This document shows, one piece after another, positions 1-64,000 of a stretch of DNA of 64,000 bases (within the stretch, counting starts at the first letter, position 1; the number at the start of each line of letters is the position of its first letter). Under the pieces are notes generated by a model that searched no databases, was not told the origin of the DNA, and saw only the letters and a list, made by a program, of their open reading frames with translations. The position numbers and the translations under genes were made by a program. Source of the DNA: Lepidodermella squamata (lineage: Eukaryota; Animalia; Gastrotricha); assembly GCA_047495785.1 (NCBI GenBank), contig JBLDXI010000029.1, positions 3,286,001-3,350,000 on the forward strand, read 5' to 3'.

Positions 1-1584
1 ATTCGCAGTATAAAGTTTTGAGTTGAGAGAGACAGAAAAGAAAAGATGGTGAAGAAGGAAAAATTAGGCTGCTTTTATAGGCAAAGGCAGCATGCTTCTG
101 TCGACCACAGTAATTACTACCGTATCATGCACAGTTAGAAGAATGCAGCTAGATGCCAATCAATTCATTTGCATAGGCCTTATCGGAAGAAACTAACTGT
201 GTCTCTCACAATGAGATGACTCACTATCTCCTGAACGGAATTCATCGGTTTCCTTCCAGAGGCGGCTACCTCGAGGTCTTATCGAGTAAATACGAAAATG
301 GCCGAACGCGTTGGCTATCTGTGCCAACTCTTAGAGAGGAGGTAAGCATAATACTATCATATCAATGAACTTTACGCTAATTATCTGTGTTTTTTCTTGT
401 GGCTACAGAGAATGACTCGAGGCCTGCCACAGCCACCGACGTTTGATAATGTAGCCTGGGTGTATTAACTGGCGAAACTAATCGGTTTGCTCGTTGCTTC
501 GACGCAGGCCACACGACGCAGCTAACGTTACGTGACTGCAGAGCCTTCGCCGTTTTCCTGTGCCCTTCACATCGCATCACCGTGTCCGAGGCGAAACAGT
601 GTTCAATTTTGCCGGCGGGGTGGAACAGTGCTCAAAGCATGCGTGCTTAGATATCGTTCGTGTTGCGACGTAAGGGACCGCCAGTACTAGCGCATATTTC
701 TATATATCATTATACCGCTATATTGCGGTTGCATCCAAATTACTATCTTTGGTTCAAGGGCTATAAAATTGCCATTAGCTGCGATTGCTATAGTGCGTTC
801 TTGGACTCTTGAAGAGATAAGAGAAATTCAGCTTTTTCGCCTATATTTCATCTAAGTTTTCCCGCGTTCTTCTGGAATTCTTTGATTGCAGATTTTACAG
901 GTGGAAAAACGAGCTGCCGTGACCAATGAAAAACTATTACTATCCGTGACTCGGTGCCGTAAATCTTTATTTTCAATGCAGCGAAATAATTGAAAACGAA
1001 CCAAGGAAATGAAACTAAGAGAATAATTCATCACACTTTGTTTAACAGAAATGGCGATAACAGGTTGAATATATCGAAAGAGCCAGCACTCTGCAATAGT
1101 TTAGTGGCGACCTTATGCCGGAATTTTCCTTTTCCGATTCCCAATCAATATCCAATATCCAATCTTTATCCGATCAGCTATAACTTGAGTGCCGAATTCG
1201 AGTAAAAGTTGAGGTATCCCTATCAACAATGCAGAATTTATAATTTAATACAGCAGCTAATAGGATGTACTTTGCTACTTTAATAGCTGCGAGAGAAAGT
1301 GCAACGAGCCATTCTAAATTTAAAGGTCCTCTGATTTCTACGAAAAATTATAGAATGATATACATGCACATGCAATGTTATTGAAAGTAGATCTCGCCCC
1401 AGGAAATTTCGGCGGATAAATCTTTGAATTAGGAAACAAGAGGTCTTTAGAGTTTTCTGAAAATGTATCACTTAAAACCGAAATGAACTAACACTTTTCA
1501 AGAATCGATGACGGTGATACTCCATTGGTTAACTAATTAACTATAACTAACGATAACTAAATTGATAAGCCACAAATATGGGAG

Positions 1585-1754
1585 CGTTAGCGTCGTTGAA
1601 TAACTCTGATTTTGGCAAGTTTACGTCAGTGACAAGTAAAAGGTGATAGCAGAGTTTTTATGTGAACGAAGAGCGAAGCAAACTTGTCACCCGTCAACTG
1701 TCTGTAACTGACGTGAACAAGCCCAAATCTGAGTTGTATTCAACGACGCTAACG
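1585..1754. repeat. ~170-bp imperfect palindrome (MITE-like foldback)
   Basis: CGTTAGCGTCGTTGAATA... at 1585 and its reverse complement ...TATTCAACGACGCTAACG ending 1754; the arms match for over 50 bp. No clear TSD. Confidence 0.65.
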
Positions 1755-2051
1755 ACTACGGTACGACTACGGCGCAGTGATAGCGGTCCATTTTGCTTTG
1801 ACAGCTTTGGTTTAGCTTTTTTCTTCCATTTAAAAACAAAGAATGTCTATATCTATTGGATACCAATTAAGTGTTGAATTTCAATACCTAGAGCAGATAA
1901 GATTTGACTCTAAAAAGCTGCGCTTTGATTTAGGATTTAGCCTTGACAAGGAGAACGAATTGCTCCATTGCTTCAGAAATCTACCCCCAAGTCGTTCTCA
2001 TCATGAAGTACGCGACACTTATTTGCCTTCAATTCATCTGAAACCCTGAAA

Positions 2052-2546
2052 CAGTGTGGTCCACGGCCGGAAACTGGCGAGTCACAAACCGGAGTCAAAA
2101 TTGGGACAAAAAGAGTCAAAACCATTAAAACGCCGATAAACACCGATAAATTTTACTTCTAAATATCACTCCAATTCCCGTTCTAGCGCGAAAACTCCTC
2201 TCTATATTCACCTGTCGCTGCAACTTTTTGCGGGGTTCGACTGGTTTTTAACAAAATTCGTCATTTTTGCGCCTTTGTAACTTGTAGAAAAATAGCTACC
2301 TGCGAGCGAAGCGAGCTTTAGCTGACGATATTTCTTCGACTTTTTGGACATTTTGGATGAGTGTGGAGTTAAAGCATCGCATTTTGGTGTCAAACTGAGA
2401 GCCGGAGTCAAGCTTAGCTAGCTTAATATTTTTGACTCTTTTCTGAGTCAAGCTCGGCTTAGTATATAATTAAATCGGAGTCACACATGAGTAAAAAAAT
2501 CTCATAAGAGTCAAAATGACTGGGAGTCACACTTTGGACCACACTG
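2052..2546. mobile_element. hAT-type MITE
   Basis: Perfect 12-bp TIR CAGTGTGGTCCA/TGGACCACACTG, 8-bp TSD CCCTGAAA on both sides (2044-2051, 2547-2554), many subterminal GAGTCA motifs. Confidence 0.9.
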
Positions 2547-4034
2547 CCCTGAAAGTTTTTCTGCATTTTCGCCATTAGATTGAAGTGCCGTAGGCATTCC
2601 TGATTGACTGTAGTTAAGATAGAAAAATGATCAAGTAGATGCGCATTGTAAATTATACTTCTGCGCATGATTGCTTTCTTTGATAACTATTAGTCCGTGG
2701 CATTTTGCAATCGGTTCAACACCATCATGCAGACTAAATGTGACTTACATTTCATTAAGAAGTCCGCGCAAAAATCGTGAAACCTAAACTTAAATGGTGG
2801 GTCACGTTTTGTCGCATACGAATAATGCCAAGCGAGTTGCATGTCAAGCATTCCTCGAATACGGCGGTTTCGTTGCTAATTGCTAATCATCAATCATCGC
2901 TAAATCGCTAACCAGATCACAGATCACATTACCAAGACAATCCGCATCTTTCTTAGGATGCAGGGATAAAAGTCATCCGAGCAATTCTCGAATGCTACCA
3001 ACTTTGTGAACTTTGGGTTATTCCATTATTGACCTCATGTGGCTGCGAATCTACTTTAGCGATTCTGCGAGCTTCGCGCAAGGTTGCAGTTCAGTTTGTC
3101 GCAACAGCTCAACGGCTCATATTTGATAAAACATGAAATGCGATTAGAAAAATACTTGATCGCTTTTTCATGCAATGCAATTTAAGAAGGATATCGAAAT
3201 GCCTCCGAGCTGCGAGTTAATGGAGAAGGATAACCACAAAATAGTTGATAACTAATAGCGTAATAAGTGCTCTCTTGGGATTTTCTTGGCGCAGTATAAA
3301 AATTGGCTCATAGTCATAGTCCATAATTCCGTGATATGCACTTTTCGTGATGATAACTGCATGGGTCGCATAAAATTATGCTCCGGGAATTGGAAACTAA
3401 AAATTGTGCCCATTCGAAAGCAGACTCTGGTCATGTTTGAACAATAAGTGGTGATAGTCATGGTTTAACAAGACTATGCAGAGAGAGCGAGAGAGACAGA
3501 GACAGAGACGTTACCCTATGAGTTTACCCTATGGATATTGATAGAATTGATGGAATTGAAAAATAAAAATTATATTATTATAATTATAAAATTGATAGAT
3601 AATTATCCTAGACTACGCTCGAAGGAAAAGAAGGTGAAACCAAGAAGAGGAGGATAAATTTGGTTTATCTTAAGAATTTAGCCATGATAACGGAGAAATG
3701 TTCTGGAGCGTTTGTGCGTAGTTCGCATTCTGGTAGGCTTTGCAACCGTTCGGTATCGGATGCGCCGAAATGATGATGCTATTACCGGCAAATAAAAAGT
3801 AGCTTATACCAGTACCAAGTATTTTATTACAAACAGCATGGAAGTACTGCCTAACGCGGTCTCTTACGTCGCAACACGAACGATATATCAAACGTTTTTT
3901 TTCATTCGTGTGTGGCAGATGATGAGTTTACACTGTTTCACTCCTAGGATAGCTGGCTTTTTTCTTCACCCTCATTATGCTTCCGTATTGCAGGATCAAA
4001 GTCCACGTGGTCACGTGGTATGAATAGCTAGTTC

Positions 4035-4422
4035 TGAGGCGTTGTTTTTTTTCGTCGTTTCGTCATCTTTTACAAAAAAATCTTAGTACGAAACGCAAAA
4101 AGGGAGTAAAAGGAGGATTTGAACCCGGAACTTTAAGGATCAGGACCATGGATTTGAGCCACTATACAATAGGAGGCTTTCTATCTGCATCTGGCAAAAA
4201 ACGCTTATGTGTAGCGTTCGTTTAGTATATAAAAATGCCGAACGAGGATGACTACCATGACCCAGCACTATTGCTAATTGGTTTCGCCTTATGCGTCAAA
4301 ACCCAGTGGTCCTGGGTTCGAATCCTCATTTTACCCCATTTATTTGTCTTTCCTTCATTTTTTTTTATAAGATGACGAAGTGACGAAACGACGAAACGAC
4401 GAAACGGAAGCATATTGCCTCA
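4035..4422. mobile_element. Foldback/MITE with a tRNA-like A/B-box module in each arm
   Basis: Ends TGAGGC/GCCTCA, inverted TTCGTCGTTTCGTCATCTT/AAGATGACGAA..GACGAAACG arms, B-boxes GGTTCAAATCC (minus, ~4114-4124) and GGTTCGAATCC (plus, ~4315-4325). No TSD found. Confidence 0.6.
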
Positions 4423-4914
4423 CAGGTTTGAAGAGTGTTTTAGACGCCTTTCATTCCATCTGGCGTTCTAAAGGGCTATAGTTAAATAATTATCCAGCCT
4501 AAAGTTCGAAAAGACGAAATCGTTTGTCAAAATTTGCACTTCAATGCAGCCGTCTGCCAATCAATACTGAATCGGTTCGAAGCTTGAAAATTAACGAAAA
4601 TTAAATGAAAGTGAAAAGCAAAGCTTGTCTTCCATTTCAAAGTTCAGAGTTTGAAAAGGCTCAGCTTTCTAATAGATCTATTGAATGATCAGAACTGCTT
4701 CATAATTCTTTAAAGGCCAGGAACCTAATGGATATTGTTTAATCAGCTTTCGTAATACCAACTGGACCTTCTACCAGCCTATGAATGGACTTCGAATGAA
4801 ATTCATGTAAAACCAGATAATTAAGCAAGAAATATCAAGATATAGTAAGACGCGATCATAATTACTGTTTTATTGATTTTTTGAAAGCCGCTCGACTATG
4901 AAAATATCTTCATA

Positions 4915-7900
4915 TCATCTGAATTTCAACCAATCAGGCAGTTCAAAGTCTGTTAAACCGAAATCCTGCTCCATCGTCAAGCCGCACTTTTTATGATGAA
5001 ACTGGCCACGGAATCGAAACCATTTGTTAGCCACCCATTTCTCGCCCCTGATCACCGGGCACCCGCCGTGAAGCGTCCGTTGGTCGATCGTCTCGTTGCG
5101 GTGAACATTGTACCAAATCAGGCCAGCATTCTTCGCCGCATCGATGCGAAATCCAAGCTTAGCAAACACCGTCCCACCGCCCTCTTCGACATGGTTCAAG
5201 TACAGCAGTAACGTCGCGATCCTATCGCCTAAATGCGACCCGGCAACTGAGGTTAGGTAGTCCCAATGCGGGGCGTAGTGGCCCCCGATCGGGTAGTACC
5301 CAACCTGATACATCTCACACCCGCCATCGCCGTCAAACGCGTTCATCCCGGTCACGGCCTCAATGTGTCTCGTTAATGAGGTCATTTTGCGCGTCACACT
5401 CGACTCGAGCCATGCGGTGCGCGCGCGCCGTTGGTGCGGCTCGAAATCCGACCCGCCCGTCTTGTAATTAACCACCCCAGCGTCGTTCATCTTCTCCGCA
5501 GCTTCGCTACGCAACAGCCCGGCTTGGTCGTCCGTCAATAGGTCGTAGACTATAACAGCTATCGGGTCCAGGTTCAGAATCTCCTCCTTAATCGGGCCTA
5601 GGATGAAGTACGGATGGTTGCCACGCCGGTTGTACCTGCAGTAAAGGTTCGGATTCCTCGATAGCTTTTCCGTATTTTCAGCACATGCGTCATATTGGCG
5701 AGTTTTCGCCAGTTCTTTCGCCGTTTCAATTTGCTTCTCGATCGGCAGCTTTTCGATTGAGTTGCCAAGGTCTTTTAGCAGCTTCGACACGCGTTCTTGT
5801 TCGTAGTAACGCCGGTTGTCTTCGAGGATTTTACGCGTTTCACCGCTGATTGATGACCGCGTGAGTTCGATTGTTACCATTTCAAGGGCTTCGGAGTAGT
5901 TTTTCATGTAACCAGCTGCGGCTTTTATGCCGTCTATTATCGATAGCTCCGTTATTCCATCAACTGCTGCAATGTACAAAAAAGATGAATTTAATTTCAG
6001 GTATTTTTGTGTTTTTTAAGGCTACAATATCGAGGGAATCAATGGAAAATTGAAAAAATCCAAGAATATTGAAATTTCGAGAAATGTGAACAATTCGACT
6101 TTTCAATTTCACATTACTTTTTTTTAAATTTTCTAAATTTTGCGAACAGCCTCAAATATTCCAATTAGGGTCATTACTTAGGATGAATCATCGAAACACT
6201 ATCAACAGGGTGCACTCGTAATTTTACGGGCTGACCATTGGTTTCAATAACCCGAAAATTAAGGTGCGGAAATCTGGCAGGGTCGATTTGTCTGAAACGA
6301 GGTTAAATAGATTTACCAGTTCAGCCGTGTGGACTAGTTCAACGGGAGTAGGGGGTCAAACTACTCCATGGATCAACTCTTGCGAAATACCCCGGAGAAA
6401 ATACTCAATAGTGAGAGAAATCTGAAAAAAGTGTCCATATAACGGGGACGATTTTAAATGAATTTATTTCAAGCGTGGGCCAACTGGTAATTATGAAGGA
6501 TTGAAAACTGCCATTTCTTAGGGCTTTTCAAAGATGCTGAACAAGATTCCATAAAAAAACCAGGATTCAAAATTTTTTGGGAGCAACTTGGTGATTCATC
6601 AAAAATTATGACCTAAAATAATTCATTTTTACAAATTTGTGAGACAAATAATTCGATAATTGGCCCATAAAGGCTGAAAAGTTCAGTAAATTCGAACCTC
6701 TAATTTCAATTTAAAATGTGTGTCAATTTAGTGCACCCCCTAAATGTTGGGTTCAAGCGCGAAATTTGAGAGACTACAGCATTAGATTTTACCAAAATAC
6801 TCTTCGCTTTTCGAGTTTCATTATAGAATCTATATTTTTCGTTATCTTGCCTGACTTAAAGATCTAGCCTTGATATTCCGCTACGAGTGTTCAGTTTACG
6901 TGTTTACAGGTTTGGCCTGCTGAGGCTTTATCGATCCCAAGTATTGATTTTACAAATCAGTAAATTTCCGATAAAAAAGGCTTGGAACATGACATCAATT
7001 ATTTTCCTACTTTACTTTTAAGACATTATTTATAGCCAAAACTATGAGAATTCCAAGACTTGGCAGGGGAGGGGGCATCAGTAGATCACGGATTGAAAAA
7101 CCCAAAATCGCTAAGGATTGGGAAAATTTGGGACGCGAAATAGGGTTGCAACCTCATTTTAAGTGTTGCAAATATTAGGGCAAGTTCGAATTTCTAAATT
7201 TGAGTTCAATTAAAAAATTATCGAATCAACCTTCGATTTCGTGAAATTAAAATTGAAAGTTCATAGTTAATCGTCGAAAATTCTCCTGAATTTGATAGTC
7301 ATTTTCCTTATTAGACCTAACTTTTAAATTTAAAATCTGGCTTAATCCTGAACAGAATAAATATTGGAAAAATCCGCAATTTCCATTTTTTCGAAAACAA
7401 AACTCTCTCTAGAATAATTCAAAAATTTTCAAATTTCAAATTTCTCAAATATTGAAAATAATTTTAAATTAAATTAAATTTGTTACCTTCGGCTTTAGAA
7501 TCGGCTTTAGTTGCATTGAACACCTTCCACGCCTTGTAGTAGTACGTCCGAGCCATCGAATAATTCATACTAATCGCAAAGCGATTCGCCAAGCTAAACA
7601 GCCCGCCAACTTCCGTCGGCTCAACATCGACAATAATCTCCTCAAACGCTCCAAAAGCCGCCGCCGCTTCATCCTTCTCCTCAACAGGCGGATCTTCAAT
7701 GCCACTCAGCTGATCGACGTACTCCGAGTAGGATTTAACGCTCAGGCCGAGGCGATTCCGATCTTCAGCCCGTAAATTCAGCCGAGCCAACATGTCCCGA
7801 ACTACGCTCAACGCCTCGTTATAACGGCGTATTTTATAGGCGCAGTAATGGTAGTAGTCCATGATTTGCAGCTCGCCAATTCCCGTATTTCCAGCCACAT

Positions 7901-8093
7901 CCTCGCCAAATTTCGTCGATTCGTTGTAGACAGCCCAAGATTCGCGGAATATTTTGTAAGCATTTTTGTAGTCCTGTTGCTGGTAAATTTCATAGCCGTG
8001 TCGAAACAACTCAGCTGCTCGGCCGGGTTCGAAATTTTGTGAGCCGGTGGAAAAATTGACAAAAATAATTATGAGCAAAAAATAACGTAGCAT
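4915..8093 (-). CDS. P4HA: Prolyl 4-hydroxylase alpha subunit-like, ~552 aa; exons 8093-7487 and 5966-4915
   Basis: Signal peptide MLRYFLLIIIFVNFSTG; TPR-like substrate-binding segments; catalytic motifs GGHYAPHWD (HxD), RIATLLLYLNHVEEGGGTVF and TLHGGCPVIRGEKWVANKW. A phase-1 GT-AG intron joins the two ORFs in frame. Confidence 0.9.
6731..7170. mobile_element. Dispersed ~430-bp MITE family copy (in the P4H intron)
   Basis: Colinear similarity to 13908-14337 (e.g. GTATTGATTTTACAAATCAG vs GTATCGATTTTACTAATCAC; similar termini). Confidence 0.6.
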
Positions 8094-8890
8094 GTTTTTT
8101 TCGTTCGCTCAACTCACTCGTGAATAAATTTCACGCGAAAATATTGTAGCACGTAATTTTTTTTTGCGTCGAGTGTATAATATATAGGTATGTGGGTAGT
8201 AATAATAATATTTACCGGTGTTGCATATATTTTTCTTTTACAATTTTTCTAGTAAATAAAGCTTGTGTATAGTGACGCTGTTTACCTGTGTTTACCTGAA
8301 CGCGCTCATAAGGAACAAAAAAATTGAAAAAAATGAGAGAGGGTTTAAGGTTATACAATACTACCAAGCTTAATTGCAGCTTTTTTGTTGATAATTGATT
8401 ATTTCAACCGCAAGGAAATAGGCTCAGTTGACAAATGAAAAAAAAAATCTCGCAATTAGATCAACAAATTTTAATTAGAAATTTAAGAGAAAGGTTTGCC
8501 GATCGATGGTCCTATTTTTTTTAGCTTGGACATTTTTTACGAAACGAAACGAAGGGATTGAAAAATATAGTATTTAATAATTGGGTCAATTTTCCAATTT
8601 TTTTATTTCCTGTTTTCCTTCCTGATCGATAATGACGCAGCATTTGATCGCAGAGTTTTTTTTATTTTAGCTAAATAGTACCCCTCGCGACCTTGAATTT
8701 TTAATAGTGGATTACAATAAACTGCATATTTGGGGAAAAAATACTGATTTGTAAAACCAATAATTGAAATCGAAATCGGCTGAAGAAGAACTCTTTAGGT
8801 AACAGCGAGAAATATTGTGACATTTCGGGCACAACAAATTCAGATTTTCGAGGGAATATTTTGAGAAACAATTGAAAGTTTCCATTTTTG

Positions 8891-9250
8891 GGCCGGGCGA
8901 CTTTTCAGCAGTGACATTTCAGCAATCCCATTCAGAGCGAGCAGCGACAATTCAACGGCGACATTTGAGCAGTGACAAATCAGCAGTGTCATTTGGGCAG
9001 TAATTGCACTATCAATTTGCAGAATCATATTTTATGGATGTGAGATTTTTTTTATTTATCTAGTTACTTTTCAGATGCGACATTTCATCAGAGGAATTCG
9101 GCTGATAATTTTCTTGCTATCAATATAAAATCGATTTATGTTAAGTAGCGATTGATGGAATCAGGTCAACTTTTTTCCCCTAAAATTGTTCATTCAAATT
9201 TGTTTGAATTTTCGCTTGCTCATTTGTCACTGCTATATTGTCACTTGTTA
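8891..9250. repeat. Truncated copy of the CAGTGAC-repeat TIR element family
   Basis: CGACTTTTCAGCAGTGACATTTCAGCAA matches the terminus of the 12824-13382 element; inverted TTGTCACTGCT motifs near 9220-9247. Confidence 0.6.
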
Positions 9251-9489
9251 ATTGTATTGAGCCTCAATTAGAAATTCGATGATTTGACCCGCACCTGCTG
9301 AAAAGCCTGACAACGCGTAAATCGATGTCTTATAATATAGAGTAAAGTTAAGGAGGATTATATTTTTTGCGAAATTATAGATATAGGCTGGGAGTTTCAT
9401 AGTTAGCGCTGTGGAAGTGTAAATTTGGGGCTTGAACTTATAGCGCAATCAAAATTCAATGTTGGGGGATGAAAGTGTTAAATCGTAAC

Positions 9490-9895
9490 TTTTATTTGTC
9501 TCGTCTCTCAAGCTCAAGAATTAGCTGCCGATTTGTTGATTTTCCAATATCTAAAAATTGATGCTGAGGAATTAATTATTCGCTATCCCTGGGGCTTTGA
9601 ATTGATTAAATTCTCATAAAAATAACGCAAAAATGATATTAATAAAATCACCATATTGCTGATCTTTAGCGCCATTATCACTTTCGCACGTTAGTGTTCC
9701 GCTTGATTGATTGTCACGGGTTCGATTTGGCCGGCTTCTATTATCGCCATTGTCCGCTAAAGAAACATTTTTTACGGAAAATAAGTCGAGCAATGTCTCA
9801 TCGTATTTGCATATTGGGGTATTTTCTGCCGAAGTAAAATAATTCTGAAAATTAATCAGCAGTAGCCAAAAAGTTGGCAAAAAATAAATTGTCAT
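9490..9895 (-). other. Putative secreted protein first exon or gene fragment, possibly a pseudogene
   Basis: ATG plus a signal-peptide-like MTIYFLPTFWLLLINFQNYFTSA and a GT donor near 9652, but the downstream frames stop quickly. Confidence 0.3.
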
Positions 9896-10284
9896 CTCGA
9901 AAAAAATTCAAAATTTTCCAAAAAAATTAAATTTTAATAAAATCGTGTTTTTCCAAGCGACACGCGATTATTGTTCATCTTTTACACACGAGCCGTGAAT
10001 TTTTTTGTCACACCTTGTAATCAGGAGTTCAACCCGGTTTCAGGTGAGGATTGGGATGAATAATTAAGAGTAAAAATCTTTGAAAAATGCGCCATACTGC
10101 TAGCTGCTGGCACCCGGAAATTAGGGTGGCGAGATGGCGCCCAAAGCAAACATTCCACCGTAATTTCAACTGAAAATTTTCTAGGACTCAAAATTTAAAA
10201 TTAAAGTTAACTGACTAGCCTGTAAAGCTTCTCGCCCTTAGCAATCTCTCGATTTCGATTTTAAATTTTATTGGAAGTAAAATC

Positions 10285-13200
10285 ATGGCAACAGAGGTGA
10301 GTAAAATCAATATTATCTCGATAACTGAGATTTTGCAGCTGATTTTCTAATTTTTTCCAGATTTTTACCGATGGCCTTATCGACAAGATTCACATGATCA
10401 ATTTTCGAAGACATTCAAACTGCGTCCTACCCGAATTATCGAACCATAAAATTGTTCAGATCACAGGCTCATCGGCTAGTAAGTTATCTACTACAGCAAC
10501 AATAATCGCGAAAAATATCAAAAATTTGGACAGCTTCAAATTGTATAAAATAAAAAATTATTTCTGGCTCAAAAATTCTCAAATTTAAAGCAAATATAAG
10601 TTGGGTGGTTGCTGATTTTTCTGAAATTTTTAATAATTGTTCTATATTTTTTTAAATATTTTTTGCTAATTTTGAACTCTCATAGGAAAATTGGAAAACT
10701 GAAAATTTGAAATTTTTGAAAACTTTAAAATTCATAATTTTTTCCAGCTGGGAAAAGTGCGATAATCGAGGCGGTTATGTTCGCGTTCGGTCGTCATTTC
10801 GACCACCCGGTTGACCTAATTAAAACCGGCAAAACATTCGCCGAGGTCGCCGTCACGCTGTGCAACACAACGCAACACTTGGGCGCATTCGAGCGTGAAA
10901 TATTCGGCGAGTCAATCACCATCCGGCGCCGCATCACCCGGCCACCGGCTAGCAACCACCCTGCGTCTATGCGTCAACCGACGTGCAATGTGCCTATCGC
11001 GATTGGCACGGAGGAGGATGAATTTTCGATTTGTAGCGCAAGTAAACTTGTAGTTTACAAGACTGAAACTGCGCTCAAGCGGGTGTTGCAATTTTTCAAA
11101 ATCGATATCGAAAATCCGCTGATGGCTATGACAAAGGAGCTGCTGTGGAATAAACTCAGCCCGAATGCTCATCACAACAGCAAGGGGCTGTATGAAATGT
11201 TTCTAGCTAGTATTGGCCTAGTTAACGCAACCGAAGAGGAAATGAAAAGGTAAATGAAATTCGTATAATTTTTTACTTTTTTCAACTTGAATGGTTGCTG
11301 TCTAAAATTTGAAATTTGAATTTTAAAATTTGAAATTCCAATTTGAAGTTAAAATTAAAACTAAAATTTTCAAATTTTGAGTTTTGAATTTTTGACTTTT
11401 TCAAATTTTTCAAAAATGTCCCTTTTTCTAAAATCTACAGTGAGAATAACTGAAAAAACTCGAAATTTCATAAATACTAAATTTCAATTTCAATTACTAA
11501 AGGTCTCCGCACAAACTCGGTATCTTTTTTTTTGCTTACGCATACGGCCAATTACTTACGCATACGACGAAAAACATACGACCACATACGGATCCTATTC
11601 ACAAACTCTGCATGCGTATGCGTTATGTTTTTGCTGAACGGCGTTGTCACCTAAAAAAGGCTTGCTTTGACCGGGGATCGAACCCGGGTGACTTGTTTGT
11701 GAGATCGGCATAACACCGATTACACTAACAAGACGCATGATTTTGAGTTGTAGTAATCAGTACTTGACGGATCACGCATCGTGATACAATTATTAATTAA
11801 TATAATTGGTAATTATTTATAGAGCACTTAAAATTTCTTATTTATTTATCCCAAATGACCCCAAAAGGTACAGGGAATTAAAAAAAATTCTTCTGAATTT
11901 TTATGATTTTTCCTGAATTTCCATCGAGTTTTTGATAATTATTCAATTAGTCATAATAATTAATATTTTCAACTTCAATGTTCGCAGAGTTGTGATGGTG
12001 GCACGATTAAAACCGGAGAAATTATCTCACTGTTTGCGTAAGTCGTTGTGGCGAGGTTGGTTATTGACTGGCCTCGACGATGGGAGGCTCGGGTTCGAAC
12101 CCCGCTCACCACACGACTTTTTTAAGCGATCAGGCCTCGTTGCAAAAATACATAACGCTTACGCATTCAGAGTTTGTGAATCGGTCGTATGTGATATGTT
12201 TTTCTTAAAACATGCGAGCGAGACAAACAACTTAACGCAAAACTTGTCTACTTATTTCATGCAGAGTTTGTGCGGAGACCTTAAACAATTCAAATTTAAA
12301 TAATTTTAAATGATTTCCAATAATTTTGAAAATTTGAAATTTTGAAATTCCTAATTAAAAAAAATATTTTAAGATATTCTAATTTTTTCACAGGCAAGAT
12401 TACGTTATTCTATGCAAAGCCGTTGAAATCGAGAAGAAATTCCGGTTAATGAACCCGACTCATCACATTCGTTTCGACCACGAAACCCGTGCTCTCTCAA
12501 TCGATGTTCACGCCTCGCCGAACGACAGTCTAGCTAACGATGAAGACCGGGTGCTTATCGGCATTTCACTCATGCTATCTCTGTGGCAACTGTCAGATTT
12601 GCCCGTTAAATTCGCCGATGATTTGGACGCATTTTTCGACGATGCCGGCGAGCGTGAGCGCGTTGTAGCGCTCATGGAACGAGTTCACGAGTACAGCACG
12701 GATTCTGGCCAGCTGTTTATCATCTCGAAAAAACGCGTCATTTCGCCACCAGTCGTAAGTTCAATCGAATATTCTCAACTTTTCAGTGGAAAAAAATTCA
12801 AAAATAGTCGAAGATGGAAAATGCGTGGTCAGACTTTTCAGCAGTGACACTTCAGCAAATGAGGGTCAAATCATCAGTGACTTTTCATCAGTGACACTTT
12901 GTCAGCAAAAAATTCATAAAAATCAAATATTAGTACTAATTTCACTAATCCTTGAAGACAAGTGAGCAGTGACATTGCAGCAGCGACAAAATATCAGTGA
13001 CTATTGAGCAGTGACTTTTCATCAGTGACAAATGAGCAAGTGACACTTCATCAACTTTTATTTATTAATCTTGAGCACTGAACTTGCACTTTTTGAGCTC
13101 AACTTCAATGTAGCGCATAGTCCCCCTGCTTAATGAGGCTAGAATTCTCCTGATGAAATGTCTCCGCTGAAATGTCACTGCGCAAATGTCATTGAGATAA

Positions 13201-13687
13201 AAATAATAAATTTGAGAAAATATAGGAAAAATTAAAAAAAATCTCTGCTGACTTGTCACTGATGATTTGTCACTGCGCAAATGTCGCAGCTCAAATGTCA
13301 CTGCTCATTTGTCACTGATGAAAAGTCACTGATGATTTGACCCTCATTTGCTGAAATGTCACTGCTGAAAAGTCGTACAACCGGAAAATGTTTATTAGTT
13401 TAAAATTTTTTCTCAATTTTGTATTTTTTGTATGATTTTTCGAAAAACTAAGAATATATCATTATTTTCATAAATAATTCAAAAATTGATCAACAAAGTA
13501 AGAAAATTCAGCAAAAAAAGTTTTATCGATTTTTCGAATTTTCTCAATTTTTCTTATGAATATTCTAATATTTTTGAATAATTGCATTATTTCTCAATAG
13601 TGTCGCGATCATCAAGTGATGATTTTGGAGCTTCGAAGTGGCCGATACAATAATTCCGAGCGCAAGGGAGCCGCAATTGAAGCCTGA
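10285..13687 (+). CDS. Head-only SMC6-like ABC-ATPase-fold protein, ~359 aa; exons 10285-10296, 10361-10478, 10748-11249, 12394-12754, 13601-13687
   Basis: N-head GLIDKIHMINFRRH, Walker A GSSATGKS across an intron, SMC6-like FGESITIRRRI and FKIDIENP. C-head FDHETRALSIDV, LMLSLWQL, Walker-B/D-loop-like VKFADDLDAFFD, QLFIIS. All four introns are GT-AG and keep the frame open. Confidence 0.8.
11664..11734 (-). pseudogene. tRNA-Val(CAC)-like pseudo-tRNA / Pol III module inside the MITE arm
   Basis: GTCTTGTTAGTGTAATCGGTGTTATGCCGATCTCACAAACAAGTCACCCGGGTTCGATCCCCGGTCAAAGC: A-box, CTCACAA loop, perfect T-arm CCGGG-TTCGATC-CCCGG, then a T6 run. The anticodon stem does not pair. Confidence 0.6.
12042..12112 (+). 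pseudogene. tRNA-like Pol III module in the opposite MITE arm
   Basis: A-box TGGCGAGGTTGG, B-box GGTTCGAACCC, T-run shortly downstream; no intact cloverleaf. Confidence 0.5.
12824..13382. mobile_element. Merlin-like (8-bp TSD) TIR element with internal CAGTGAC repeats (intron 4 of the SMC6-like gene)
   Basis: 8-bp TSD GGAAAATG (12816-12823, 13383-13390); ~70-bp near-perfect TIR GACTTTTCAGCAGTGACA..TCAGCAAATGAGGGTCAAATCATCAGTGAC; right end CC. Superfamily assignment is inference. Confidence 0.8.
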
Positions 13688-13907
13688 AAGTTGAAGCTCG
13701 CAATCCTAATTAATGAGGCAATAAAAAAACTTTTTTTCATTTTGTTCTCATCTCCGCAGCCTCATCCTCATTGGCTCATTTTTATTATTATTACCTCAAT
13801 TACAATTGTTTGTTGCTTTTATTCGGAATTATTTGGAATAAAATCACATTTGAGCGATAAAATGGAAATTTTCTGATATTTTTCCCGGTCTCTCAAGATT
13901 AAAAAAG

Positions 13908-14337
13908 TGCGTACCCTAAATTTAGGGTTCCAGCACTAAATTTGAGACATCAGCACTAGATCCCCCTAAATAGGGTTTCTCGAGTTTCTAGGCTTCACTA
14001 GAATCTCAAATTTTTCTTTATCGTGCCTAACCTTCATATTACGCGTATTTCGCGCTATGATCGGCTAGTTTACTAATTATGCTTCATCGTATAGAGCCGA
14101 TATCGATTCTAAGTATCGATTTTACTAATCACTGATTTTCCCGATATCAGCCGTCTTGGAACACAAGATCGATGGTTTTTCTACGTAGCTTAGGGCACCA
14201 TGAAGCTAAAATAGAAAATCCTAGGTTCAGGTTCGGTATCGAACCAAAAACGAAAGCGCCGAAATCGCAAAGAATGTGAAAAATTGATGGACAGGACGCT
14301 TAAATTTAGTGCTGGAACCTCATTTTTAGTGGTACAG
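13908..14337. mobile_element. Dispersed ~430-bp MITE family (other copies or fragments at 6731-7170, ~8680-8830, ~14980-15210, ~30480-30670)
   Basis: TIR-like GGTTCCAGCACTAAATTT/AAATTTAGTGCTGGAACC; shared internal motif ATCGATTTTACTAATCACTGATTTTCCCGATATC found in the other copies. Confidence 0.7.
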
Positions 14338-14549
14338 ATATTCGGACCCTTTAAACAAATCAGTTTAAATTCGGCACAGGCAAAATTCCGCCAATTTTAT
14401 TCAGTTTTAATATTATAAAATTGTCAGGTAAAATCGCACGAGAGTTTTGATTATCACTATAATAACAATTGAAACAGTTTTTTCAAGAAACTATTCCCGA
14501 AAATGAATTCTTCAGGAAGAACGTCTAAAATTGAAAGACAAAGTACATT

Positions 14550-17138
14550 TCACTCCTCAAAGTTGAGAAATCGAGACAGGCAGATAGGCAGAGATAGCTG
14601 GTCCACGGCAGTTTTTCTTGCTTCAGCGCCCATTGGAAATCGATCGAGAATCGAAGCTCGGCAAATGAGTTGCAATTTCAACGGATAAGCTTCGGTTACG
14701 GCCTTTTCAAGGGCAATCGCACTGACATAACTGATCGCGAAGGGCCGATTATTTTCGTCGATTCCTGTCTGATTAGCAACGGATAGCCCTTGGATCGAGT
14801 TGAGAAATTTCGAAACATTTAGTCCAGTTGTTTTCCGGGCAGAAATCAAGGTGGATAATGCTGTATTTCCGATAGGAGAAGATGCTACAAGACCTAAACA
14901 AAATTCGCAATTGTATCAAGTTATGTTCAATATTCTGAATTAAATTAATTTTAAAATTCAAATTTATAAAGAGAGTTCCGAAGGAAAACCTAATTTTCAG
15001 GTTCCAGCGGTTGATTTCGATGAAACAGGGTCGAAAAATTTGCAGGGCTAAACCTGAGGTTCCCCCAAGGCACCCCAAGGTATAAAGAAAACCTATACAT
15101 GTAGGATTCCAAGACGGTTGATATCGGAAAAATCACTGATTTGTAAAATCAATACCTGGAATCGATATCGGCCTAAATTTAGTCCTAGAACCTAAATTTT
15201 GGTTTTGCAAACAAAGTCTTCATTTAAAAAAAAAGGTTCAAAAATATTTTTAAATTTCAATTTAAGAAAAGAATTTCAAAATATCAAAATATCAAAATTT
15301 CAAATTTTTTTATTTGAATTAATTATACTCGAATAATAAGTTCAATTTACAATCGGCGAAAGATGACTAGTTTAATAGTGTAATTAAGAAGCTTTAGTTA
15401 CCTGCAATTAGCCTTAGGTGAGCGTCGCCAGTCTCGCCTTCGAATGGGTCTTGCATTAACCTAGCGCCAGCCCGAATCAGCGGCAAAACAGCGCCTTGCA
15501 AAATGGCCGAAACCAGCCTGGCGTGATTTCTCTCCGGCACCCGAAGCCGCCAGTCTTGCTCACCGTCGTTATTCGGCGCCGCCATATCAACAATGAGCGC
15601 GTCTAGCGGCGAAACTGGGCCGACAATGACGCGTTTCCAGCGTAGAATAACAGCAGGGTGACACAACACACCGACTGGGGTCATAGTGACTAGGGCTTTA
15701 GCGGCTTCGCAGCTGCAAACGGCTAAATGGTGTAGGAAATGAAGCGGCGTAGCTTCGCTTAATTTTTCTTTGGCCGTCAAATCGGCGCCGTGTTTCACCA
15801 AAAGCCGCAAACAGTCGATCATTTGCACATCGGAATCAACACTAAATTAATTATTGCAAGAATGGTTAATAAAATTGCGATTTTTTCTGAATAAATATGA
15901 ATACATTTTTAATGATTTTCTCAGAATTTAAAAATTATTTTGAAAATTTTCAAAAAGATCAGAAATTCGAAAATTCAAAATTCAAATGTTGGAATATTTC
16001 TAAATTTTTGGCAAATATACCAAATTTGAAAAACAACTGTGTATTGATCAAACAATGATTTCCAAAATTAAAAATTATTTTGAAAAATTAGAAAAATTAA
16101 AATTTTGAATTTTGAAATAATATTGGAATATTTCTGAATTTTTTAATTTTCCAATGTTATACCTTGATGGATTAGGTGCCCAGTTGTAAAATCCGCACAT
16201 AATCGGCAAGCTCTCCAAAGCGTTGCCGCAATTGGTCAAAGCCGCATTTGGCAGTGCGCCAAATTCCAGCAAGGTGCGCACACCGTCGACGTAGTGCGAC
16301 CGAAGCGCGCAAAATAGAAGCGATGAAACAATGCAATGAGGCACGATGTTCCTTTGCCGTTCCAGCTCGAGTTTAAGGCCGATTATGTCATGCCCGTTCA
16401 ATAGGCACCAGAGCAGGATTTCGAGACGGCCGTCGAATGATGAAGAGCCTCCGTGTTCCGACTGATAATGGCGGTGGCGTTTTAATGGCGAGACAAACCT
16501 TGAAAAAAATTGAAAAATAAAAAATTATTATTCTATACGAAAATGAAAAAATTGGAAAAAAAGTCCTGAAACTCTGAAAAATTCCGAAAAATTAATAAAT
16601 CGATAATTGTTTAATTTGAAATTTTTGAAAAAATTGAAATCGAAAATAAAATTGTATAAATCCGAATTTTTCTAATTCTTAATCGGTTCGGAAAAGATAT
16701 ATAGAAAATTTGACCCCGTCTTTACCCAGTAGCTGATCTGAATTCGAAAGCCAGTCGACGGTAAATTGTTTGATCCGATTCTTCCTGGCCATCTCTTCGC
16801 CTCGCATTGAGTCGACCTTGTTGCCTCACCGAGGCCATTAACACCTGGGCAAACGGCATCGCCATCGCCGCGGTCTCCAGCACGATAAATCGATTTCGAA
16901 TTCGAAAATCAGTCAATTCTATACGACTAGAATGAGCACCCCTGCGAACATTCGGCCGACCATCGGGTATCATTATGGAATAATTTCGGTGTTTGAGCCA
17001 TGCCGAATTTCTTGCGGCATTTTTCGCCACACCAACAAGCTGGTCGAAGTAGGTCGGCGAGGCGAGCGGGCAGTCGGTATTTGCGCAAACCACCTGTTGA
17101 TGATAGCCGGGTGCTAACCAATGAAAATTAACTGACAT
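14550..17138 (-). CDS. Ankyrin-repeat and SOCS-box protein (ASB-like), ~510 aa; exons 17138-16726, 16498-16163, 15841-15402, 14893-14550
   Basis: Ankyrin-like segments VRTLLEFGALPN and LRLLVKHGADLTAKEKLSEATPLH; C-terminal SOCS box PLKLQLICRASI...VDQLSLPICLSRFL. Three GT-AG introns with matching phases. Confidence 0.85.
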
Positions 17139-17724
17139 TTTGTAAAATCTAAATTAAAAAAAATTATGGTTGAAATTCAGTTAAATTCGCATGTCGACAG
17201 GCAACAAAAAACGATTAATAAATTTGGAGGGAAAATAAGGGCAGATGACCTTCAAAGCGGACAATTTAATCGAGATAGGACCAGATTGGCGAACTATTAA
17301 GCTCGTGTTGACCTGGACACAGGTGGCTAAAAGCTTGAAGATTGCCATGTGATTCCATTTTAATAGCTTCGCGATGCTTTAATTTAATAAAAATGTCATT
17401 TTTCTCGCCATAAATGCTGGTAATCATGCTCACATCTCGTAATGCTATGACTATTTCATGCGAAATAATTAGGAATAAATAAAAAATAAAAATAAAAAAA
17501 TAAAAAACAAAAATTTTAAATTTGTAGTGCGCGAGATTTGATCGCCTAACTGCGACAAGAGCGCAAATTTAAAGTCGTGTGCGCACTCACTAAAATGCGA
17601 GCGCGAAATGCGACGCAACAGCAAAATCACTGAAAATCAAATGTTTCGACAAGTCTTGCTGAATACCTGATTGGGTTCAAGTTTAGCATTAGTCTCCTCG
17701 CCAGTATACCGGTTGATTAATCAT

Positions 17725-18815
17725 CACTCTAAGCCAAATCACGGCTTGTGAACCTCTCCTTTAACAATCCTACGGCAATGTAACGGCTTGTAACGAGTTT
17801 AGCTGTGATTTTGCCGTGATTAGCCGTGGATTATTTTAAAGTCAGCGACCCACTAGCCGTCAACTGCTGTTACTACACCTTTGCATTTTCATTTTATGCA
17901 AAACAAATTTCACTAATATTTTTTTCATTTTCTTTCTAATTTTATTTAAAGAAACCAACCCAAATTCTAGCCGACGTAGAATAGCAATCCGAGCTCAATT
18001 TTCGACGATTATGATATCAAATTGATCAAATTGATGACTATGGTAAGTTGACGGCGTCAAAGAAGATTATTTTACTTGAAAATCCAGCCACGAAACCAAT
18101 TTATTTCCGGGGTACGAGTACTGAAGAAAAAAACCGAATGCCGTGGTTGAAAACTTCGTGGCGAACATTCAAAAAATGAAAGTAGCCCCTAAGTTCGGCC
18201 GTTTTTGTTACATTCTGTTCGGGTTTTTGTAAGTTTTTTTAGTTTTGTTATGTTACTTCATATTCAAGATTCAAGAGAAAACTTCAGCAACAAAATAAAA
18301 CCCCTTCTTCAAAAGTTCTACACCTGATCGATTTTTGCTACTTGACATGTGCTCCTTAAAGTAATATTCAGACGAATTTTTTCGCATTAATTAAGCTTCG
18401 ATCCAAATTGATCGATCCATCGATCGGATCCAATTATGAGCCCCAACTTGATATCTCAATCTTAGAAAACAGAGCTTGCGTTGCTCTTATACATCGGTTA
18501 GAAAATTCTTTTAGTAAAAAAAGTACGACAATGAAAAAAATAAAGACGCAGAGGAGAAGAAAAAACAGCCCCTTCGCCCAAAAAAGTCGTAACGGCATGC
18601 CTACGGCAATAATCACGGCAAAATTACTCAAGGCGTGACGGACAACGGATATAGAAACGGCAAATTTCGAGATATTTTGTCATCAATGAGTCACGAAAGA
18701 GAAGTTTATACGTGACGTGTAACGAGTAACCACGGCTCAATGCCGTTTTATAGTCGTATACCATACGTGTTGCGTGATTTTTCTTTACACTTTACCCGTG
18801 ATATGACTAAGAGTG
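17725..18815. mobile_element. CACTA/CMC-type non-autonomous element
   Basis: 20-bp imperfect TIR CACTCTAAGCCAAATCACGG vs CACTCTTAGTCATATCACGG, 2-bp TSD AT. The paralogous site near 20740-20757 lacks the insertion. Confidence 0.85.
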
Positions 18816-18929
18816 ATAATATGTTCGCCTAGTATCATTTCCTGTTGAATAGACTCGTGCGTATAAACAAACGCAATGTAACCATGCTACGTGCTACACC
18901 ATTTTATTTGTCAAATTTTGAACGTTGAA

Positions 18930-19304
18930 ATGACATCAACTGCCTACACCTGGTTCTTAGCTTTCACGTCAATTGGCCTTATTTTACGCTGGTGTTCATT
19001 CGAACTTGCTCGGCGATCGGAACGACGCAGGCTTGACATGTTGGCTAATCTTATGATCGAAGGCTGTGATCAGGCCAATACTCGGATCCAAAACAATAGC
19101 GGTCTTATGAATCAACGGCCTAGTTCGATTATTGTATCAATTCCGCCAGCTGATCAAACTGCTGACTCGTCACCCTTAGTTGCGGATGATCAGCATAGAA
19201 TTGCTCCGATTTTACATCCAAACGATTTGTCTCAACCGCCTCCAACTTATGAAGAATTGGCGGAAATGATCCAAAAATCGAAACTTTCAACTGAAAAATC
19301 TTAA
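18930..19304 (+). CDS. Small single-pass membrane protein with a C-terminal PPxY motif (copy A)
   Basis: N-terminal hydrophobic segment, PPPTYEEL near the C-terminus, AATAAA after the stop; paralog at 20856. Confidence 0.7.
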   Translation: MTSTAYTWFLAFTSIGLILRWCSFELARRSERRRLDMLANLMIEGCDQANTRIQNNSGLMNQRPSSIIVSIPPADQTADSSPLVADDQHRIAPILHPNDLSQPPPTYEELAEMIQKSKLSTEKS

Positions 19305-19482
19305 AATAATTTTTGATGATAAATAAAGCTAAAAATTCAAATTTAATTGATTGCAATCACGAGACAGCCTTTTAATTAATTTCCAATTCTTTTTCAAATG
19401 TACTATGGAAATTTAGAAAAATTAGAAAAAAATTAGGATGGATCAATCTGTTGAACAATTCTTGCCAATTATTTCGTATTAA

Positions 19483-20370
19483 CACTCTATCGGCCGAAGG
19501 TTTTCGCGTGTACCTTTCCTGTAGCGACGGGGTTTTTTTGATGTACCTACCAAAAAATTCGACCCCCAGATTATTGTATTTTCTTGAAGGTCACGGAAAT
19601 CTAAGATCATTGGTCGATGTCCCGGATTTTTCCGGCTCATCCTTATTACGTAATAACAAAAAAACACTTACTCATATTTGAGTATACGGCGCCATCGTGC
19701 AAACTGCTTACTCACCTATGAGTATGCGGCGTTTTCTAGCAAATCTCATTTACTCACCTATGAGTATACGGCATCAGGTCTTACCCAGGTTTACTCTCAT
19801 ATGAGTATACGGCCTTAAAGCTCAAAATTGCTATACTCACCAATGAGTATTTAGCGCTAGCTTGGAAACATTGCAAGACCAAATTATGCAGCTATCATGT
19901 GGTTTTAGGGTTTGGTTGTTGAAAAGACACTACCAGCGATTTTTTGGAATTTTTTTCTTGGATAGCGTGCCTTCTAAAAATAAGCTGTTTTAAACGAAAA
20001 ATACTTTGAAACATGGCGCATCTCATGTAGGTGAAATGAAAAAATTAGCTAATTCTGGAATTCGATAATCTATCTATAATCGATAATCGATAATCGATAA
20101 TCAGTGATTTCTTATTCAAGAAATGAGTATAGGGTGATTTTGACATCAGATTTGACATCTACGGGGGTGACTTGTGTCTTGGGGTGCATCATGGGTATTT
20201 TCAGATGCACAGGTCTCACGTAAAAAAATCGCAAAAAAGCAACACTTCTATGTACTCATATATGAGTATACGGCGAATTTCTGCAAATTGGAGGCTACTC
20301 AAATGTGAGTATATAGCGAATTTCTGCAAATCCGAGAATACTCACATATGAGTATTTGGACGATAGAGTG
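19483..20370. mobile_element. piggyBac-type (TTAA) MITE with palindromic subterminal repeats
   Basis: TTAA on both sides (19479-19482, 20371-20374), TIR CACTCTATCG/CGATAGAGTG. The paralogous site near 21647 has a single TTAA and no insert. Confidence 0.9.
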
Positions 20371-20377
20371 TTAAAAA

Positions 20378-20425
20378 ATGAAAAGTATGCTGATGGTTTT
20401 TTGCTTCTTGATATAGCTGCCTTAG
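20378..20425 (+). pseudogene. Dead duplicate of exon 1 of the 21655 secreted-peptide gene
   Basis: ATGAAAAGTATGCTGATGG...TTGATATAG carries an in-frame stop, keeps the G|GTAAT donor, and has no exon 2. Confidence 0.7.
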
Positions 20426-20855
20426 GTAATTTTTTTTCAAAAAAATAATTCAATCTTAAATTAGAAAATGAAATTTTAATTAAAATAATTAGTAATAAAT
20501 AAAAAATAAAAATAAAAAAAATAAAATGAAAAAAGTTAAAATTTGTGATGCGTGAGATTTGATCGCCTTACTGCAACAAGTGCGCGAATTTAAAGATGTG
20601 CGCACACTCACTAAAAAGCGAGCGCGAAATGCGACGCAACAGCAAAATCACTGAAAATCGAATTTTTCGGCTTGTCTTGTTGATAACCTGATCGAGTTCA
20701 AGTTTAGCATTAGTCTCCCCGCCAGTAGACGGGTTGACTAATCATCATAGGTTCGCCTGGTATCATTTCCTGTTGAATAATTTGACTCGTGCGTAAACAA
20801 GCGCATTGTAACTGTGCCACACCATGGTTTTTTCTGTCAAATTTTGAACGTTAAT

Positions 20856-21482
20856 ATGACATCAATTAGCTACAACTGGATATCAGCTTCAGTGCCTTTC
20901 ACGCTGTTACTAGCAGCTCTTGGCCTTATTTTACGCTGGTGTTTATTCGAAGCTGTTCGGCGATCGGAACAACGCAGGCTTGACATGCTGGCTAGTCTTA
21001 TCATCGAAAGCTCTGAGCTGGCCAACATTCGGATCGAAAACAACCGTAGCCAGCGGCCTAGGTCGATTATTGTCTCAATCCCGCCAGCTGATTCATCACC
21101 CTTAATTGCTGATGGCCAGCAAAGCGTAGCTCATCCAAATCCGATTCTACATCAAGAAACAATTGATTTACGCTGGTGTTTATTCGAAGCTGTTCGGCGA
21201 TCGGAACAACGCAGGCTTGACATGCTGGCTAGTCTTATCATCGAAAGCTCTGAGCTGGCCAACATTCGGATCGAAAACAACCGTAGCCAGCGGCCTAGGT
21301 CGATTATTGTCTCAATCCCGCCAGCTGATTCATCACCCTTAATTGCTGATGGCCAGCAAAGCGTAGCTCATCCAAATCCGATTCTACATCAAGAAACAAT
21401 TGATTTGTCTCAACCGCCTCCAACTTATGAAGAAGTGGCGAAAATGATCGAAAAATCGAACATTTCAACTGAAAAATCCTAG
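20856..21482 (+). CDS. Small membrane protein with a PPxY motif (copy B), carrying an internal 79-aa perfect duplication
   Basis: Paralog of 18930-19304; 237-bp exact tandem repeat (units start 20931 and 21168); PPPTYEEV. Confidence 0.7.
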   Translation: MTSISYNWISASVPFTLLLAALGLILRWCLFEAVRRSEQRRLDMLASLIIESSELANIRIENNRSQRPRSIIVSIPPADSSPLIADGQQSVAHPNPILHQETIDLRWCLFEAVRRSEQRRLDMLASLIIESSELANIRIENNRSQRPRSIIVSIPPADSSPLIADGQQSVAHPNPILHQETIDLSQPPPTYEEVAKMIEKSNISTEKS

Positions 21483-21654
21483 ATTATTTTTGATGATCGG
21501 AAAAATAAAGCTATAGAAAAATTAATTGGTCGAAATCACGCAACACCCTTATAATTAATTTTTCAAATGCGATTTAGAAATTTAAAGGAATTGGAGAAAA
21601 TAAGGATGGATCAATCTGTTGAACAATTCTGGCTAATTATTTCAGATTAAAAAA

Positions 21655-22219
21655 ATGAAAAGTATGCTGGTAATTTTTTGCTTCCTGATGGCTGCCCTAG
21701 GTAATTTTTTTTAAATAGATGAATATTTTTGAAAATTCAACAAATTAAATTTTCAATTTTTCAAATTTATTTCAAATTTTATTCTCATTTTTTAATTTAA
21801 TAAATTTCAATTTTTTGGCAGAAATTGGTCGTGTTGAAGCTGGACGGGATCACCAGGGTGTTCAAGGCATTCAGGGTGGCCTGAACGACGACTTCGAGTA
21901 CGAACCCTACGCTAAGGTTCGGCTTCACAAGCGTTTTCGAAGTTCTGAAAGCAGCGAAGAAAGACCACGTCGTCGTAGGCAACCCGTTCGCATCGATGCG
22001 AATAACGTGAATGACAACGTCAATTTCGCCCAGGGCCAATTGCAGTCGAACCCGTGCCCATGTGTTGTTGGCGCAGCTTGCCCACCCTGCACGACTATGC
22101 CACCGGCTACGACAGCGGCTCAAATTCGATTTTTCCCACAGGGTCTTTTCAACCCTAACGGCTTGCTGCAGCCTGGTGGTAACAGGCCTAATTTCTGGAT
22201 TGATCGCTGGCAAAATTAA
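21655..22219 (+). CDS. Secreted prepropeptide, ~147 aa; exons 21655-21700, 21822-22219
   Basis: Signal peptide MKSMLVIFCFLMAALEIGRVEA, KR and RRRR cleavage sites, CPC..CPPC motif, phase-1 intron, AATAAA downstream. Confidence 0.75.
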
Positions 22220-22893
22220 CGATACAATGCATGCATGAATTTTTGGAAAAATCTAATTATTTATTCGAATAAAACAGCATTTATACTTGAGGGTTTTAAT
22301 TTGTTCCTTATAATTCTTCACGAAATTTGACAGCTTAGGGAAAATCTTACGGCGGTACCAAATTTCATTAAATTCAAAATTCAATTGTCATGTGATTCGT
22401 GATAAAACTCTTCTAAAAATAGCTATGCTACTTTTTGCATGCATTTTAGCTTGTTTGTAGCTATTTTTACGCGTACGTGACAATTACGAATGGAATTGCA
22501 AGTGACAAATTCGCTAGTTGATGAAGGATTCACACCTGTCAACCCCAAAGATTCTGTATATTCTGAACATTCGTTGTCATTGTATTCATTTTATTACAAC
22601 AACTAGCTTGCAAGCTAATTAGCTCTTAAATAGGTTTTGATTTCAGTTTCGATTTTTTTATTTTTAATGAATTGATTTTTGATGACCTCATTTCTTCTGG
22701 CAATTCATCAGCTAGCATGCTTAATAGCTCTGAATTTTTATTAAAAGCGAAGTAAGATACAATCAAATCAACTCAAAATACGGGTATTGTATTTAGCGCT
22801 AATGCTAACTAAAATGAATTTTTTATCCACATGAATAAAAATCAGCACATGAATCATCAGCACATGAATAAAAATAAAAATGAAATGTCAATG

Positions 22894-23079
22894 TTAAAGA
22901 ATTGTGCACCCTCCATTTCGTTTTCCATCCAAGGGAATCCTTGCCGAGACACCTACTTCGACGCCACCACGAGGAGTAGGAGCAACGTATGGACGTATAA
23001 CTATATTATTAGAATTGCCGACTGGAACCGGTGAAGGTCTAGGGAAAGTAGGTGGGAGGTTGTTTGAAGGATTTGACAT
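22894..23079 (-). CDS. 61-aa Pro-rich peptide ending in a CaaX box (CTIL)
   Basis: AAAATG start context, GC-richer ORF within AT-rich flanks, C-terminus KRNGGCTIL-stop. Confidence 0.5.
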   Translation of the reverse strand: MSNPSNNLPPTFPRPSPVPVGNSNNIVIRPYVAPTPRGGVEVGVSARIPLDGKRNGGCTIL

Positions 23080-24950
23080 TTTGTTTTCGAAAATAAAACG
23101 CTAGAGAAATATATTATACAATTGTACAAAAAAGTAGACTCAATCATAAATAATGCTTCCTAGATGCATTAGAATAGCGCGTTGCTTAAATAACAATCTA
23201 AATGGAACGCGCAAAATTGCGAGTCCCCATAAGAAAATAAGAGAAGGGATAGCAATATTTTAATCATTATGCTTTGAGCTGATGAAAATTGCTTTAAAAG
23301 CAATTTATACCCCGGTACTCTAAAAGGTAAATGGTGTTTTCGAAACTAGTGCAAAAAAGCGCCCCGGATCCTTGGCGGACCAGAGAAACCGGCCAAGTGA
23401 CCGGCCAGTGTGACTGCGATGGTCAGTATGCCTATCAGCTATCGGCTGTTATCTCTGACTTATACCTAATATGAATCATAGTTAAGTGCGATTAAAGCAC
23501 CATTTAGCGTATTTTCTCGAAGAGCAGCGCAGCCGGAAACAACAAGCAATACATAATATGAATCATAGTTAATAAAAGCATGCTTTTGTTGACTTAGCAG
23601 ATGGTGACTTTTGCACCTCGAGATTTTAACAACTTCAGAGGATGGAGAGTTACACATCTTAACCGAATCTATGTCTGAAATATTTAATTATTTTCAAATA
23701 CCGTAAAAACCAAAATTGGGTGCCGTGGTTTTATAGTTTCAAACCAAGAAAAAAGTGAGGTACAATTGTAGGCTGTGTTATCATTTACTTGAATCTATCG
23801 TCATGGAAAAAAATTTGTAAATGAAACAACAGTCACATGTCCTCTTCGTAGAGATCGTGTTCATTTTTTACAATTTTTCCAGCCACATTCTTTGCTGAGG
23901 TTTCAGCTTCGACGCTTTCAGGAATGCTTTCCACGGAAGAGGAGGGTGTGATGAAAAGTTCAAGATGAAAGAAATGAAACTCGTAATGTTTTAGGTTGTT
24001 CTTGACGAGAAATTATGACAACTCATCTCAAATAACAGGCATTTACCAGATCAGATTTGAGCTTCGCATCAACTTAATTGAATGATTGCTAGAACTAACT
24101 CGGAATTAGTAATTTTCAGTCATGCGACAAGTGCAACATATTTATTAAGAAACCAATACACTAATTTAGGCCTGAGATATTATAATTTCAATCATCGCTC
24201 AGACTGGGGCTTAAACCAGGCGAGGCACTATTATAAACAACCTAGGACTCAATTTCGGTTTTTACGGTATTTCGATGAAATTTATTTCCTAATGCTCCTC
24301 TCGAAGAACTCGTTTTCATTAAAATTAACAGCATATCAGCATTTTTCTAACTTGACCACGTCGATTTAGCGCACTCGCCGTGGGCGCGGTATGCCGCGCC
24401 ACGCGCTTTTGTTCTGGGCCGCGCACTTCTGAAAACGTCGGAGAGAGAACAATATAAACATCAGACGAAATTCGCCGCACTTCGGAACTGTTAAGGCATC
24501 CGAAGTTAAGCGCATGGGTTCCGAAGTTCGGATACACCCGTCCGAACCGAAGCGCCGTTCGAAGTGTTTATAAATCCAGCATTAGTCAAAGATTGCCAGA
24601 AATCAAGTACATTTCTACGGAAAATCAGATTTGAAGATGTTCCACAAAACCCGCTTCCCGCTCCAAAACCACCTCTCAAAATTTACGAAGTATGGAACTA
24701 AATGTTCATTTTCTCGTCCAATCCGGCCAAGCTGGAGGGGATGATACTCCCCATACCCCTTGAAAGTCTGGATCGTGGGTCGCACACTGTTCGAGAGCGT
24801 GCTTCGTGCCTTCCGCCTACTCCAAGATACCGAAGATGCGATAAGATAATATTTCACACATGGATTGACCACAGATAAGAAAGATTCAACCATGACAAAT
24901 TAAGATACATCCTAATTATTAGCTTCAAGTAATCATAGATTCAACCAGAA

Positions 24951-26488
24951 ATGGCCTGGTTAGCTTTCACGACTTTGACGATATTTATCTCTTTGACAGG
25001 TAAGACAGATCGAGATACTTCGTGATGGAGGTTTTGATGTAATGAAAATGCTTAGGTGTACCTAGAACTACACGGGGAAAAAACCCATGAATTCATGTGG
25101 CAATTTTGGCTTATTATTAGTTTCTAACTTCCATGAATTCATGGCCTGGGGGTACCCTAATTCATGGATTTTTTGAAAACAATTGAATTCACGGGTTTTT
25201 TATCTTTTAAAATCGATGCCCATGAATTCAATTAAAATAACTTTCAATTAGTAAAATTGCGATTTATTTTATTAATTTATATTAATTAAGATTTTTTTGT
25301 TTTCTTAAAAATTATATATTTTTATAACCGGATATACCGATCTTGATTTGCCAATGCCCATAAAGAAACCCACATCCAAGGCATTCCATTGGCATCCAGG
25401 ATCCAGGTGCCCGTCTCGGCTAACGAGTACTGAATACCTGGAGTCCTAGGTGCATGGTATCACTTTATTGATAGTAGAAAAAAATAATAAGTTGAACGCG
25501 ATTTCAAAAACGTAGTGGTTCTAGGATGGGACTTGATTCATCCTCACAGCTCATTTGCAATTTGCATATGCACAACTTTTTTTGCCTAATTAACAATATA
25601 AAAACTAATTAATTGTTGGAGCCCTGAATTCGCCAGCATGGATTAAGTTATTTTAAATGTTTCAATAAAAAATTCATGCGCATGAAAATTTTGCTAAAAA
25701 GTGTAATTGAATTCATGGGACGACACTTAATTCATGTGGCAGGTCGATGAATTCATGGGGTTTTTTTTCCCGTGTAGAAATTGAGTGCTTGACAAGTAAT
25801 TGTATTGAGTCCTTCCATTCTTTTTCCAGTTTCTCAAGCCGATGATTCTTTGGTTGGTTTCTGGCCACTTACCAGCCAGACCTATGTGAATGAAATCAGC
25901 CGCGGTTTGACTCCTTCGGCAATCTATTATCCTCTTTTGGACAAGTATGCCGGCCCTTTCGGTGAGATTAACACAGCCTACACCGTCAGCAACCCCACCG
26001 GTCGCTTAGCCACCTATAACGACATTTCACTGCCCAGCCCAGACTTCACAATTTCATTCTTCGTGAAAACAATTGATGAGACTCAATTTACTATTCTGAG
26101 TTTTTACGAGAATTCAACTTCCTTCTTCCGCGTGGTTTTCCATCCGCCAAATTTAATCGGCTTCCAGGGTATACCGACTGACACTAGGTTCCCTGTTATG
26201 CTGAACGGCACCAACCATTGGAACTTCATTTCAATCGTCTACTCGAGCTCTACGGGCTTTGTCGAAATGCATGGCGAAGATGGTTCGATGTTTTCGTTCG
26301 CGAAAGCCCTATTGCAGGTTCCTGCCTTGAATCCATCCACCTCTTCCTTTTCAATGGGCGGTGATGCCTCAAGTCAATTTGACATGACAAACTTAGATTC
26401 GCTTGCATGTATTACTCTTCATTCAAAAGCTTTAGCTGACAGCGAAATCGCCCAATTGACGAGCAATTGTAAGGCCGTTCAGCCTTGA
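24951..26488 (+). CDS. Secreted LamG/concanavalin-A-like (pentraxin-like fold) protein 1; exons 24951-24999, 25830-26488
   Basis: Signal peptide MAWLAFTTLTIFISLTVSQA; motifs LVGFWPL, FTISFFVKT, WNFISIVY and ITLHSKALADSEIAQL typical of LamG-like jellyrolls. Confidence 0.8.
25071..25774. mobile_element. MITE with CAC...GTG ends and TA TSD (in the LamG gene 1 intron)
   Basis: TIR CACGGG(G)AAAAAA..CCCATGAATTCAT and its inverse, TA on both sides, repeated ATGAATTCAT palindromes. Confidence 0.85.
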
Positions 26489-26651
26489 AACTGATTGAGC
26501 TGATTTCTTGAAAATTAATAAAAATATTAAGGACTGAGACTGAATGACAAGCTAATAGCTAATACAGGTAGGATCGTTGAGCTGGGGGTTACGGCAAGCA
26601 ACCCCAAGCAGTGTAGTACTTGGCTTACTGATATGTTCCTCGAACTGTATT

Positions 26652-26966
26652 TGTAACCGGTGTAAGTTCTGCGACGCTGATCCTTTGGTGTGGACTTCGA
26701 TCAACGTGCATATATTAAGTACGCACTTGGTAGCCGACCCTGCTCCACACAGAAACACGTTCGTGCCAATAACGCCCTCGTTGAATATTGATCAGAGACC
26801 TTTGGACTTTCGAGGATATATAAACCTTCGTGCTTTGACGGATAATTACCTGATATATCTGATCGTTACCTGATAGTAACCCTTTGTTATCTCGTCAGCT
26901 CAGTTGAATAATAAAGCTGTGAGTTGTGGAATCTGCCGTCTCTTACCAGATTAGAACCCCGTTACA
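26652..26966 (+). mobile_element. Solo LTR (Gypsy-like), 315 bp
   Basis: TGTAAC...GTTACA termini, 4-bp TSD TATT on both sides, internal TATATAAA (~26817) and AATAAA (~26910). Confidence 0.85.
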
Positions 26967-27296
26967 TATTCTCGGACCCTTTATTGATTCGTCAATTTTT
27001 ATATCAATTTCTTTCAGAGCAGAAAAGGCGATAGGGCTAAAATTCTTAGATCAAATAGGCTCAAGGTCAAGTTTTGAAAGTGATTTCCGTAAATAATGAT
27101 GAATCACCATTCGATTTGAACGCTAAGCAGAAAAACTATAGATAACCTAGATAACAATCAAATGGAAGGAAGCAACGGGGCGATAAGGAAAAAAACAAGA
27201 TACCCAGCAAGAAAAAAAGCTTATCTATATATTATGTTAGGTCTCGGCGGTATTCAGTACTTCGTACTTCTTACCTAAATCAACATCGGCTTCAGG

Positions 27297-28197
27297 ATGG
27301 CCTCGATTATTTCCGTTATTCTGGCTCTGTTTGTCTCCATTTCAGGTATGAATCGAATTTGATTTCAAAACTAGGCGAATAAAAGGTAGAGTAGTTATTC
27401 TAATGATAAGGGATAAGGGATGAACGCCTTTTTAAATTCGTAGGTACTGGGATTTGAACATTTTCGGGCGAATAGAAGTTGAAATATGATGATAGAAATG
27501 ATGTCTTAAACGAACAGCCGTTTTTCTTTCTTCAGTTTCTTTCGCCGATGATTCACTTGTTGGTTTCTGGCCACTAACCAGCCAGACTTACGTGAACGAG
27601 ATCAGCCGCAGCCTAGCTCCAAGCAGCGTCTACCAGCCTTTCTTAGACACAAAACCAGGCCCTTTTGGCCAGCCAAACACCGCATACACCACGACTACGG
27701 TTGTAACGCAGGGTCGTTTAGCTGGCTTTAATGACATCCAGTTGCCCACTCCTGATTTTAGCTTCTCATTCTTCGTGCGAACAACTGACACGAGGATATT
27801 TACGATTGCAAGTTTTTACGTTGACGCCTCGGCACATCTACGGGTTGTTTACTACCCTCCAAATCTGATCTCGCTCGACGGATCACCGAAAATTGTCAGA
27901 TTTCCGATTCTATCCAATACGACGGAATGGAATTTCATTTCCCTTGTCTACACTAATTCCACCGGGTTCGTTGAGGCTTATGGCCAGGATGGGTCTATGT
28001 TTCCATTTGCGAAGTTGCGACTACAAATTCCGGCGATGGATCCATCTAAAACAGCATTTTACATGGGCGGTGACATTGGCGACTCAGTTGACATGTCTAG
28101 TTCGAATTCGCTGGCTTGTGTCACGCTGCACTCGAAAGCCCTCGTTCCGAATGAAATCGTTCAACTAACGAGTGCTTGCAAGGCGGTACAGCCTTAA
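27297..28197 (+). CDS. Secreted LamG/ConA-like protein 2; exons 27297-27345, 27536-28197
   Basis: Close paralog of 24951-26488 with the same phase-1 intron after the signal-peptide exon. Confidence 0.8.
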
Positions 28198-28439
28198 ACA
28201 GCTAGAAATGATAAGTCAAAATAAAAAATAAAAATAAAAAATGAAAAATAAAATGAGTAGCGGTGGGGATTTGATCGCCTGCTGTGCGTTCCCCAGCAAA
28301 AATAAAGTTGTGTGCACACTCGTGAAAATTACATCGCGCAATTGCGCCCACGTGGCCACGTGGTTTTTTGCACGCAATGAAGTGCTGCAATTTTTATTGC
28401 TAGGTCAGTCGCTTTTTGGACGAGAATTCTCACCACACC

Positions 28440-29216
28440 ATGCACTCACTTAGTGTTGCCCTGTTGCTAGTTACTGCCACTGGGCAATTGTTGGCTGGCA
28501 ATCATTCAGAGATCGTGCTAATCAAAAACCGAAACATAGGCACTACAGTTAGCCCTTCGATCGCGAATTCTTCTACTACAGTCAAAGCCCAGCATGTCCA
28601 GCAGGATAAGGACAGCACAGACCTGGCGCCGAAAGGTGAAGCAGCCAAATACGTCTCTTATTTCCTGTTCGCCGCTGTTGGAATCGGCGCTGTTTTCATC
28701 ATCGGCGGATTTTTCTTCAACCGAACTCTGGATGGTGCGCTTGAATGCTGCGTTCGTCAGGTTAATCAACACCCATCCAACAATGAGGTGTTCTTCCTAC
28801 CCAACATCAACCTCCGTCATCAACGCAACATCCGGCGATTTCGATCTGAAGCAGGGCTATCCCGCCTGCCTATCCACAAAAAACCGGCGAAACAACACCG
28901 AATTTTGGTGCCTGTCAGACGTCAAGATGTTGTTGCTGAGGCCGAACAGCCTTGTTCTCATGGAATTGCCTTATCCACGATTGTCGAAGCCACGGATTCT
29001 CGTTACATCAGTTCTTTCAGCGAATTATCAAGTGATGAATCTTCAATCTCAATGGTGTCAAACATAGACAATGATGGTTGTCATTGTCTATGGTGTCAAA
29101 CCTCTACCGTGTCAAGACTTCAAGCTCGGTTTAGTGACATTTTCAAAGCAAAAACACTGCGTTATTCTGCCATAATAAATCTATTGTGCATCCATTCTCA
29201 TTGTATTTTTTTTTAG
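28440..29216 (+). CDS. Type I single-pass membrane protein, unknown function
   Basis: Signal peptide MHSLSVALLLVTATGQLLAG, TM segment YVSYFLFAAVGIGAVFIIGGFFF, Ser-rich cytoplasmic tail. The 3' end is uncertain (possible intron from ~29129). Confidence 0.6.
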   Translation: MHSLSVALLLVTATGQLLAGNHSEIVLIKNRNIGTTVSPSIANSSTTVKAQHVQQDKDSTDLAPKGEAAKYVSYFLFAAVGIGAVFIIGGFFFNRTLDGALECCVRQVNQHPSNNEVFFLPNINLRHQRNIRRFRSEAGLSRLPIHKKPAKQHRILVPVRRQDVVAEAEQPCSHGIALSTIVEATDSRYISSFSELSSDESSISMVSNIDNDGCHCLWCQTSTVSRLQARFSDIFKAKTLRYSAIINLLCIHSHCIFF

Positions 29217-29549
29217 AATTTAAAGTAATGATAGGCCTCGACGTAGCAGATGCGCATGACTGTTGGAATGGCTCGAGCTTCCGGTCCACCGTATCGATCC
29301 AGGCACTTCTCCAGCCTGCGGGAGCGATTCGAGTTGAAAACCTTCTCATACAACCTTGTTAGAGTTTCTCGGATTCCAAGGTAAGAAATTCGCATGGCTG
29401 AAATAAATTAGAAAATTAGAAAATTATGTCTAAAAATAAAACAGTGCTTTCTGCTTACCGTTATTTTTCTGATTCTCCTGGTCCATTGCTCGGCTGGCGG
29501 CATTCGAGACGAGAAAACAAAAAATCACTAAAATAATTGGGGAAAACAT
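29213..29549 (-). CDS. 91-aa secreted prepropeptide; exons 29549-29459, 29397-29213
   Basis: Signal peptide MFSPIILVIFCFLVSNAAS, phase-1 GT-AG intron, furin site RSRR followed by a 33-aa peptide with 2 Cys. Confidence 0.7.
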
Positions 29550-29748
29550 TTTCAAACAGTGAATCAAAATAGTCGCTTCCTGTTTTGACCCATGAGTAAT
29601 GTTGATATTTTCGCATCGTAATCTCGCTCTCAGCTTATCAGCAGCAACTCATTTGAGGGCAATTTATCTTTTTTTACCCCCCCCCACATTACCTTAGCAC
29701 AGTGCTAATTACTGTCGGGAAAAATACTTCGGCTGGACGCAGTCAATC

Positions 29749-30453
29749 ATGTTGCTTGTAAAATTTGTTGTCTTAATGTCTCTTTCGATCGATTTATCTC
29801 AATGCGCGGGTAATTTGATCGCGTTCTGGCCTCTAAACAAGGCATACAAGCTTCAGGAAATTTCATGGGACAGACCGACATCAGGTTTACATAATCCGTT
29901 ACTCAACTCAGAAACGAATGGACCATTCGGAAAACCTGATACGTCTTACACTGTAACTTGCGCTGGTTGCACTATGGCGCACTATCCCGTCGGGTTACCT
30001 GAAACATTTACCATCTCGTTCTATTTGAGAACCTCTTGCCAGAAGGAAGCAACGTTTATTGGTTTCAAAGACAAGGAAAACAAAGTTGAAATCGGGTGTG
30101 TGCCTCCAAATTTGCTGGAAATCACAGGCTCTGCAAATGGAAAAATCGTTCGCTTCCCGGTTATTCAAACGGATACGATGCAGTTTTTGGCTATTACCTA
30201 CGATGAGGATTCGTATTTAGCGGTTCATGATTCAACGGGTGAAATAATCAAATTCGCAGCCGCGTCCAATGTTCAATTACCACTGTTTAATAACACTGTG
30301 ACCGATGTAGACTCGTTTAGTCTAGGCGGCATTGACAGTATGATGCAAATGTCTGACGCGATAGCTTGCGTTATGATCTACGACAAAGTGCTTAGCAACG
30401 ATGATATTGCCGAGTTACCCCGAGCCTGCCAAAAAGTGCAGCCCAGGTCTTGA
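29749..30453 (+). CDS. Secreted LamG/ConA-like protein 3 (single exon)
   Basis: Signal peptide; LIAFWPL, GPFG, FTISFYLRT and CVMIYDKVLSNDDIAEL; more diverged paralog. Confidence 0.8.
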   Translation: MLLVKFVVLMSLSIDLSQCAGNLIAFWPLNKAYKLQEISWDRPTSGLHNPLLNSETNGPFGKPDTSYTVTCAGCTMAHYPVGLPETFTISFYLRTSCQKEATFIGFKDKENKVEIGCVPPNLLEITGSANGKIVRFPVIQTDTMQFLAITYDEDSYLAVHDSTGEIIKFAAASNVQLPLFNNTVTDVDSFSLGGIDSMMQMSDAIACVMIYDKVLSNDDIAELPRACQKVQPRS

Positions 30454-31157
30454 AATAAAGCGATATTTTGAAGAAGAATTCCGATTTTCGAACGGTCCCA
30501 TATAATTCTAGAATTTTTATATTAATTACATGGTACCCTCGGCTATAGGGAACGATTTTCTACTCGCAAATTCTGATTCAAGGGAGACGTGAAACCCGGA
30601 AAACTTTTTTTAGGGAAATCTAGCGCGAACCTCAAATTTAGTGCTGGGGCCCTAGAATTCCGAGTGTCCACTTGTCAAATCCATCCTAATTCTTCATAAA
30701 TGAAAGACGTAGCTGTTGAAATGCTGATTACAACTGATGTCTGATTGTCCTAACGATAAGATAGCTTGTCTAGTTATAGCTCAGACTGAGATACGTGACA
30801 CATAGGCTTGTCTTTTGCATAATTGTAATTTAGGTAGTATCGTGATGTATGACTTACTTTTTAGGGTTATTATTGCTATACTAATAAAGGAATTAATGTA
30901 ATTGCGATATATGAGCCAGCATGCAACAACAGCATGCTTCTCGCATAAATTATACGCACGTTTGAGCATATGTATGTAGCACGTTCCTCATCGATCGCCT
31001 AATAATCTGAGCCATTTCCTTTTAAAAATATTCATGTTTGCATGTAAATGCTTGCCGTAGTAGCAAGAAGTCACTGCAGAAAATCAAAGCTAAAGCTGGC
31101 TTTGATTTTTCGATACTAACGCCGATTTTCACGCGTTTTTTTGAATAGGGTTTAAAA

Positions 31158-31367
31158 ATGGACATGTTTCCTTCCCTCGACGTCGCGATGGTGCTATTAT
31201 TCAATGCAGCCCTTTATGTCGGCTATGGTCTTTACCTATCAGTAATCCTATATCGACGGCTCAGTAAAGTTAGCCGGCTTGAAAGGACGGCAGCTCGTGA
31301 GGTTGATGGCCGGTTATCGGAAATACCATACAGCAGTATAAGTGATCACATGGATCAAATAGCATAA
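31158..31367 (+). CDS. 69-aa single-pass membrane microprotein
   Basis: AAAATG start, long hydrophobic helix; shares FN..(x)..GYG.YL with 33009-33212. Confidence 0.55.
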   Translation: MDMFPSLDVAMVLLFNAALYVGYGLYLSVILYRRLSKVSRLERTAAREVDGRLSEIPYSSISDHMDQIA

Positions 31368-31466
31368 TTAAACAATTTATGTTGTGCCTTTTACTCGATG
31401 CTTTCTACCATGACAAAAGTATCTACCTTTCAGATTTTTTTATATTAAAAATAAAATCAACAAATT

Positions 31467-32141
31467 TCATGGAATTATCCGAGTGTGGAAGGATAGTGTG
31501 AATCGAATAGCACAGACCGATTTATCAGTGATTAGAGATCCTCCCGTAGCACAGACCATTCCGTTTTCTCGACATTGGCTGCTGCTAGTACATGAGCAGT
31601 ACATACCCTTCTTTAACCCACAAAAACCTGGCTGATCCGCTTTTTTTCCTGTCCGCAAGCAGCAAATACCCCGACCGCAGTCGCCATCGCTCATACAAAC
31701 TGTCCTAAAAAATTATAAAAATTAAGGTGGATTTTTTTTAATTTTTCCATCTTACCTGCAGCATTTTGAGGCAGGGGGTCTACAAATCGTTCCGGCGTAA
31801 GCCACGTTTTGGCAGCACCAGTCATCAGGGCAGTCTGCATCCCGTTTGCAGGCGATATCCTCCGGGCAAGCTTGATTGCCGTCCTGATAGCCGAACCGGC
31901 ACTGGCCATCGCCGCAGCATCTGCCCTTTAGAATCGTTTGCGGGACGTGGCATTGCTTGTTCAATGGGCCCATCATCGATAGAGTGCTATTCGGGTTCGA
32001 GGAGCAGCTGTTTTAAGATTGAATATTGAATTGAATATGAAGAGGATGAATTTACTTTACAACTGGAAGATCAACCTGAAGAGATCCTTGGAAAGTCTGA
32101 GCTATAGTCAGCAAAACAAAAAAATCGAGTTTCCGAGGCAT
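31467..32141 (-). CDS. Secreted Cys-rich protein with Dickkopf-N/colipase-like repeats; exons ~32141-32056, 32007-31756, 31704-31467
   Basis: Signal-like N-terminus; two C..D.DC....CC modules (CKRDADCPDDWCC, CMSDGDCGRGICC). The first donor site is uncertain. Confidence 0.7.
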
Positions 32142-33008
32142 TTCTCTTTGTTAATTCAATGAGATTAGCGAGAAATTTCGCCATGAGTCAGGGGTTTAAA
32201 GGTTTTCGTGAAAAAAACTTCAGAACGAGTGGGCTGAGTAACCTGCTTGAATGAGTGCATATTGCTTTTGGTTGCTGTTGTAGTTTACGCTGCATACAAA
32301 TGAAGCGAGGCCATATTAACATCAAGTGACCTACACGCTAATAGCTGGCTCGTTTTTTGATCCACTGTAAGCGAGATTTGTATGCGTTTTGGCAATTGTT
32401 TACTCAACACATTAGCTGGCCCTCTGCGTATAATTACAATTGAATAGCGGATCAGCTTTTAATGTTTGATGTCAAATGGCTCCAGCGCTTAGATCCTCGT
32501 TCCTTGAGCTATTTTACGATGAAATATTGACAGAGGATTTCTTCGTCCCTTGAGACCGGATATTATCATCTCTTATTCCTCCAAATTCTCCATCATGATT
32601 TATCCAGTTGTTCTCGATTTTTGATATTTTTGAGCCATTTTACTTGTAAGAAATTTTTTTCTGATTTGTGCATCCTCTTCCTCCCTAAATCATTTGAATT
32701 CCCCAAATATTTCATAACAAAATTCGCCTCAATTAGGACAAGGAAACAGCTTTTTGAGTTACGTACAGCGGATGCCCTCGTGATTCGTGAACAAGCAAAG
32801 TTCATTGGGCAGAGTCCGCTCAGTCACGTGGAAGAAAAATGTTGCAGAAATAGTTTCTTACTTCATCCAGACGGCTAATTTCTATCATTTTTAGCATTTC
32901 GCAGCTTAGCACCTCAAAACTGAATTTGGATTTGATTGCTTGTTTTTCGTTAGGAAAGTTTATCATGTTTTCTTAAGGCTATTTATCGATTCATGCCATG
33001 GTTCGGTG

Positions 33009-33212
33009 ATGCTTCAGCCGTACGAGATTGCTGTCATTTTCGTCATTGCTTTCAACGTGGCGTTTTCGCTGGGCTACGGCACCTACCTCGGCATTTCGTT
33101 CTATTTCTCGCTGAGAAGAGACAATAAGACTAGGAAAAAGCTGGCTCAAAAACTCGCGGTCATCGAGAAAACAGATCGAGCAAACACTTTGAGCACTATC
33201 AGAACTATATAG
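33009..33212 (+). CDS. 67-aa single-pass membrane microprotein, paralog of 31158
   Basis: MLQPYEIAVIFVIAFNVAFSLGYGTYLGISFYF followed by basic residues. Confidence 0.55.
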   Translation: MLQPYEIAVIFVIAFNVAFSLGYGTYLGISFYFSLRRDNKTRKKLAQKLAVIEKTDRANTLSTIRTI

Positions 33213-33301
33213 TCCAATAATCTAATATAGCTTTCCCCTGTAATATAATTATCTGCTCAATGCTTTCTCCAATTTTTCAATTCGAGTAAAAATTACGTAA
33301 T

Positions 33302-34382
33302 TTATTTGATGGACTTGATTATATGAGGAGTTTTTCGGTTCTGGTTCACATAATTCCCGATTGACATGTATTTCAGCGAATCATGCCTTTTCCACCAGGT
33401 CTCGCTGAAATATTTCTTGAACCCCTTCTCGCGCAGCTTTTCAATCATAGCATTTCCATACTTCTCAAGCCGGTCCAAGTCATGGTTGAACGCTTCGTCA
33501 CTTATCATATGCCATTCAACCAATAGATAACCGACGTAGTCGAGAGCTCCGTCGCTTAACGCCCTACTTAAGGACACCCATTCATCGCCTTCAACGTCCA
33601 TCTTCAGAACAGTTACATAGCTATGGTTGAGCATTTTCATGATTTCAGCCAGTGAATATGTATCCGGTTTACGATTTCCCTCCTCCTCGCCTGTTATGCC
33701 ATAGTGGTGGAATCGGACCCCATTCGGCCGCACGGCTACGTCATTCATTGTCATGTCGAAGGCATGAACGGTACAACCGCGAAGAGCCATATCGTCGTCG
33801 AAAGCATAGTCATAATTTACCCTGGAAAAAACCCGAGATTACAACGAAAAATCGAGGAATTTGGTGAAAATACCCGAATGAATAGACAATGCAAGGCTCG
33901 TCCTTAGGAAATTGGTCCATGCACACTTGATAGGTTTTATGACCTCCAGGCTCATCAATTCCCATAGGTTGTAAAAACGAGCATGTAATATCCTCTATAC
34001 TAGTAACTTTTCTGGGAATCTCAAACTATGAAAAATACAGTGGCTGTGGCTGTTTCAAAATTTACCGAACTAGACTGAAATATCGCTCAAGGTAGAGAGG
34101 CGAGTTTGAGAATGGATTAAACTTCCTTGACTCGTCACACGTATCAAAGCTGGAATATCGAGGAAAAATAAGGAAATTGTATGGGTTTTCGAAATTTTTT
34201 GCTTACCATTTCGGATCTGGTGTTGTGGTTGGGGTTGTTGTCTCGATTGGCACATCCTGCTTAACTCTTTGATGGGGCTTGCCCTTGATGATTAGAATGA
34301 GAGATATGACTATTATGAAGAGAGATCCAACCGCCACTCCCACTGTTTTCGGATATATTCTGAACTGGCCTACTATCAACAT
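33302..34382 (-). CDS. METTL24/FkbM-like type II membrane methyltransferase, copy 1 (4 exons)
   Basis: N-terminal TM (GVAVGSLFIIVISLILII), Thr-rich stem, CIVYSFG, YAFDDDMALRGCTVHAFD, VLKMDVEGDEW, LLVEWH. Confidence 0.8.
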
Positions 34383-34509
34383 TTTAAGTCTTGTTTCGCA
34401 CGTGTGAGCATGAAAAGACTACCTTCCTACACCAATCCTCAAATTCATTCATTTATAAGTGGATGGGATTAGTTCAAGAAATATTCTGGATTTATTTTGA
34501 ATTCCAATG

Positions 34510-35717
34510 TTACATCACTAATTCAGGCTTTGGCATAGTTCTATTCAGATTAGTATAGCCCGCTATAGTCAAGTATAACAATTGATCGAGTCTTCGCCAC
34601 CAGTTTTCGACGTAAAATTTACGAAATCCTCGCATTTTCAAATTATCGACCAGTGAATTGCCGTACTTCTCCAATCGCAGCAAATCATGATTGAACGGAT
34701 TGTCACTAATCGCGTGCCATTCGATTAGCAAATATCCAACGTTATCTAAAACCTTATCGTCTAAGGCCCGGGTTAGCGATACCCATTCATCGCGTTCGAT
34801 GTCCATTTTCAGGACAGTTATGTAGCTATGATTAAGCATTTTCATTATCTCAGCCAAGGTTTTTGTGTTAGGCTTCCGATTCGTCTCATCTTCGCCGGTA
34901 ATTCCCAGAGGTAAGAAGTTCAAATTCGGCTTCAGGGAGGTATTGAATTCATCCATCGACATGTCAAAAGAGAAAACCGTGCAATTACGTGCTGCCATTT
35001 CGTCGTCAAAAGAGAAGTCGTAATTAATTCTAAGGAAAAAGAGGAAATTAAAAAATGTAACCGTCAATTGCAAAAATATTACCCGAACGAATAGACGATG
35101 CAAGGCTCATCCTCAGGAAAATCGTCCATACAAATGTGATAGGTCCTGTGGCCGTTTAGTTCATTTTCGCCTCGAGGTTCCAGCTTGGAGCAGTTCAGCT
35201 CCGGCGATTCATTTACCACTCTAGTAAACATAGTTGGATTTTATACCGCCGGTGCAAAAATAAATCTTGAACATGAATTCGGATTTTGGGATCCCATAAT
35301 TGCTAAACATCCGGTAAGACAACGAGAATGTGTTGGAAAATTAGCTAACACCTTGCCCTGAATGATTTGTTGAACAAGAAGCAAGGCCGATCAGTACCTA
35401 CTTTACAAGTCGAAAGAAACGTTCAAGATAAGCGGCCGAGGCTGGGGTAGGATTGACTCGTCTCGTAAAGTCACAGGTATCAAGGCTAATTATGAAAACA
35501 GCGATCAGATACTGCAATAAAACAAGGGAAATATTGTTACGAACCAAGTCGGATCTCTTCGTGGCTGAAAATCGCTCGCTGTACTGAGTTCGTGTCTAGT
35601 TCTAGCAGCGACAATCACCAGCGATGTGATCAGTGTCAATATCAAGGCAGCGATAACTAAGATCTTGCATTCACCGGTGTTTGTTGGCTTTTGCGTCAAC
35701 AATTCATATTTTGTCAT
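34510..35717 (-). CDS. METTL24/FkbM-like type II membrane methyltransferase, copy 2
   Basis: TM ILVIAALILTLITSLVIVAA; CIVYSFG, INYDFSFDDEMAARNCTVFSFD, VLKMDIERDEW; same intron positions as its paralogs. Confidence 0.8.
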
Positions 35718-36167
35718 TCGCAAGTCAAAACTGCACTAAATGGCGGGTTTCTAAGTCGGCGTCGCCAAAAATACAAGCGGAGGTTTAAAAACGCGTGGCT
35801 GTTGATTCCTTTGTCTTCAATCTCAAACAAAGAAATTACGCTATTCAATTAACGCCAGCTATCATTAAGATGAAAGCTATAGAGGCTAGAGCGTTATGCT
35901 TTCGTAACACATGCTACTTTCCGATGATGCGGCCGTGAGGTATATATGTAATGCCGCACAGAATGTCCATTATTCTGGGTTACTGTCGCGAAATTTCATG
36001 ATTATTCGCTTTAAGATTGCAGGAAACGGGAAAGACATGTTACCATATAAGTCACGTGACCGCAAATCTCGGCGAGTTTTGATGGCTGAGTGGAACCTTC
36101 TGTTTGTAGCCACCTTGTGTAAAATCCACCAAATTATCGGAAGCCTCACATTTTCACTCGGAACTCT

Positions 36168-37252
36168 TTATTGTTTCAGCCATTTTCTATTTCGATTAAC
36201 GTAGCCTGCGATTGTCATATACTGCATCTGATCATGCCGCGCGTACCAGTTTTCGATGTAGTACTTCCGGTAACCTAACTTCCATAGGCCATCAACCAGA
36301 CCATTGCCGTATCTCTCCAGCCTATCTGAATTATACTGAAACGGATCACGGCCGAATAAGTGCCATTCGATGGAGAGGAACCCAACATTTTGCATAACCC
36401 CGTCATCCATGGCCCTTCGCAACGAAACCCATTCGTCTTGCTCAACGTCGAGTTTTAGTACGGTTAAGTAGTTATGGTTTAGCATTTTCATGATTTCAGC
36501 TAGAGTTTTGGTGTTGTTTTTGCGATTTCGTTCGTCTTCGCCCGTTATTCCTAGCTGGAAGAACCGAACGCTGTTATTCCGAATCGGTTCAGAATTCATT
36601 GTCATATCGAACGAGAAAACTGAGCAACCACGAGAAGCCATGTCGTCATCGAATGTGAAGTCGTAATTTATCCTAAAATTAACCGATTTCAACATTTCAA
36701 AGGTCTGGTATTTAATAGCCTACCCAAACGAGTAGACGATACAAGGCTCAGTCTCGGGGAAGAAGTCCATGCAGATGTGATAAGTCTTGTGGCCATTAGT
36801 TTCATCCTTCCCAAAGGCTTTTGACATTGAGCAATTTATATCTGGCGGGTCGTTTATCTTCCTGAGAAAGACTTTGGAACTTAGACTATCAGGGTAGGAA
36901 ACAAGAAACATACCTAACAAGGTGAAAGAAATGCTCTAGGAATACGAAGGATCCTGGGAGAGGATTGATCCTTATCGATGAATCGCAGGAGTCGAAGCTA
37001 GGATTAAATTTTATACGAAACCTTATTTTTTTGACCTAATTATACATACCATGCTGGGTTCCTTTTGGCTGGCGACATGACGTTTAGCATTTCTACCGGT
37101 ATTCTGCAGCTTGGTCTAGGCCTCAGCACCATGATGATAATGATAATTATTATAGACAATACTACGATGCCTTTAAATTTCGATTCTAGTTGCTGATAAT
37201 ATGGGACCAGCCGTTGAATCGGGTATTTTACCAATTGTATGTAGTTTGTCAT
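36168..37252 (-). CDS. METTL24/FkbM-like type II membrane methyltransferase, copy 3
   Basis: TM GIVVLSIIIIIIIMVL; PCIVYSFG, VLKLDVEQDEW, LSIEWH. Confidence 0.8.
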
Positions 37253-37765
37253 CTTAAGCTTGATAAATAAGCGCAGGTAGTTTATTATGAATAACGTAGT
37301 TTTTAGGAGCAAACATGTTTGTAATGAAAACTTGCCATAGTGGCATCTCAGTCATATGCAAAATAGTGAGTACCGGCTGCTTGCGGCTACTTGACCCGGT
37401 AGCGAAGAACACAGCCAATAACTCTGATTAATCGAATTGACAATTGATGGGATTTTCAAATTTCTCATGTCTTCTGATTAATCATCAATACAAACTTGGA
37501 TTTTTGAGGCCTCCCTGCCCTAAATTAGTGGGGCCTCTCATTGCGGTCGCTACCTTGTGAAAAGCTTTGTGGACCTGCTTCCAGATAAACCACACTTTGA
37601 TACGTTGTGCGCTATTAGAACAAATTTTGCTCCAAATTCTGAGATTCATTTTAACTGAAATTCTTTAGTAAGCGGGTTGGCAAGCGGGTTCGATTCACAG
37701 TTAAATTAGCAAAAATAATATCGATTTATTGAATCTTTCTTAGAAATTCCATAAAATTACGTCGA

Positions 37766-39313
37766 TTAATCAGGGTCTGAGGATTGCCTTCTGCGTTTCC
37801 TCCTCAAGTAATTTTCGAATAGATCAAGCTTATTGTCGATCATATTGTTAAATGTTTCCCGAATTTCAGATTTGTACTCCGCATTTGGAGCTGGAAACCT
37901 CGGCTTATCGCCTTCGAAAAGGCGAAAATGAGCAATAACGCCCTCCGTATACGGGTCAAGATGCCGGACCATTCCTCCCTCGATCAACTTATGAATAGAG
38001 GCGACAATCACGTTGTCAGATCTCAAAATCATTTTCTCTCGAGAATGAACCATTGCCACAACATCAACCGTGTAGTGGTCTCGAATTGTATGCTTAACCG
38101 AGTATGGGCCAATCCTGGCGTCCGTTGAATTCGGAGTCGGCATGTGAGTCATTGTCCAGAACGCTATTCCTCCGATGAAAGGATCCGCCTTAATAGCAGA
38201 CTCCAGTAAATCTATCAGGCTCACTCCATTGAAAACTTGTAAGAATTCATCGGTATCCATCGAAGCAACCCAGGTTGATTTTTCCCTCAAGAAATAGAAG
38301 CATTCGGTCATTGCCGATGTTTGAAAGTGGTGTGGCGTGAATTGGAGATGAAAATCAAAAGGGACTAATGAAAGAATTCCCATCTCGAGATAATACTGCA
38401 AATAGTCGAAAAAAGCGTGGAAATCTGGGTCGTTGATGTAGATAACAAAATGTTCGATTCCCAGCATAAGATGGTACTCAATCCACTCTGGGACTCGATC
38501 TAAATGATTTTTATTGAGAGAAGTGCAAGCGGAGAGTTTGACTTTTCGGTTGAGTCTCATAGGCTCCGGGCAAATCTTTGTATTAACAGCCATTGTCCGG
38601 CTTATTTTTCTTGTTCTCGCTACGCTGGAGGGTCCAAAAAGCTTCAACACATTCGGCTTTGCTAGGATGTAAATTCTACTCTTAGAAGTGATCCTAAATG
38701 ATTTAGTATCGACCGGGCAATGAAGAATCACATTGTTATGGGAGCTCTCGTATTCCGGTGTTGGTGATTTAGAAACGCAGTGAATGAAATGACCGCTATC
38801 GATAACAATGCTCCAATCGTACTTGTAAGCCCACAGTTCGTATCCAATGAGGTTGTAATGCGAAATTCCATCAACGAGCAGTGGCGTGAGCAAGAGTGTG
38901 ATTTGCACGTACTCGTCTGTTAAATAGGCACCAGTTAGTAACGGATACTTAAGGGAAGCGATTTCTCTCAGCGTTCGAACTGCGTAAAATTCAGCCTGTT
39001 GAAGGCATGAACATTCAGCACCGAGAGACAGATTAAGACGGTCGTAATTTCGGCCCAAATATTCGCATTTTGATAAAACGGCGTCAGGAATTTCCAGAGT
39101 CGGCAAAGGTTCGCTGTAGTATAGGTGTGGGTTGTATCGAACAAAATAAAGTATCGCGAGTATCAATTGAGGGCATATTTTCGGTAGTAATCTCACATTT
39201 AGGATATTGCGCAACATAATGTGTGCAAAATCGCATTGTTTATTAGTTCCTTTGTAGTCTAAATTTGTGGCTTGGCTCGAATCATTTGTAGATACAGGAT
39301 TGGTGGGTTTCAT
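37766..39313 (-). CDS. Glycosyltransferase family 92 (DUF23)-like, intronless (start may be 39217)
   Basis: LSACT, EWIEYHLMLGIEHFVIY, ECFY, WVASMDTDEFL (DxD), IAHFR; N-terminal hydrophobic anchor. Confidence 0.8.
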   Translation of the reverse strand: MKPTNPVSTNDSSQATNLDYKGTNKQCDFAHIMLRNILNVRLLPKICPQLILAILYFVRYNPHLYYSEPLPTLEIPDAVLSKCEYLGRNYDRLNLSLGAECSCLQQAEFYAVRTLREIASLKYPLLTGAYLTDEYVQITLLLTPLLVDGISHYNLIGYELWAYKYDWSIVIDSGHFIHCVSKSPTPEYESSHNNVILHCPVDTKSFRITSKSRIYILAKPNVLKLFGPSSVARTRKISRTMAVNTKICPEPMRLNRKVKLSACTSLNKNHLDRVPEWIEYHLMLGIEHFVIYINDPDFHAFFDYLQYYLEMGILSLVPFDFHLQFTPHHFQTSAMTECFYFLREKSTWVASMDTDEFLQVFNGVSLIDLLESAIKADPFIGGIAFWTMTHMPTPNSTDARIGPYSVKHTIRDHYTVDVVAMVHSREKMILRSDNVIVASIHKLIEGGMVRHLDPYTEGVIAHFRLFEGDKPRFPAPNAEYKSEIRETFNNMIDNKLDLFENYLRRKRRRQSSDPD

Positions 39314-39662
39314 GCGCTGACCTTTGGCCTGAAAGAGTTGCAAGGCGCGAAATATAATAACCCTCGTCTGGCGAGAAACGTTGAAGACAATTTGAGGACA
39401 TGCGTGCTGATTTCAATTGCTTACCCGTAAGCCTTACTTTAAGGATGCTCGAAAAAAATGAGATTAGGAACATCAAAATATCGATGATCAACCTATCAAG
39501 TCGAATCTTAGTTTATTTGATCTAACGAAAACAAAAATTCGATGAAATAAACGTGAGACCATGACAAGGTTTTGTCTTTATTGCATCAGTATCTTTCGCT
39601 TTATCCTTCATCACAAGTTTCATCTCTAAGTCTATGGATTTCTATTTGTCGTTCAAAATGAC

Positions 39663-40749
39663 TCAGTCATCGTTTTTGTTACTTTTGATCCGATTTCGAT
39701 TGACGTAGCCAGCAATAGTCAAATACTGCAGCTGGTCGTGCCTTCTGTACCAGTTCTCGCCGTAGTACTTCCGAAATCCCTTATCATGCAACTTCGTGAT
39801 CAATCCATGCCCATATTTCTCCACCCTGTCCAGAATGCCTTTGAACGGATAATTGCTCACAACGTGCCATTCCATAACTAGATGGCTGACCCGTTCCATA
39901 ACGCCATCATCAAACGCCCTAGTCAAAGATACCCATTCATCTCTCTCAATGTCGACTTTGAGTACGGTGATGTAGGTATGGTTGAACTTTCGCATGATTT
40001 CAGCCAACGTTTTTGTGTTCTCCTTACGATTCCCCGAAATTTCACCAGTTAAACCGATTTCATAGAATTTAACGCCACTCGGACGAACTGGTTCATCGTG
40101 AATGCTCATGTCAAAGGTGAAAACCGAACATCCACGCGCTGCCATTTCATCGTCAAACGAATATTCCCAATGAGATCTAAATGTAGAAACATAGATAGAT
40201 CAATATTTCGGCGAGAAGAAATTAATACCCGAATGAATAGACAATGCATGGTTCATGTTCTGGGAAATTGTCCATACAAACTCGGTAGGTTTTGTGGGCA
40301 TTCTCTTCGTCTTGCCCAAATGGCTGTAGCTTGCTACATTTGACCTCCTCCGGAGCTCCTACTCTTCTAAAACCAAGGAGTTACTCAATGGCGATATTTT
40401 CAACAAAAACTCACTTTACTAGGGCGAAAAAGCGCTCGAGGTAATATGTTGCATCTGAATGTGGATTGACATTCGTATGAAAGTCGCACGTGTCGTAACT
40501 AAAGAGAAATCGAAATGGTTCGCGAATATTGCGAGGTCAAAGTCTATACCAATTAGGAGATCTAGTTGGCGCGGGCGTTTGTTGCGTTTCGATCGCTTTC
40601 GCCGGTTCACATTTCGGGCAACTCGAGCTTAAAATGAAGATTTGAGTGATGAAAATGAGGAAGAGAAGGCTGCATATCACAATGGTATTTATGTGGCTTA
40701 ACCGTGTCAATGACACAAAAATGGAAGGGACTAAAATGCTACCTGACAT
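39663..40749 (-). CDS. METTL24/FkbM-like type II membrane methyltransferase, copy 4
   Basis: TM IVICSLLFLIFITQIFIL; CIVYSFG, VLKVDIERDEW, LVMEWH; exon 2 is homologous to copy 1 (C.DTCD...NP.S...YLER.F). Confidence 0.8.
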
Positions 40750-41146
40750 GCTTGGTCGATTTGAGGTATGATAAGAAAGCTTTGTTTAGTTTCCTTTCAT
40801 GAGTTGTAGACGCGTCTAACGATCTTGTGGGATTAGCTTCCATTTAAAGGTAAATTATTCTCTGAATAACTTTTGTCCACGAAAGTGCTTCTGTAAATAA
40901 ATGAAAATTGGCAATATTTGAGCCTGCTTAAATATTGAGAGGGAAAATTTCGAAACATTTTAAGGGGGATTTATTTATTTCTTATTAATCATATATCAAT
41001 GGCCCTCCTCGAAGCTAAGGTTAGTTCCCGCGCTTAAACAGCAAACCGATCCTTATAGCCTATTAGCCCAACTAATATTATGCTATCATTATATAGGGTC
41101 ATTTCTTAAAATGGAATGGGTGATGTAGGATTAACATTTATATCAA

Positions 41147-42237
41147 ATGAAAAGGCAATGGGGCATAGTTTCATCCTGGATTCTCACGGGTAAAGACTGT
41201 TCACTGACCATTAATTACGAAATAAAGAAAAAATTGTTTTCCAGGTCTAGCAGCTTATTTGCTTTCCCAAAATGCAACGGAGAAATTGCTCAAGCCAGGT
41301 TTGTAACATTTAATCACTCTGAATCTGTTAAATTCAGCCAAATGTAAATTTAGAAACCGTGGAAGATCCGTTGAATTTGCCATTTATCATAACTGTAATC
41401 TCATCGAGATGCCAATTCGAAAAGCGCCAAGCGATTCGAGAAACATGGGGCGATCGCAGGATGTTAGCTAGAATGCTTGGAAATCAAACGTACGGGCCTT
41501 ACTTCATCATCGGACAACCGGATATTAAAAAATTCAATGATTCAATAGTTGACGAATGTCAAACAAGAATAGAGAAAGAAGTGACTATCTACGGCGACTT
41601 AGTGACCATTTCTGCCCTAGATGTTTACAGCCTGCTAACCCCGAAAGTGTTCGAAACCTTCCTTTGGGCTCGGCATAAGCTCAGTTTAACCCATTCATCT
41701 GGGGATAAACATAGTACTTTCTACTTGGTCAAGACTGATGACGATGCTTACATCAATTTGTTGGCTATAGCTCGGCAATTCTATCATTCGATGAAGGAAC
41801 ATAGCAAGAGATCGATTTTAGACAAAAACCTCTACTGCGTTGCAAATACTGGAGCTATAGTTGTTCGAGCCAAAGACTCAAAGTATTATACATCTCGAGA
41901 AAGCTACGCCCCCGATTGGTATCCACCGTTTTGCTCCGGGATCGGTTACATTTTCCAAGTTGGCTTGCTAGATTTGATGATACCGAAAATCCGGGCGAGA
42001 ATGGCGAATTATGTGCAGAACGAAGATGCTTTCTTCACCGGCATCATAGCTGAGGAGCTGAAGCTGAGGCACTTGAATTTCGAGTTCACAGATTCTTGCG
42101 GACCGCATGGCTCCGGATGGACGCAGGAGTCGCTTTGCCCAAACGCGAGTCGAAACGCGGTCGTTCACCGTTTGGAGCCACGCGATATGCGGATGTTGCA
42201 TAAGTGCCCGGATATGCAACGCTTCTATCGTTATTGA
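41147..42237 (+). CDS. GT31 beta-1,3-galactosyltransferase-like 1 (two short 5' exons, main exon 41354-42237)
   Basis: Spliced anchor MKRQWGIVSSWILTGLAAYLL; RQAIRETWG, LTPKV, YLVKTDDDAYI, YPPFCSGIGY, EDAFFTG. Confidence 0.85.
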
Positions 42238-43036
42238 AGATGAGCCGTGCTGTGAAAAGTTCGAATAAAAAGCGATAGATTTTTACATTTATTTGTTGTG
42301 GAACTCTCAGAGAGAAAAATAGCTGAATGTGGAAGGTAACATTTTTGTGGGAAAATGCTGTCTGCCACCCCCTTAGACCATGAAAAACTGGTTGTTGACA
42401 TGCGACATGCAAGGATATGGCTTCTTTAAAGCTCAGGGTAGCCCTAAACAGAAATGTGACTGGAACGTGATTAAAACTATGATCGCACCCTGGGAGTCGC
42501 AGACGAGTGAAGATGAGTAAATCGAGTACGACGAGTTCGTATATAGGTTATAGGTATATAAACGATTTACCTACTAGTGCAGTATCAAAAATAGCGAATT
42601 GGCACAAGTTCATCCTACTATTATTTTTATTCCGTCAATTTTACCTGCCTAAACTAACCTGTAAACACTAGCTTGCCGTGAACTCGTTTCATATAAAAAC
42701 ATACCGGACATACCGAGCTAATAATTTACACACGTGTAGGAGGTTATTGATAATCGTCTCCATGATTTTTTCCCATTTGGCTTTGTAGCTTCCAGCCATA
42801 CATAAAAACCTATGAGCCATGAAAACCTCAATTTTTGACCATTTTACTCAAAATGACGGTAACTATTCATTAGACGCCAAATTTAACTTTGGGCAAACAA
42901 TTCGGCCTCAAATGTTTGCTGAGGCTAGCGTTGCTGCTGAGATACCGATCCTTTACATTGTTTTTGACTGAATAACAAGCTTAAAATAACAGAATTCTTA
43001 CTGTGCTGCAGTCATAAGTAATGGATGTATTATTGT

Positions 43037-44083
43037 CAGTGTGGTATACGGTTATAACCACGGTTTTAACTAGCCGGTTATAACCGAGTTTTAACCGGTC
43101 ATTTCAAAATTGATTTTAACCAACTGTCGTTTAAACTCCCTAAATCCCAGCTGATTTTGATTTGAAAATTTGAATTTGAATTTTGAATTTCGATCGCCAT
43201 GTTGATCGGCTTATAAATCCAGCATATTACATGGCTGATTTCAACCCCAGCTGTGGACCCCACCTTGGGGACGAAAATATTAATGAGGAAGAAGTGCCAG
43301 TTTGCTCGCGATGGTCTTCTCGCAGCTGATCTCGCACCAGGTTCCGTTGACTTACTGAGAGCCAAATGCCCCAGTATTAAGGTGGTCTCGCAGCTGGTGT
43401 TGACATAGGAGCCTTGTTTCTAGCTCAATCACACATCATACATGACTGGTCATTTCTCAAGGTATTTACACAATAATTAACCTCTTAGTCTGTAGGTATT
43501 TACTCGAAAATCAAAAGTCGAAAATTTGCCTAACCTTCTGGGGCTTAGCGACAGTAAATAACGGCGGGTGTGACCTGCAACCTGCAACTCCTGCTTAACC
43601 TCGCAGCAAATAATCCCATCTAATCCTATTTAATTTCAATGCGCCATTAAATCACTGAGCTAAAGAATTATCTCGACTTTAGACCTCATCTTGAAGAACA
43701 GGCTGTCGCTAGCAACTGTCAATAATTGTTTGTTTACCAAGGATTTATGCGAGGCGAGCAGCGTTCGTTGAGCGCGAACGTAAAAAGCAAATAAACAGCT
43801 CTTTTCAAAATGTAGGTGGAAGAAACACCTATCACCTATCATAATAATTTTCGAAGGGGACCTTGAACTGAAAACATTGCTATCGAGGAAATTGATGTAT
43901 TGTTGGCCCTAGAATTTGAGTAAACTAATAAGTGAGTCTTCTAGTGTAAATTATGAATAAAAACAACTCTTTTCGATAACTTTTGATCGGGTTTAGTAAA
44001 AACTGGTTGAAACCGCGGTTTTAACTGAGTTAAAACCAAAAGTTGGTTAATTCCGAATTAACTTAGGTCAATATACCACACTG
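43037..44083. mobile_element. hAT-type non-autonomous element
   Basis: TIR CAGTGTGGTATA/TATACCACACTG, 8-bp TSD ATTATTGT, subterminal GGTT(T)TAAC repeats. The TIR is related to that of the 2052 element. Confidence 0.9.
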
Positions 44084-44297
44084 ATTATTGTATTTTATAT
44101 GTCGATTTCTTTTCTTTTTCCTAAATGCCGGTGAGCTATATATTTCTTTCATTTTTTATTTATTTAAAAAACACTGAAAACAGCTATTTTTAACTATCTG
44201 CTGCTCGAGTATTCGCCATTTGGGGCACTTCAAAAAAGTAACTCCTCAAAATTCCAAAGGTTATCAATTTGTTTAAGAAATGTTAAAGTTTCTCTAG

Positions 44298-45118
44298 TCT
44301 GGACTAATGGCGACGTTAATGTACCCCTCATCATCACCGTAATTTCTTCACGAAGCAATTTCGAGAAGAGGCAAGCTGTGAGAGAGACATGGGGCAACCG
44401 AACTTATCTCACATCAAATCTCGGCTCTCAAATTCTTGGACCGTTTTTCGTGGTAGGAAAATCGGAGAAAGATGACGGTTGCCAAGATCGATTGGACGCT
44501 GAAATCGCGGCTCATGGCGATTTGATAGTCGTGCCTGCTTTGGATACCTATCGCATGCTTACCCCCAAGGTATTAGAAGCCTTCCGCTGGGTACAGGGCT
44601 TAGCGAATGTGCGAAAGTACTACCTGGTTAAGACGGATGATGATGCTTATGTCAATTTAGTCGCGATAGCTCGAACTTACCATCGAGTGATGAAGATTAG
44701 AAACCGAAGGCTGGACAAATCATTCTATTGCTACGTAGTTTCCGGGGCCCCTGTCATTCGAGCTAAAGATTCAATTTACTACGTCACACCAGAGAGCTAT
44801 GTTCCAGATCGGTATCCCGACTTCTGCTCCGGTATTGGGTACATCTTTCAAGTTGGCCTTCTAGACCTAATGATGCCAGGAATCATGGCTAGAATGGAGC
44901 ATTTTGTACCAAATGAAGACGCGTTCTATACCGGGATAGTTGTGCAAGACCTGAAGGTACGGCATTATTCCGTGAAAAATGCCGTTGTCCTTGGTACATC
45001 GTGGACTGATGAAGGACTATGTGGCGATGCAGCTAGAATGGATCTTGTTCATCGGCTGCAGGCACGTGAAATGCGCCGATTACATTCGTGCTCACTAGCT
45101 ATTAGAGCTAAGTCTTGA
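44298..45118 (+). CDS. GT31 beta-1,3-galactosyltransferase-like 2 (main exon; small 5' exons probably ~44125-44259)
   Basis: RQAVRETWG, YLVKTDDDAYV, YPDFCSGIGY, EDAFYTG. Confidence 0.8.
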
Positions 45119-45442
45119 ATTGTATGAAACTGAGAATTTCTAAAAAAATAAAGTCACTAAAAGCGAGACCATTAGCGAGTTCTTTTTCGCCATTGGTGTC
45201 ATTTTCGTACTACATCAGACATCAGCCAAAATCACAAATTCCCTCACTCGCCAAGATATAAAATGATGGGATCCAATGAGATGATCATCCAAGTAAGGAC
45301 CTAACTATGCCTAAATCGCGAAAAAATGGGAATGTTCAGAAGTCATCGTTAGACCGGTTAGACCGCTTGAATTCAGCTCTGGAACCTCAAGTTTTCCCCT
45401 CAAAATTGTGCGGAAAATTTGAAACATATATAATATATAAAA

Positions 45443-45857
45443 CAGAGCTTTGGATTTGATTTGATTTGATTTCCGGCTTAAATCATGGACCTCCTTCAAT
45501 CAATCAAAATCAATCATTGTCCCAATTTTCCAGGACTAAATCAATCAAATCAAATCATCGAAACCCATAAATCGCAATAAATCGCGAAACATCGGAGTTT
45601 TCAGGAAGCTAGGGGCTTCGAAATGTCAAGAACTGAATGAAATAACGCGAATTTGAAATCACCATCTCTTTTTAAAGTAAATTAGCATAAAAAAATAGGA
45701 GAGATCTTAGTTTCGCGGTATCAAGTTTTTGGATTGCATCACCAAGGCCAAATCAAAAGCAATCAAATCAAAATGCTTCCCCGCGTAAATCAATCATTTC
45801 AAATCGAAATCAATGAAAATAGGGTCTAAATCAAATCAAATCAAATCCAAAGCACTG
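45443..45857. mobile_element. hAT-type MITE with (AATCA)n subterminal repeats
   Basis: TIR CAG(A/T)GCTTTGGATTTGATTTG, 8-bp TSD ATATAAAA on both sides. Confidence 0.9.
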
Positions 45858-46147
45858 ATATAAAACTGTTTTCTCATAGAATTTAGTTCGCATGGTCAGC
45901 ATAGAAATTTTTTATCCATATTAGCTGCTTACTATACAACAAACTATGTAGGGATTGACCATATAGTTTTTGCACGCGTGTATTTTGATGCAAGCTTTAA
46001 AAGCTTGATGCTACGCCTAATTACAAACAAAATAAAATAATAAACAGCCGAAAGAAATGCCCAAGCGGCATACAATTTTTCAAGTTGAGAAAGGAAAGGA
46101 GACGTCCAGACTAATTTTAGATGCTCGCCCTACCAAACTCAACAGGA

Positions 46148-47199
46148 TGGCGTTACTTCTTATTTTTCGCAGGTATGTCACCAGGCAAATTTCTCAATTT
46201 TTTCCAGCTTCATCTAGACTAAATCTATACAGTTTCCTTAGTAAACGTGAAAGTGCCTAAAATGGCCATTGTTCCAGTTTTGGAATCAGGTATCACTAAC
46301 ACACCCAACCCAATTTTCGCTGAATTACATAATTTTCAGCAATCGGTTTTCGCTACGATGATGATAATATTGGGGATATGAAATTCATTATCACTGTCAT
46401 TTCGAGGCTATGCAACTTTGACAAGCGTCAAGCTATCAGAGAAACGTGGGGGAACCAAACGATGCTGAGGTCAAAACTTGGCCCCCAAATCTTTGGACCT
46501 TTCTTCATCATTGGTACTTTTGATTCTAATCAAAGGAACGTATCAAGTAATCAGGACTGCATGGGTCGATTGAGCGCTGAAATCGAAACACATCAGGACG
46601 TTTTTCAAGTATCAGCCATCGAGAAATATCGTCAACTTACGCTGAAGGTTTTCGAGTCCTTTAAATGGGTGCGGCGCCACCTTAATTTGACGAATCTCGA
46701 AAACGGTTACCTGGTGAAAACGGACGACGATGTTTATGTTGATTTGGTCGCTGTTTCCCGAGCTCACTATCGATCAATGGTGTCGCGTAGCGATAAGGTG
46801 GACAGTTCTTTCTATTGCTTCGTCCATTCTGGGGCTCCAGTTATTCGCGATCCTACGTCAAAACACTACGTCTCAAAGGAGAATTACGCCCCTGACTGGT
46901 ATCCGAAATTTTGCTCAGGAATCTGTTACATCTTCCAAGTCAGCCTTCTCGATCTCATGATACCAGAAATTAATAGGAATATGAACAATTCAGACCCGAA
47001 TGAAGACGCTTTCTTTACAGGGATCATCGCGGAGCGTCTCAAGTTACGACACAGATCGATTAAAAGCGCAGTCCCCTTTGCTTTCCCGGCTGAAGAGGAT
47101 AAAGTCTGTCAAAAGGGCAGGAACAAATTGCTGGCTCACCCCTTGGGACCCCGTGAAATGCTAACACTTCATAAATGTCGCGAAAATAAAACTTTTTAA
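46148..47199 (+). CDS. GT31 beta-1,3-galactosyltransferase-like 3 (5' exons uncertain, main exon ~46340-47199)
   Basis: RQAIRETWG, LTLKV, YLVKTDDDVYV, YPKFCSGICY, EDAFFTG. Confidence 0.8.
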
Positions 47200-47201
47200 T
47201 T

Positions 47202-48503
47202 TTATTCTGAAATTAAAGTGATGGGATTAGATTTCATTTTGAAGTTGTTTAGTCTCTGGCTTAGAATCGGGTCGAATCTCATCGCGAAGGTCTCGTCCTT
47301 CTCAGGGATAGGGGTTAGTCCTCCGATCGTTAGCCTATCGAAGAAAATCGTCCTGATTTGATTGTAAGGATCCGCATGATTTTCCCCGAGTTTCAGCTCA
47401 GTTTGCGTTACGTAAGATACATTAGGAGTTCGGACTATTACGTCGCTGATTTGATAGTCAAACGTTGGGTGCTTGTTCCTCCAAGTCCAGTTTAAAACTC
47501 GGCTGTAACCGAGGGTCCTCACTAAATCAGGCTTCGCCGTAGTATTCAAGCTGGAAAATCGCCATGGGTGCACCATTAAGCCGCCGATCAGAGGTTGTGT
47601 GACTACCTTTCGAATTGCCTCTACCATATGCTTCCCGTATGGATCCATGAATCGGTCTGTTGAATGAAATGAAACATAAACAGCTCGCGGTTTGAATCGG
47701 TATAAACAGTCGTTCATTGCACTGCTATCTAGGAAGTATTGATCAACCGCTCGAAAATTCCACGGAATCAAAGTTAAAATTTTCTCATCCAAATATGGCT
47801 TTAAAAAGGACGAAAGCTCTTTAAAGTCTTCATGTGAGACGTAGATAATGAAATGTTCGAAATCGGTCAATCTGTGATATTCAATCCACTCGGGTATTGT
47901 AATAAATTTCCGCCTATCAGTTACAAAGGAGCAACTCGTTAGTGAGAAATTACGAGGCGCGGAATTGAGCTCATTTGAATTAAGGCAGACGTTTTCGTAA
48001 GTTTGTATAATCGAATGTTTCGAAATAGCACGGATGTCTATTTTTTGCCCAGGGTATAAAACGCGGTTTAAATTATCCGAGATGTCAAATTTTAGTATCA
48101 GGGTGTCTAAATGGGTATTTGGCAACTTGCCAACCGCCTTGAAATCGAACCGAATTCCATCAACCGAGCCTCGCCATTTCGAATCCGCCCACCACTTTCG
48201 GTAATTCCAGTAGGTAAATTGCCAGTTTGAAAGTTTCTTCGACGCGAAAATTGCGTATAAAACAGGGTGGCCTTTCCTTGTCGAACGGAATACGCTTAGG
48301 AGATACGGCGCGTTGTTATCTCCAGTAGGAGGCGGGAGATCGGCAATTGAGTTCCTGCTACAGCTTGTCAGGCCAGTTTTTGATTGATTTCGAAATTCCC
48401 TCCTTTCCAGCCATCGTATTATCGGGGCCCATGTTAGATTCGCAGATATCAGTAACAGCACACCTGCTACAATTCTAGCACTTAGAATTCGTTTTTTATT
48501 CAT
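47202..48503 (-). CDS. Divergent GT92-like protein with a degenerate DxD motif, intronless
   Basis: Type II anchor; LTSCS, PEWIEYHRLTDFEHFIIY, AMNDCLYR. The DxDE position reads STDR. Confidence 0.75.
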   Translation of the reverse strand: MNKKRILSARIVAGVLLLISANLTWAPIIRWLERREFRNQSKTGLTSCSRNSIADLPPPTGDNNAPYLLSVFRSTRKGHPVLYAIFASKKLSNWQFTYWNYRKWWADSKWRGSVDGIRFDFKAVGKLPNTHLDTLILKFDISDNLNRVLYPGQKIDIRAISKHSIIQTYENVCLNSNELNSAPRNFSLTSCSFVTDRRKFITIPEWIEYHRLTDFEHFIIYVSHEDFKELSSFLKPYLDEKILTLIPWNFRAVDQYFLDSSAMNDCLYRFKPRAVYVSFHSTDRFMDPYGKHMVEAIRKVVTQPLIGGLMVHPWRFSSLNTTAKPDLVRTLGYSRVLNWTWRNKHPTFDYQISDVIVRTPNVSYVTQTELKLGENHADPYNQIRTIFFDRLTIGGLTPIPEKDETFAMRFDPILSQRLNNFKMKSNPITLISE

Positions 48504-48646
48504 TTTACCTTTAAAATCTTAACTTGATTCCGGCTTTGCGTTACCAAGCCTCCAATTCAAGATTTCTGATTTTGAGAGATGAAGCCAATCCCACGAAGTT
48601 TGGAATAGTCTTGAAATGAGAGGTAAAGTGTCACTGGGGGCCCGAA

Positions 48647-50982
48647 ATGAATTTACGTATTACGCGGCCATTTATTACCCCGGCAATATATTGCTACGTC
48701 ACTTTACGAGGCCTTTTCGAAGCTTTCAGCCCTAAGCCAGTGATTCAAGAAATTCCTCTGCCTCCGATAAATTTCGAAAATTTAACAGCTGAATGCAGTT
48801 CATTTTCGTCGAAATTCACGTCTTGTGGTAAGCAACCACAATGTCTCTACGGCCGAGACGCGATAAGTCAATTTCCCTTTACAAATGCACCGAAATTTGA
48901 CCCGAAAAAAGCTGCAGAGGAGGACGATCAAGACGCGATAACAGAACATATTCGCTCGATATATTATTCAAGGATTAGGCAAAAATTGTCATCGCTATCT
49001 TGCAGGAATTCGGTGTGTCGACCGAAATTTATGGTCTACACGTGTACTGGAGAATGTTGCGGCTGGGGAGATCGGCTACGAGGGATAACTACCATGTTTT
49101 ACGCCGCGCTTCTCACAGATTCAATTATGCTAATCGACGCCAGATATCCGTTGCCGCTTGATCAATTTTTCGTTATAAATACCGAACTTTACGGTGTTCA
49201 TAACGATATTCTGAGGGCCAAGCAGGAAGAGAGGTGTTTGTTGAACCAGCCCGACGCGTTTTATCAAGAGGTGAAGATGAACTCTGACGACGATTTTCGC
49301 GGTGCAGTCGTCAGATTTTACCAGGATTATCTGCCTGATAAGAAGACTAAGGTTGGCGTCAAAGTTCAGACTAATACAATGGTTGGCGTTGGAGAGCTGT
49401 TAGCCAGGCGGGATTTGTTTGGAGAGCTTGCGAAGGTCTATGGACTGCATGAGTACACCAATATACAGTTGGTTTCGGCCGCTACTCGGATTTTAGTTGG
49501 AAAACCGCAGCCGAGGCTTGAAGCTTTCGCTCAACAGGCGTGGCAACGAATTTTCAATCAGCCATATAACAAGTCAACCCCAAAAATTGGTAAGGCTAAG
49601 GGCGAATTTCTGAATATAATGATCACCTGGGACTTAGGACATAGGAACATCCGTTTGAAATATCAATTTGTTAGTTTGCCATTTCTCCCTACCCACTTCA
49701 ATAATTCTCGTGTTTTTGACTGGAAATCGAATATTAGAATTTAAAATTTAATTCCCAACTTTTGGCCCAGCGAACTGGGGAAGGGGGAGGGGGGTACGAT
49801 ACCCTCCATTCCAGTGTGCGAAATAGGATCCGGGAGCTGAGGTGCTTAGCGGTAGGACCTAGCCGAAACAATCAGAGGGGCCCCACTGTGGAGGTTTTTT
49901 TCAGCCGTCCTCTGGTTTCTCCCGGAGTCCCGGAGCTGGGGTGTCGCGACAGTACTTCGCACCCTGTCCCACCCTCCCTCCCCCTTCCTTCATATTGGTT
50001 ATTTAACTGGTTAGGGTTGAGGTTAGGTTTAGGGTTAAAGGCTGGGTCTTAGAGATTTGGTATGTAGTGAATTCAATAGGGTAAACCGCCCTAATTCGGC
50101 AGGAAAACGTTATGGTTACATAAAAACGTCTTCGGCACAAAATTTTACCCAATTCATGAGAAGGCCGAGAAAAAATATTAAAATTGAACGAGTATACAAT
50201 TTGGGCCAGAAAATCCAACTTTTATACAAAATTGCGACAATGATATAACCGGCGCTCACTTGCGTGCGACAGCTGCTGCGCACAAATGGTGCGTCGCCTG
50301 AATTTCTCCTTTTAGGGTTGCGTAATTGATGGTTGGACCCACCTACCCCTAAAAAGAAATTTCAAAATACCTCAAGGCGGCCGAGAACGATCCCGCCAAA
50401 GTCGGACATTTTTTATGCAGAATTAGGGTGGTTTACCCTAATTGGGTAACGAATTCATTACTATACGAAAATAATCCACCTTGCATTTTTTGAATTTTCC
50501 AAGGTATCCACATACGAATCGACACATCTTACAGAGTATTGACGAGCCAACTGCACTGCATAATACCAGAACTTCGCCGTATTATTGCGGAATACAAAAT
50601 GCGGAAGCCGTTGATCTACATTGCAAATGACAACCCTGAAGCCATAAGCAAGCTGATCAGAGCACTGTGGGTGAAGCATAGGATAAAGGCGTACCAACCT
50701 ATCGATGACGTTCGCCACATCGACGGCATTTTAATTGATAAGGAGCCGTGGCTAAGCTGGAATGCGACAAAGCGTTGGGAAATTGTTGCGGCGACGTATC
50801 GCGACTGGTTGTTCCTATCGCGGATGGACTATCTTATTGTGAGTAGGAGCGGATTTTCAGAATCAGCTGCTTACATGTCTCGCGTCCCTACGCGCCGCTT
50901 TTTGCACAAGCACCGCGACAAATGCTTATTCGATGACTTCAACGCAATTCAAAAATGGGAATTCCCTAGCCAAGATACCTAG
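48647..50982 (+). CDS. Fucosyltransferase of the alpha1,2/alpha1,6/O-Fuc superfamily (GT11/23/37-like); exons 48647-49589, 50504-50982
   Basis: CCGWGDRLRGI; motif I GIHIR formed across the phase-1 intron; motif II IYIANDN; motif III DWLFLSRMDYLIVSRSGFS. Confidence 0.8.
50078..50439. mobile_element. MITE in the fucosyltransferase intron
   Basis: TIR AGGGTAAACC(G/A)CCCTAATTC; flanks read as an AAT TSD (or TA if the ends are GGG/CCC). Confidence 0.8.
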
Positions 50983-51673
50983 CCAATAGACTTTTTTACT
51001 GACATTGAACAACAGGAGCACTAGAAATTAATAAAATGACGACCCAGAATCTTATTTTCTCTGCGACTTTCCCCGCTTGAAGAAGTATCAGAGGCATCCA
51101 TTTGTAAGCAAGTGAGCTTATCTGATACTGATTCTCACTATATAGAAAATTCAGGCGATTTCCTAACAAGAATCCCCTATGGCTGGAACGGCTCAAAAAA
51201 GTCAGAACTTTTGGGCAGCATTTTGTCAGAATTCGCCTCAAAACACCCCAGACCTTAGGTAACACATTTTCTTGACAATCTAAGGCGAGCCACAAGAACA
51301 TCGAAAATCTCAATTTTACTTTGGGGTTTCAGATCGAAATTACACATCTCTGCGGCTCCTAAATTCCTAAATTTCCTAAACAATCTTCAAAAATGCATCT
51401 CCATTGTGACCCACTTTTAAGGCTTTCTCACGTCGGGTCGTAAGTTTGTACTAGAAAGCTTGCCAGAGTGACAAGGCAATCCTATTTATCACCGTGAAAG
51501 CTTTTAAAGTTTGTGCATTGTTTAATTCGCCCAATCTACGCGTAATAAAAAAAATAGCTTACGCTTCCCTGCGTCTAGACAAGCCATCTGAGAAAGCATG
51601 GTAATTTGGATTATCCATCGCTTCCAACAATGCTGTCAAGGAATAAGCATATATCCCCCTTAACATTCGAACC

Positions 51674-53056
51674 ATGTTTACAAAAAGGCATTGCTCATTG
51701 GCGATAAGCTCTGCTTTCGTAGCTATCATGGCATTTTGCATGAAATATCCATACCTTGAAAAGCCAATTTGGACACGACGAGTGGAGCCAAAATTAGTGA
51801 GTGCCTTCGCAAAATGCGACTTGCTTCACCAGAAATGGGAGATGAGCAATTTAGCGAAGAGCGCGTCATGCTTCTGCCGGCAACGAGCTCACCTCTACGC
51901 GAGCTATTCCCTGATGAAACTGGCTATGAAGGCTGAACCTCTGATTACGTCCATATTTCATCAAACTGACATACACGGCAATCAAGCTATTTATATCACT
52001 TTGTTACCTAGCCGAATAACGATCAATGGGACTGATTACGATACAGCAGATCCCTACCTGAAATTAGCTTACCGAACGAAATGGCAGGTGACAGCGAGAA
52101 ATGCTGAACGAATTGACTGCGATGCAGTTTCTACGACGCCTGAAACTAACACGAATTACGGGCCTATCATACTCAAATGTCCGATTCTAGGACAACATGT
52201 AACAGCAATAGGAGACATCAGCATTAACAAGTCTGGCTCAACTTTTCTTCACAGCGGAGTTTTGTGTGAGCAGCCTTTAACTCTGCAGAAACCGACTTTG
52301 AATCTAGCGATGTGCACTATGGTGAATGGTTATCATAAATCGCGAATTCCGGAATGGATCGAGTATCACTTATTAATGGGATTCGAACATTTTACTATCT
52401 ACGTCAATGACGCGAATTCATTAGAATTTTACGAATTTTTGAAATATTACCTTGTAAGAGGCGTCATAACGTTGGTGCCCTACGATTTCCACCTTAATTT
52501 CACCGAATTTCACTTTCAACACGCCCAGATTAACGAATGCCTCCATTTGTGGAAGGGCAAGGCGAAATGGGTTGGTTCGATTGATGTCGACGAGTTTTTC
52601 GAGGTTTTCGACGGGAATTTTCTCGATGCGATGGAATCTATTTATTCCGAGAATCCTTTAGTTGGCGGAGTTGGATTTAACACCCAATTTCACGGAAGGA
52701 CGACGAATGCTTCAGAGACTTATATTGGAAATCACATGATATCTCACGTTGTTCGCGACTATACATTTTTACTATCCTTTGCAGAGTACTACACGAGGCA
52801 AAAGGTGTTACTGAGGGCTGATAATGTCGTCTACAGCCTTGTGCATCAAGTGCTTGAGGGTGGCGCCGTGAAATACTTGGACTCTTTCACAGAGGGCAGA
52901 ATTGCGCATTTCAAAGACTTCTACGACAGGCCTCTCAACCCGCCAGACCACCGCAATCCAAACGTTCCAACGGTTCGCAAGCGCTATGGCGATGTTATCG
53001 AACAGAATCTTCAAAAATTTCTGCACTTTTTAGATCAACAGGTGAGAGCAGCGTAG
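51674..53056 (+). CDS. GT92-like glycosyltransferase, intronless (tandem copy A)
   Basis: Type II anchor, LAMCTM, PEWIEYHLLMGFEHFTIY, WVGSIDVDEFF, IAHFK. Confidence 0.85.
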   Translation: MFTKRHCSLAISSAFVAIMAFCMKYPYLEKPIWTRRVEPKLVSAFAKCDLLHQKWEMSNLAKSASCFCRQRAHLYASYSLMKLAMKAEPLITSIFHQTDIHGNQAIYITLLPSRITINGTDYDTADPYLKLAYRTKWQVTARNAERIDCDAVSTTPETNTNYGPIILKCPILGQHVTAIGDISINKSGSTFLHSGVLCEQPLTLQKPTLNLAMCTMVNGYHKSRIPEWIEYHLLMGFEHFTIYVNDANSLEFYEFLKYYLVRGVITLVPYDFHLNFTEFHFQHAQINECLHLWKGKAKWVGSIDVDEFFEVFDGNFLDAMESIYSENPLVGGVGFNTQFHGRTTNASETYIGNHMISHVVRDYTFLLSFAEYYTRQKVLLRADNVVYSLVHQVLEGGAVKYLDSFTEGRIAHFKDFYDRPLNPPDHRNPNVPTVRKRYGDVIEQNLQKFLHFLDQQVRAA

Positions 53057-53657
53057 CATCCGCACCTGGCTGAGCTTTCAATCTCTCCTGCGTTTTGGGA
53101 GGGTCTCTCATTTTGTATTGATAATAAATTTGATGATGTATTGCTTTCGTTGAAGTCTTTATGTGAAAATAGAAAATGGAACAGTGGGCGTAGTAGGATT
53201 CCCGAACTTCGAGCTTGTGCATTCCCATATTGAAATTTCACAAGTCAGAGTTGTTTTACTAGGCCGCTTATTGGCCAAGACATCTAAGCCACCTGCATTG
53301 ACGGAAAGACCCCTTGCGGCTCAATTCCGGGCGCCCGCATTTCCAAGCAGACCCCAATCAGTGGATGAAGCTTGAGAGAGCTCAATGGTGAGAGTGGACT
53401 TTTGCGCAAAATCGTAATTTTTATTACCTGGGCTCTGCTCTGTAGCTTAGTTGTCGATTGTCGAAGCTTGCCAGAGCAACAGGACAATCCTGCTATAATC
53501 AGTCTATCAACGCTTCTGCGTTGTGTTCCATTTTTGAGTAAATAAAAAATAAGCGTGCGCGTCTAGACAAGCCGTGTAAATTTGTCCGTCGGTTCATTCC
53601 ACTTATTATTTCACGCTGATCTCGAAATGAACGCATTTTCCAGTATGAATTCGCAAA

Positions 53658-55043
53658 ATGTTCTCGAAAAATCATTTCGCATTGGCGACAAGCTCGATTT
53701 TAGCTATTATCATCATATTTTGCACGAAATATCCGTACCTTGTAAAGCCAACTTGGACGCGACGTGTGGAGCCGAAACTCATAAAAGCCCTCGAAAAATG
53801 CGACTTGCTTCACCAGAAATGGGAGATGAGCAATTTGGCAAAGAGCGCTTCATGCTTCTGCCGACAACGGGCTCACCTTTACGCCAGCAATTCGCTAATG
53901 AAATTAGCAATGAAGGCTCAACCTTTGATTACGACAATGCTCCATCAAACCGATATTCACGGCAATCACGCTATTTATATCACTCTGCTACCCAGTCGAA
54001 TAACGATTAACGGAACCCATTACGATGCAGCTGATCATTATATCAATTTGGCCTACCTAACGAAATGGCAGGTTACAACGAGAAGCGCGGAAAAAATTCG
54101 CTGCGAGGCAGTTTCTTCGACGCCTGAAACCAATACGAATTACGGGCCTATAATACTAAAATGCCCGATTTCAGGACAAGCTGCTGTAACAACACCACAA
54201 GATATTAGAATTTACAAGTCTGACTCTACATTCCTTTACAGTGGAGTTTTGTGTGAACAACCTTTGATTGTGGAAAAACCGGCTATGAATCTTACGATGT
54301 GTACTATGGTTAATTGGTACCACAAATCCCGTATTCCAGAATGGATCGAATATCACATGTTGATTGGATTTGAACATTTCGCGATCTACGTGAACGATGT
54401 AGATTATCTGGATTTTTTCGAGTTTTTGAAATATTACCTCGTAAGAGGCGTTATCACTTTGGTACCCTATGATTTCCACCTTAATTTTACCGAATTTCAC
54501 TTTCAACACGCCCAGATTAACGAATGCCTCCATTTGTGGAAGGGTCGGGCGAAATGGGTTGGTTCAATTGATTCCGATGAGTTTTTCGAGGTTTTCGACG
54601 GGAATTTCTTGGACAAAATGGAGTCCGTATACGCCGAAAACCCTTTAATAGGCGCAGTAGGATTTTGGACGCAATTTCACGGGAGAACGACAAATGCCAC
54701 GGAGGATCACATCGGGAAACACGTGATTTCCCACGTTGTTCGTGACTATACATTTCTACAATCGTTCGCAGAGTACTACACGAGGCAAAAAGGGCTGCTT
54801 AGGCTCGAAAATATAGTCTACAATCAAATACATCAAGTGCTTGAGGGTGGCGCCGTGAAATACTTGGACTCTTTTACAGAGGGCCGAATTGCGCATTTCA
54901 AAGACTTTTACGACAGGCCTATTAACCCGCCAGACCACCATAATCCAAACATTCCAACGGTTCGCAAGCGCTATGGCGATGTTATCGAACAGAATCTTAA
55001 AAAATTTGAGCAATTTTTGGCTCAGCAACTGAGAGCGATGTAG
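53658..55043 (+). CDS. GT92-like glycosyltransferase, intronless (tandem copy B)
   Basis: Highly similar to 51674-53056 along its whole length; WVGSIDSDEFF. Confidence 0.85.
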   Translation: MFSKNHFALATSSILAIIIIFCTKYPYLVKPTWTRRVEPKLIKALEKCDLLHQKWEMSNLAKSASCFCRQRAHLYASNSLMKLAMKAQPLITTMLHQTDIHGNHAIYITLLPSRITINGTHYDAADHYINLAYLTKWQVTTRSAEKIRCEAVSSTPETNTNYGPIILKCPISGQAAVTTPQDIRIYKSDSTFLYSGVLCEQPLIVEKPAMNLTMCTMVNWYHKSRIPEWIEYHMLIGFEHFAIYVNDVDYLDFFEFLKYYLVRGVITLVPYDFHLNFTEFHFQHAQINECLHLWKGRAKWVGSIDSDEFFEVFDGNFLDKMESVYAENPLIGAVGFWTQFHGRTTNATEDHIGKHVISHVVRDYTFLQSFAEYYTRQKGLLRLENIVYNQIHQVLEGGAVKYLDSFTEGRIAHFKDFYDRPINPPDHHNPNIPTVRKRYGDVIEQNLKKFEQFLAQQLRAM

Positions 55044-55377
55044 CGTCAACAGCTACCTGAGCTTTCAATTCTCTGAGCGTTACTCGGGTTTCTTTTTATA
55101 TGGAAGTAAAGTTATAGTGATGCCTTGCTTTTACCGAATCTGTTTTGATAATGAAGCAAGGATGCGCTAGTACAATAAAAGTGTATTGTTGTAACCTGTA
55201 TCCTGTAACCTATCTGCCGCGCTAAATACTGGATCGTGAATAACTTAGGCAAAAATAACTATGCTTATGCAACTGAACGGCATACGGCAAGAGGCTTGAC
55301 CTTTTATTAAGTTGAAGGATTAACCGTGTGAAATATTACGTTATTATGCTTTTTATACTACGACAGTACGTGTCGCA

Positions 55378-56706
55378 ATGTCACTACCATGCTTGTCCAT
55401 ACTGCTATCAATTATTTTCGTCCCATTTTTTATGATTAATTACGCAATTTTCTCAAATCGAAAATACGTAATGCCCAGGATGACCAAACACCTGGATCGC
55501 GTTCATTACATGCAAGCATTCAGAAATGGAGATATGGACTGTAAAACAATGGAAATTATTCGCATATCCCACAAATACGATTACGACGATGACAAGTATC
55601 GCGAAATTCGCGACTCAATAAATCCTGTATTCGATAAATCTTTAATTTGCGATAACTGCTTCAAACTCCCCGACGTAGACAAATACGGCTGGCCTCAAAG
55701 ATGCGATGACAGCGTAGAAATTTTCCTGGCTATCAGGTCTCCACCTCAACATTTCAAGCATCGGTATGCGATCAGAAATTCTTGGCTATTAAACCATTTG
55801 ATAACCAGCCCGAAAAACCGAATTCGCCACGCATTTTTCGTAGGCCTGCCGCCAGAAATTCGCTGGGAAAAATCGAATTTTGCGCGACTTATTCGGCTGA
55901 AACAATTCTGTGAATTATACAACAGTTGTCGCTACAACGAACCAGAATTTGCGGGGAAGACTAACATCAGCTCTGTCCATATGAAAAATTACTACGCCGC
56001 TGAGAGAAGTCGGGAAAATTACGACAAATTCATCAAATCAACGGCTTATTACCGAAATTTACCGTCGAAAAAGCTGTTCGATCTAATGTTGGGAGAAGCC
56101 GTCTCGAAGAACGATATGGTTTTGAATGAAAATTACGATGATTTTCCTGGGAATGCTCTTAACAAAAGCCTGTCAGCTATGCTTTGGTCGCGGAAATTCT
56201 GCGGAAATTCGAGATTTGTCGTTCTCATTGATGACAATGTATTTCTGTTCCCCGATCGTTTGCGTTTGTTATTGGATCGATTTTCAAATGAAAAGCTATT
56301 CATGGCTGGGAATAGAGTCAGCAGTGTAATTGACCATTTTTCCAAGCCATTTTACGTTATGGGGTCAGATAGTGTTGATTCATTACTTAGCGTCATTCCC
56401 AACCTTAATATCGAGCTTTTATCGAAGAATTCGACTGAAAATGTGATAATCACAGGATTCGCAAGGTCTTTAGCCAGAATAGAAGATCGTCACATTTGCC
56501 ATTTTTCTGTTGGATCTCATGCGTGGCGGACAGTTCAGTACCATGAAATCGAGCCATGGGTTGTAGCAACATTGTCAAATCCAAAAAATTCGCTGTTCAT
56601 CTCTCGGTCTATTTACAACCCGCATAGCCCGAAAAATGACCGGAGGAATCTGGAGCGAGCCCTTGCGACTAACTTGAGCCTACCATTTTACCCTGAAATT
56701 CCTTAA
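55378..56706 (+). CDS. Divergent GT31-family glycosyltransferase, intronless
   Basis: Type II anchor, IRSPPQHFKHRYAIRNSW, AFFVG, a long insertion, then NDMVLNENYD, NKSLSAMLW, FVVLIDDNVF, ENVIITG. Confidence 0.7.
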   Translation: MSLPCLSILLSIIFVPFFMINYAIFSNRKYVMPRMTKHLDRVHYMQAFRNGDMDCKTMEIIRISHKYDYDDDKYREIRDSINPVFDKSLICDNCFKLPDVDKYGWPQRCDDSVEIFLAIRSPPQHFKHRYAIRNSWLLNHLITSPKNRIRHAFFVGLPPEIRWEKSNFARLIRLKQFCELYNSCRYNEPEFAGKTNISSVHMKNYYAAERSRENYDKFIKSTAYYRNLPSKKLFDLMLGEAVSKNDMVLNENYDDFPGNALNKSLSAMLWSRKFCGNSRFVVLIDDNVFLFPDRLRLLLDRFSNEKLFMAGNRVSSVIDHFSKPFYVMGSDSVDSLLSVIPNLNIELLSKNSTENVIITGFARSLARIEDRHICHFSVGSHAWRTVQYHEIEPWVVATLSNPKNSLFISRSIYNPHSPKNDRRNLERALATNLSLPFYPEIP

Positions 56707-57037
56707 TTACTAGTATTTTTCAATAAAAGTGAATTGCTACCTCCGATTCGGCATTTTTTGTTCAATTTCAATTTCTAAATTGTCCCAAAGTAATAAGCTT
56801 TGGCGCGAGTTTCAAATTCACATCAAAATGTTAATTCGGACACACCTCATTGAACAGAAGTGGGAGAGGATTAGAAGCTCGTAATCCTCCGCAGACACAA
56901 TGTGACACGTGTGCGGAGCAGTTTCGTTATGTTAACAATAACAACAAATGGTTCCCTTGTTTGATGCTTTTTAAGGCCTTGAAATGTATGGAATCATCAT
57001 CAGTTGAACCGCTTTGAAAATCCTTCTTCTATAAATC

Positions 57038-57514
57038 ATGAATTGCTTAGTGATTGCCTTGATCATTCTCGGCTGCGTCTCCCTAGCAACCGCCCATCGC
57101 GGCCTTGGTGGTTTGCTCGCCCAACTCAATCACCGAAACAACTCTGGCGGCGGTACTGCTGGTTCTGGCGGCATGCAGTTCAAGTACCAATACATCGGCA
57201 ATCGGTTCAACTTCACAGCGGCTAACGCTCAATGTCGCACGCTGAACGGCATGCTGGCCGTGATTACGAGTTCGTCGCAGAATGAAGCCATCAACAAGGT
57301 CATTCAAGGCAACTGGGTTTGGATTGGCTTGTCGCGTGACAACTCAGCCTGGAAGTGGATCAACGGCCGGTCGATCAGTTCGACGTCGTATTCAGCCTGG
57401 GCGCCTGGCCAGCCGCAGAATGCGGGATCGTCCGGGTGTGCCTACTACAGCAACCTTCAGTGGTACGATACTTATTGCAGTCGTGACATGTTCCCGCTAT
57501 GCCAAATACCGTGA
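57038..57514 (+). CDS. Secreted C-type lectin domain protein 1
   Basis: Signal peptide, Gly-rich linker, F..A...C...GMLAVI, WIGL, WAPGQPQ, C...WYD..C...PLCQ. Confidence 0.9.
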   Translation: MNCLVIALIILGCVSLATAHRGLGGLLAQLNHRNNSGGGTAGSGGMQFKYQYIGNRFNFTAANAQCRTLNGMLAVITSSSQNEAINKVIQGNWVWIGLSRDNSAWKWINGRSISSTSYSAWAPGQPQNAGSSGCAYYSNLQWYDTYCSRDMFPLCQIP

Positions 57515-57904
57515 TTTTACAGAAAACAAGCTATTACTTACCGTTTTTGTTGAGACTTTGTTCAATAAAATAGCTCCATGATGTTGGATTTTGGGTTTTT
57601 CGTGTTAACGCATTCAAACTATCAGGAATCATGAGTAAAGATTCGGAAATGTTTAATCTTACAAATGTTCATCATTGGCAGCAGAATTTACTAATCAGTA
57701 TCATAAAAGGAAAGCTAGCAGCCCTACATCGAAAATTAAGTTTGATAAAATAGGAAATATTTGTTTTCATGATAATTCATGAAGTGCAGAGAAACTTCAA
57801 GTTGTAGGACAAATAGCAACTGAACTCTTGAAAAAATCGCCATCAATATTGCAGAAATAGTAATTTAAATGCTGCCTGCACTCAATACTGCCGAGATCAG
57901 CAAG

Positions 57905-58087
57905 CACAGTGACGCCAAAATTGCCGCGTCTCAAGATAAAATCCAACAATAGCTGAATTGTTGTCTGTTGTCTTCGAGGATGGTTAGGTAAATTAGGACA
58001 GTATGCGAAAAATGAGCCAATTTTGCCGTAAGAATGACTACTTTCTATTTTCAGATGTTTTTAAGACGCAATTTTGGCGTCTCTATG
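57905..58087. mobile_element. Short MITE
   Basis: TIR CA(C/T)AG(T/A)GACGCCAAAATTG, 2-bp AG on both sides. Confidence 0.65.
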
Positions 58088-58834
58088 AGTTTCGACCAGA
58101 GAACTCGAAATAATACTGGGAATGGATACTCGTGCGAGCGAAGCGAGAATATTTGGGAGAAATGATGGTCCAAAAGCTTTAAAGATTGTTTCGCAAATCA
58201 AAAGGGTAACCCCTTTGAAAATTTTCAACGAGAGTCACATAATCTGGGGGCCATTGACGTGTTTGCCTAAGCGAAAGTCCGTCAGTGATCGGAAAGAAAG
58301 GATAAAGTATAAATTTTCATTTCATTTTCTTATCTATCGCAATCCAATTATTTGCCGTGTCTTTTCAAGTTTGAAATTGTGAACTATACGCTTTCAGATT
58401 ACATGCTTGTAATGTAACTTTCTGTTAAGTTTCAAAATTAAACACTTTTGAAAATTGAAAACTTTGTCTTCCAGGCAGAAATATTACTAGTCTTTCCAGA
58501 TAGGAATAAGAAATGGGAGCAGATGATTGTCCAAATTTATCAAGTTTCAATTCACTCTTCAATGATTTGCTTAGCGTAACATTGATAAACATAGCGAACA
58601 GAAAAGTTTACCTTTGTAGCCAGCCAAAATGACCTTGGTCAGGTGACCAGAGGAACCCAATGTGAGACGCGTCACAGGTTGAAACCAAAATTTCCATTGT
58701 TTACATACACAACCTCTGGTGCAATTTTCCGATTCCAATAACTGTATATAGGCCGAAGGTTAAATCATTTTTGCATTTAAAAGCAATCATTTCCTATTCT
58801 CACTTCAATTTTTCGAAAGTTAACTCATTCAATA

Positions 58835-59377
58835 ATGAAGTTTCTGATTATTTTTGCCGTTGTTGCTACAACAGTTTCCGCGAACTGGTTTGGCGATCAC
58901 TTTGGCGGAGGCCAGTTTGGTGGCGGTCATCATCACGGCGGCGGTCATCATCAATACCCAGGTGGCGGTGGTGGTAACAATTTTCAAAATCAAGGCAATT
59001 ACGGCAATTACGGCAATTACCAAGGCGGTGGCAATAATCAGTACAGGTACCAATACATCGCTAACAGCTTCAACTTCACGGCCGCCATTACGCAATGCCG
59101 AACCCTGGGCGGATACCTGGCCGTCATCACTAATCCGTCACAGAACAGTGCTATCGGTTCAGTAGCTGGCAGCAACTGGGTTTGGATCGGCCTTTCGCAC
59201 AACAACTCGGCCTGGCATTGGCTCAATGGTCACAGTTTGAACTCGAACTCGTTCACGGCTTGGGCGTCTGGTCAGCCGAACAGCGGGACAGCTTCTGGTT
59301 GTGCCTATTTCAACAACATGGAGTGGTATGACACGTATTGCAGCCGCGACATGTACCCGTTATGCCAGATTCCGTAA
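58835..59377 (+). CDS. Secreted C-type lectin domain protein 2 with a Gly/His/Asn-rich N-terminus
   Basis: Signal peptide, GGGHHHGGGHHQ and (GNY)3, WIGL, WASGQPN, WYD; TATA-like TATATA at ~58745. Confidence 0.9.
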   Translation: MKFLIIFAVVATTVSANWFGDHFGGGQFGGGHHHGGGHHQYPGGGGGNNFQNQGNYGNYGNYQGGGNNQYRYQYIANSFNFTAAITQCRTLGGYLAVITNPSQNSAIGSVAGSNWVWIGLSHNNSAWHWLNGHSLNSNSFTAWASGQPNSGTASGCAYFNNMEWYDTYCSRDMYPLCQIP

Positions 59378-59961
59378 AAACAAGATTTCCTACATGCACT
59401 TAACCTATATCTCTGTGTTTTTTTGCGATTTTGTTGAATAAAAAAATGATTTTAAACGGGTTTTCTTGAATTTGAGTGCGTAAAACTGCTTTTAAAAATT
59501 CATTCCAAATTGTGTAAAGAGAGTTGAGTGAAAATTGAGCAAGATTATTCAGGGACAAAACTAATGCTGAACATTTAAATTAAGGAGGAATTTTCAAAAA
59601 TTCTGGTTTGGAAAATTTCTGTGCGCAAAGTAGGAACCTCGAACCTCAAACCAGATAGCGAAGTATGACAGCAGAACTGTTTAGAATAAGGCAAATCGAT
59701 ATAAGGTTCCCCCTTCGGTCTTTGACTGACTTCACCGGTCAGGGATGATCTTAACCATCCCTAGTGGTACATCGCTCTCTGCCTCGAGCTAGGGGGCATT
59801 AGTTTTATGACCAAAATGTCCCCACCAATCATTGGATTTTTCCGATTTTCCACCTGCCTTGTTTTGGATCTTCGTTTTCTTTGTTTAGACTTGAAATGAG
59901 CTCTGAATTAGCTTGAATTAAATTTATTCAGTTTTGCTTTCACAGCTCTAGCTTTCAATGG

Positions 59962-61696
59962 CTAGAATATCGAAAGCATTTTACAAAAAATGTACGTATC
60001 CACAAAAATTACTAGAAGGGCCGTTATGCCGAAGAACATGGCATCAACAAAACGAATAAGGGTCATTCCCATGACGCCTGTCATGATTTTTTGCTGAAAT
60101 GTAACCTGATTCGCCAGTTCGTTGGCTATCAGCGTGTACGTTGTACACAGAACAGAGGCAGCCTGATGGCAGACAACAATAAGAAGCGTGTACGGGATCT
60201 GGCTCGAGTTCGGTATCATATTGCTGATGATGGATTGGTAAACAGAGAAGGCTAGGACTACAGTGCCGCAAAATGCCGGCCTATCAGGTGCGTCGGGTTG
60301 GAGGAACCCGCAGGCGAAGAGGAGAATTGTGAGAAACATACAGGGCAGAAAGATGTTGATAACATAGAGCGAGGAGCGTCGTTTAAGGTGCAGTGAAAAA
60401 GCTCCACGATCGAAAAATACCGTCGGTTCGTCAGTGTAAGCGATCTGAAGTTTCGAGGATTCGATGCCCTCCAGGGTCCAAACGTCCATCTCTGTAATGA
60501 ATCGACCATCCGATTCGGTCATAACGGCAAACGATACAGAATCAATTTTCGTGTGTTTTATACTCAGAGCCATTTCGAAATTGAATGTACAGTTCTGCTC
60601 ATCGAACGGAAAATTGATCAACCTAAACAAGCAATATAAATTTTTTGTTCATCGAAGATAGTATGACCGTTAACAAGTGAGAAGTGGGGTTTGGCAAAAA
60701 TGGCAAAAAGTGTGTCAACTTGGAGCGGAAACATTCTTGGATTCCAGATGTTCTTACTCGGCTTTTCTTAGGGATTCAAAATTCAGACGTCCAGGAGGCT
60801 CCCATCCACCTTAAAAGACCTAAAGTGTCGTAGAAAAGGCTTATCGATTCAGGTTGACGCGGACTAGCTTGATTCTATCAAAACTTGTTCGAATATTGCC
60901 AACAAGATTCTCAACCTCAGATTAGCCGAAAATGCCGACAGCGCATAAGAAAGTAACATCAGAATTTATTGCGCGACTAATTATTAATTGATGCAATAAA
61001 ACCTCATTTTTTAAGGGCGCATTTTTTCGAAATCAGCGATTTTCACCCGTAAACTTTGAAGCCCACTTTCTCAGCGACCCTGATGACTATCAACCTCTGT
61101 TTGATATCATTAGACTCCTCATTCAGTGATCTTGAAAGCGGCATCAAAATCTCACGGTGACAAAATTTTGCCAAGCCCATTTTTCGCATGTTAACTATCA
61201 TAATATGGGATATGACCAACTCTAAGGGACATTTTGCTGAGACGTATCCATCGGCGAGAAACGAAACTGTTCCATCATGAGAGTATCGGACATGGCCCCG
61301 GTCGAATAGACGTTGCAGGTACATGTCATCTTCAGAATTCATCAGTTGAACGACCGGGTGCCAGGTTGCGGCTGTGTCCATGGAAAACCACGTTACGCCG
61401 CCCCAGTCTGAGATGTTCCACCGGACACACGGATGTTGCCAGTAGAGTGTCAGCTCAGCTGTGACGCCGACAGTTTCTGTTTGTTCGATCAGCTCGCGGA
61501 AGTAGGTTGGCTCGAATTCTAGGTCGACCGTTATCGGGCCGCATGAATTGCGCGGGATCGTCCGTTCAAATATGTCGCATTGCACGTGAAACTGCCGCCT
61601 GAGTCGCGATTCTGTTGGCGAGAATATATTATCGTTATCTTGGGCTAGCCTAGAGGCAGCCAGCGACAAAGTTAGAACAAATCTATAGATAACCAT
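59962..61696 (-). CDS. Divergent Cys-loop ligand-gated ion channel subunit (nAChR-like, non-alpha); exons 61696-61221, 60622-59962
   Basis: Cys-loop CPLELINFPFDEQNC (C-x13-C) spans the intron; W.P.V.L.N; LKRR..YVINIFLPC M1; four TM segments. Confidence 0.85.
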
Positions 61697-62345
61697 GTCA
61701 TCCATTTTTAGTCGATCTGAGCATAGGGATTCTTGGCTAGCATGTAGAAGGGTCATTGGGGAAGTCACTACTTCAGCACCATTTCGGATGCTGCGATACG
61801 CGCTCTAAGTCGTAGGCTAATATTTGTTCTTTGTATAGTTGACATCCGAGTTGAAGATCGATAGCAGATAATATAAAACAGGGTGATCTGATTTCTATTA
61901 TTAACTGGCAATTGGCAGCGCATTATAAACTGAAGAAGATTAATTTGGGTCACGTGACCAACGCAAAACTGCGAAAAAATTCCCATTTCAGGCAACCCGT
62001 CATATCAGCAAATGCCCTAAACAGCAAACGCGACGAAACAGCAAATGCGACAAAATAGCAACTTTTTCAGCTTGCGACATAACAGCAGAAAAATGGTACG
62101 AAATAACAAATTTGCTGTTTAGTCGCATTTGCTGTTTTAGCGTCGTTCTTTTTTCACTCTCAGTCGTTGGAGAATTTTCTGAATATTATTTAGGTATCAC
62201 AACCGCCGCCACGTTATTCGAAAGTAGCCCTTTGATATTTTCATTTATAAAATACAAAAACAATTAGAGTTCGTGAATCACATAAGGATTGTTCTTCCAC
62301 TTCCGCGCATAACTACTCTCGTTGGTCTATTTTATATAAGCAGGT

Positions 62346-63990
62346 ATGGCCTCATCTAATAGCATGTTAACCTTACTATTTTGGGGCATTTCTATCATAC
62401 CGATAGCGTATTTATTTAATTGTTTTGTTGCGGATATCGAGAGAGGTTTATCGAAGCCCTCTAAGCCGGATCGCCGTGAACCTCAATACACTGTCGATCT
62501 AACAATTTTCAATCATGAAATACCAGAACATAGCGCTGAATTATGTCCAGCATATCCATTTGCCGATGGAAAAATTCCGAAAATTCTCAACAAAAATGGT
62601 GAGAAATTCTAAATCATTCAAATTAAAACATTATTGGCTTATAATTTCTAAGTTAGATAATGAAAAAAACCAAGATAAATTATATTGAATCCTATTTCAA
62701 TCCTAATATATTTATTGTCAATTCATCATTTTTGATAATTTATTAAATTTTGAAAATATTTTGAAAAACTTCGAATTTTCCCTAATTATATCCATTAGAA
62801 TTGGAGACATTTTCTGTTCCGAGTATGGATGAAATCGAAGGTCAGAATATCGATGTCAAAATGGGCGGTCATTATTGGCCCCCTAATTGCCGCACGCTAG
62901 AAAGCGTCGCCTTAATATTACCCTATCGAAATCGCGAAAAAAACCTGCGCGCTTTTCTATCAATCATGCACCCGCTGCTACAACGCCAACGCCTTCACTA
63001 CGCCATTATCATCGTCGAACAGCTTGATGACGAGCCGTTCAACAGAGGCGCTTTGCTCAACCTTGGCTTCGACGTGGCGATGCGGCTCTTCAATTGGACC
63101 TGTGTCATTTTTCATGATATTGACAAGGTGCCTTATGATGAGCGGCAGGATTACGGGTGTCCGAAGCCAGGTCACGTTCGCCACATGGCCCAGTTTCAGG
63201 ACAGATTCAACGGATGGTAAATCAACCTGAAATTCATTTCAAATATTTTCGAAATTATTCTTATATTTTGAAGGATTTTATGATTTCTCGGTGTGATCTT
63301 TTTGCACAAATTATGAATCATCACTTTGCAAAAAGTGCAGCGATGATTCATAATTATTAGCTCTTGTTCACACACAGTTTATGATTCATTCACATCTCCT
63401 AATTTATTTTGAAAATTTTGAAAACTCCACAAAAATTTCATATGAAATTTTGAATTTTATGACATTATCAAATTATCGAATTTTTTAAAAATAATTTGTT
63501 CGTTTTTATCCAGGCTTTGGAGAGATGGATTTTTCGGTGGAGTGAACGCTATTCGATCCGATGATGTTCGGCGCATGAATGGCTTCAGCAATATTTATTT
63601 CGGCTACGGTTTCGAAGACGATGAAATGCTGGCTCGTTGTACGGCAGCTGGTCTCAAAATTTGTAAAAATTTTCACTTTTTCAATAAATTCCATTTTTAC
63701 GCTTCAATTATTTTCAGATAGAGAACACCCTGTTGTAGCCACGTTTGGAAATTTCGAACATTCGGACAAGCCAAATACAGCCTTCGATAAGTTGGTCGAA
63801 GCAGTTCTTAATTTAATTATATCTTTCAAATATTTTCCGCTTCAGTGAATTTCTACTGGACAGCATTGACGCTAGAATAGCTCACGATGGCCTGACGTCA
63901 CTTGGCATCTATGATTTCAACACTTCGGTCGAATTCAAGCCCCTTTACACAAGAATAACTGTTAAATTGAATGCTACATCGATGTTCAAG
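62346..63990 (+). CDS. GT7 beta-1,4-galactosyl/GalNAc-transferase-like, multi-exon, probably continues past the window
   Basis: Type II anchor, GGHYWPPNC, VALILPYRNRE, FNRGALLNLGF, FHDID, FFGGV, NGFSNIYFGYGFEDDEM. Confidence 0.85.
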
Positions 63991-64000
63991 GTTAGGAAAA

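What the first reader, a model, noticed from the sequence alone, without database searches (positions are those of the whole stretch)
10285..13687. Mini-SMC6: N- and C-terminal ATPase head halves fused directly, with no coiled coils or hinge
Seen: the spliced ORF (~359 aa) goes from the N-head (Walker A GSSATGKS ... YEMFLASIGL) through a linker of about 30 aa straight into the C-head (FDHETRALSIDV...). The intervening 1.1-kb intron is mostly a 781-bp MITE plus AT-rich DNA, so the roughly 700 missing residues cannot be hidden there. The ABC signature LSGGE is replaced by LANDED and the Walker B catalytic Glu by Asp (ADDLD versus LDEFD). The frame stays open across 5 exons, which suggests selection. 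Inference: a catalytically impaired head-only paralog that could act as a decoy or regulator of SMC5/6 (kleisin binding, or bait for viral SMC5/6 antagonists).
Basis: partly seen in the sequence, partly recalled or inferred. Interest (0 to 1): 0.75.

Follow-up and report, generated by a model that had tools for sequence, protein, structure and literature searches.

The report
Head-only, catalytically degenerate SMC6 paralogue
A small invertebrate carries an intact, transcribed and selectively maintained gene for just the ATPase "head" of the chromosome-repair protein SMC6, with the long arms, the hinge and most catalytic residues gone. It probably modulates the SMC5/6 machinery instead of being one of its ring subunits.

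Summary
A five-exon gene (10285-13687, + strand, 359 aa, all introns GT..AG) joins an SMC6-type N-head directly to an SMC6-type C-head through a linker of about 30 residues.

- **Not an artefact.** A 40%-identical relative in environmental metagenome scaffolds (L001) encodes everything from the Walker A lysine to the stop codon in one continuous exon. A DNA contig of run X2 crosses intron 3 without the 784-bp transposon.
- **SMC6 descent.** Both halves hit only SMC6 in the PDB. The N-head nests inside a clade of full-length SMC6 proteins and shares a rare loop insertion with two of them. The relative's model matches SMC6 heads (TM 0.76).
- **Motifs.** Walker A and the Walker B and D-loop aspartates are kept. 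The arginine-finger loop, the Q-loop Gln, the signature Ser-Gly-Gly and the catalytic Glu (now Asp) are lost, and both family members share these losses.
- **Selection and expression.** All 13 listed exonic differences from a second DNA form are synonymous, and all 12 listed indels are non-coding. cDNA-like contigs (X1) lie on exons but not on unique intron sequence.

Function is inferred only. The closest precedent is the SMC4-derived SMCL-1 of Caenorhabditis. The scan found this kind of gene before on another piece of this genome (s1-422013), which may be the other haplotype of this locus.

The parts
10285..10296 (+). Exon 1 (ATG + 3 codons, MATE)
   Evidence: First in-frame ATG after a stop at 10216-10218, with a GT donor at 10297. 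The start aligns with the start MSEE of the relative in L001.
10361..10478 (+). Exon 2: first beta-strands of the N-head and the start of Walker A (..ITGSSA)
   Evidence: Translation. It is 43% identical to L001 5622-5726, E 1e-8. It ends in phase 1 in the codon before GK, which is the same place and phase as the only intron of the L001 gene.
10748..11249 (+). Exon 3: remainder of the N-head (GKS of Walker A, Q-loop region, start of the neck helix)
   Evidence: PDB best hit is human SMC6 residues 108-199. It is 33% identical to the full-length SMC6 P0002, E 2e-7 against 1.8 billion proteins, and 46% identical to L001, E 3e-38. X1 contigs lie on it.
10466..10758 (+). Walker A GSSATGKS (10466-10478 plus 10748-10758, split by intron 2)
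   Evidence: Fits GxxxxGK[ST]. The relative has GLPLCGKT.
11128..11139 (+). Q-loop position: MTKE, where SMC6 has LTQE (Gln -> Lys)
   Evidence: HMMER alignment to human SMC6 and alignment A2. The relative has MTHP.
11250..12393 (+). Intron 3, at the N-head/C-head junction
   Evidence: GT..AG. The relative has no intron at this position.
11498..12281 (.). Polymorphic 784-bp TIR element (MITE) inside intron 3, with a 4-bp TAAA duplication
   Evidence: Inverted arms. An X2 DNA contig joins 11497 to 12282, which is the empty site. Flanks were read.
12394..12754 (+). Exon 4: return neck helix and C-head (signature, Walker B, D-loop, H-loop regions)
   Evidence: PDB best hit is human SMC6 residues 958-1029. 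Pfam SMC_N E 0.007. It is 38% identical to L001, E 7e-19.
12530..12547 (+). Degenerate signature site LANDED, where SMC6 has LSGGE
   Evidence: A2 alignment. The relative has a deletion here.
12611..12628 (+). Walker B/D-loop FADDLD (SMC6: ILDEVD/LDEFD): Walker B Asp and D-loop Asp kept, catalytic Glu -> Asp
   Evidence: The relative has the matching PVKFADDID.
12825..13381 (.). Second TIR element inside intron 4 (72-nt arms, 94% complementary; internal 14-bp GTCACTG periodicity; high copy number)
   Evidence: X2 word depth is up to about 10,000 here against about 60-100 on unique sequence.
13601..13687 (+). Exon 5: C-terminal tail ending GAAIEA plus stop
   Evidence: The last six residues are identical in the relative. 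X1 depth here is 16.
13688..13860 (+). 3' UTR with an AATAAA at 13837-13842
   Evidence: X1 contigs cover 13692-13804. AATAAA sites are listed. The end of the UTR is inferred.

Best explanation
This is a real, expressed gene of a small family of SMC6-derived, head-only proteins.

**Origin.** An ancestral full-length SMC6 gene of this animal lineage was duplicated, and the copy lost the roughly 700 residues of coiled-coil arm and hinge.

**Structure.** What remains folds as a complete SMC6-type ABC head. A two-helix stub stands in place of the arm.

**Catalytic state.**
- Kept: the P-loop, so it probably still binds nucleotide, and the Walker B and D-loop aspartates.
- Lost: the arginine-finger loop, the Q-loop glutamine, the signature Ser-Gly-Gly and the catalytic glutamate. 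It should therefore be unable to hydrolyse ATP or to form a canonical two-ATP engaged head dimer.

**Inferred mechanism.** It acts as a non-catalytic mimic of the SMC6 head. It would occupy a partner of that head, such as the SMC5 head, the Nse4 kleisin or an Nse5/6-like loader. In doing so it would tune, most likely restrain, SMC5/6 activity. This is the same logic as the 'poison head' proposed for SMCL-1 and condensin.

**Shown here:** gene structure, homology, architecture, motif states, purifying selection and transcription. **Inferred only:** nucleotide binding, binding partners and the direction of any regulation.
For: **Gene model and frame:**

**Homology to SMC6, for both halves independently.** Human SMC6 is the top PDB hit for exon 3 and for exon 4, at the correct N-head and C-head positions. 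The relative's continuous exon hits only SMC6, E 8e-8. Exon 3 finds the full-length SMC6 P0002. P0002 was itself confirmed as SMC6, E 6e-124 against SMC6 versus 2e-15 against SMC5.

**Architecture is real and old.** The L001 gene has two exons. N-head end, linker, C-head and tail lie in one open frame, and its single intron has the same position and phase as window intron 2.

**Single origin within SMC6.**
- The two head-only proteins form a clade (100/100) nested in a starred clade with P0002, P0009, P0010, P0011 and P0012.
- One N-head loop is 36-45 residues long in the head-only proteins and 45-46 in P0002/P0009. It is 21-25 residues in 29 other SMC6 proteins.

**Fold.** AF2 model of the relative: pLDDT 73.8, pTM 0.72, with a helix hairpin at residues 130-164. 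The best PDB matches are yeast Smc6 head chains. The best Atlas matches are SMC6 clusters, TM 0.76, 256 residues at 2.8 A.

**Motif states** are shared by both members.

**Selection.** 13 of 13 listed exonic substitutions are synonymous. All 12 listed indels are in introns or the UTR.

**Transcription.** X1 contigs cover exons 2-5 and the 3' UTR. Depth is zero in all seven bins of unique upstream or intron sequence. One X1 loose end is the reverse complement of the SMART cDNA primer, which I recognise from my own knowledge.

**Precedent for the mechanism:** SMCL-1 (PMC5373644). For the partners of the SMC6 head and neck: PMC10954462.
Against: - No binding, ATPase or genetic data exist.
- No junction-spanning RNA contig was shown, and X1 is only guessed to be RNA by the tool.
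- The variant table was truncated (108 rows not shown). Differences in exon 2 are unknown, so the synonymous-only result is not complete.
- The neck stub is short, about 15-20 residues per helix. The Nse4 N-terminal site on the SMC6 neck may be largely gone.
- The C-head is so diverged that its tree position is unresolved.
- I could not show that this genome also has a full-length SMC6.
- The stems are long (2.45 and 4.77 changes per site). That fits relaxed constraint or a new function unrelated to SMC5/6.
Confidence: 0.6

Rival explanations
1. The protein has a new function independent of SMC5/6. The head-only protein would be a nucleotide-binding scaffold or DNA-binding factor that no longer touches SMC5/6 partners, comparable in spirit to short-armed SMC-like ATPases such as RecF.
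For: Stems are very long in both trees. The neck is short. Family-specific motifs absent from SMC6 are conserved, for example FAFGRH, VYKTETALKR and the identical C-terminal GAAIEA.
Against: Without a signature motif, an ATP-driven homodimer of the RecF type is unlikely. The overall head shape still matches SMC6 best.
Confidence: 0.22
2. It is a decoy or bait for virus- or transposon-encoded antagonists of SMC5/6. The head would be kept only as a target mimic and would evolve fast in an arms race.
For: Divergence between the two family members is fast, 40% identity. SMC5/6 is a known restriction factor targeted by viral proteins (PMC10954462). An earlier scan note reports a transposon carrying a kleisin gene in this genome (s1-431961, unchecked).
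Against: There is no sign of positive selection between the two DNA forms, where all differences are synonymous. Nothing related was found in viral contigs. No antagonist is known in this lineage.
Confidence: 0.1
3. It is a decaying remnant: a partial duplicate of SMC6 on its way to becoming a pseudogene.
For: Catalytic motifs are lost, and two transposon insertions lie within the locus.
Against: Frames are open in two members that are only 40% identical. The degenerate motifs are shared rather than randomly decayed. Differences are synonymous-only and indels are confined to non-coding DNA. Both transposons sit in introns. X1 coverage is limited to exons.
Confidence: 0.05
4. It is an assembly or gene-model artefact. 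The arm and hinge exons would be collapsed, deleted or hidden in intron 3.
For: None was found beyond the unusual architecture itself.
Against: An independent DNA contig spans intron 3 without the MITE. The window contains no N. Three independent metagenome assemblies encode the same junction in one exon.
Confidence: 0.02

Closest known systems
SMCL-1 of Caenorhabditis elegans (Chao et al. 2017, PMC5373644)
   Same: It consists of N- and C-terminal SMC head halves with no hinge or coiled coil. Walker A is kept, while the signature motif and the Walker B catalytic Glu are lost. It is a lineage-restricted duplicate of a canonical SMC gene, and it is proposed to be a 'poison head' negative regulator.
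   Different: SMCL-1 resembles SMC-4 and binds condensin subunits. This family derives from SMC6, so it is an analogue that arose independently, not a homologue at the paralogue level. It also lacks the Q-loop Gln and the arginine-finger loop. No interaction data exist for it.
Canonical SMC6 (SMC5/6 complex subunit; e.g. human 9lwi_A, yeast 8hqs_B)
   Same: It shares the head fold and detectable sequence homology of both head halves. The Walker A, Walker B Asp and D-loop Asp positions are conserved. It also shares a lineage-specific loop insertion with the full-length SMC6 proteins P0002 and P0009.
   Different: About 700 residues of arm and hinge are absent, and the signature, Q-loop, catalytic Glu and arginine-finger loop are lost. 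It therefore cannot be a ring-forming, ATP-hydrolysing subunit.
Engineered SMC head constructs used in structural biology (N-head, short linker, C-head)
   Same: The topology is the same: two head halves joined through a short coiled-coil stub. Several such constructs are among the fold matches.
   Different: Those constructs are artificial and catalytically competent unless mutated. This one is natural, conserved and degenerate.

Membership tests
SMC6 (canonical subunit of SMC5/6) | N- and C-terminal ABC head halves homologous to SMC6 rather than to other SMCs | tested here: met
   SMC6 is the only or best PDB sequence hit for each half and for the relative. The N-head nests within SMC6 and shares a loop insertion with SMC6 proteins. 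The best fold matches are SMC6.
SMC6 (canonical subunit of SMC5/6) | Long antiparallel coiled-coil arm | tested here: not met
   Aligned with 31 full-length SMC6 proteins, the head-only proteins show a gap of about 700-850 columns between the neck-helix start and the C-head. The model shows only a helix hairpin of about 14 plus 18 residues.
SMC6 (canonical subunit of SMC5/6) | Hinge dimerisation domain | tested here: not met
   No residues correspond to the hinge. There is no coding capacity in intron 3. The homologue is continuous across the junction.
SMC6 (canonical subunit of SMC5/6) | Intact ATPase motifs (Walker A, Q-loop Gln, signature LSGGE, Walker B hhhhDE, D-loop) | tested here: not met
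   Walker A, the Walker B Asp and the D-loop Asp are present. The Q-loop Gln is Lys, the signature SGG is NDE, the catalytic Glu is Asp, and the loop carrying the RG of the arginine finger is deleted.
SMC6 (canonical subunit of SMC5/6) | Heterodimer with SMC5 and binding of Nse4 at the neck | not testable with these tools
   This needs co-folding or biochemistry. A joined protein of the window could not be handed to the fold tool.
SMCL-1-like head-only SMC regulators | SMC head halves without hinge or coiled coil | tested here: met
SMCL-1-like head-only SMC regulators | Walker A kept, with the signature motif and Walker B catalytic Glu lost | tested here: met
   compared with the description in PMC5373644.
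SMCL-1-like head-only SMC regulators | Common descent with SMCL-1 (SMC-4-like, Caenorhabditis) | tested here: not met
   All sequence, tree and fold evidence points to SMC6. SMCL-1 itself was not aligned here because no sequence of it was in hand.
SMCL-1-like head-only SMC regulators | Binds SMC subunits and negatively regulates the complex | not testable with these tools
   This requires pull-downs and genetics.
RecF/RecN/Rad50-type short SMC-like ATPases | Closer in sequence or fold to these than to SMC6 | tested here: not met
   NCBIfam Rad50 and SMC hits are marginal. In fold searches RecN and Rad50 rank below SMC6.

The most novel reading that the evidence does not exclude
Animals have evolved 'poison-head' regulators of SMC complexes at least twice, independently. 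One is SMCL-1, derived from SMC4, in Caenorhabditis. The other would be this SMC6-derived family in another invertebrate lineage. If so, this would be the first natural head-only modulator of SMC5/6. It would be a ready-made tool for dissecting how head engagement and the neck gate control that complex.
Probability: 0.35. Interest if true: 0.8.

Novelty: new variant of a known kind. Interest (0 to 1): 0.66.

Why it matters
SMC5/6 is the least understood eukaryotic SMC complex, and no dedicated protein inhibitor built from one of its own heads is described in the papers I could search.

A conserved natural head-only SMC6 would show that trimming an SMC down to a dead head is a recurrent evolutionary route to regulating SMC machines. 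It would also give a compact, testable reagent. Expressing it should tell whether it titrates SMC5, Nse4 or the loader.

It is also a clean example of domain loss. The arm and hinge were removed precisely at the head boundaries, and selection continued on what was left.

Tried and rejected
- **Word search with exon 3:** nothing. This search cannot see proteins longer than 290 aa, so the blank is uninformative.
- **Word search with P0001:** it found only itself.
- **Pfam and NCBIfam on single exons:** only sub-threshold SMC_N, Rad50 and SMC hits.
- **Exon 2 alone against the PDB:** noise.
- **Rfam and tRNA scans of the locus:** nothing.
- **Other copies in the window:** none.
- **Related loci:** JGI metagenome contigs and viral contigs returned no relative. 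One call failed for lack of a conserved stretch.
- **First mixed alignment of head fragments (A1):** it misaligned the C-heads and was discarded in favour of A2.
- **C-head tree:** it could not place the family because of long branches.
- **L001 versus L005 alleles:** too similar to say anything about selection. There are three differences, one of them non-synonymous.
- **Shared repeats:** none between the window and any fetched locus, so I could not tell whether L001 or the full-length SMC6 contigs come from the window's species.
- **P0005:** a repeat protein and a chance hit.
- **Bacterial promoter and terminator scan:** irrelevant for this eukaryotic gene.
Full report
**How the searches were done.** Those were run exon by exon, by reference. 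Local scripts concatenated the exons for three purposes only. These were to check the frame and splice sites, to classify variants, and to run one local tblastn against three fetched loci. The tblastn was then repeated exon by exon. The structure model is therefore of the relative's continuous exon (L001:5800-6666), not of the window's spliced protein.

**Observation.**
- Reading 9800-14200 and translating the pieces gives a five-exon gene on the + strand: 10285-10296, 10361-10478, 10748-11249, 12394-12754 and 13601-13687.
- All four introns are GT..AG with pyrimidine-rich acceptors. The joined length is 1080 nt, with a single stop at the end, giving 359 aa.
- Exon GC is 0.49 against 0.40 for the window.
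- An in-frame stop lies 69 nt upstream of the ATG.
- The protein runs from an SMC-type N-head (Walker A GSSATGKS, split by intron 2) to ...YEMFLASIGL.

**No hidden arm or hinge.**
- Intron 3 is 1144 bp. Positions 11498-12281 are a 784-bp element with terminal inverted repeats and a TAAA duplication. The rest is AT-rich simple sequence.
- In DNA run X2, one contig joins 11497 directly to 12282. This is the empty site, so the insertion is polymorphic.
- Intron 4 holds a second, high-copy TIR element at 12825-13381.
- The big protein search with exon 3 found P0001, a 222-aa ORF product from environmental metagenome assemblies. Its contigs are L001-L003 and L005.
- Those contigs carry a two-exon gene, 5607-5736 plus 5798-6669, of 333 aa. 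Everything from the GK of Walker A through the end of the N-head, the linker, the C-head and a tail ending GAAIEA is one continuous open frame.
- Exon-wise tblastn of the window peptides against L001 gives 43% (E 1e-8), 46% (E 3e-38) and 38% (E 7e-19). The hits are collinear and in one frame.
- The only intron of that gene has the same position and phase as window intron 2.
- The head-to-head fusion is therefore a property of the gene family, not of this assembly or of my splice model. The alignment across each of my splice junctions also supports the model.

**Descent from SMC6.**
- Each half of the window protein, searched alone against all PDB sequences, has human SMC6 as its top hit. Exon 3 matches residues 108-199 (E 0.037) and exon 4 matches residues 958-1029 (E 0.02). 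Each hit is weak on its own. Together they are two independent searches that pick the same protein at the right positions.
- The relative's continuous exon hits SMC6 alone, at E 8e-8.
- Exon 3 also finds P0002 (1144 aa) at E 2e-7 against 1.8 billion proteins. P0002 is a genuine SMC6: E 6e-124 to human SMC6 against 2e-15 to SMC5, and its relatives are named SMC6 in many animals.
- In an N-head tree of 33 rows, the two head-only proteins form a clade (100/100) on a stem of 2.45 changes per site. That clade nests in a starred clade (96/90) with the unnamed full-length SMC6 proteins P0002, P0009, P0010, P0011 and P0012.
- A rare character agrees with the tree. One N-head loop is 21-25 residues long in 29 SMC6 proteins. 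It is 45-46 residues in P0002 and P0009, 45 in the window protein and 36 in the L001 protein.
- The C-head tree again unites the two head-only proteins (100/97), but it cannot place them because the stem is 4.77 changes per site.

**Fold.**
- AlphaFold2 on L001:5800-6666, using alignment A2, gives pLDDT 73.8 and pTM 0.72. The model is a complete head with a helix hairpin (residues 130-143 and 147-164) where the arm would leave.
- The best Foldseek matches in the PDB are 8hqs_B, 8t8e_A and 8i4w_B, all from Smc5/6 structures (E 8e-9 to 3e-8). 8hqs_B and 8i4w_B are yeast Smc6 head chains. They rank ahead of Smc5, prokaryotic SMC, Rad50, cohesin and condensin heads (chain identities).
- In the ESM Atlas the two best matches are SMC6 clusters, with TM 0.76 and 256 residues at 2.8 A.

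**Catalytic motifs (alignment A2).**

| Motif | Window protein | L001 relative | Canonical SMC6 |
|---|---|---|---|
| Walker A | GSSATGKS (kept) | GLPLCGKT (kept) | GxxxxGK[ST] |
| Walker B Asp and D-loop Asp | kept, within PVKFADDLD | kept, within PVKFADDID | present |
| Arginine-finger loop (carries RG) | deleted | deleted | present |
| Q-loop Gln | Lys | His | Gln |
| Signature Ser-Gly-Gly | SLANDED | deletion | SLSGGE |
| Catalytic Glu | Asp | Asp | Glu |

The same losses are kept in proteins that are only 40% identical. This points to a stable, non-catalytic state, not to ongoing decay.

**Selection.**
- Run X2 holds a second DNA form of the locus. The 13 exonic differences listed all fall on third codon positions, and all are synonymous.
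- For 10786-11105, which lies wholly inside exon 3, the contig has exactly five differences. All five are listed, so that stretch is complete.
- Non-coding pieces differ by 3-7% and carry all 12 listed indels.
- Caveat: the table was truncated (108 rows not shown), and differences in exon 2 are unknown.

**Expression.**
- Run X2 is DNA.
- Run X1, which the tool only guesses to be RNA, has low-depth contigs on exons 2, 3, 4 and 5, on the 3' UTR and on the repeats.
- Its depth is zero in all seven bins that contain only unique upstream or intron sequence.
- One X1 loose end is the reverse complement of the SMART cDNA primer. I recognise this from my own knowledge, and it fits a cDNA library.
- No junction-spanning contig was shown, so splicing itself is supported by homology, not by reads.

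**Mechanism (inferred).** A head that probably still binds nucleotide, but cannot hydrolyse it or present a signature motif, and that has only a stub of neck, cannot be a ring subunit. The most economical reading is a mimic of the SMC6 head. It would occupy the SMC5 head, Nse4, Nse1/3 or an Nse5/6-like loader, all of which contact the SMC6 head or neck (PMC10954462). In doing so it would modulate SMC5/6. The only described parallel I found is SMCL-1 (PMC5373644; literature searches). SMCL-1 is SMC4-like, binds condensin SMC subunits and acts negatively. The present family would be an independent, SMC6-derived analogue. Independent neofunctionalisation and a decoy role cannot be excluded. A pseudogene or an artefact is unlikely.

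**Context.**
- The neighbouring genes are unrelated: a 2OG-Fe(II) oxygenase and an array of GT92 glycosyltransferases.
- The scan noted the same kind of gene on another piece of this genome (s1-422013). That finding is 2050 letters long. This gene minus its two transposons is 3403 - 784 - 557 = 2062 letters. It may therefore be the other haplotype of this locus and not a second paralogue. I could not test this.
- I also could not establish whether L001 is an orthologue in another species or a paralogue, or whether this genome has a full-length SMC6.

**Verdict.** The structural reading is supported. The function is open. This is a new variant of a known kind (head-only SMC regulators), with interest of about 0.66.

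Noticed in passing
window 11498-12281: The intron-3 MITE is polymorphic: an empty site is present in run X2. Its sub-terminal arms contain tRNA-like T-arm strings (GGTTCGAACCC-type). ARAGORN and Rfam call nothing there.
   Followed up: partly
window 12825-13381 and 8898-9001: The second TIR element has a 14-bp internal periodicity around GTCACTG and a very high copy number. X2 word depth is up to about 10,000 against 60-100 on unique DNA. A related fragment lies at 8898-9001.
   Followed up: partly
window 13869-14300: A very abundant repeat lies just downstream of the gene. X2 depth is about 45,000 and X1 depth about 86 at 14016-14162, with many alternative joints.
   Followed up: no
window 37766-56706: There is an array of at least four GT92-family glycosyltransferase genes plus a galactosyltransferase, mostly as long single exons.
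   Followed up: no
window 13667-13687 and L001 6649-6666: The two head-only proteins end in the identical hexapeptide GAAIEA, although the tails before it differ. Full-length SMC6 proteins end differently. It may be a C-terminal motif of unknown meaning.
   Followed up: no
L006 10001-13441; L007 10001-13360: Full-length SMC6 genes of the related metagenome animals are single intron-free ORFs in compact, gene-dense scaffolds. The L001 head-only gene has one intron and the window gene has four. Intron number therefore differs sharply within the family.
   Followed up: partly
L001 7264-7671: A reverse-transcriptase ORF lies about 600 bp downstream of the relative's head-only gene, and Cys-loop receptor genes lie upstream. 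There is no synteny with the window.
   Followed up: no
run X1, loose end at window 13667: The 25-nt unmatched end equals the reverse complement of the SMART cDNA PCR primer, which I recognise from my own knowledge. This implies that X1 is a cDNA library.
   Followed up: partly

Follow-up and report, generated by a model that had tools for sequence, protein, structure and literature searches.

Between positions 33302 and 63990 of the window (the whole 64,000-nucleotide stretch of DNA that was analysed), 14 intact, neighbouring genes encode secretory-pathway enzymes that add sugars or methyl groups. They represent five unrelated families and lie within about 31 kb, and no pseudogene was found among them. 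From Pfam matches and gene models there are four methyltransferases of the METTL24/FkbM type, four GT92, four GT31 and one GT7 genes, the fourteenth enzyme gene being like those of the fucosyltransferase (FucT) superfamily; the non-enzymes at the locus are two C-type lectins and one Cys-loop channel. The host genome is a compact, invertebrate one. The genes, in order, are:

MT1, 33302 to 34382, minus strand: METTL24/FkbM-type methyltransferase, 4 exons, 305 aa, N-terminal transmembrane (TM) anchor (Kyte-Doolittle score 3.02)
MT2, 34510 to 35717, minus strand: METTL24/FkbM-type, 4 exons, 304 aa, TM anchor; one intron of 181 nt
MT3, 36168 to 37252, minus strand: METTL24/FkbM-type, 4 exons, 309 aa, TM anchor
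GT92_1, 37766 to 39313, minus strand: GT92, single exon, at most 515 aa (start codon uncertain), DxD motif DTD; PF01697 E 4.5e-21
MT4, 39663 to 40749, minus strand: METTL24/FkbM-type, 4 exons, 311 aa, TM anchor; head-to-head with GT31_1
GT31_1, 41147 to 42237, plus strand: GT31, 3 exons, 326 aa, DDD motif; PF01762 E 2.4e-23
GT31_2, about 44261 to 45118, plus strand: GT31 catalytic exon, DDD motif; Pfam E 1.3e-32; alternative 5′ models
GT31_3, about 46342 to 47199, plus strand: GT31 catalytic exon, DDD motif; Pfam E 1e-27; alternative 5′ models
GT92_2, 47202 to 48503, minus strand: divergent GT92, single exon, 433 aa; Pfam E 1.3e-14; head-to-head with the FucT-like gene
FucT-superfamily-like gene, 48647 to 50982, plus strand: exon 1 48647-49589, predicted intron of 914 nt, exon 2 50504-50982; 473 aa
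GT92_3, 51674 to 53056, plus strand: GT92, single exon, 460 aa, DxD motif DVD; Pfam E 3.7e-24
GT92_4, 53658 to 55043, plus strand: GT92, single exon, 461 aa, DxD motif DSD; 80% identical to GT92_3
GT31_4, 55378 to 56706, plus strand: divergent GT31, single exon, 442 aa, strong TM anchor
CLEC1, 57038 to 57514, plus strand: secreted C-type lectin-like protein, 158 aa; PF00059 E 8.8e-17
CLEC2, 58835 to 59377, plus strand: secreted C-type lectin-like protein, 180 aa; Pfam E 5.1e-15
Cys-loop ligand-gated ion channel, 59965 to 61804, minus strand: at least 2 exons, Neur_chan_LBD and Neur_chan_memb; outside the enzyme set
GT7 (beta-1,4-Gal/GalNAc-transferase type), 62340 to 63999, plus strand: at least 4 exons, TM anchor; extends to the window end

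The families and the order given by a sequence-only reading of this DNA are borne out by Pfam-A, which placed Methyltransf_21/22, Glyco_transf_92, Galactosyl_T, Lectin_C and Glyco_transf_7N/7C where that reading had them and in the same order. The families are interleaved, as it said, and thus the pattern is not that of one tandem array; the two head-to-head pairs that it had pointed out are real, MT4/GT31_1 with ATGs at 40749 and 41147 (397 bp between) and GT92_2/FucT-like with ATGs at 48503 and 48647 (143 bp between). The type II anchors that it described, measured here as Kyte-Doolittle 19-mer scores, hold for most of the enzymes scored, being clear in MT1-4, GT31_4 and GT92_2 (2.06-3.0) and moderate in GT92_1, GT92_3 and GT92_4 (1.6-1.9), but GT31_1 and the FucT-like gene score weakly. 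The open reading frame at 50494-50979, taken by it for a separate gene of unknown kind, is in the predicted gene model exon 2 of the FucT-like gene.

The four methyltransferases match both PF13383 (Methyltransf_22) and PF05050 (FkbM), and in MT1, modelled on its RNA-supported homologue MT4, the last exon alone lies above the cut-off of both. They keep the invariant residues of the METTL24 family, that is, all those with a conservation of 90% or more among 45 relatives (VYSFG, FDD, K-D-E, EW and E-H included), and differ from the rest of it in being a four-copy local expansion set among glycosyltransferases. As they are type II anchored, they are predicted to face the lumen. In the tree they form a single clade (support 1.0), and their expansion, as judged from these sequences, took place in situ; the topology, (MT1,MT4),(MT2,MT3), differs from the gene order and GT92_1 splits the array, which points to rearrangement at the locus. 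The nearest relatives, annotated as METTL24-like, are from molluscs, a nemertean, a flatworm and a hemichordate, with low identity to any of them and a best profile match of E 1e-34. The relative P0009, which was folded here and shares 28-38% identity with the last exons of the MT genes, gives a confident class I methyltransferase fold, whose longest match is the FkbM structure 2py6 (Z 9.9, 196 residues); the structural neighbours are generic class I methyltransferases, and the fold does not indicate a substrate. A tie of this methyltransferase family to glycan synthesis comes from a metagenome contig, L002, because there two adjacent giant proteins fuse methyltransferases of the MT1-4 type to fucosyltransferase and other glycosyltransferase domains, in the order GT32-GT11-Methyltransf_22-GT10-Methyltransf_22 in one and GT10-FkbM-MGAT2-like in the other, the fusion genes adjoining LicD, a cytidylyltransferase and a nucleotide-sugar transporter.

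The four GT92 genes give Glyco_transf_92 E-values of 1e-14 to 4e-24, and the profile of their alignment (A2) matches the poplar galactan synthase 8d3t; no homologue passed the word filter among 5.8 billion proteins. To our knowledge, every characterised GT92 enzyme is a beta-1,4-galactosyltransferase. GT92_3 and GT92_4 are under purifying selection (dN/dS 0.155, dS 0.73); GT92_2, 27-29% identical to the other copies, carries HSTD where its paralogues carry DxD in A2, the first Asp being replaced. Among the GT31 genes, GT31_1 has beta-1,3-galactosyltransferase 5 (B3GALT5) as its best solved relative (E 2e-16) and is 52% identical to GT31_2; GT31_4 has no BLASTP similarity to GT31_1-3, matches only part of the PF01762 profile (E 2.7e-10), bears IDDN in place of DDD and resembles B3GNT2 weakly. 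GT92_2 and GT31_4, both without canonical DxD motifs, may be inactive.

The junction predicted in the FucT-like gene, a GTAAG donor and an acceptor, yields the in-frame KIGIHIRID, which contains the G-I-H-I-R of motif I, a motif tied to GDP-Fuc binding (PMC8439653), and a later stretch reads L-S-x-x-D-x-L-I-x-S-x-x-x-F-S-x-x-A-A. They resemble the GT11 domain, confirmed by Pfam, of a further protein, P0046, within the superfamily that comprises GT11, GT23, GT37, GT65 and GT68, from which this gene differs in lying below the cut-off of every Pfam model (XG_FTase E 0.011). Its top three solved-structure matches are plant FUT1, weak ones (E 0.8), and a single-sequence structure prediction gave a pLDDT of 33; the Atlas features of both exons point to GT11, GT37 and GT23 clusters. 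These features and the two motifs support the earlier fucosyltransferase call, though it remains below the Pfam cut-off. The GT7 gene has its domains at 62786-63718 (Glyco_transf_7N 144.8 bits, 7C 56.2 bits), with DID and FEDDE motifs. CLEC1 carries QPQ and WYD instead of the canonical sugar-site motifs, and CLEC2 carries QPN and WYD together with an N-terminal stretch rich in Gly, His and Asn.

Transcription is seen in X1, a cDNA-like run with exons only, GT..AG splice joints and a loose end of SMART adaptor, which covers MT3 (last exon), GT92_1 (37.8-39.0 kb), MT4 and GT31_1, that is, four spliced, transcribed genes of three families, and which holds 9% of the words sampled from 47.2-56.7 kb. 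Its splice joints gave the MT4 introns 40499-40549 and 40367-40414, that at 40177-40228 being fixed by loose ends, and the GT31_1 introns 41190-41244 and 41299-41353. No promoter motif shared beyond the two overlapping divergent regions emerged from a k-mer search. As regards age, dS was saturated and not computable in five of six other enzyme paralogue pairs tested, GT31_2/3 giving 1.6; the cluster paralogues are thus, on the evidence of their synonymous sites, old.

One rival account is that these families are so numerous throughout the genome that such a density arose randomly. In a binomial estimate with an assumed genome-wide density, however, random placement accounts for the cluster only where glyco-enzymes make up 9-24% of all gene units. 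Where they make up 3.5% or less, it yields at most 1e-2 stretches of this kind per genome, even when each family counts as a single unit; this 3.5% is the upper C. elegans value, from 700 candidate genes in PMC7614267, and may not be that of the host. As the 33 kb at the left end of the window also hold no glyco-enzyme gene, pure chance adjacency is hardly credible. Another account would be a neighbourhood of gene birth and death, in which tandem duplicates of expanded secretory and extracellular families (glycosyltransferases, methyltransferases, C-type lectins, LamG proteins, Cys-loop channels) became adjacent and shuffled, with no coupling at the level of a pathway, and served different glycans, cells or stages. 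Local paralogues are present for every family at the locus, the in-place expansion of MT1-4 and the rearrangement of their array agree with it, and other expanded families that are not enzymes lie in or beside the cluster, namely the two lectins, the channel and three LamG genes at 25.8-30.5 kb; the lectin-like and channel genes also fit a region given over generally to extracellular gene families that evolve fast. The linkage in relatives to which the sequence-only reading had looked was absent from the four distant ones covered (Solemya, Macrostomum, Tubulanus and a chytrid), where no glycosyltransferase lies within 10 kb of the methyltransferase relatives, and no close relative of the host was found in the databases searched. 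Against this account stand the five unrelated glycan-enzyme families in 11 units, far above random unless the 9-24% applies, the two cross-family divergent pairs 143 and 397 bp apart, and the L002 fusions of methyltransferases with fucosyltransferases, which leave it as a possible explanation, to be held tentatively.

It could also be that MT1-4 act on a protein, a lipid or a small molecule of the secretory pathway, their place among glycosyltransferases being incidental. No substrate for any METTL24-family enzyme was found in the literature searched, FkbM is by its Pfam name a small-molecule O-methyltransferase, and the generic structural neighbours are compatible with this; but the type II topology of MT1-4 is like that of Golgi glycan enzymes, the family is fused to GT10, GT11 and GT32 in L002, and methylated glycans are common in invertebrates, where the responsible glycan O-methyltransferases are still to be assigned (PMC6422873, PMC7614267), all of which makes a substrate other than a glycan unlikely.

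The reading that we favour, with a probability of about 0.5, is that of an old, lineage-specific "glycocluster" of 14 intact genes that build or cap one class of glycans. Local duplication and rearrangement would have enlarged the cluster, whose genes would then have stayed together, and its members would work on a single class of lineage-specific glycans, extending and capping them. The glycosyltransferases, with GT31 members of the beta-1,3-Gal/GlcNAc-transferase type and the FucT-like protein as a putative GT-B enzyme of the fucosyltransferase superfamily, would add Gal/GalNAc/GlcNAc and Fuc, and in the Golgi lumen MT1-4 would put O-methyl groups on terminal sugars. The cross-family pairs MT4/GT31_1 and GT92_2/FucT-like would each have a short divergent promoter region in common. 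We infer the luminal sugar substrate of the methyltransferases, the common product and the co-regulation; the genes are good candidates, as yet unproven, for the synthesis of one kind of glycan that is methylated, fucosylated and rich in galactose, and the "co-regulated pathway" proposed earlier is only partly supported.

With C. elegans GALT-1, which puts beta-1,4-Gal on core alpha-1,6-Fuc (PMC6422873), and with the plant galactan synthases (GALS), the GT92 genes share the Pfam domain and a type II anchor in all copies, as well as the DxD in three of the four, although they are very distantly related to them. The bringing together of glycosyltransferase and sugar-methylating activities is physical in the chlorovirus protein PBCV-1 A064R, whose two rhamnosyltransferase domains and sugar O-methyltransferase domain are biochemically proven to be coupled (PMC9614988), as in the L002 proteins, whose methyltransferase domains belong to the Pfam families present in the window; in both they form one polypeptide, whereas here they are separate neighbouring genes. 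The rarity in animals claimed by the sequence-only reading is overstated, because "glycoclusters" that mix GT families and include potential methyltransferases were reported from C. elegans in 2023, in the regions C13A2, K06H6/ZK488 and T15D6, with some coordinated expression (Paschinger et al., PMC7614267). In both cases an animal genome groups putative Golgi glycosyltransferases of different CAZy families, with several members each, and includes methyltransferases, given only as potential ones there and of METTL24/FkbM type here; the present locus differs in its lineage, in its mix of GT92, GT31, GT37/GT11-like and GT7, and in that no nucleotide-sugar transporter gene lies within the window. 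The mixed cluster is, in other words, a further case of the glycoclusters already known from C. elegans.

The sequence-only reading had placed a run of glycan-biosynthetic genes, interrupted by few others, in the right half of the window, and its gene list and order were borne out by Pfam scans of the long ORFs of 33.3-64 kb, subject to the corrections made here.

Genes of the cluster region in order along the window; all but the fucosyltransferase-like gene are assigned by Pfam
33302-34382 (-), left end, METTL24/FkbM-type methyltransferase gene MT1
34510-35717 (-), left end, methyltransferase gene MT2 of the same type
36168-37252 (-), left end, methyltransferase gene MT3 of the same type
37766-39313 (-), left end, glycosyltransferase gene GT92_1
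39663-40749 (-), left end, fourth methyltransferase gene, MT4
41147-42237 (+), middle, glycosyltransferase gene GT31_1
~44261-45118 (+), middle, GT31_2
~46342-47199 (+), middle, GT31_3
47202-48503 (-), middle, GT92_2
48647-50982 (+), right of the middle, fucosyltransferase-like gene
51674-53056 (+), right of the middle, GT92_3
53658-55043 (+), right of the middle, GT92_4
55378-56706 (+), right of the middle, GT31_4
57038-57514 (+), right end, C-type lectin-like gene CLEC1
58835-59377 (+), right end, C-type lectin-like gene CLEC2
59965-61804 (-), right end, Cys-loop channel gene
62340-63999 (+), right end, GT7 gene reaching the window end

GT31_3 and GT92_2 converge, and since their stop codons lie 2 bp apart (47199/47202) their 3' ends must overlap. 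None of the cluster families was found by Pfam in the left 33 kb, where an SMC-like gene gave a sub-threshold match only (E 0.007); GC content is ~40% across the entire window, and the tRNA and Rfam scans returned neither tRNA genes nor Rfam families within it. The left part also carries a single-exon 2OG-Fe(II) oxygenase (PF13640) of the prolyl-hydroxylase type at 4915-5979 (-), unrelated to the cluster. Just to the left of the cluster are three paralogous genes (25793-30450, +) with a Laminin_G_3 (LamG/ConA-like) domain, scored 0.98 in the atlas and at E 0.007 only by Pfam, all three of which begin with a near-identical ADDSLVGFWPL stretch, a TM-containing exon following at least one of them; and at 31470-32012 (-) there are Cys-rich ORF pieces with CxxxC and CC patterns, a composition that suggests a small secreted Cys-rich protein.

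Two public runs hold DNA of the window. One of them covers it whole at ~100x with a second haplotype present, and is for this reason likely to be of DNA source; at 36850-37420 and 38360-38420 this second haplotype, present at roughly half the depth, differs by numerous substitutions and short indels, which indicates high heterozygosity both between genes and in the 5' portion of MT3. The other run is cDNA-like, with depth on exons only and zero in introns and intergenic DNA, with GT..AG joints across which 48, 51 and 55 nt are left out, and with one loose end that is the reverse complement of what we take to be the SMART cDNA adaptor. In this run transcription and splicing are seen for MT3, GT92_1, MT4 and GT31_1, the contigs being of a kind that cannot rank expression, and it contains 9% of the words sampled from 47.2-56.7 kb, so that some genes of the right half must be transcribed too. 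The joints give MT4 four exons and 311 aa, and GT31_1 three exons and 326 aa; a homology search over GT..AG introns gave MT1, MT2 and MT3 the same four-exon plan as MT4 (304-309 aa), each GT92 gene and GT31_4 consists of one exon, and the models of GT31_2 and GT31_3 cover the catalytic exon.

The assignment of the four methyltransferases to METTL24/Methyltransf_22 (PF13383)/FkbM (PF05050) follows from Pfam score together with invariant residues. Tested against the two models, the last exon of MT1 alone reaches 24.9 and 24.3 bits (cut-offs 22.7 and 22.4) and that of MT3 alone 22.8 bits, above the gathering score, while MT2 (20.9) and MT4 (17.8 bits), scored likewise on last exons alone, stay below the cut-off. 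When a profile built from the four last exons was run through a full HMMER search, 1738 relatives came up, of which 239 reach E<=1e-10 and the best E 1e-34; the named ones are METTL24-like proteins from molluscs, a nemertean, Macrostomum and a hemichordate, with chytrids and a charophyte also represented. No residue conserved at 90% or more across a comparison set of 45 relatives is lost in any of the four copies, these residues including, in MT1 numbering, C97, C117, C127, VYSFG (the SAM-binding loop), FDD, C149, FD, K206-D208-E210, E213-W214, E235-H237 and G266, and their N-terminal anchors are strong (Kyte-Doolittle 19-mer 2.7-3.0). A relative was folded in place of the window proteins, and its model (pLDDT 88.7) has the class I methyltransferase fold, the longest structural match, among many class I methyltransferases, being the FkbM structure 2py6 (Z 9.9, 196 residues); Foldseek and VIA returned generic class I methyltransferase matches only, and searching PDB sequences with the four-exon profile returned none. 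The predicted fold of this relative tells nothing about substrate.

Among the hits of the same profile is P0046, which one ORF of 1795 aa encodes on a metagenome contig (L002; ERZ23495077 scaffold_544; 3-12658) and which has the domains Gly_transf_sug (GT32), GT11, two copies of Methyltransf_22, and GT10; an adjacent ORF of 1659 aa has GT10, FkbM and MGAT2-like domains. Both giant ORFs are intronless, they are adjoined by LicD, a cytidylyltransferase and a nucleotide-sugar transporter, and the source organism may be a protist or a giant virus; a viral scan with the methyltransferase domain of P0046 gave no match, and in metagenomes the methyltransferase profile matched a single locus of 2.7 kb, without context. 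By their domains, these fusions tie the FkbM/Methyltransf_22 class to fucosyl- and other glycosyltransferases. Taken with the type II anchors, they lend indirect support to the METTL24-type enzymes of the cluster as likely candidates for sugar O-methyltransferases, which would transfer methyl from SAM to a sugar hydroxyl.

The fucosyltransferase call of the sequence-only reading stands in its motifs, of which motif I and a later one are present, and falls short in its family, as no family model reaches threshold. The 365-aa ORF at 48647 has no Pfam match above cut-off (XG_FTase, E 0.011, 14.8 bits against 23.4), the top three entries in a search of solved structures are plant FUT1 at E 0.8, a word-indexed search found no homologues, and a single-sequence AlphaFold model has a pLDDT of 33. 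In atlas features this ORF lies near the XG_FTase, O-FucT and FUT8 clusters, and an ORF at 50494-50979 lies, independently, near those of GT11, XG_FTase and FUT8. Splicing from a GTAAG donor at 49590 to an acceptor at 50503 would fuse the two in frame, and the junction, KIGIHIRID, resembles motif I (H-x-R) of the alpha-1,2/alpha-1,6 fucosyltransferase superfamily, a motif implicated in GDP-Fuc binding (PMC8439653). We read the two ORFs as one putative gene of 473 aa with a predicted intron of 914 nt (49590-50503), whose content matched nothing and which greatly exceeds the 48-55 nt of introns seen elsewhere in the cluster. Its second exon has a DWLFLSRMDYLIVSRSGFSESAAY stretch parallel to DMAILAACHHIILSVGTFGWWAAF in the Pfam-verified GT11 domain of P0046, with which this stretch and KIGIHIRID were both compared by eye; by BLASTP the exon and that domain have no significant similarity.

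The remaining enzymes score above the Pfam cut-offs of their families. The four GT92 genes score 54.9-86.1 bits with PF01697 (cut-off 23), and the DxD motif is found in GT92_1 (DTD), GT92_3 (DVD) and GT92_4 (DSD), GT92_2 having HSTD, with S-T-D instead. GT31_1-4 score 83.4, 113.6, 97.6 and 40.8 bits with PF01762 (cut-off 23), the first three with KTDDD and GT31_4, which has no BLASTP similarity to them, with IDDN. The GT7 gene is above cut-off for Glyco_transf_7N (144.8 bits) and 7C (56.2 bits) and has FHDIDKVP and GFEDDE. Anchors are clear in GT31_4 and GT92_2 and weaker in the other enzymes outside MT1-4. Word-indexed searches found no homologues for GT92_3, and those found for GT31_1 are confined to B3GALT relatives in vertebrates and amphioxus, 26-30% identical to it. 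Both lectin-like genes have a Lectin_C domain, but with QPQ or QPN and WYD, the canonical EPN/QPD plus WND calcium/sugar site being absent from CLEC1 and CLEC2, and sugar binding is not implied by their sequences. CLEC2 has a Gly/His/Asn/Tyr-rich low-complexity stretch (58835-59050) between signal peptide and lectin domain; that of CLEC1 is shorter and Gly-rich.

Between paralogues of the cluster, identity is 52-61% among the methyltransferases, 48-52% among GT31_1-3, 33-35% between GT92_1 and GT92_3/4, and 27-29% between GT92_2 and the other GT92, with GT92_3 and GT92_4 closer at 80% (dN/dS 0.155, dS 0.73); the DNA repeats of the region are these coding paralogies only. Six further pairs of enzyme paralogues were tested: in five dS was saturated and could not be computed, and in the sixth, GT31_2/3, it is 1.6. 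MT1-4 form a single clade (support 1.0) on a long stem, whose topology, (MT1,MT4),(MT2,MT3), departs from gene order. From this divergence, the saturated dS and the methyltransferase topology it follows that the cluster is old, and that it has been kept intact while being reshuffled internally. An origin of the cluster by horizontal transfer was rejected in view of spliceosomal introns, type II anchors, animal nearest relatives, and a GC content matching the flanks.

To what extent such an arrangement could arise by chance was estimated with a binomial model and an assumed genome-wide density of glyco-enzymes.

Binomial estimate of clustering under two ways of counting; density is the one at which 10,000 units would be expected to yield a single window
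Interrupted units kept apart: 11 units, 9 glyco-enzyme, density 24%
One unit per family: 7 units, 5 glyco-enzyme, density 9%

An assumed density of 3.5%, the upper value that ~700 candidate Golgi genes imply for C. elegans (PMC7614267), gives 4e-8 windows when interrupted units are kept apart and 1e-2 with one unit per family. Five non-homologous enzyme families are adjacent here, and by this estimate, on its assumed density, random placement is unlikely.

Placement that is not random, however, does not amount to a pathway. The main rival account is that of a neighbourhood of expanded extracellular families, born and lost in place with no pathway coupling among them, which we consider quite possible, if short of an even chance; around the methyltransferase relatives of four distant species (Solemya, Macrostomum, Tubulanus and a chytrid) no glycosyltransferase was found within 10 kb, and the neighbourhood of a relative on an ENA contig was uninformative. 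In a k-mer search for promoter motifs common to the genes of the cluster, the top hits arose solely from the DNA that the two partners of each head-to-head pair (MT4/GT31_1 and GT92_2/fucosyltransferase-like) have in common. The best reading, to which we give a probability of about 0.5, is that of a long-lived, lineage-specific glycocluster whose members would act on a common glycan class. A more ambitious version, that MT1-4 are the long-sought animal glycan O-methyltransferases and belong with the GT92, GT31, fucosyltransferase-like and GT7 enzymes to one co-regulated pathway building a methylated, fucosylated, galactose-rich glycan, seems to us rather unlikely; were it true, an animal would here have a real biosynthetic gene cluster that makes a glycan.

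Glycans of nematodes, molluscs and flatworms widely carry O-methylated sugars, which serve as targets for lectins of innate immunity and of fungi. For nematodes, the enzymes responsible for this methylation were listed as unidentified in 2019 and again in 2023 (PMC6422873, PMC7614267), and in the literature searched we found no papers linking METTL24 or PF13383 to glycans. The METTL24 family becomes a concrete and testable candidate for a glycan methyltransferase, with four intact, predicted lumen-facing copies among glycosyltransferases here and natural fusions to fucosyltransferase domains elsewhere.

There is a precedent in the "glycoclusters" of C. elegans, which bring together putative glycosyltransferases of different CAZy families, with several members per family (Paschinger et al. 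2023, PMC7614267), and include potential methyltransferases and transporters, some with coordinated expression; the meaning of this clustering is stated by its authors to be unknown (PMC7614267). The present cluster agrees with the description of a C. elegans glycocluster in its adjoining putative Golgi glycosyltransferases, its mixture of CAZy families with several members each, and its potential methyltransferases (PMC7614267). It adds a second animal lineage to that observation, and bears on whether animals arrange glycan pathways in gene clusters.
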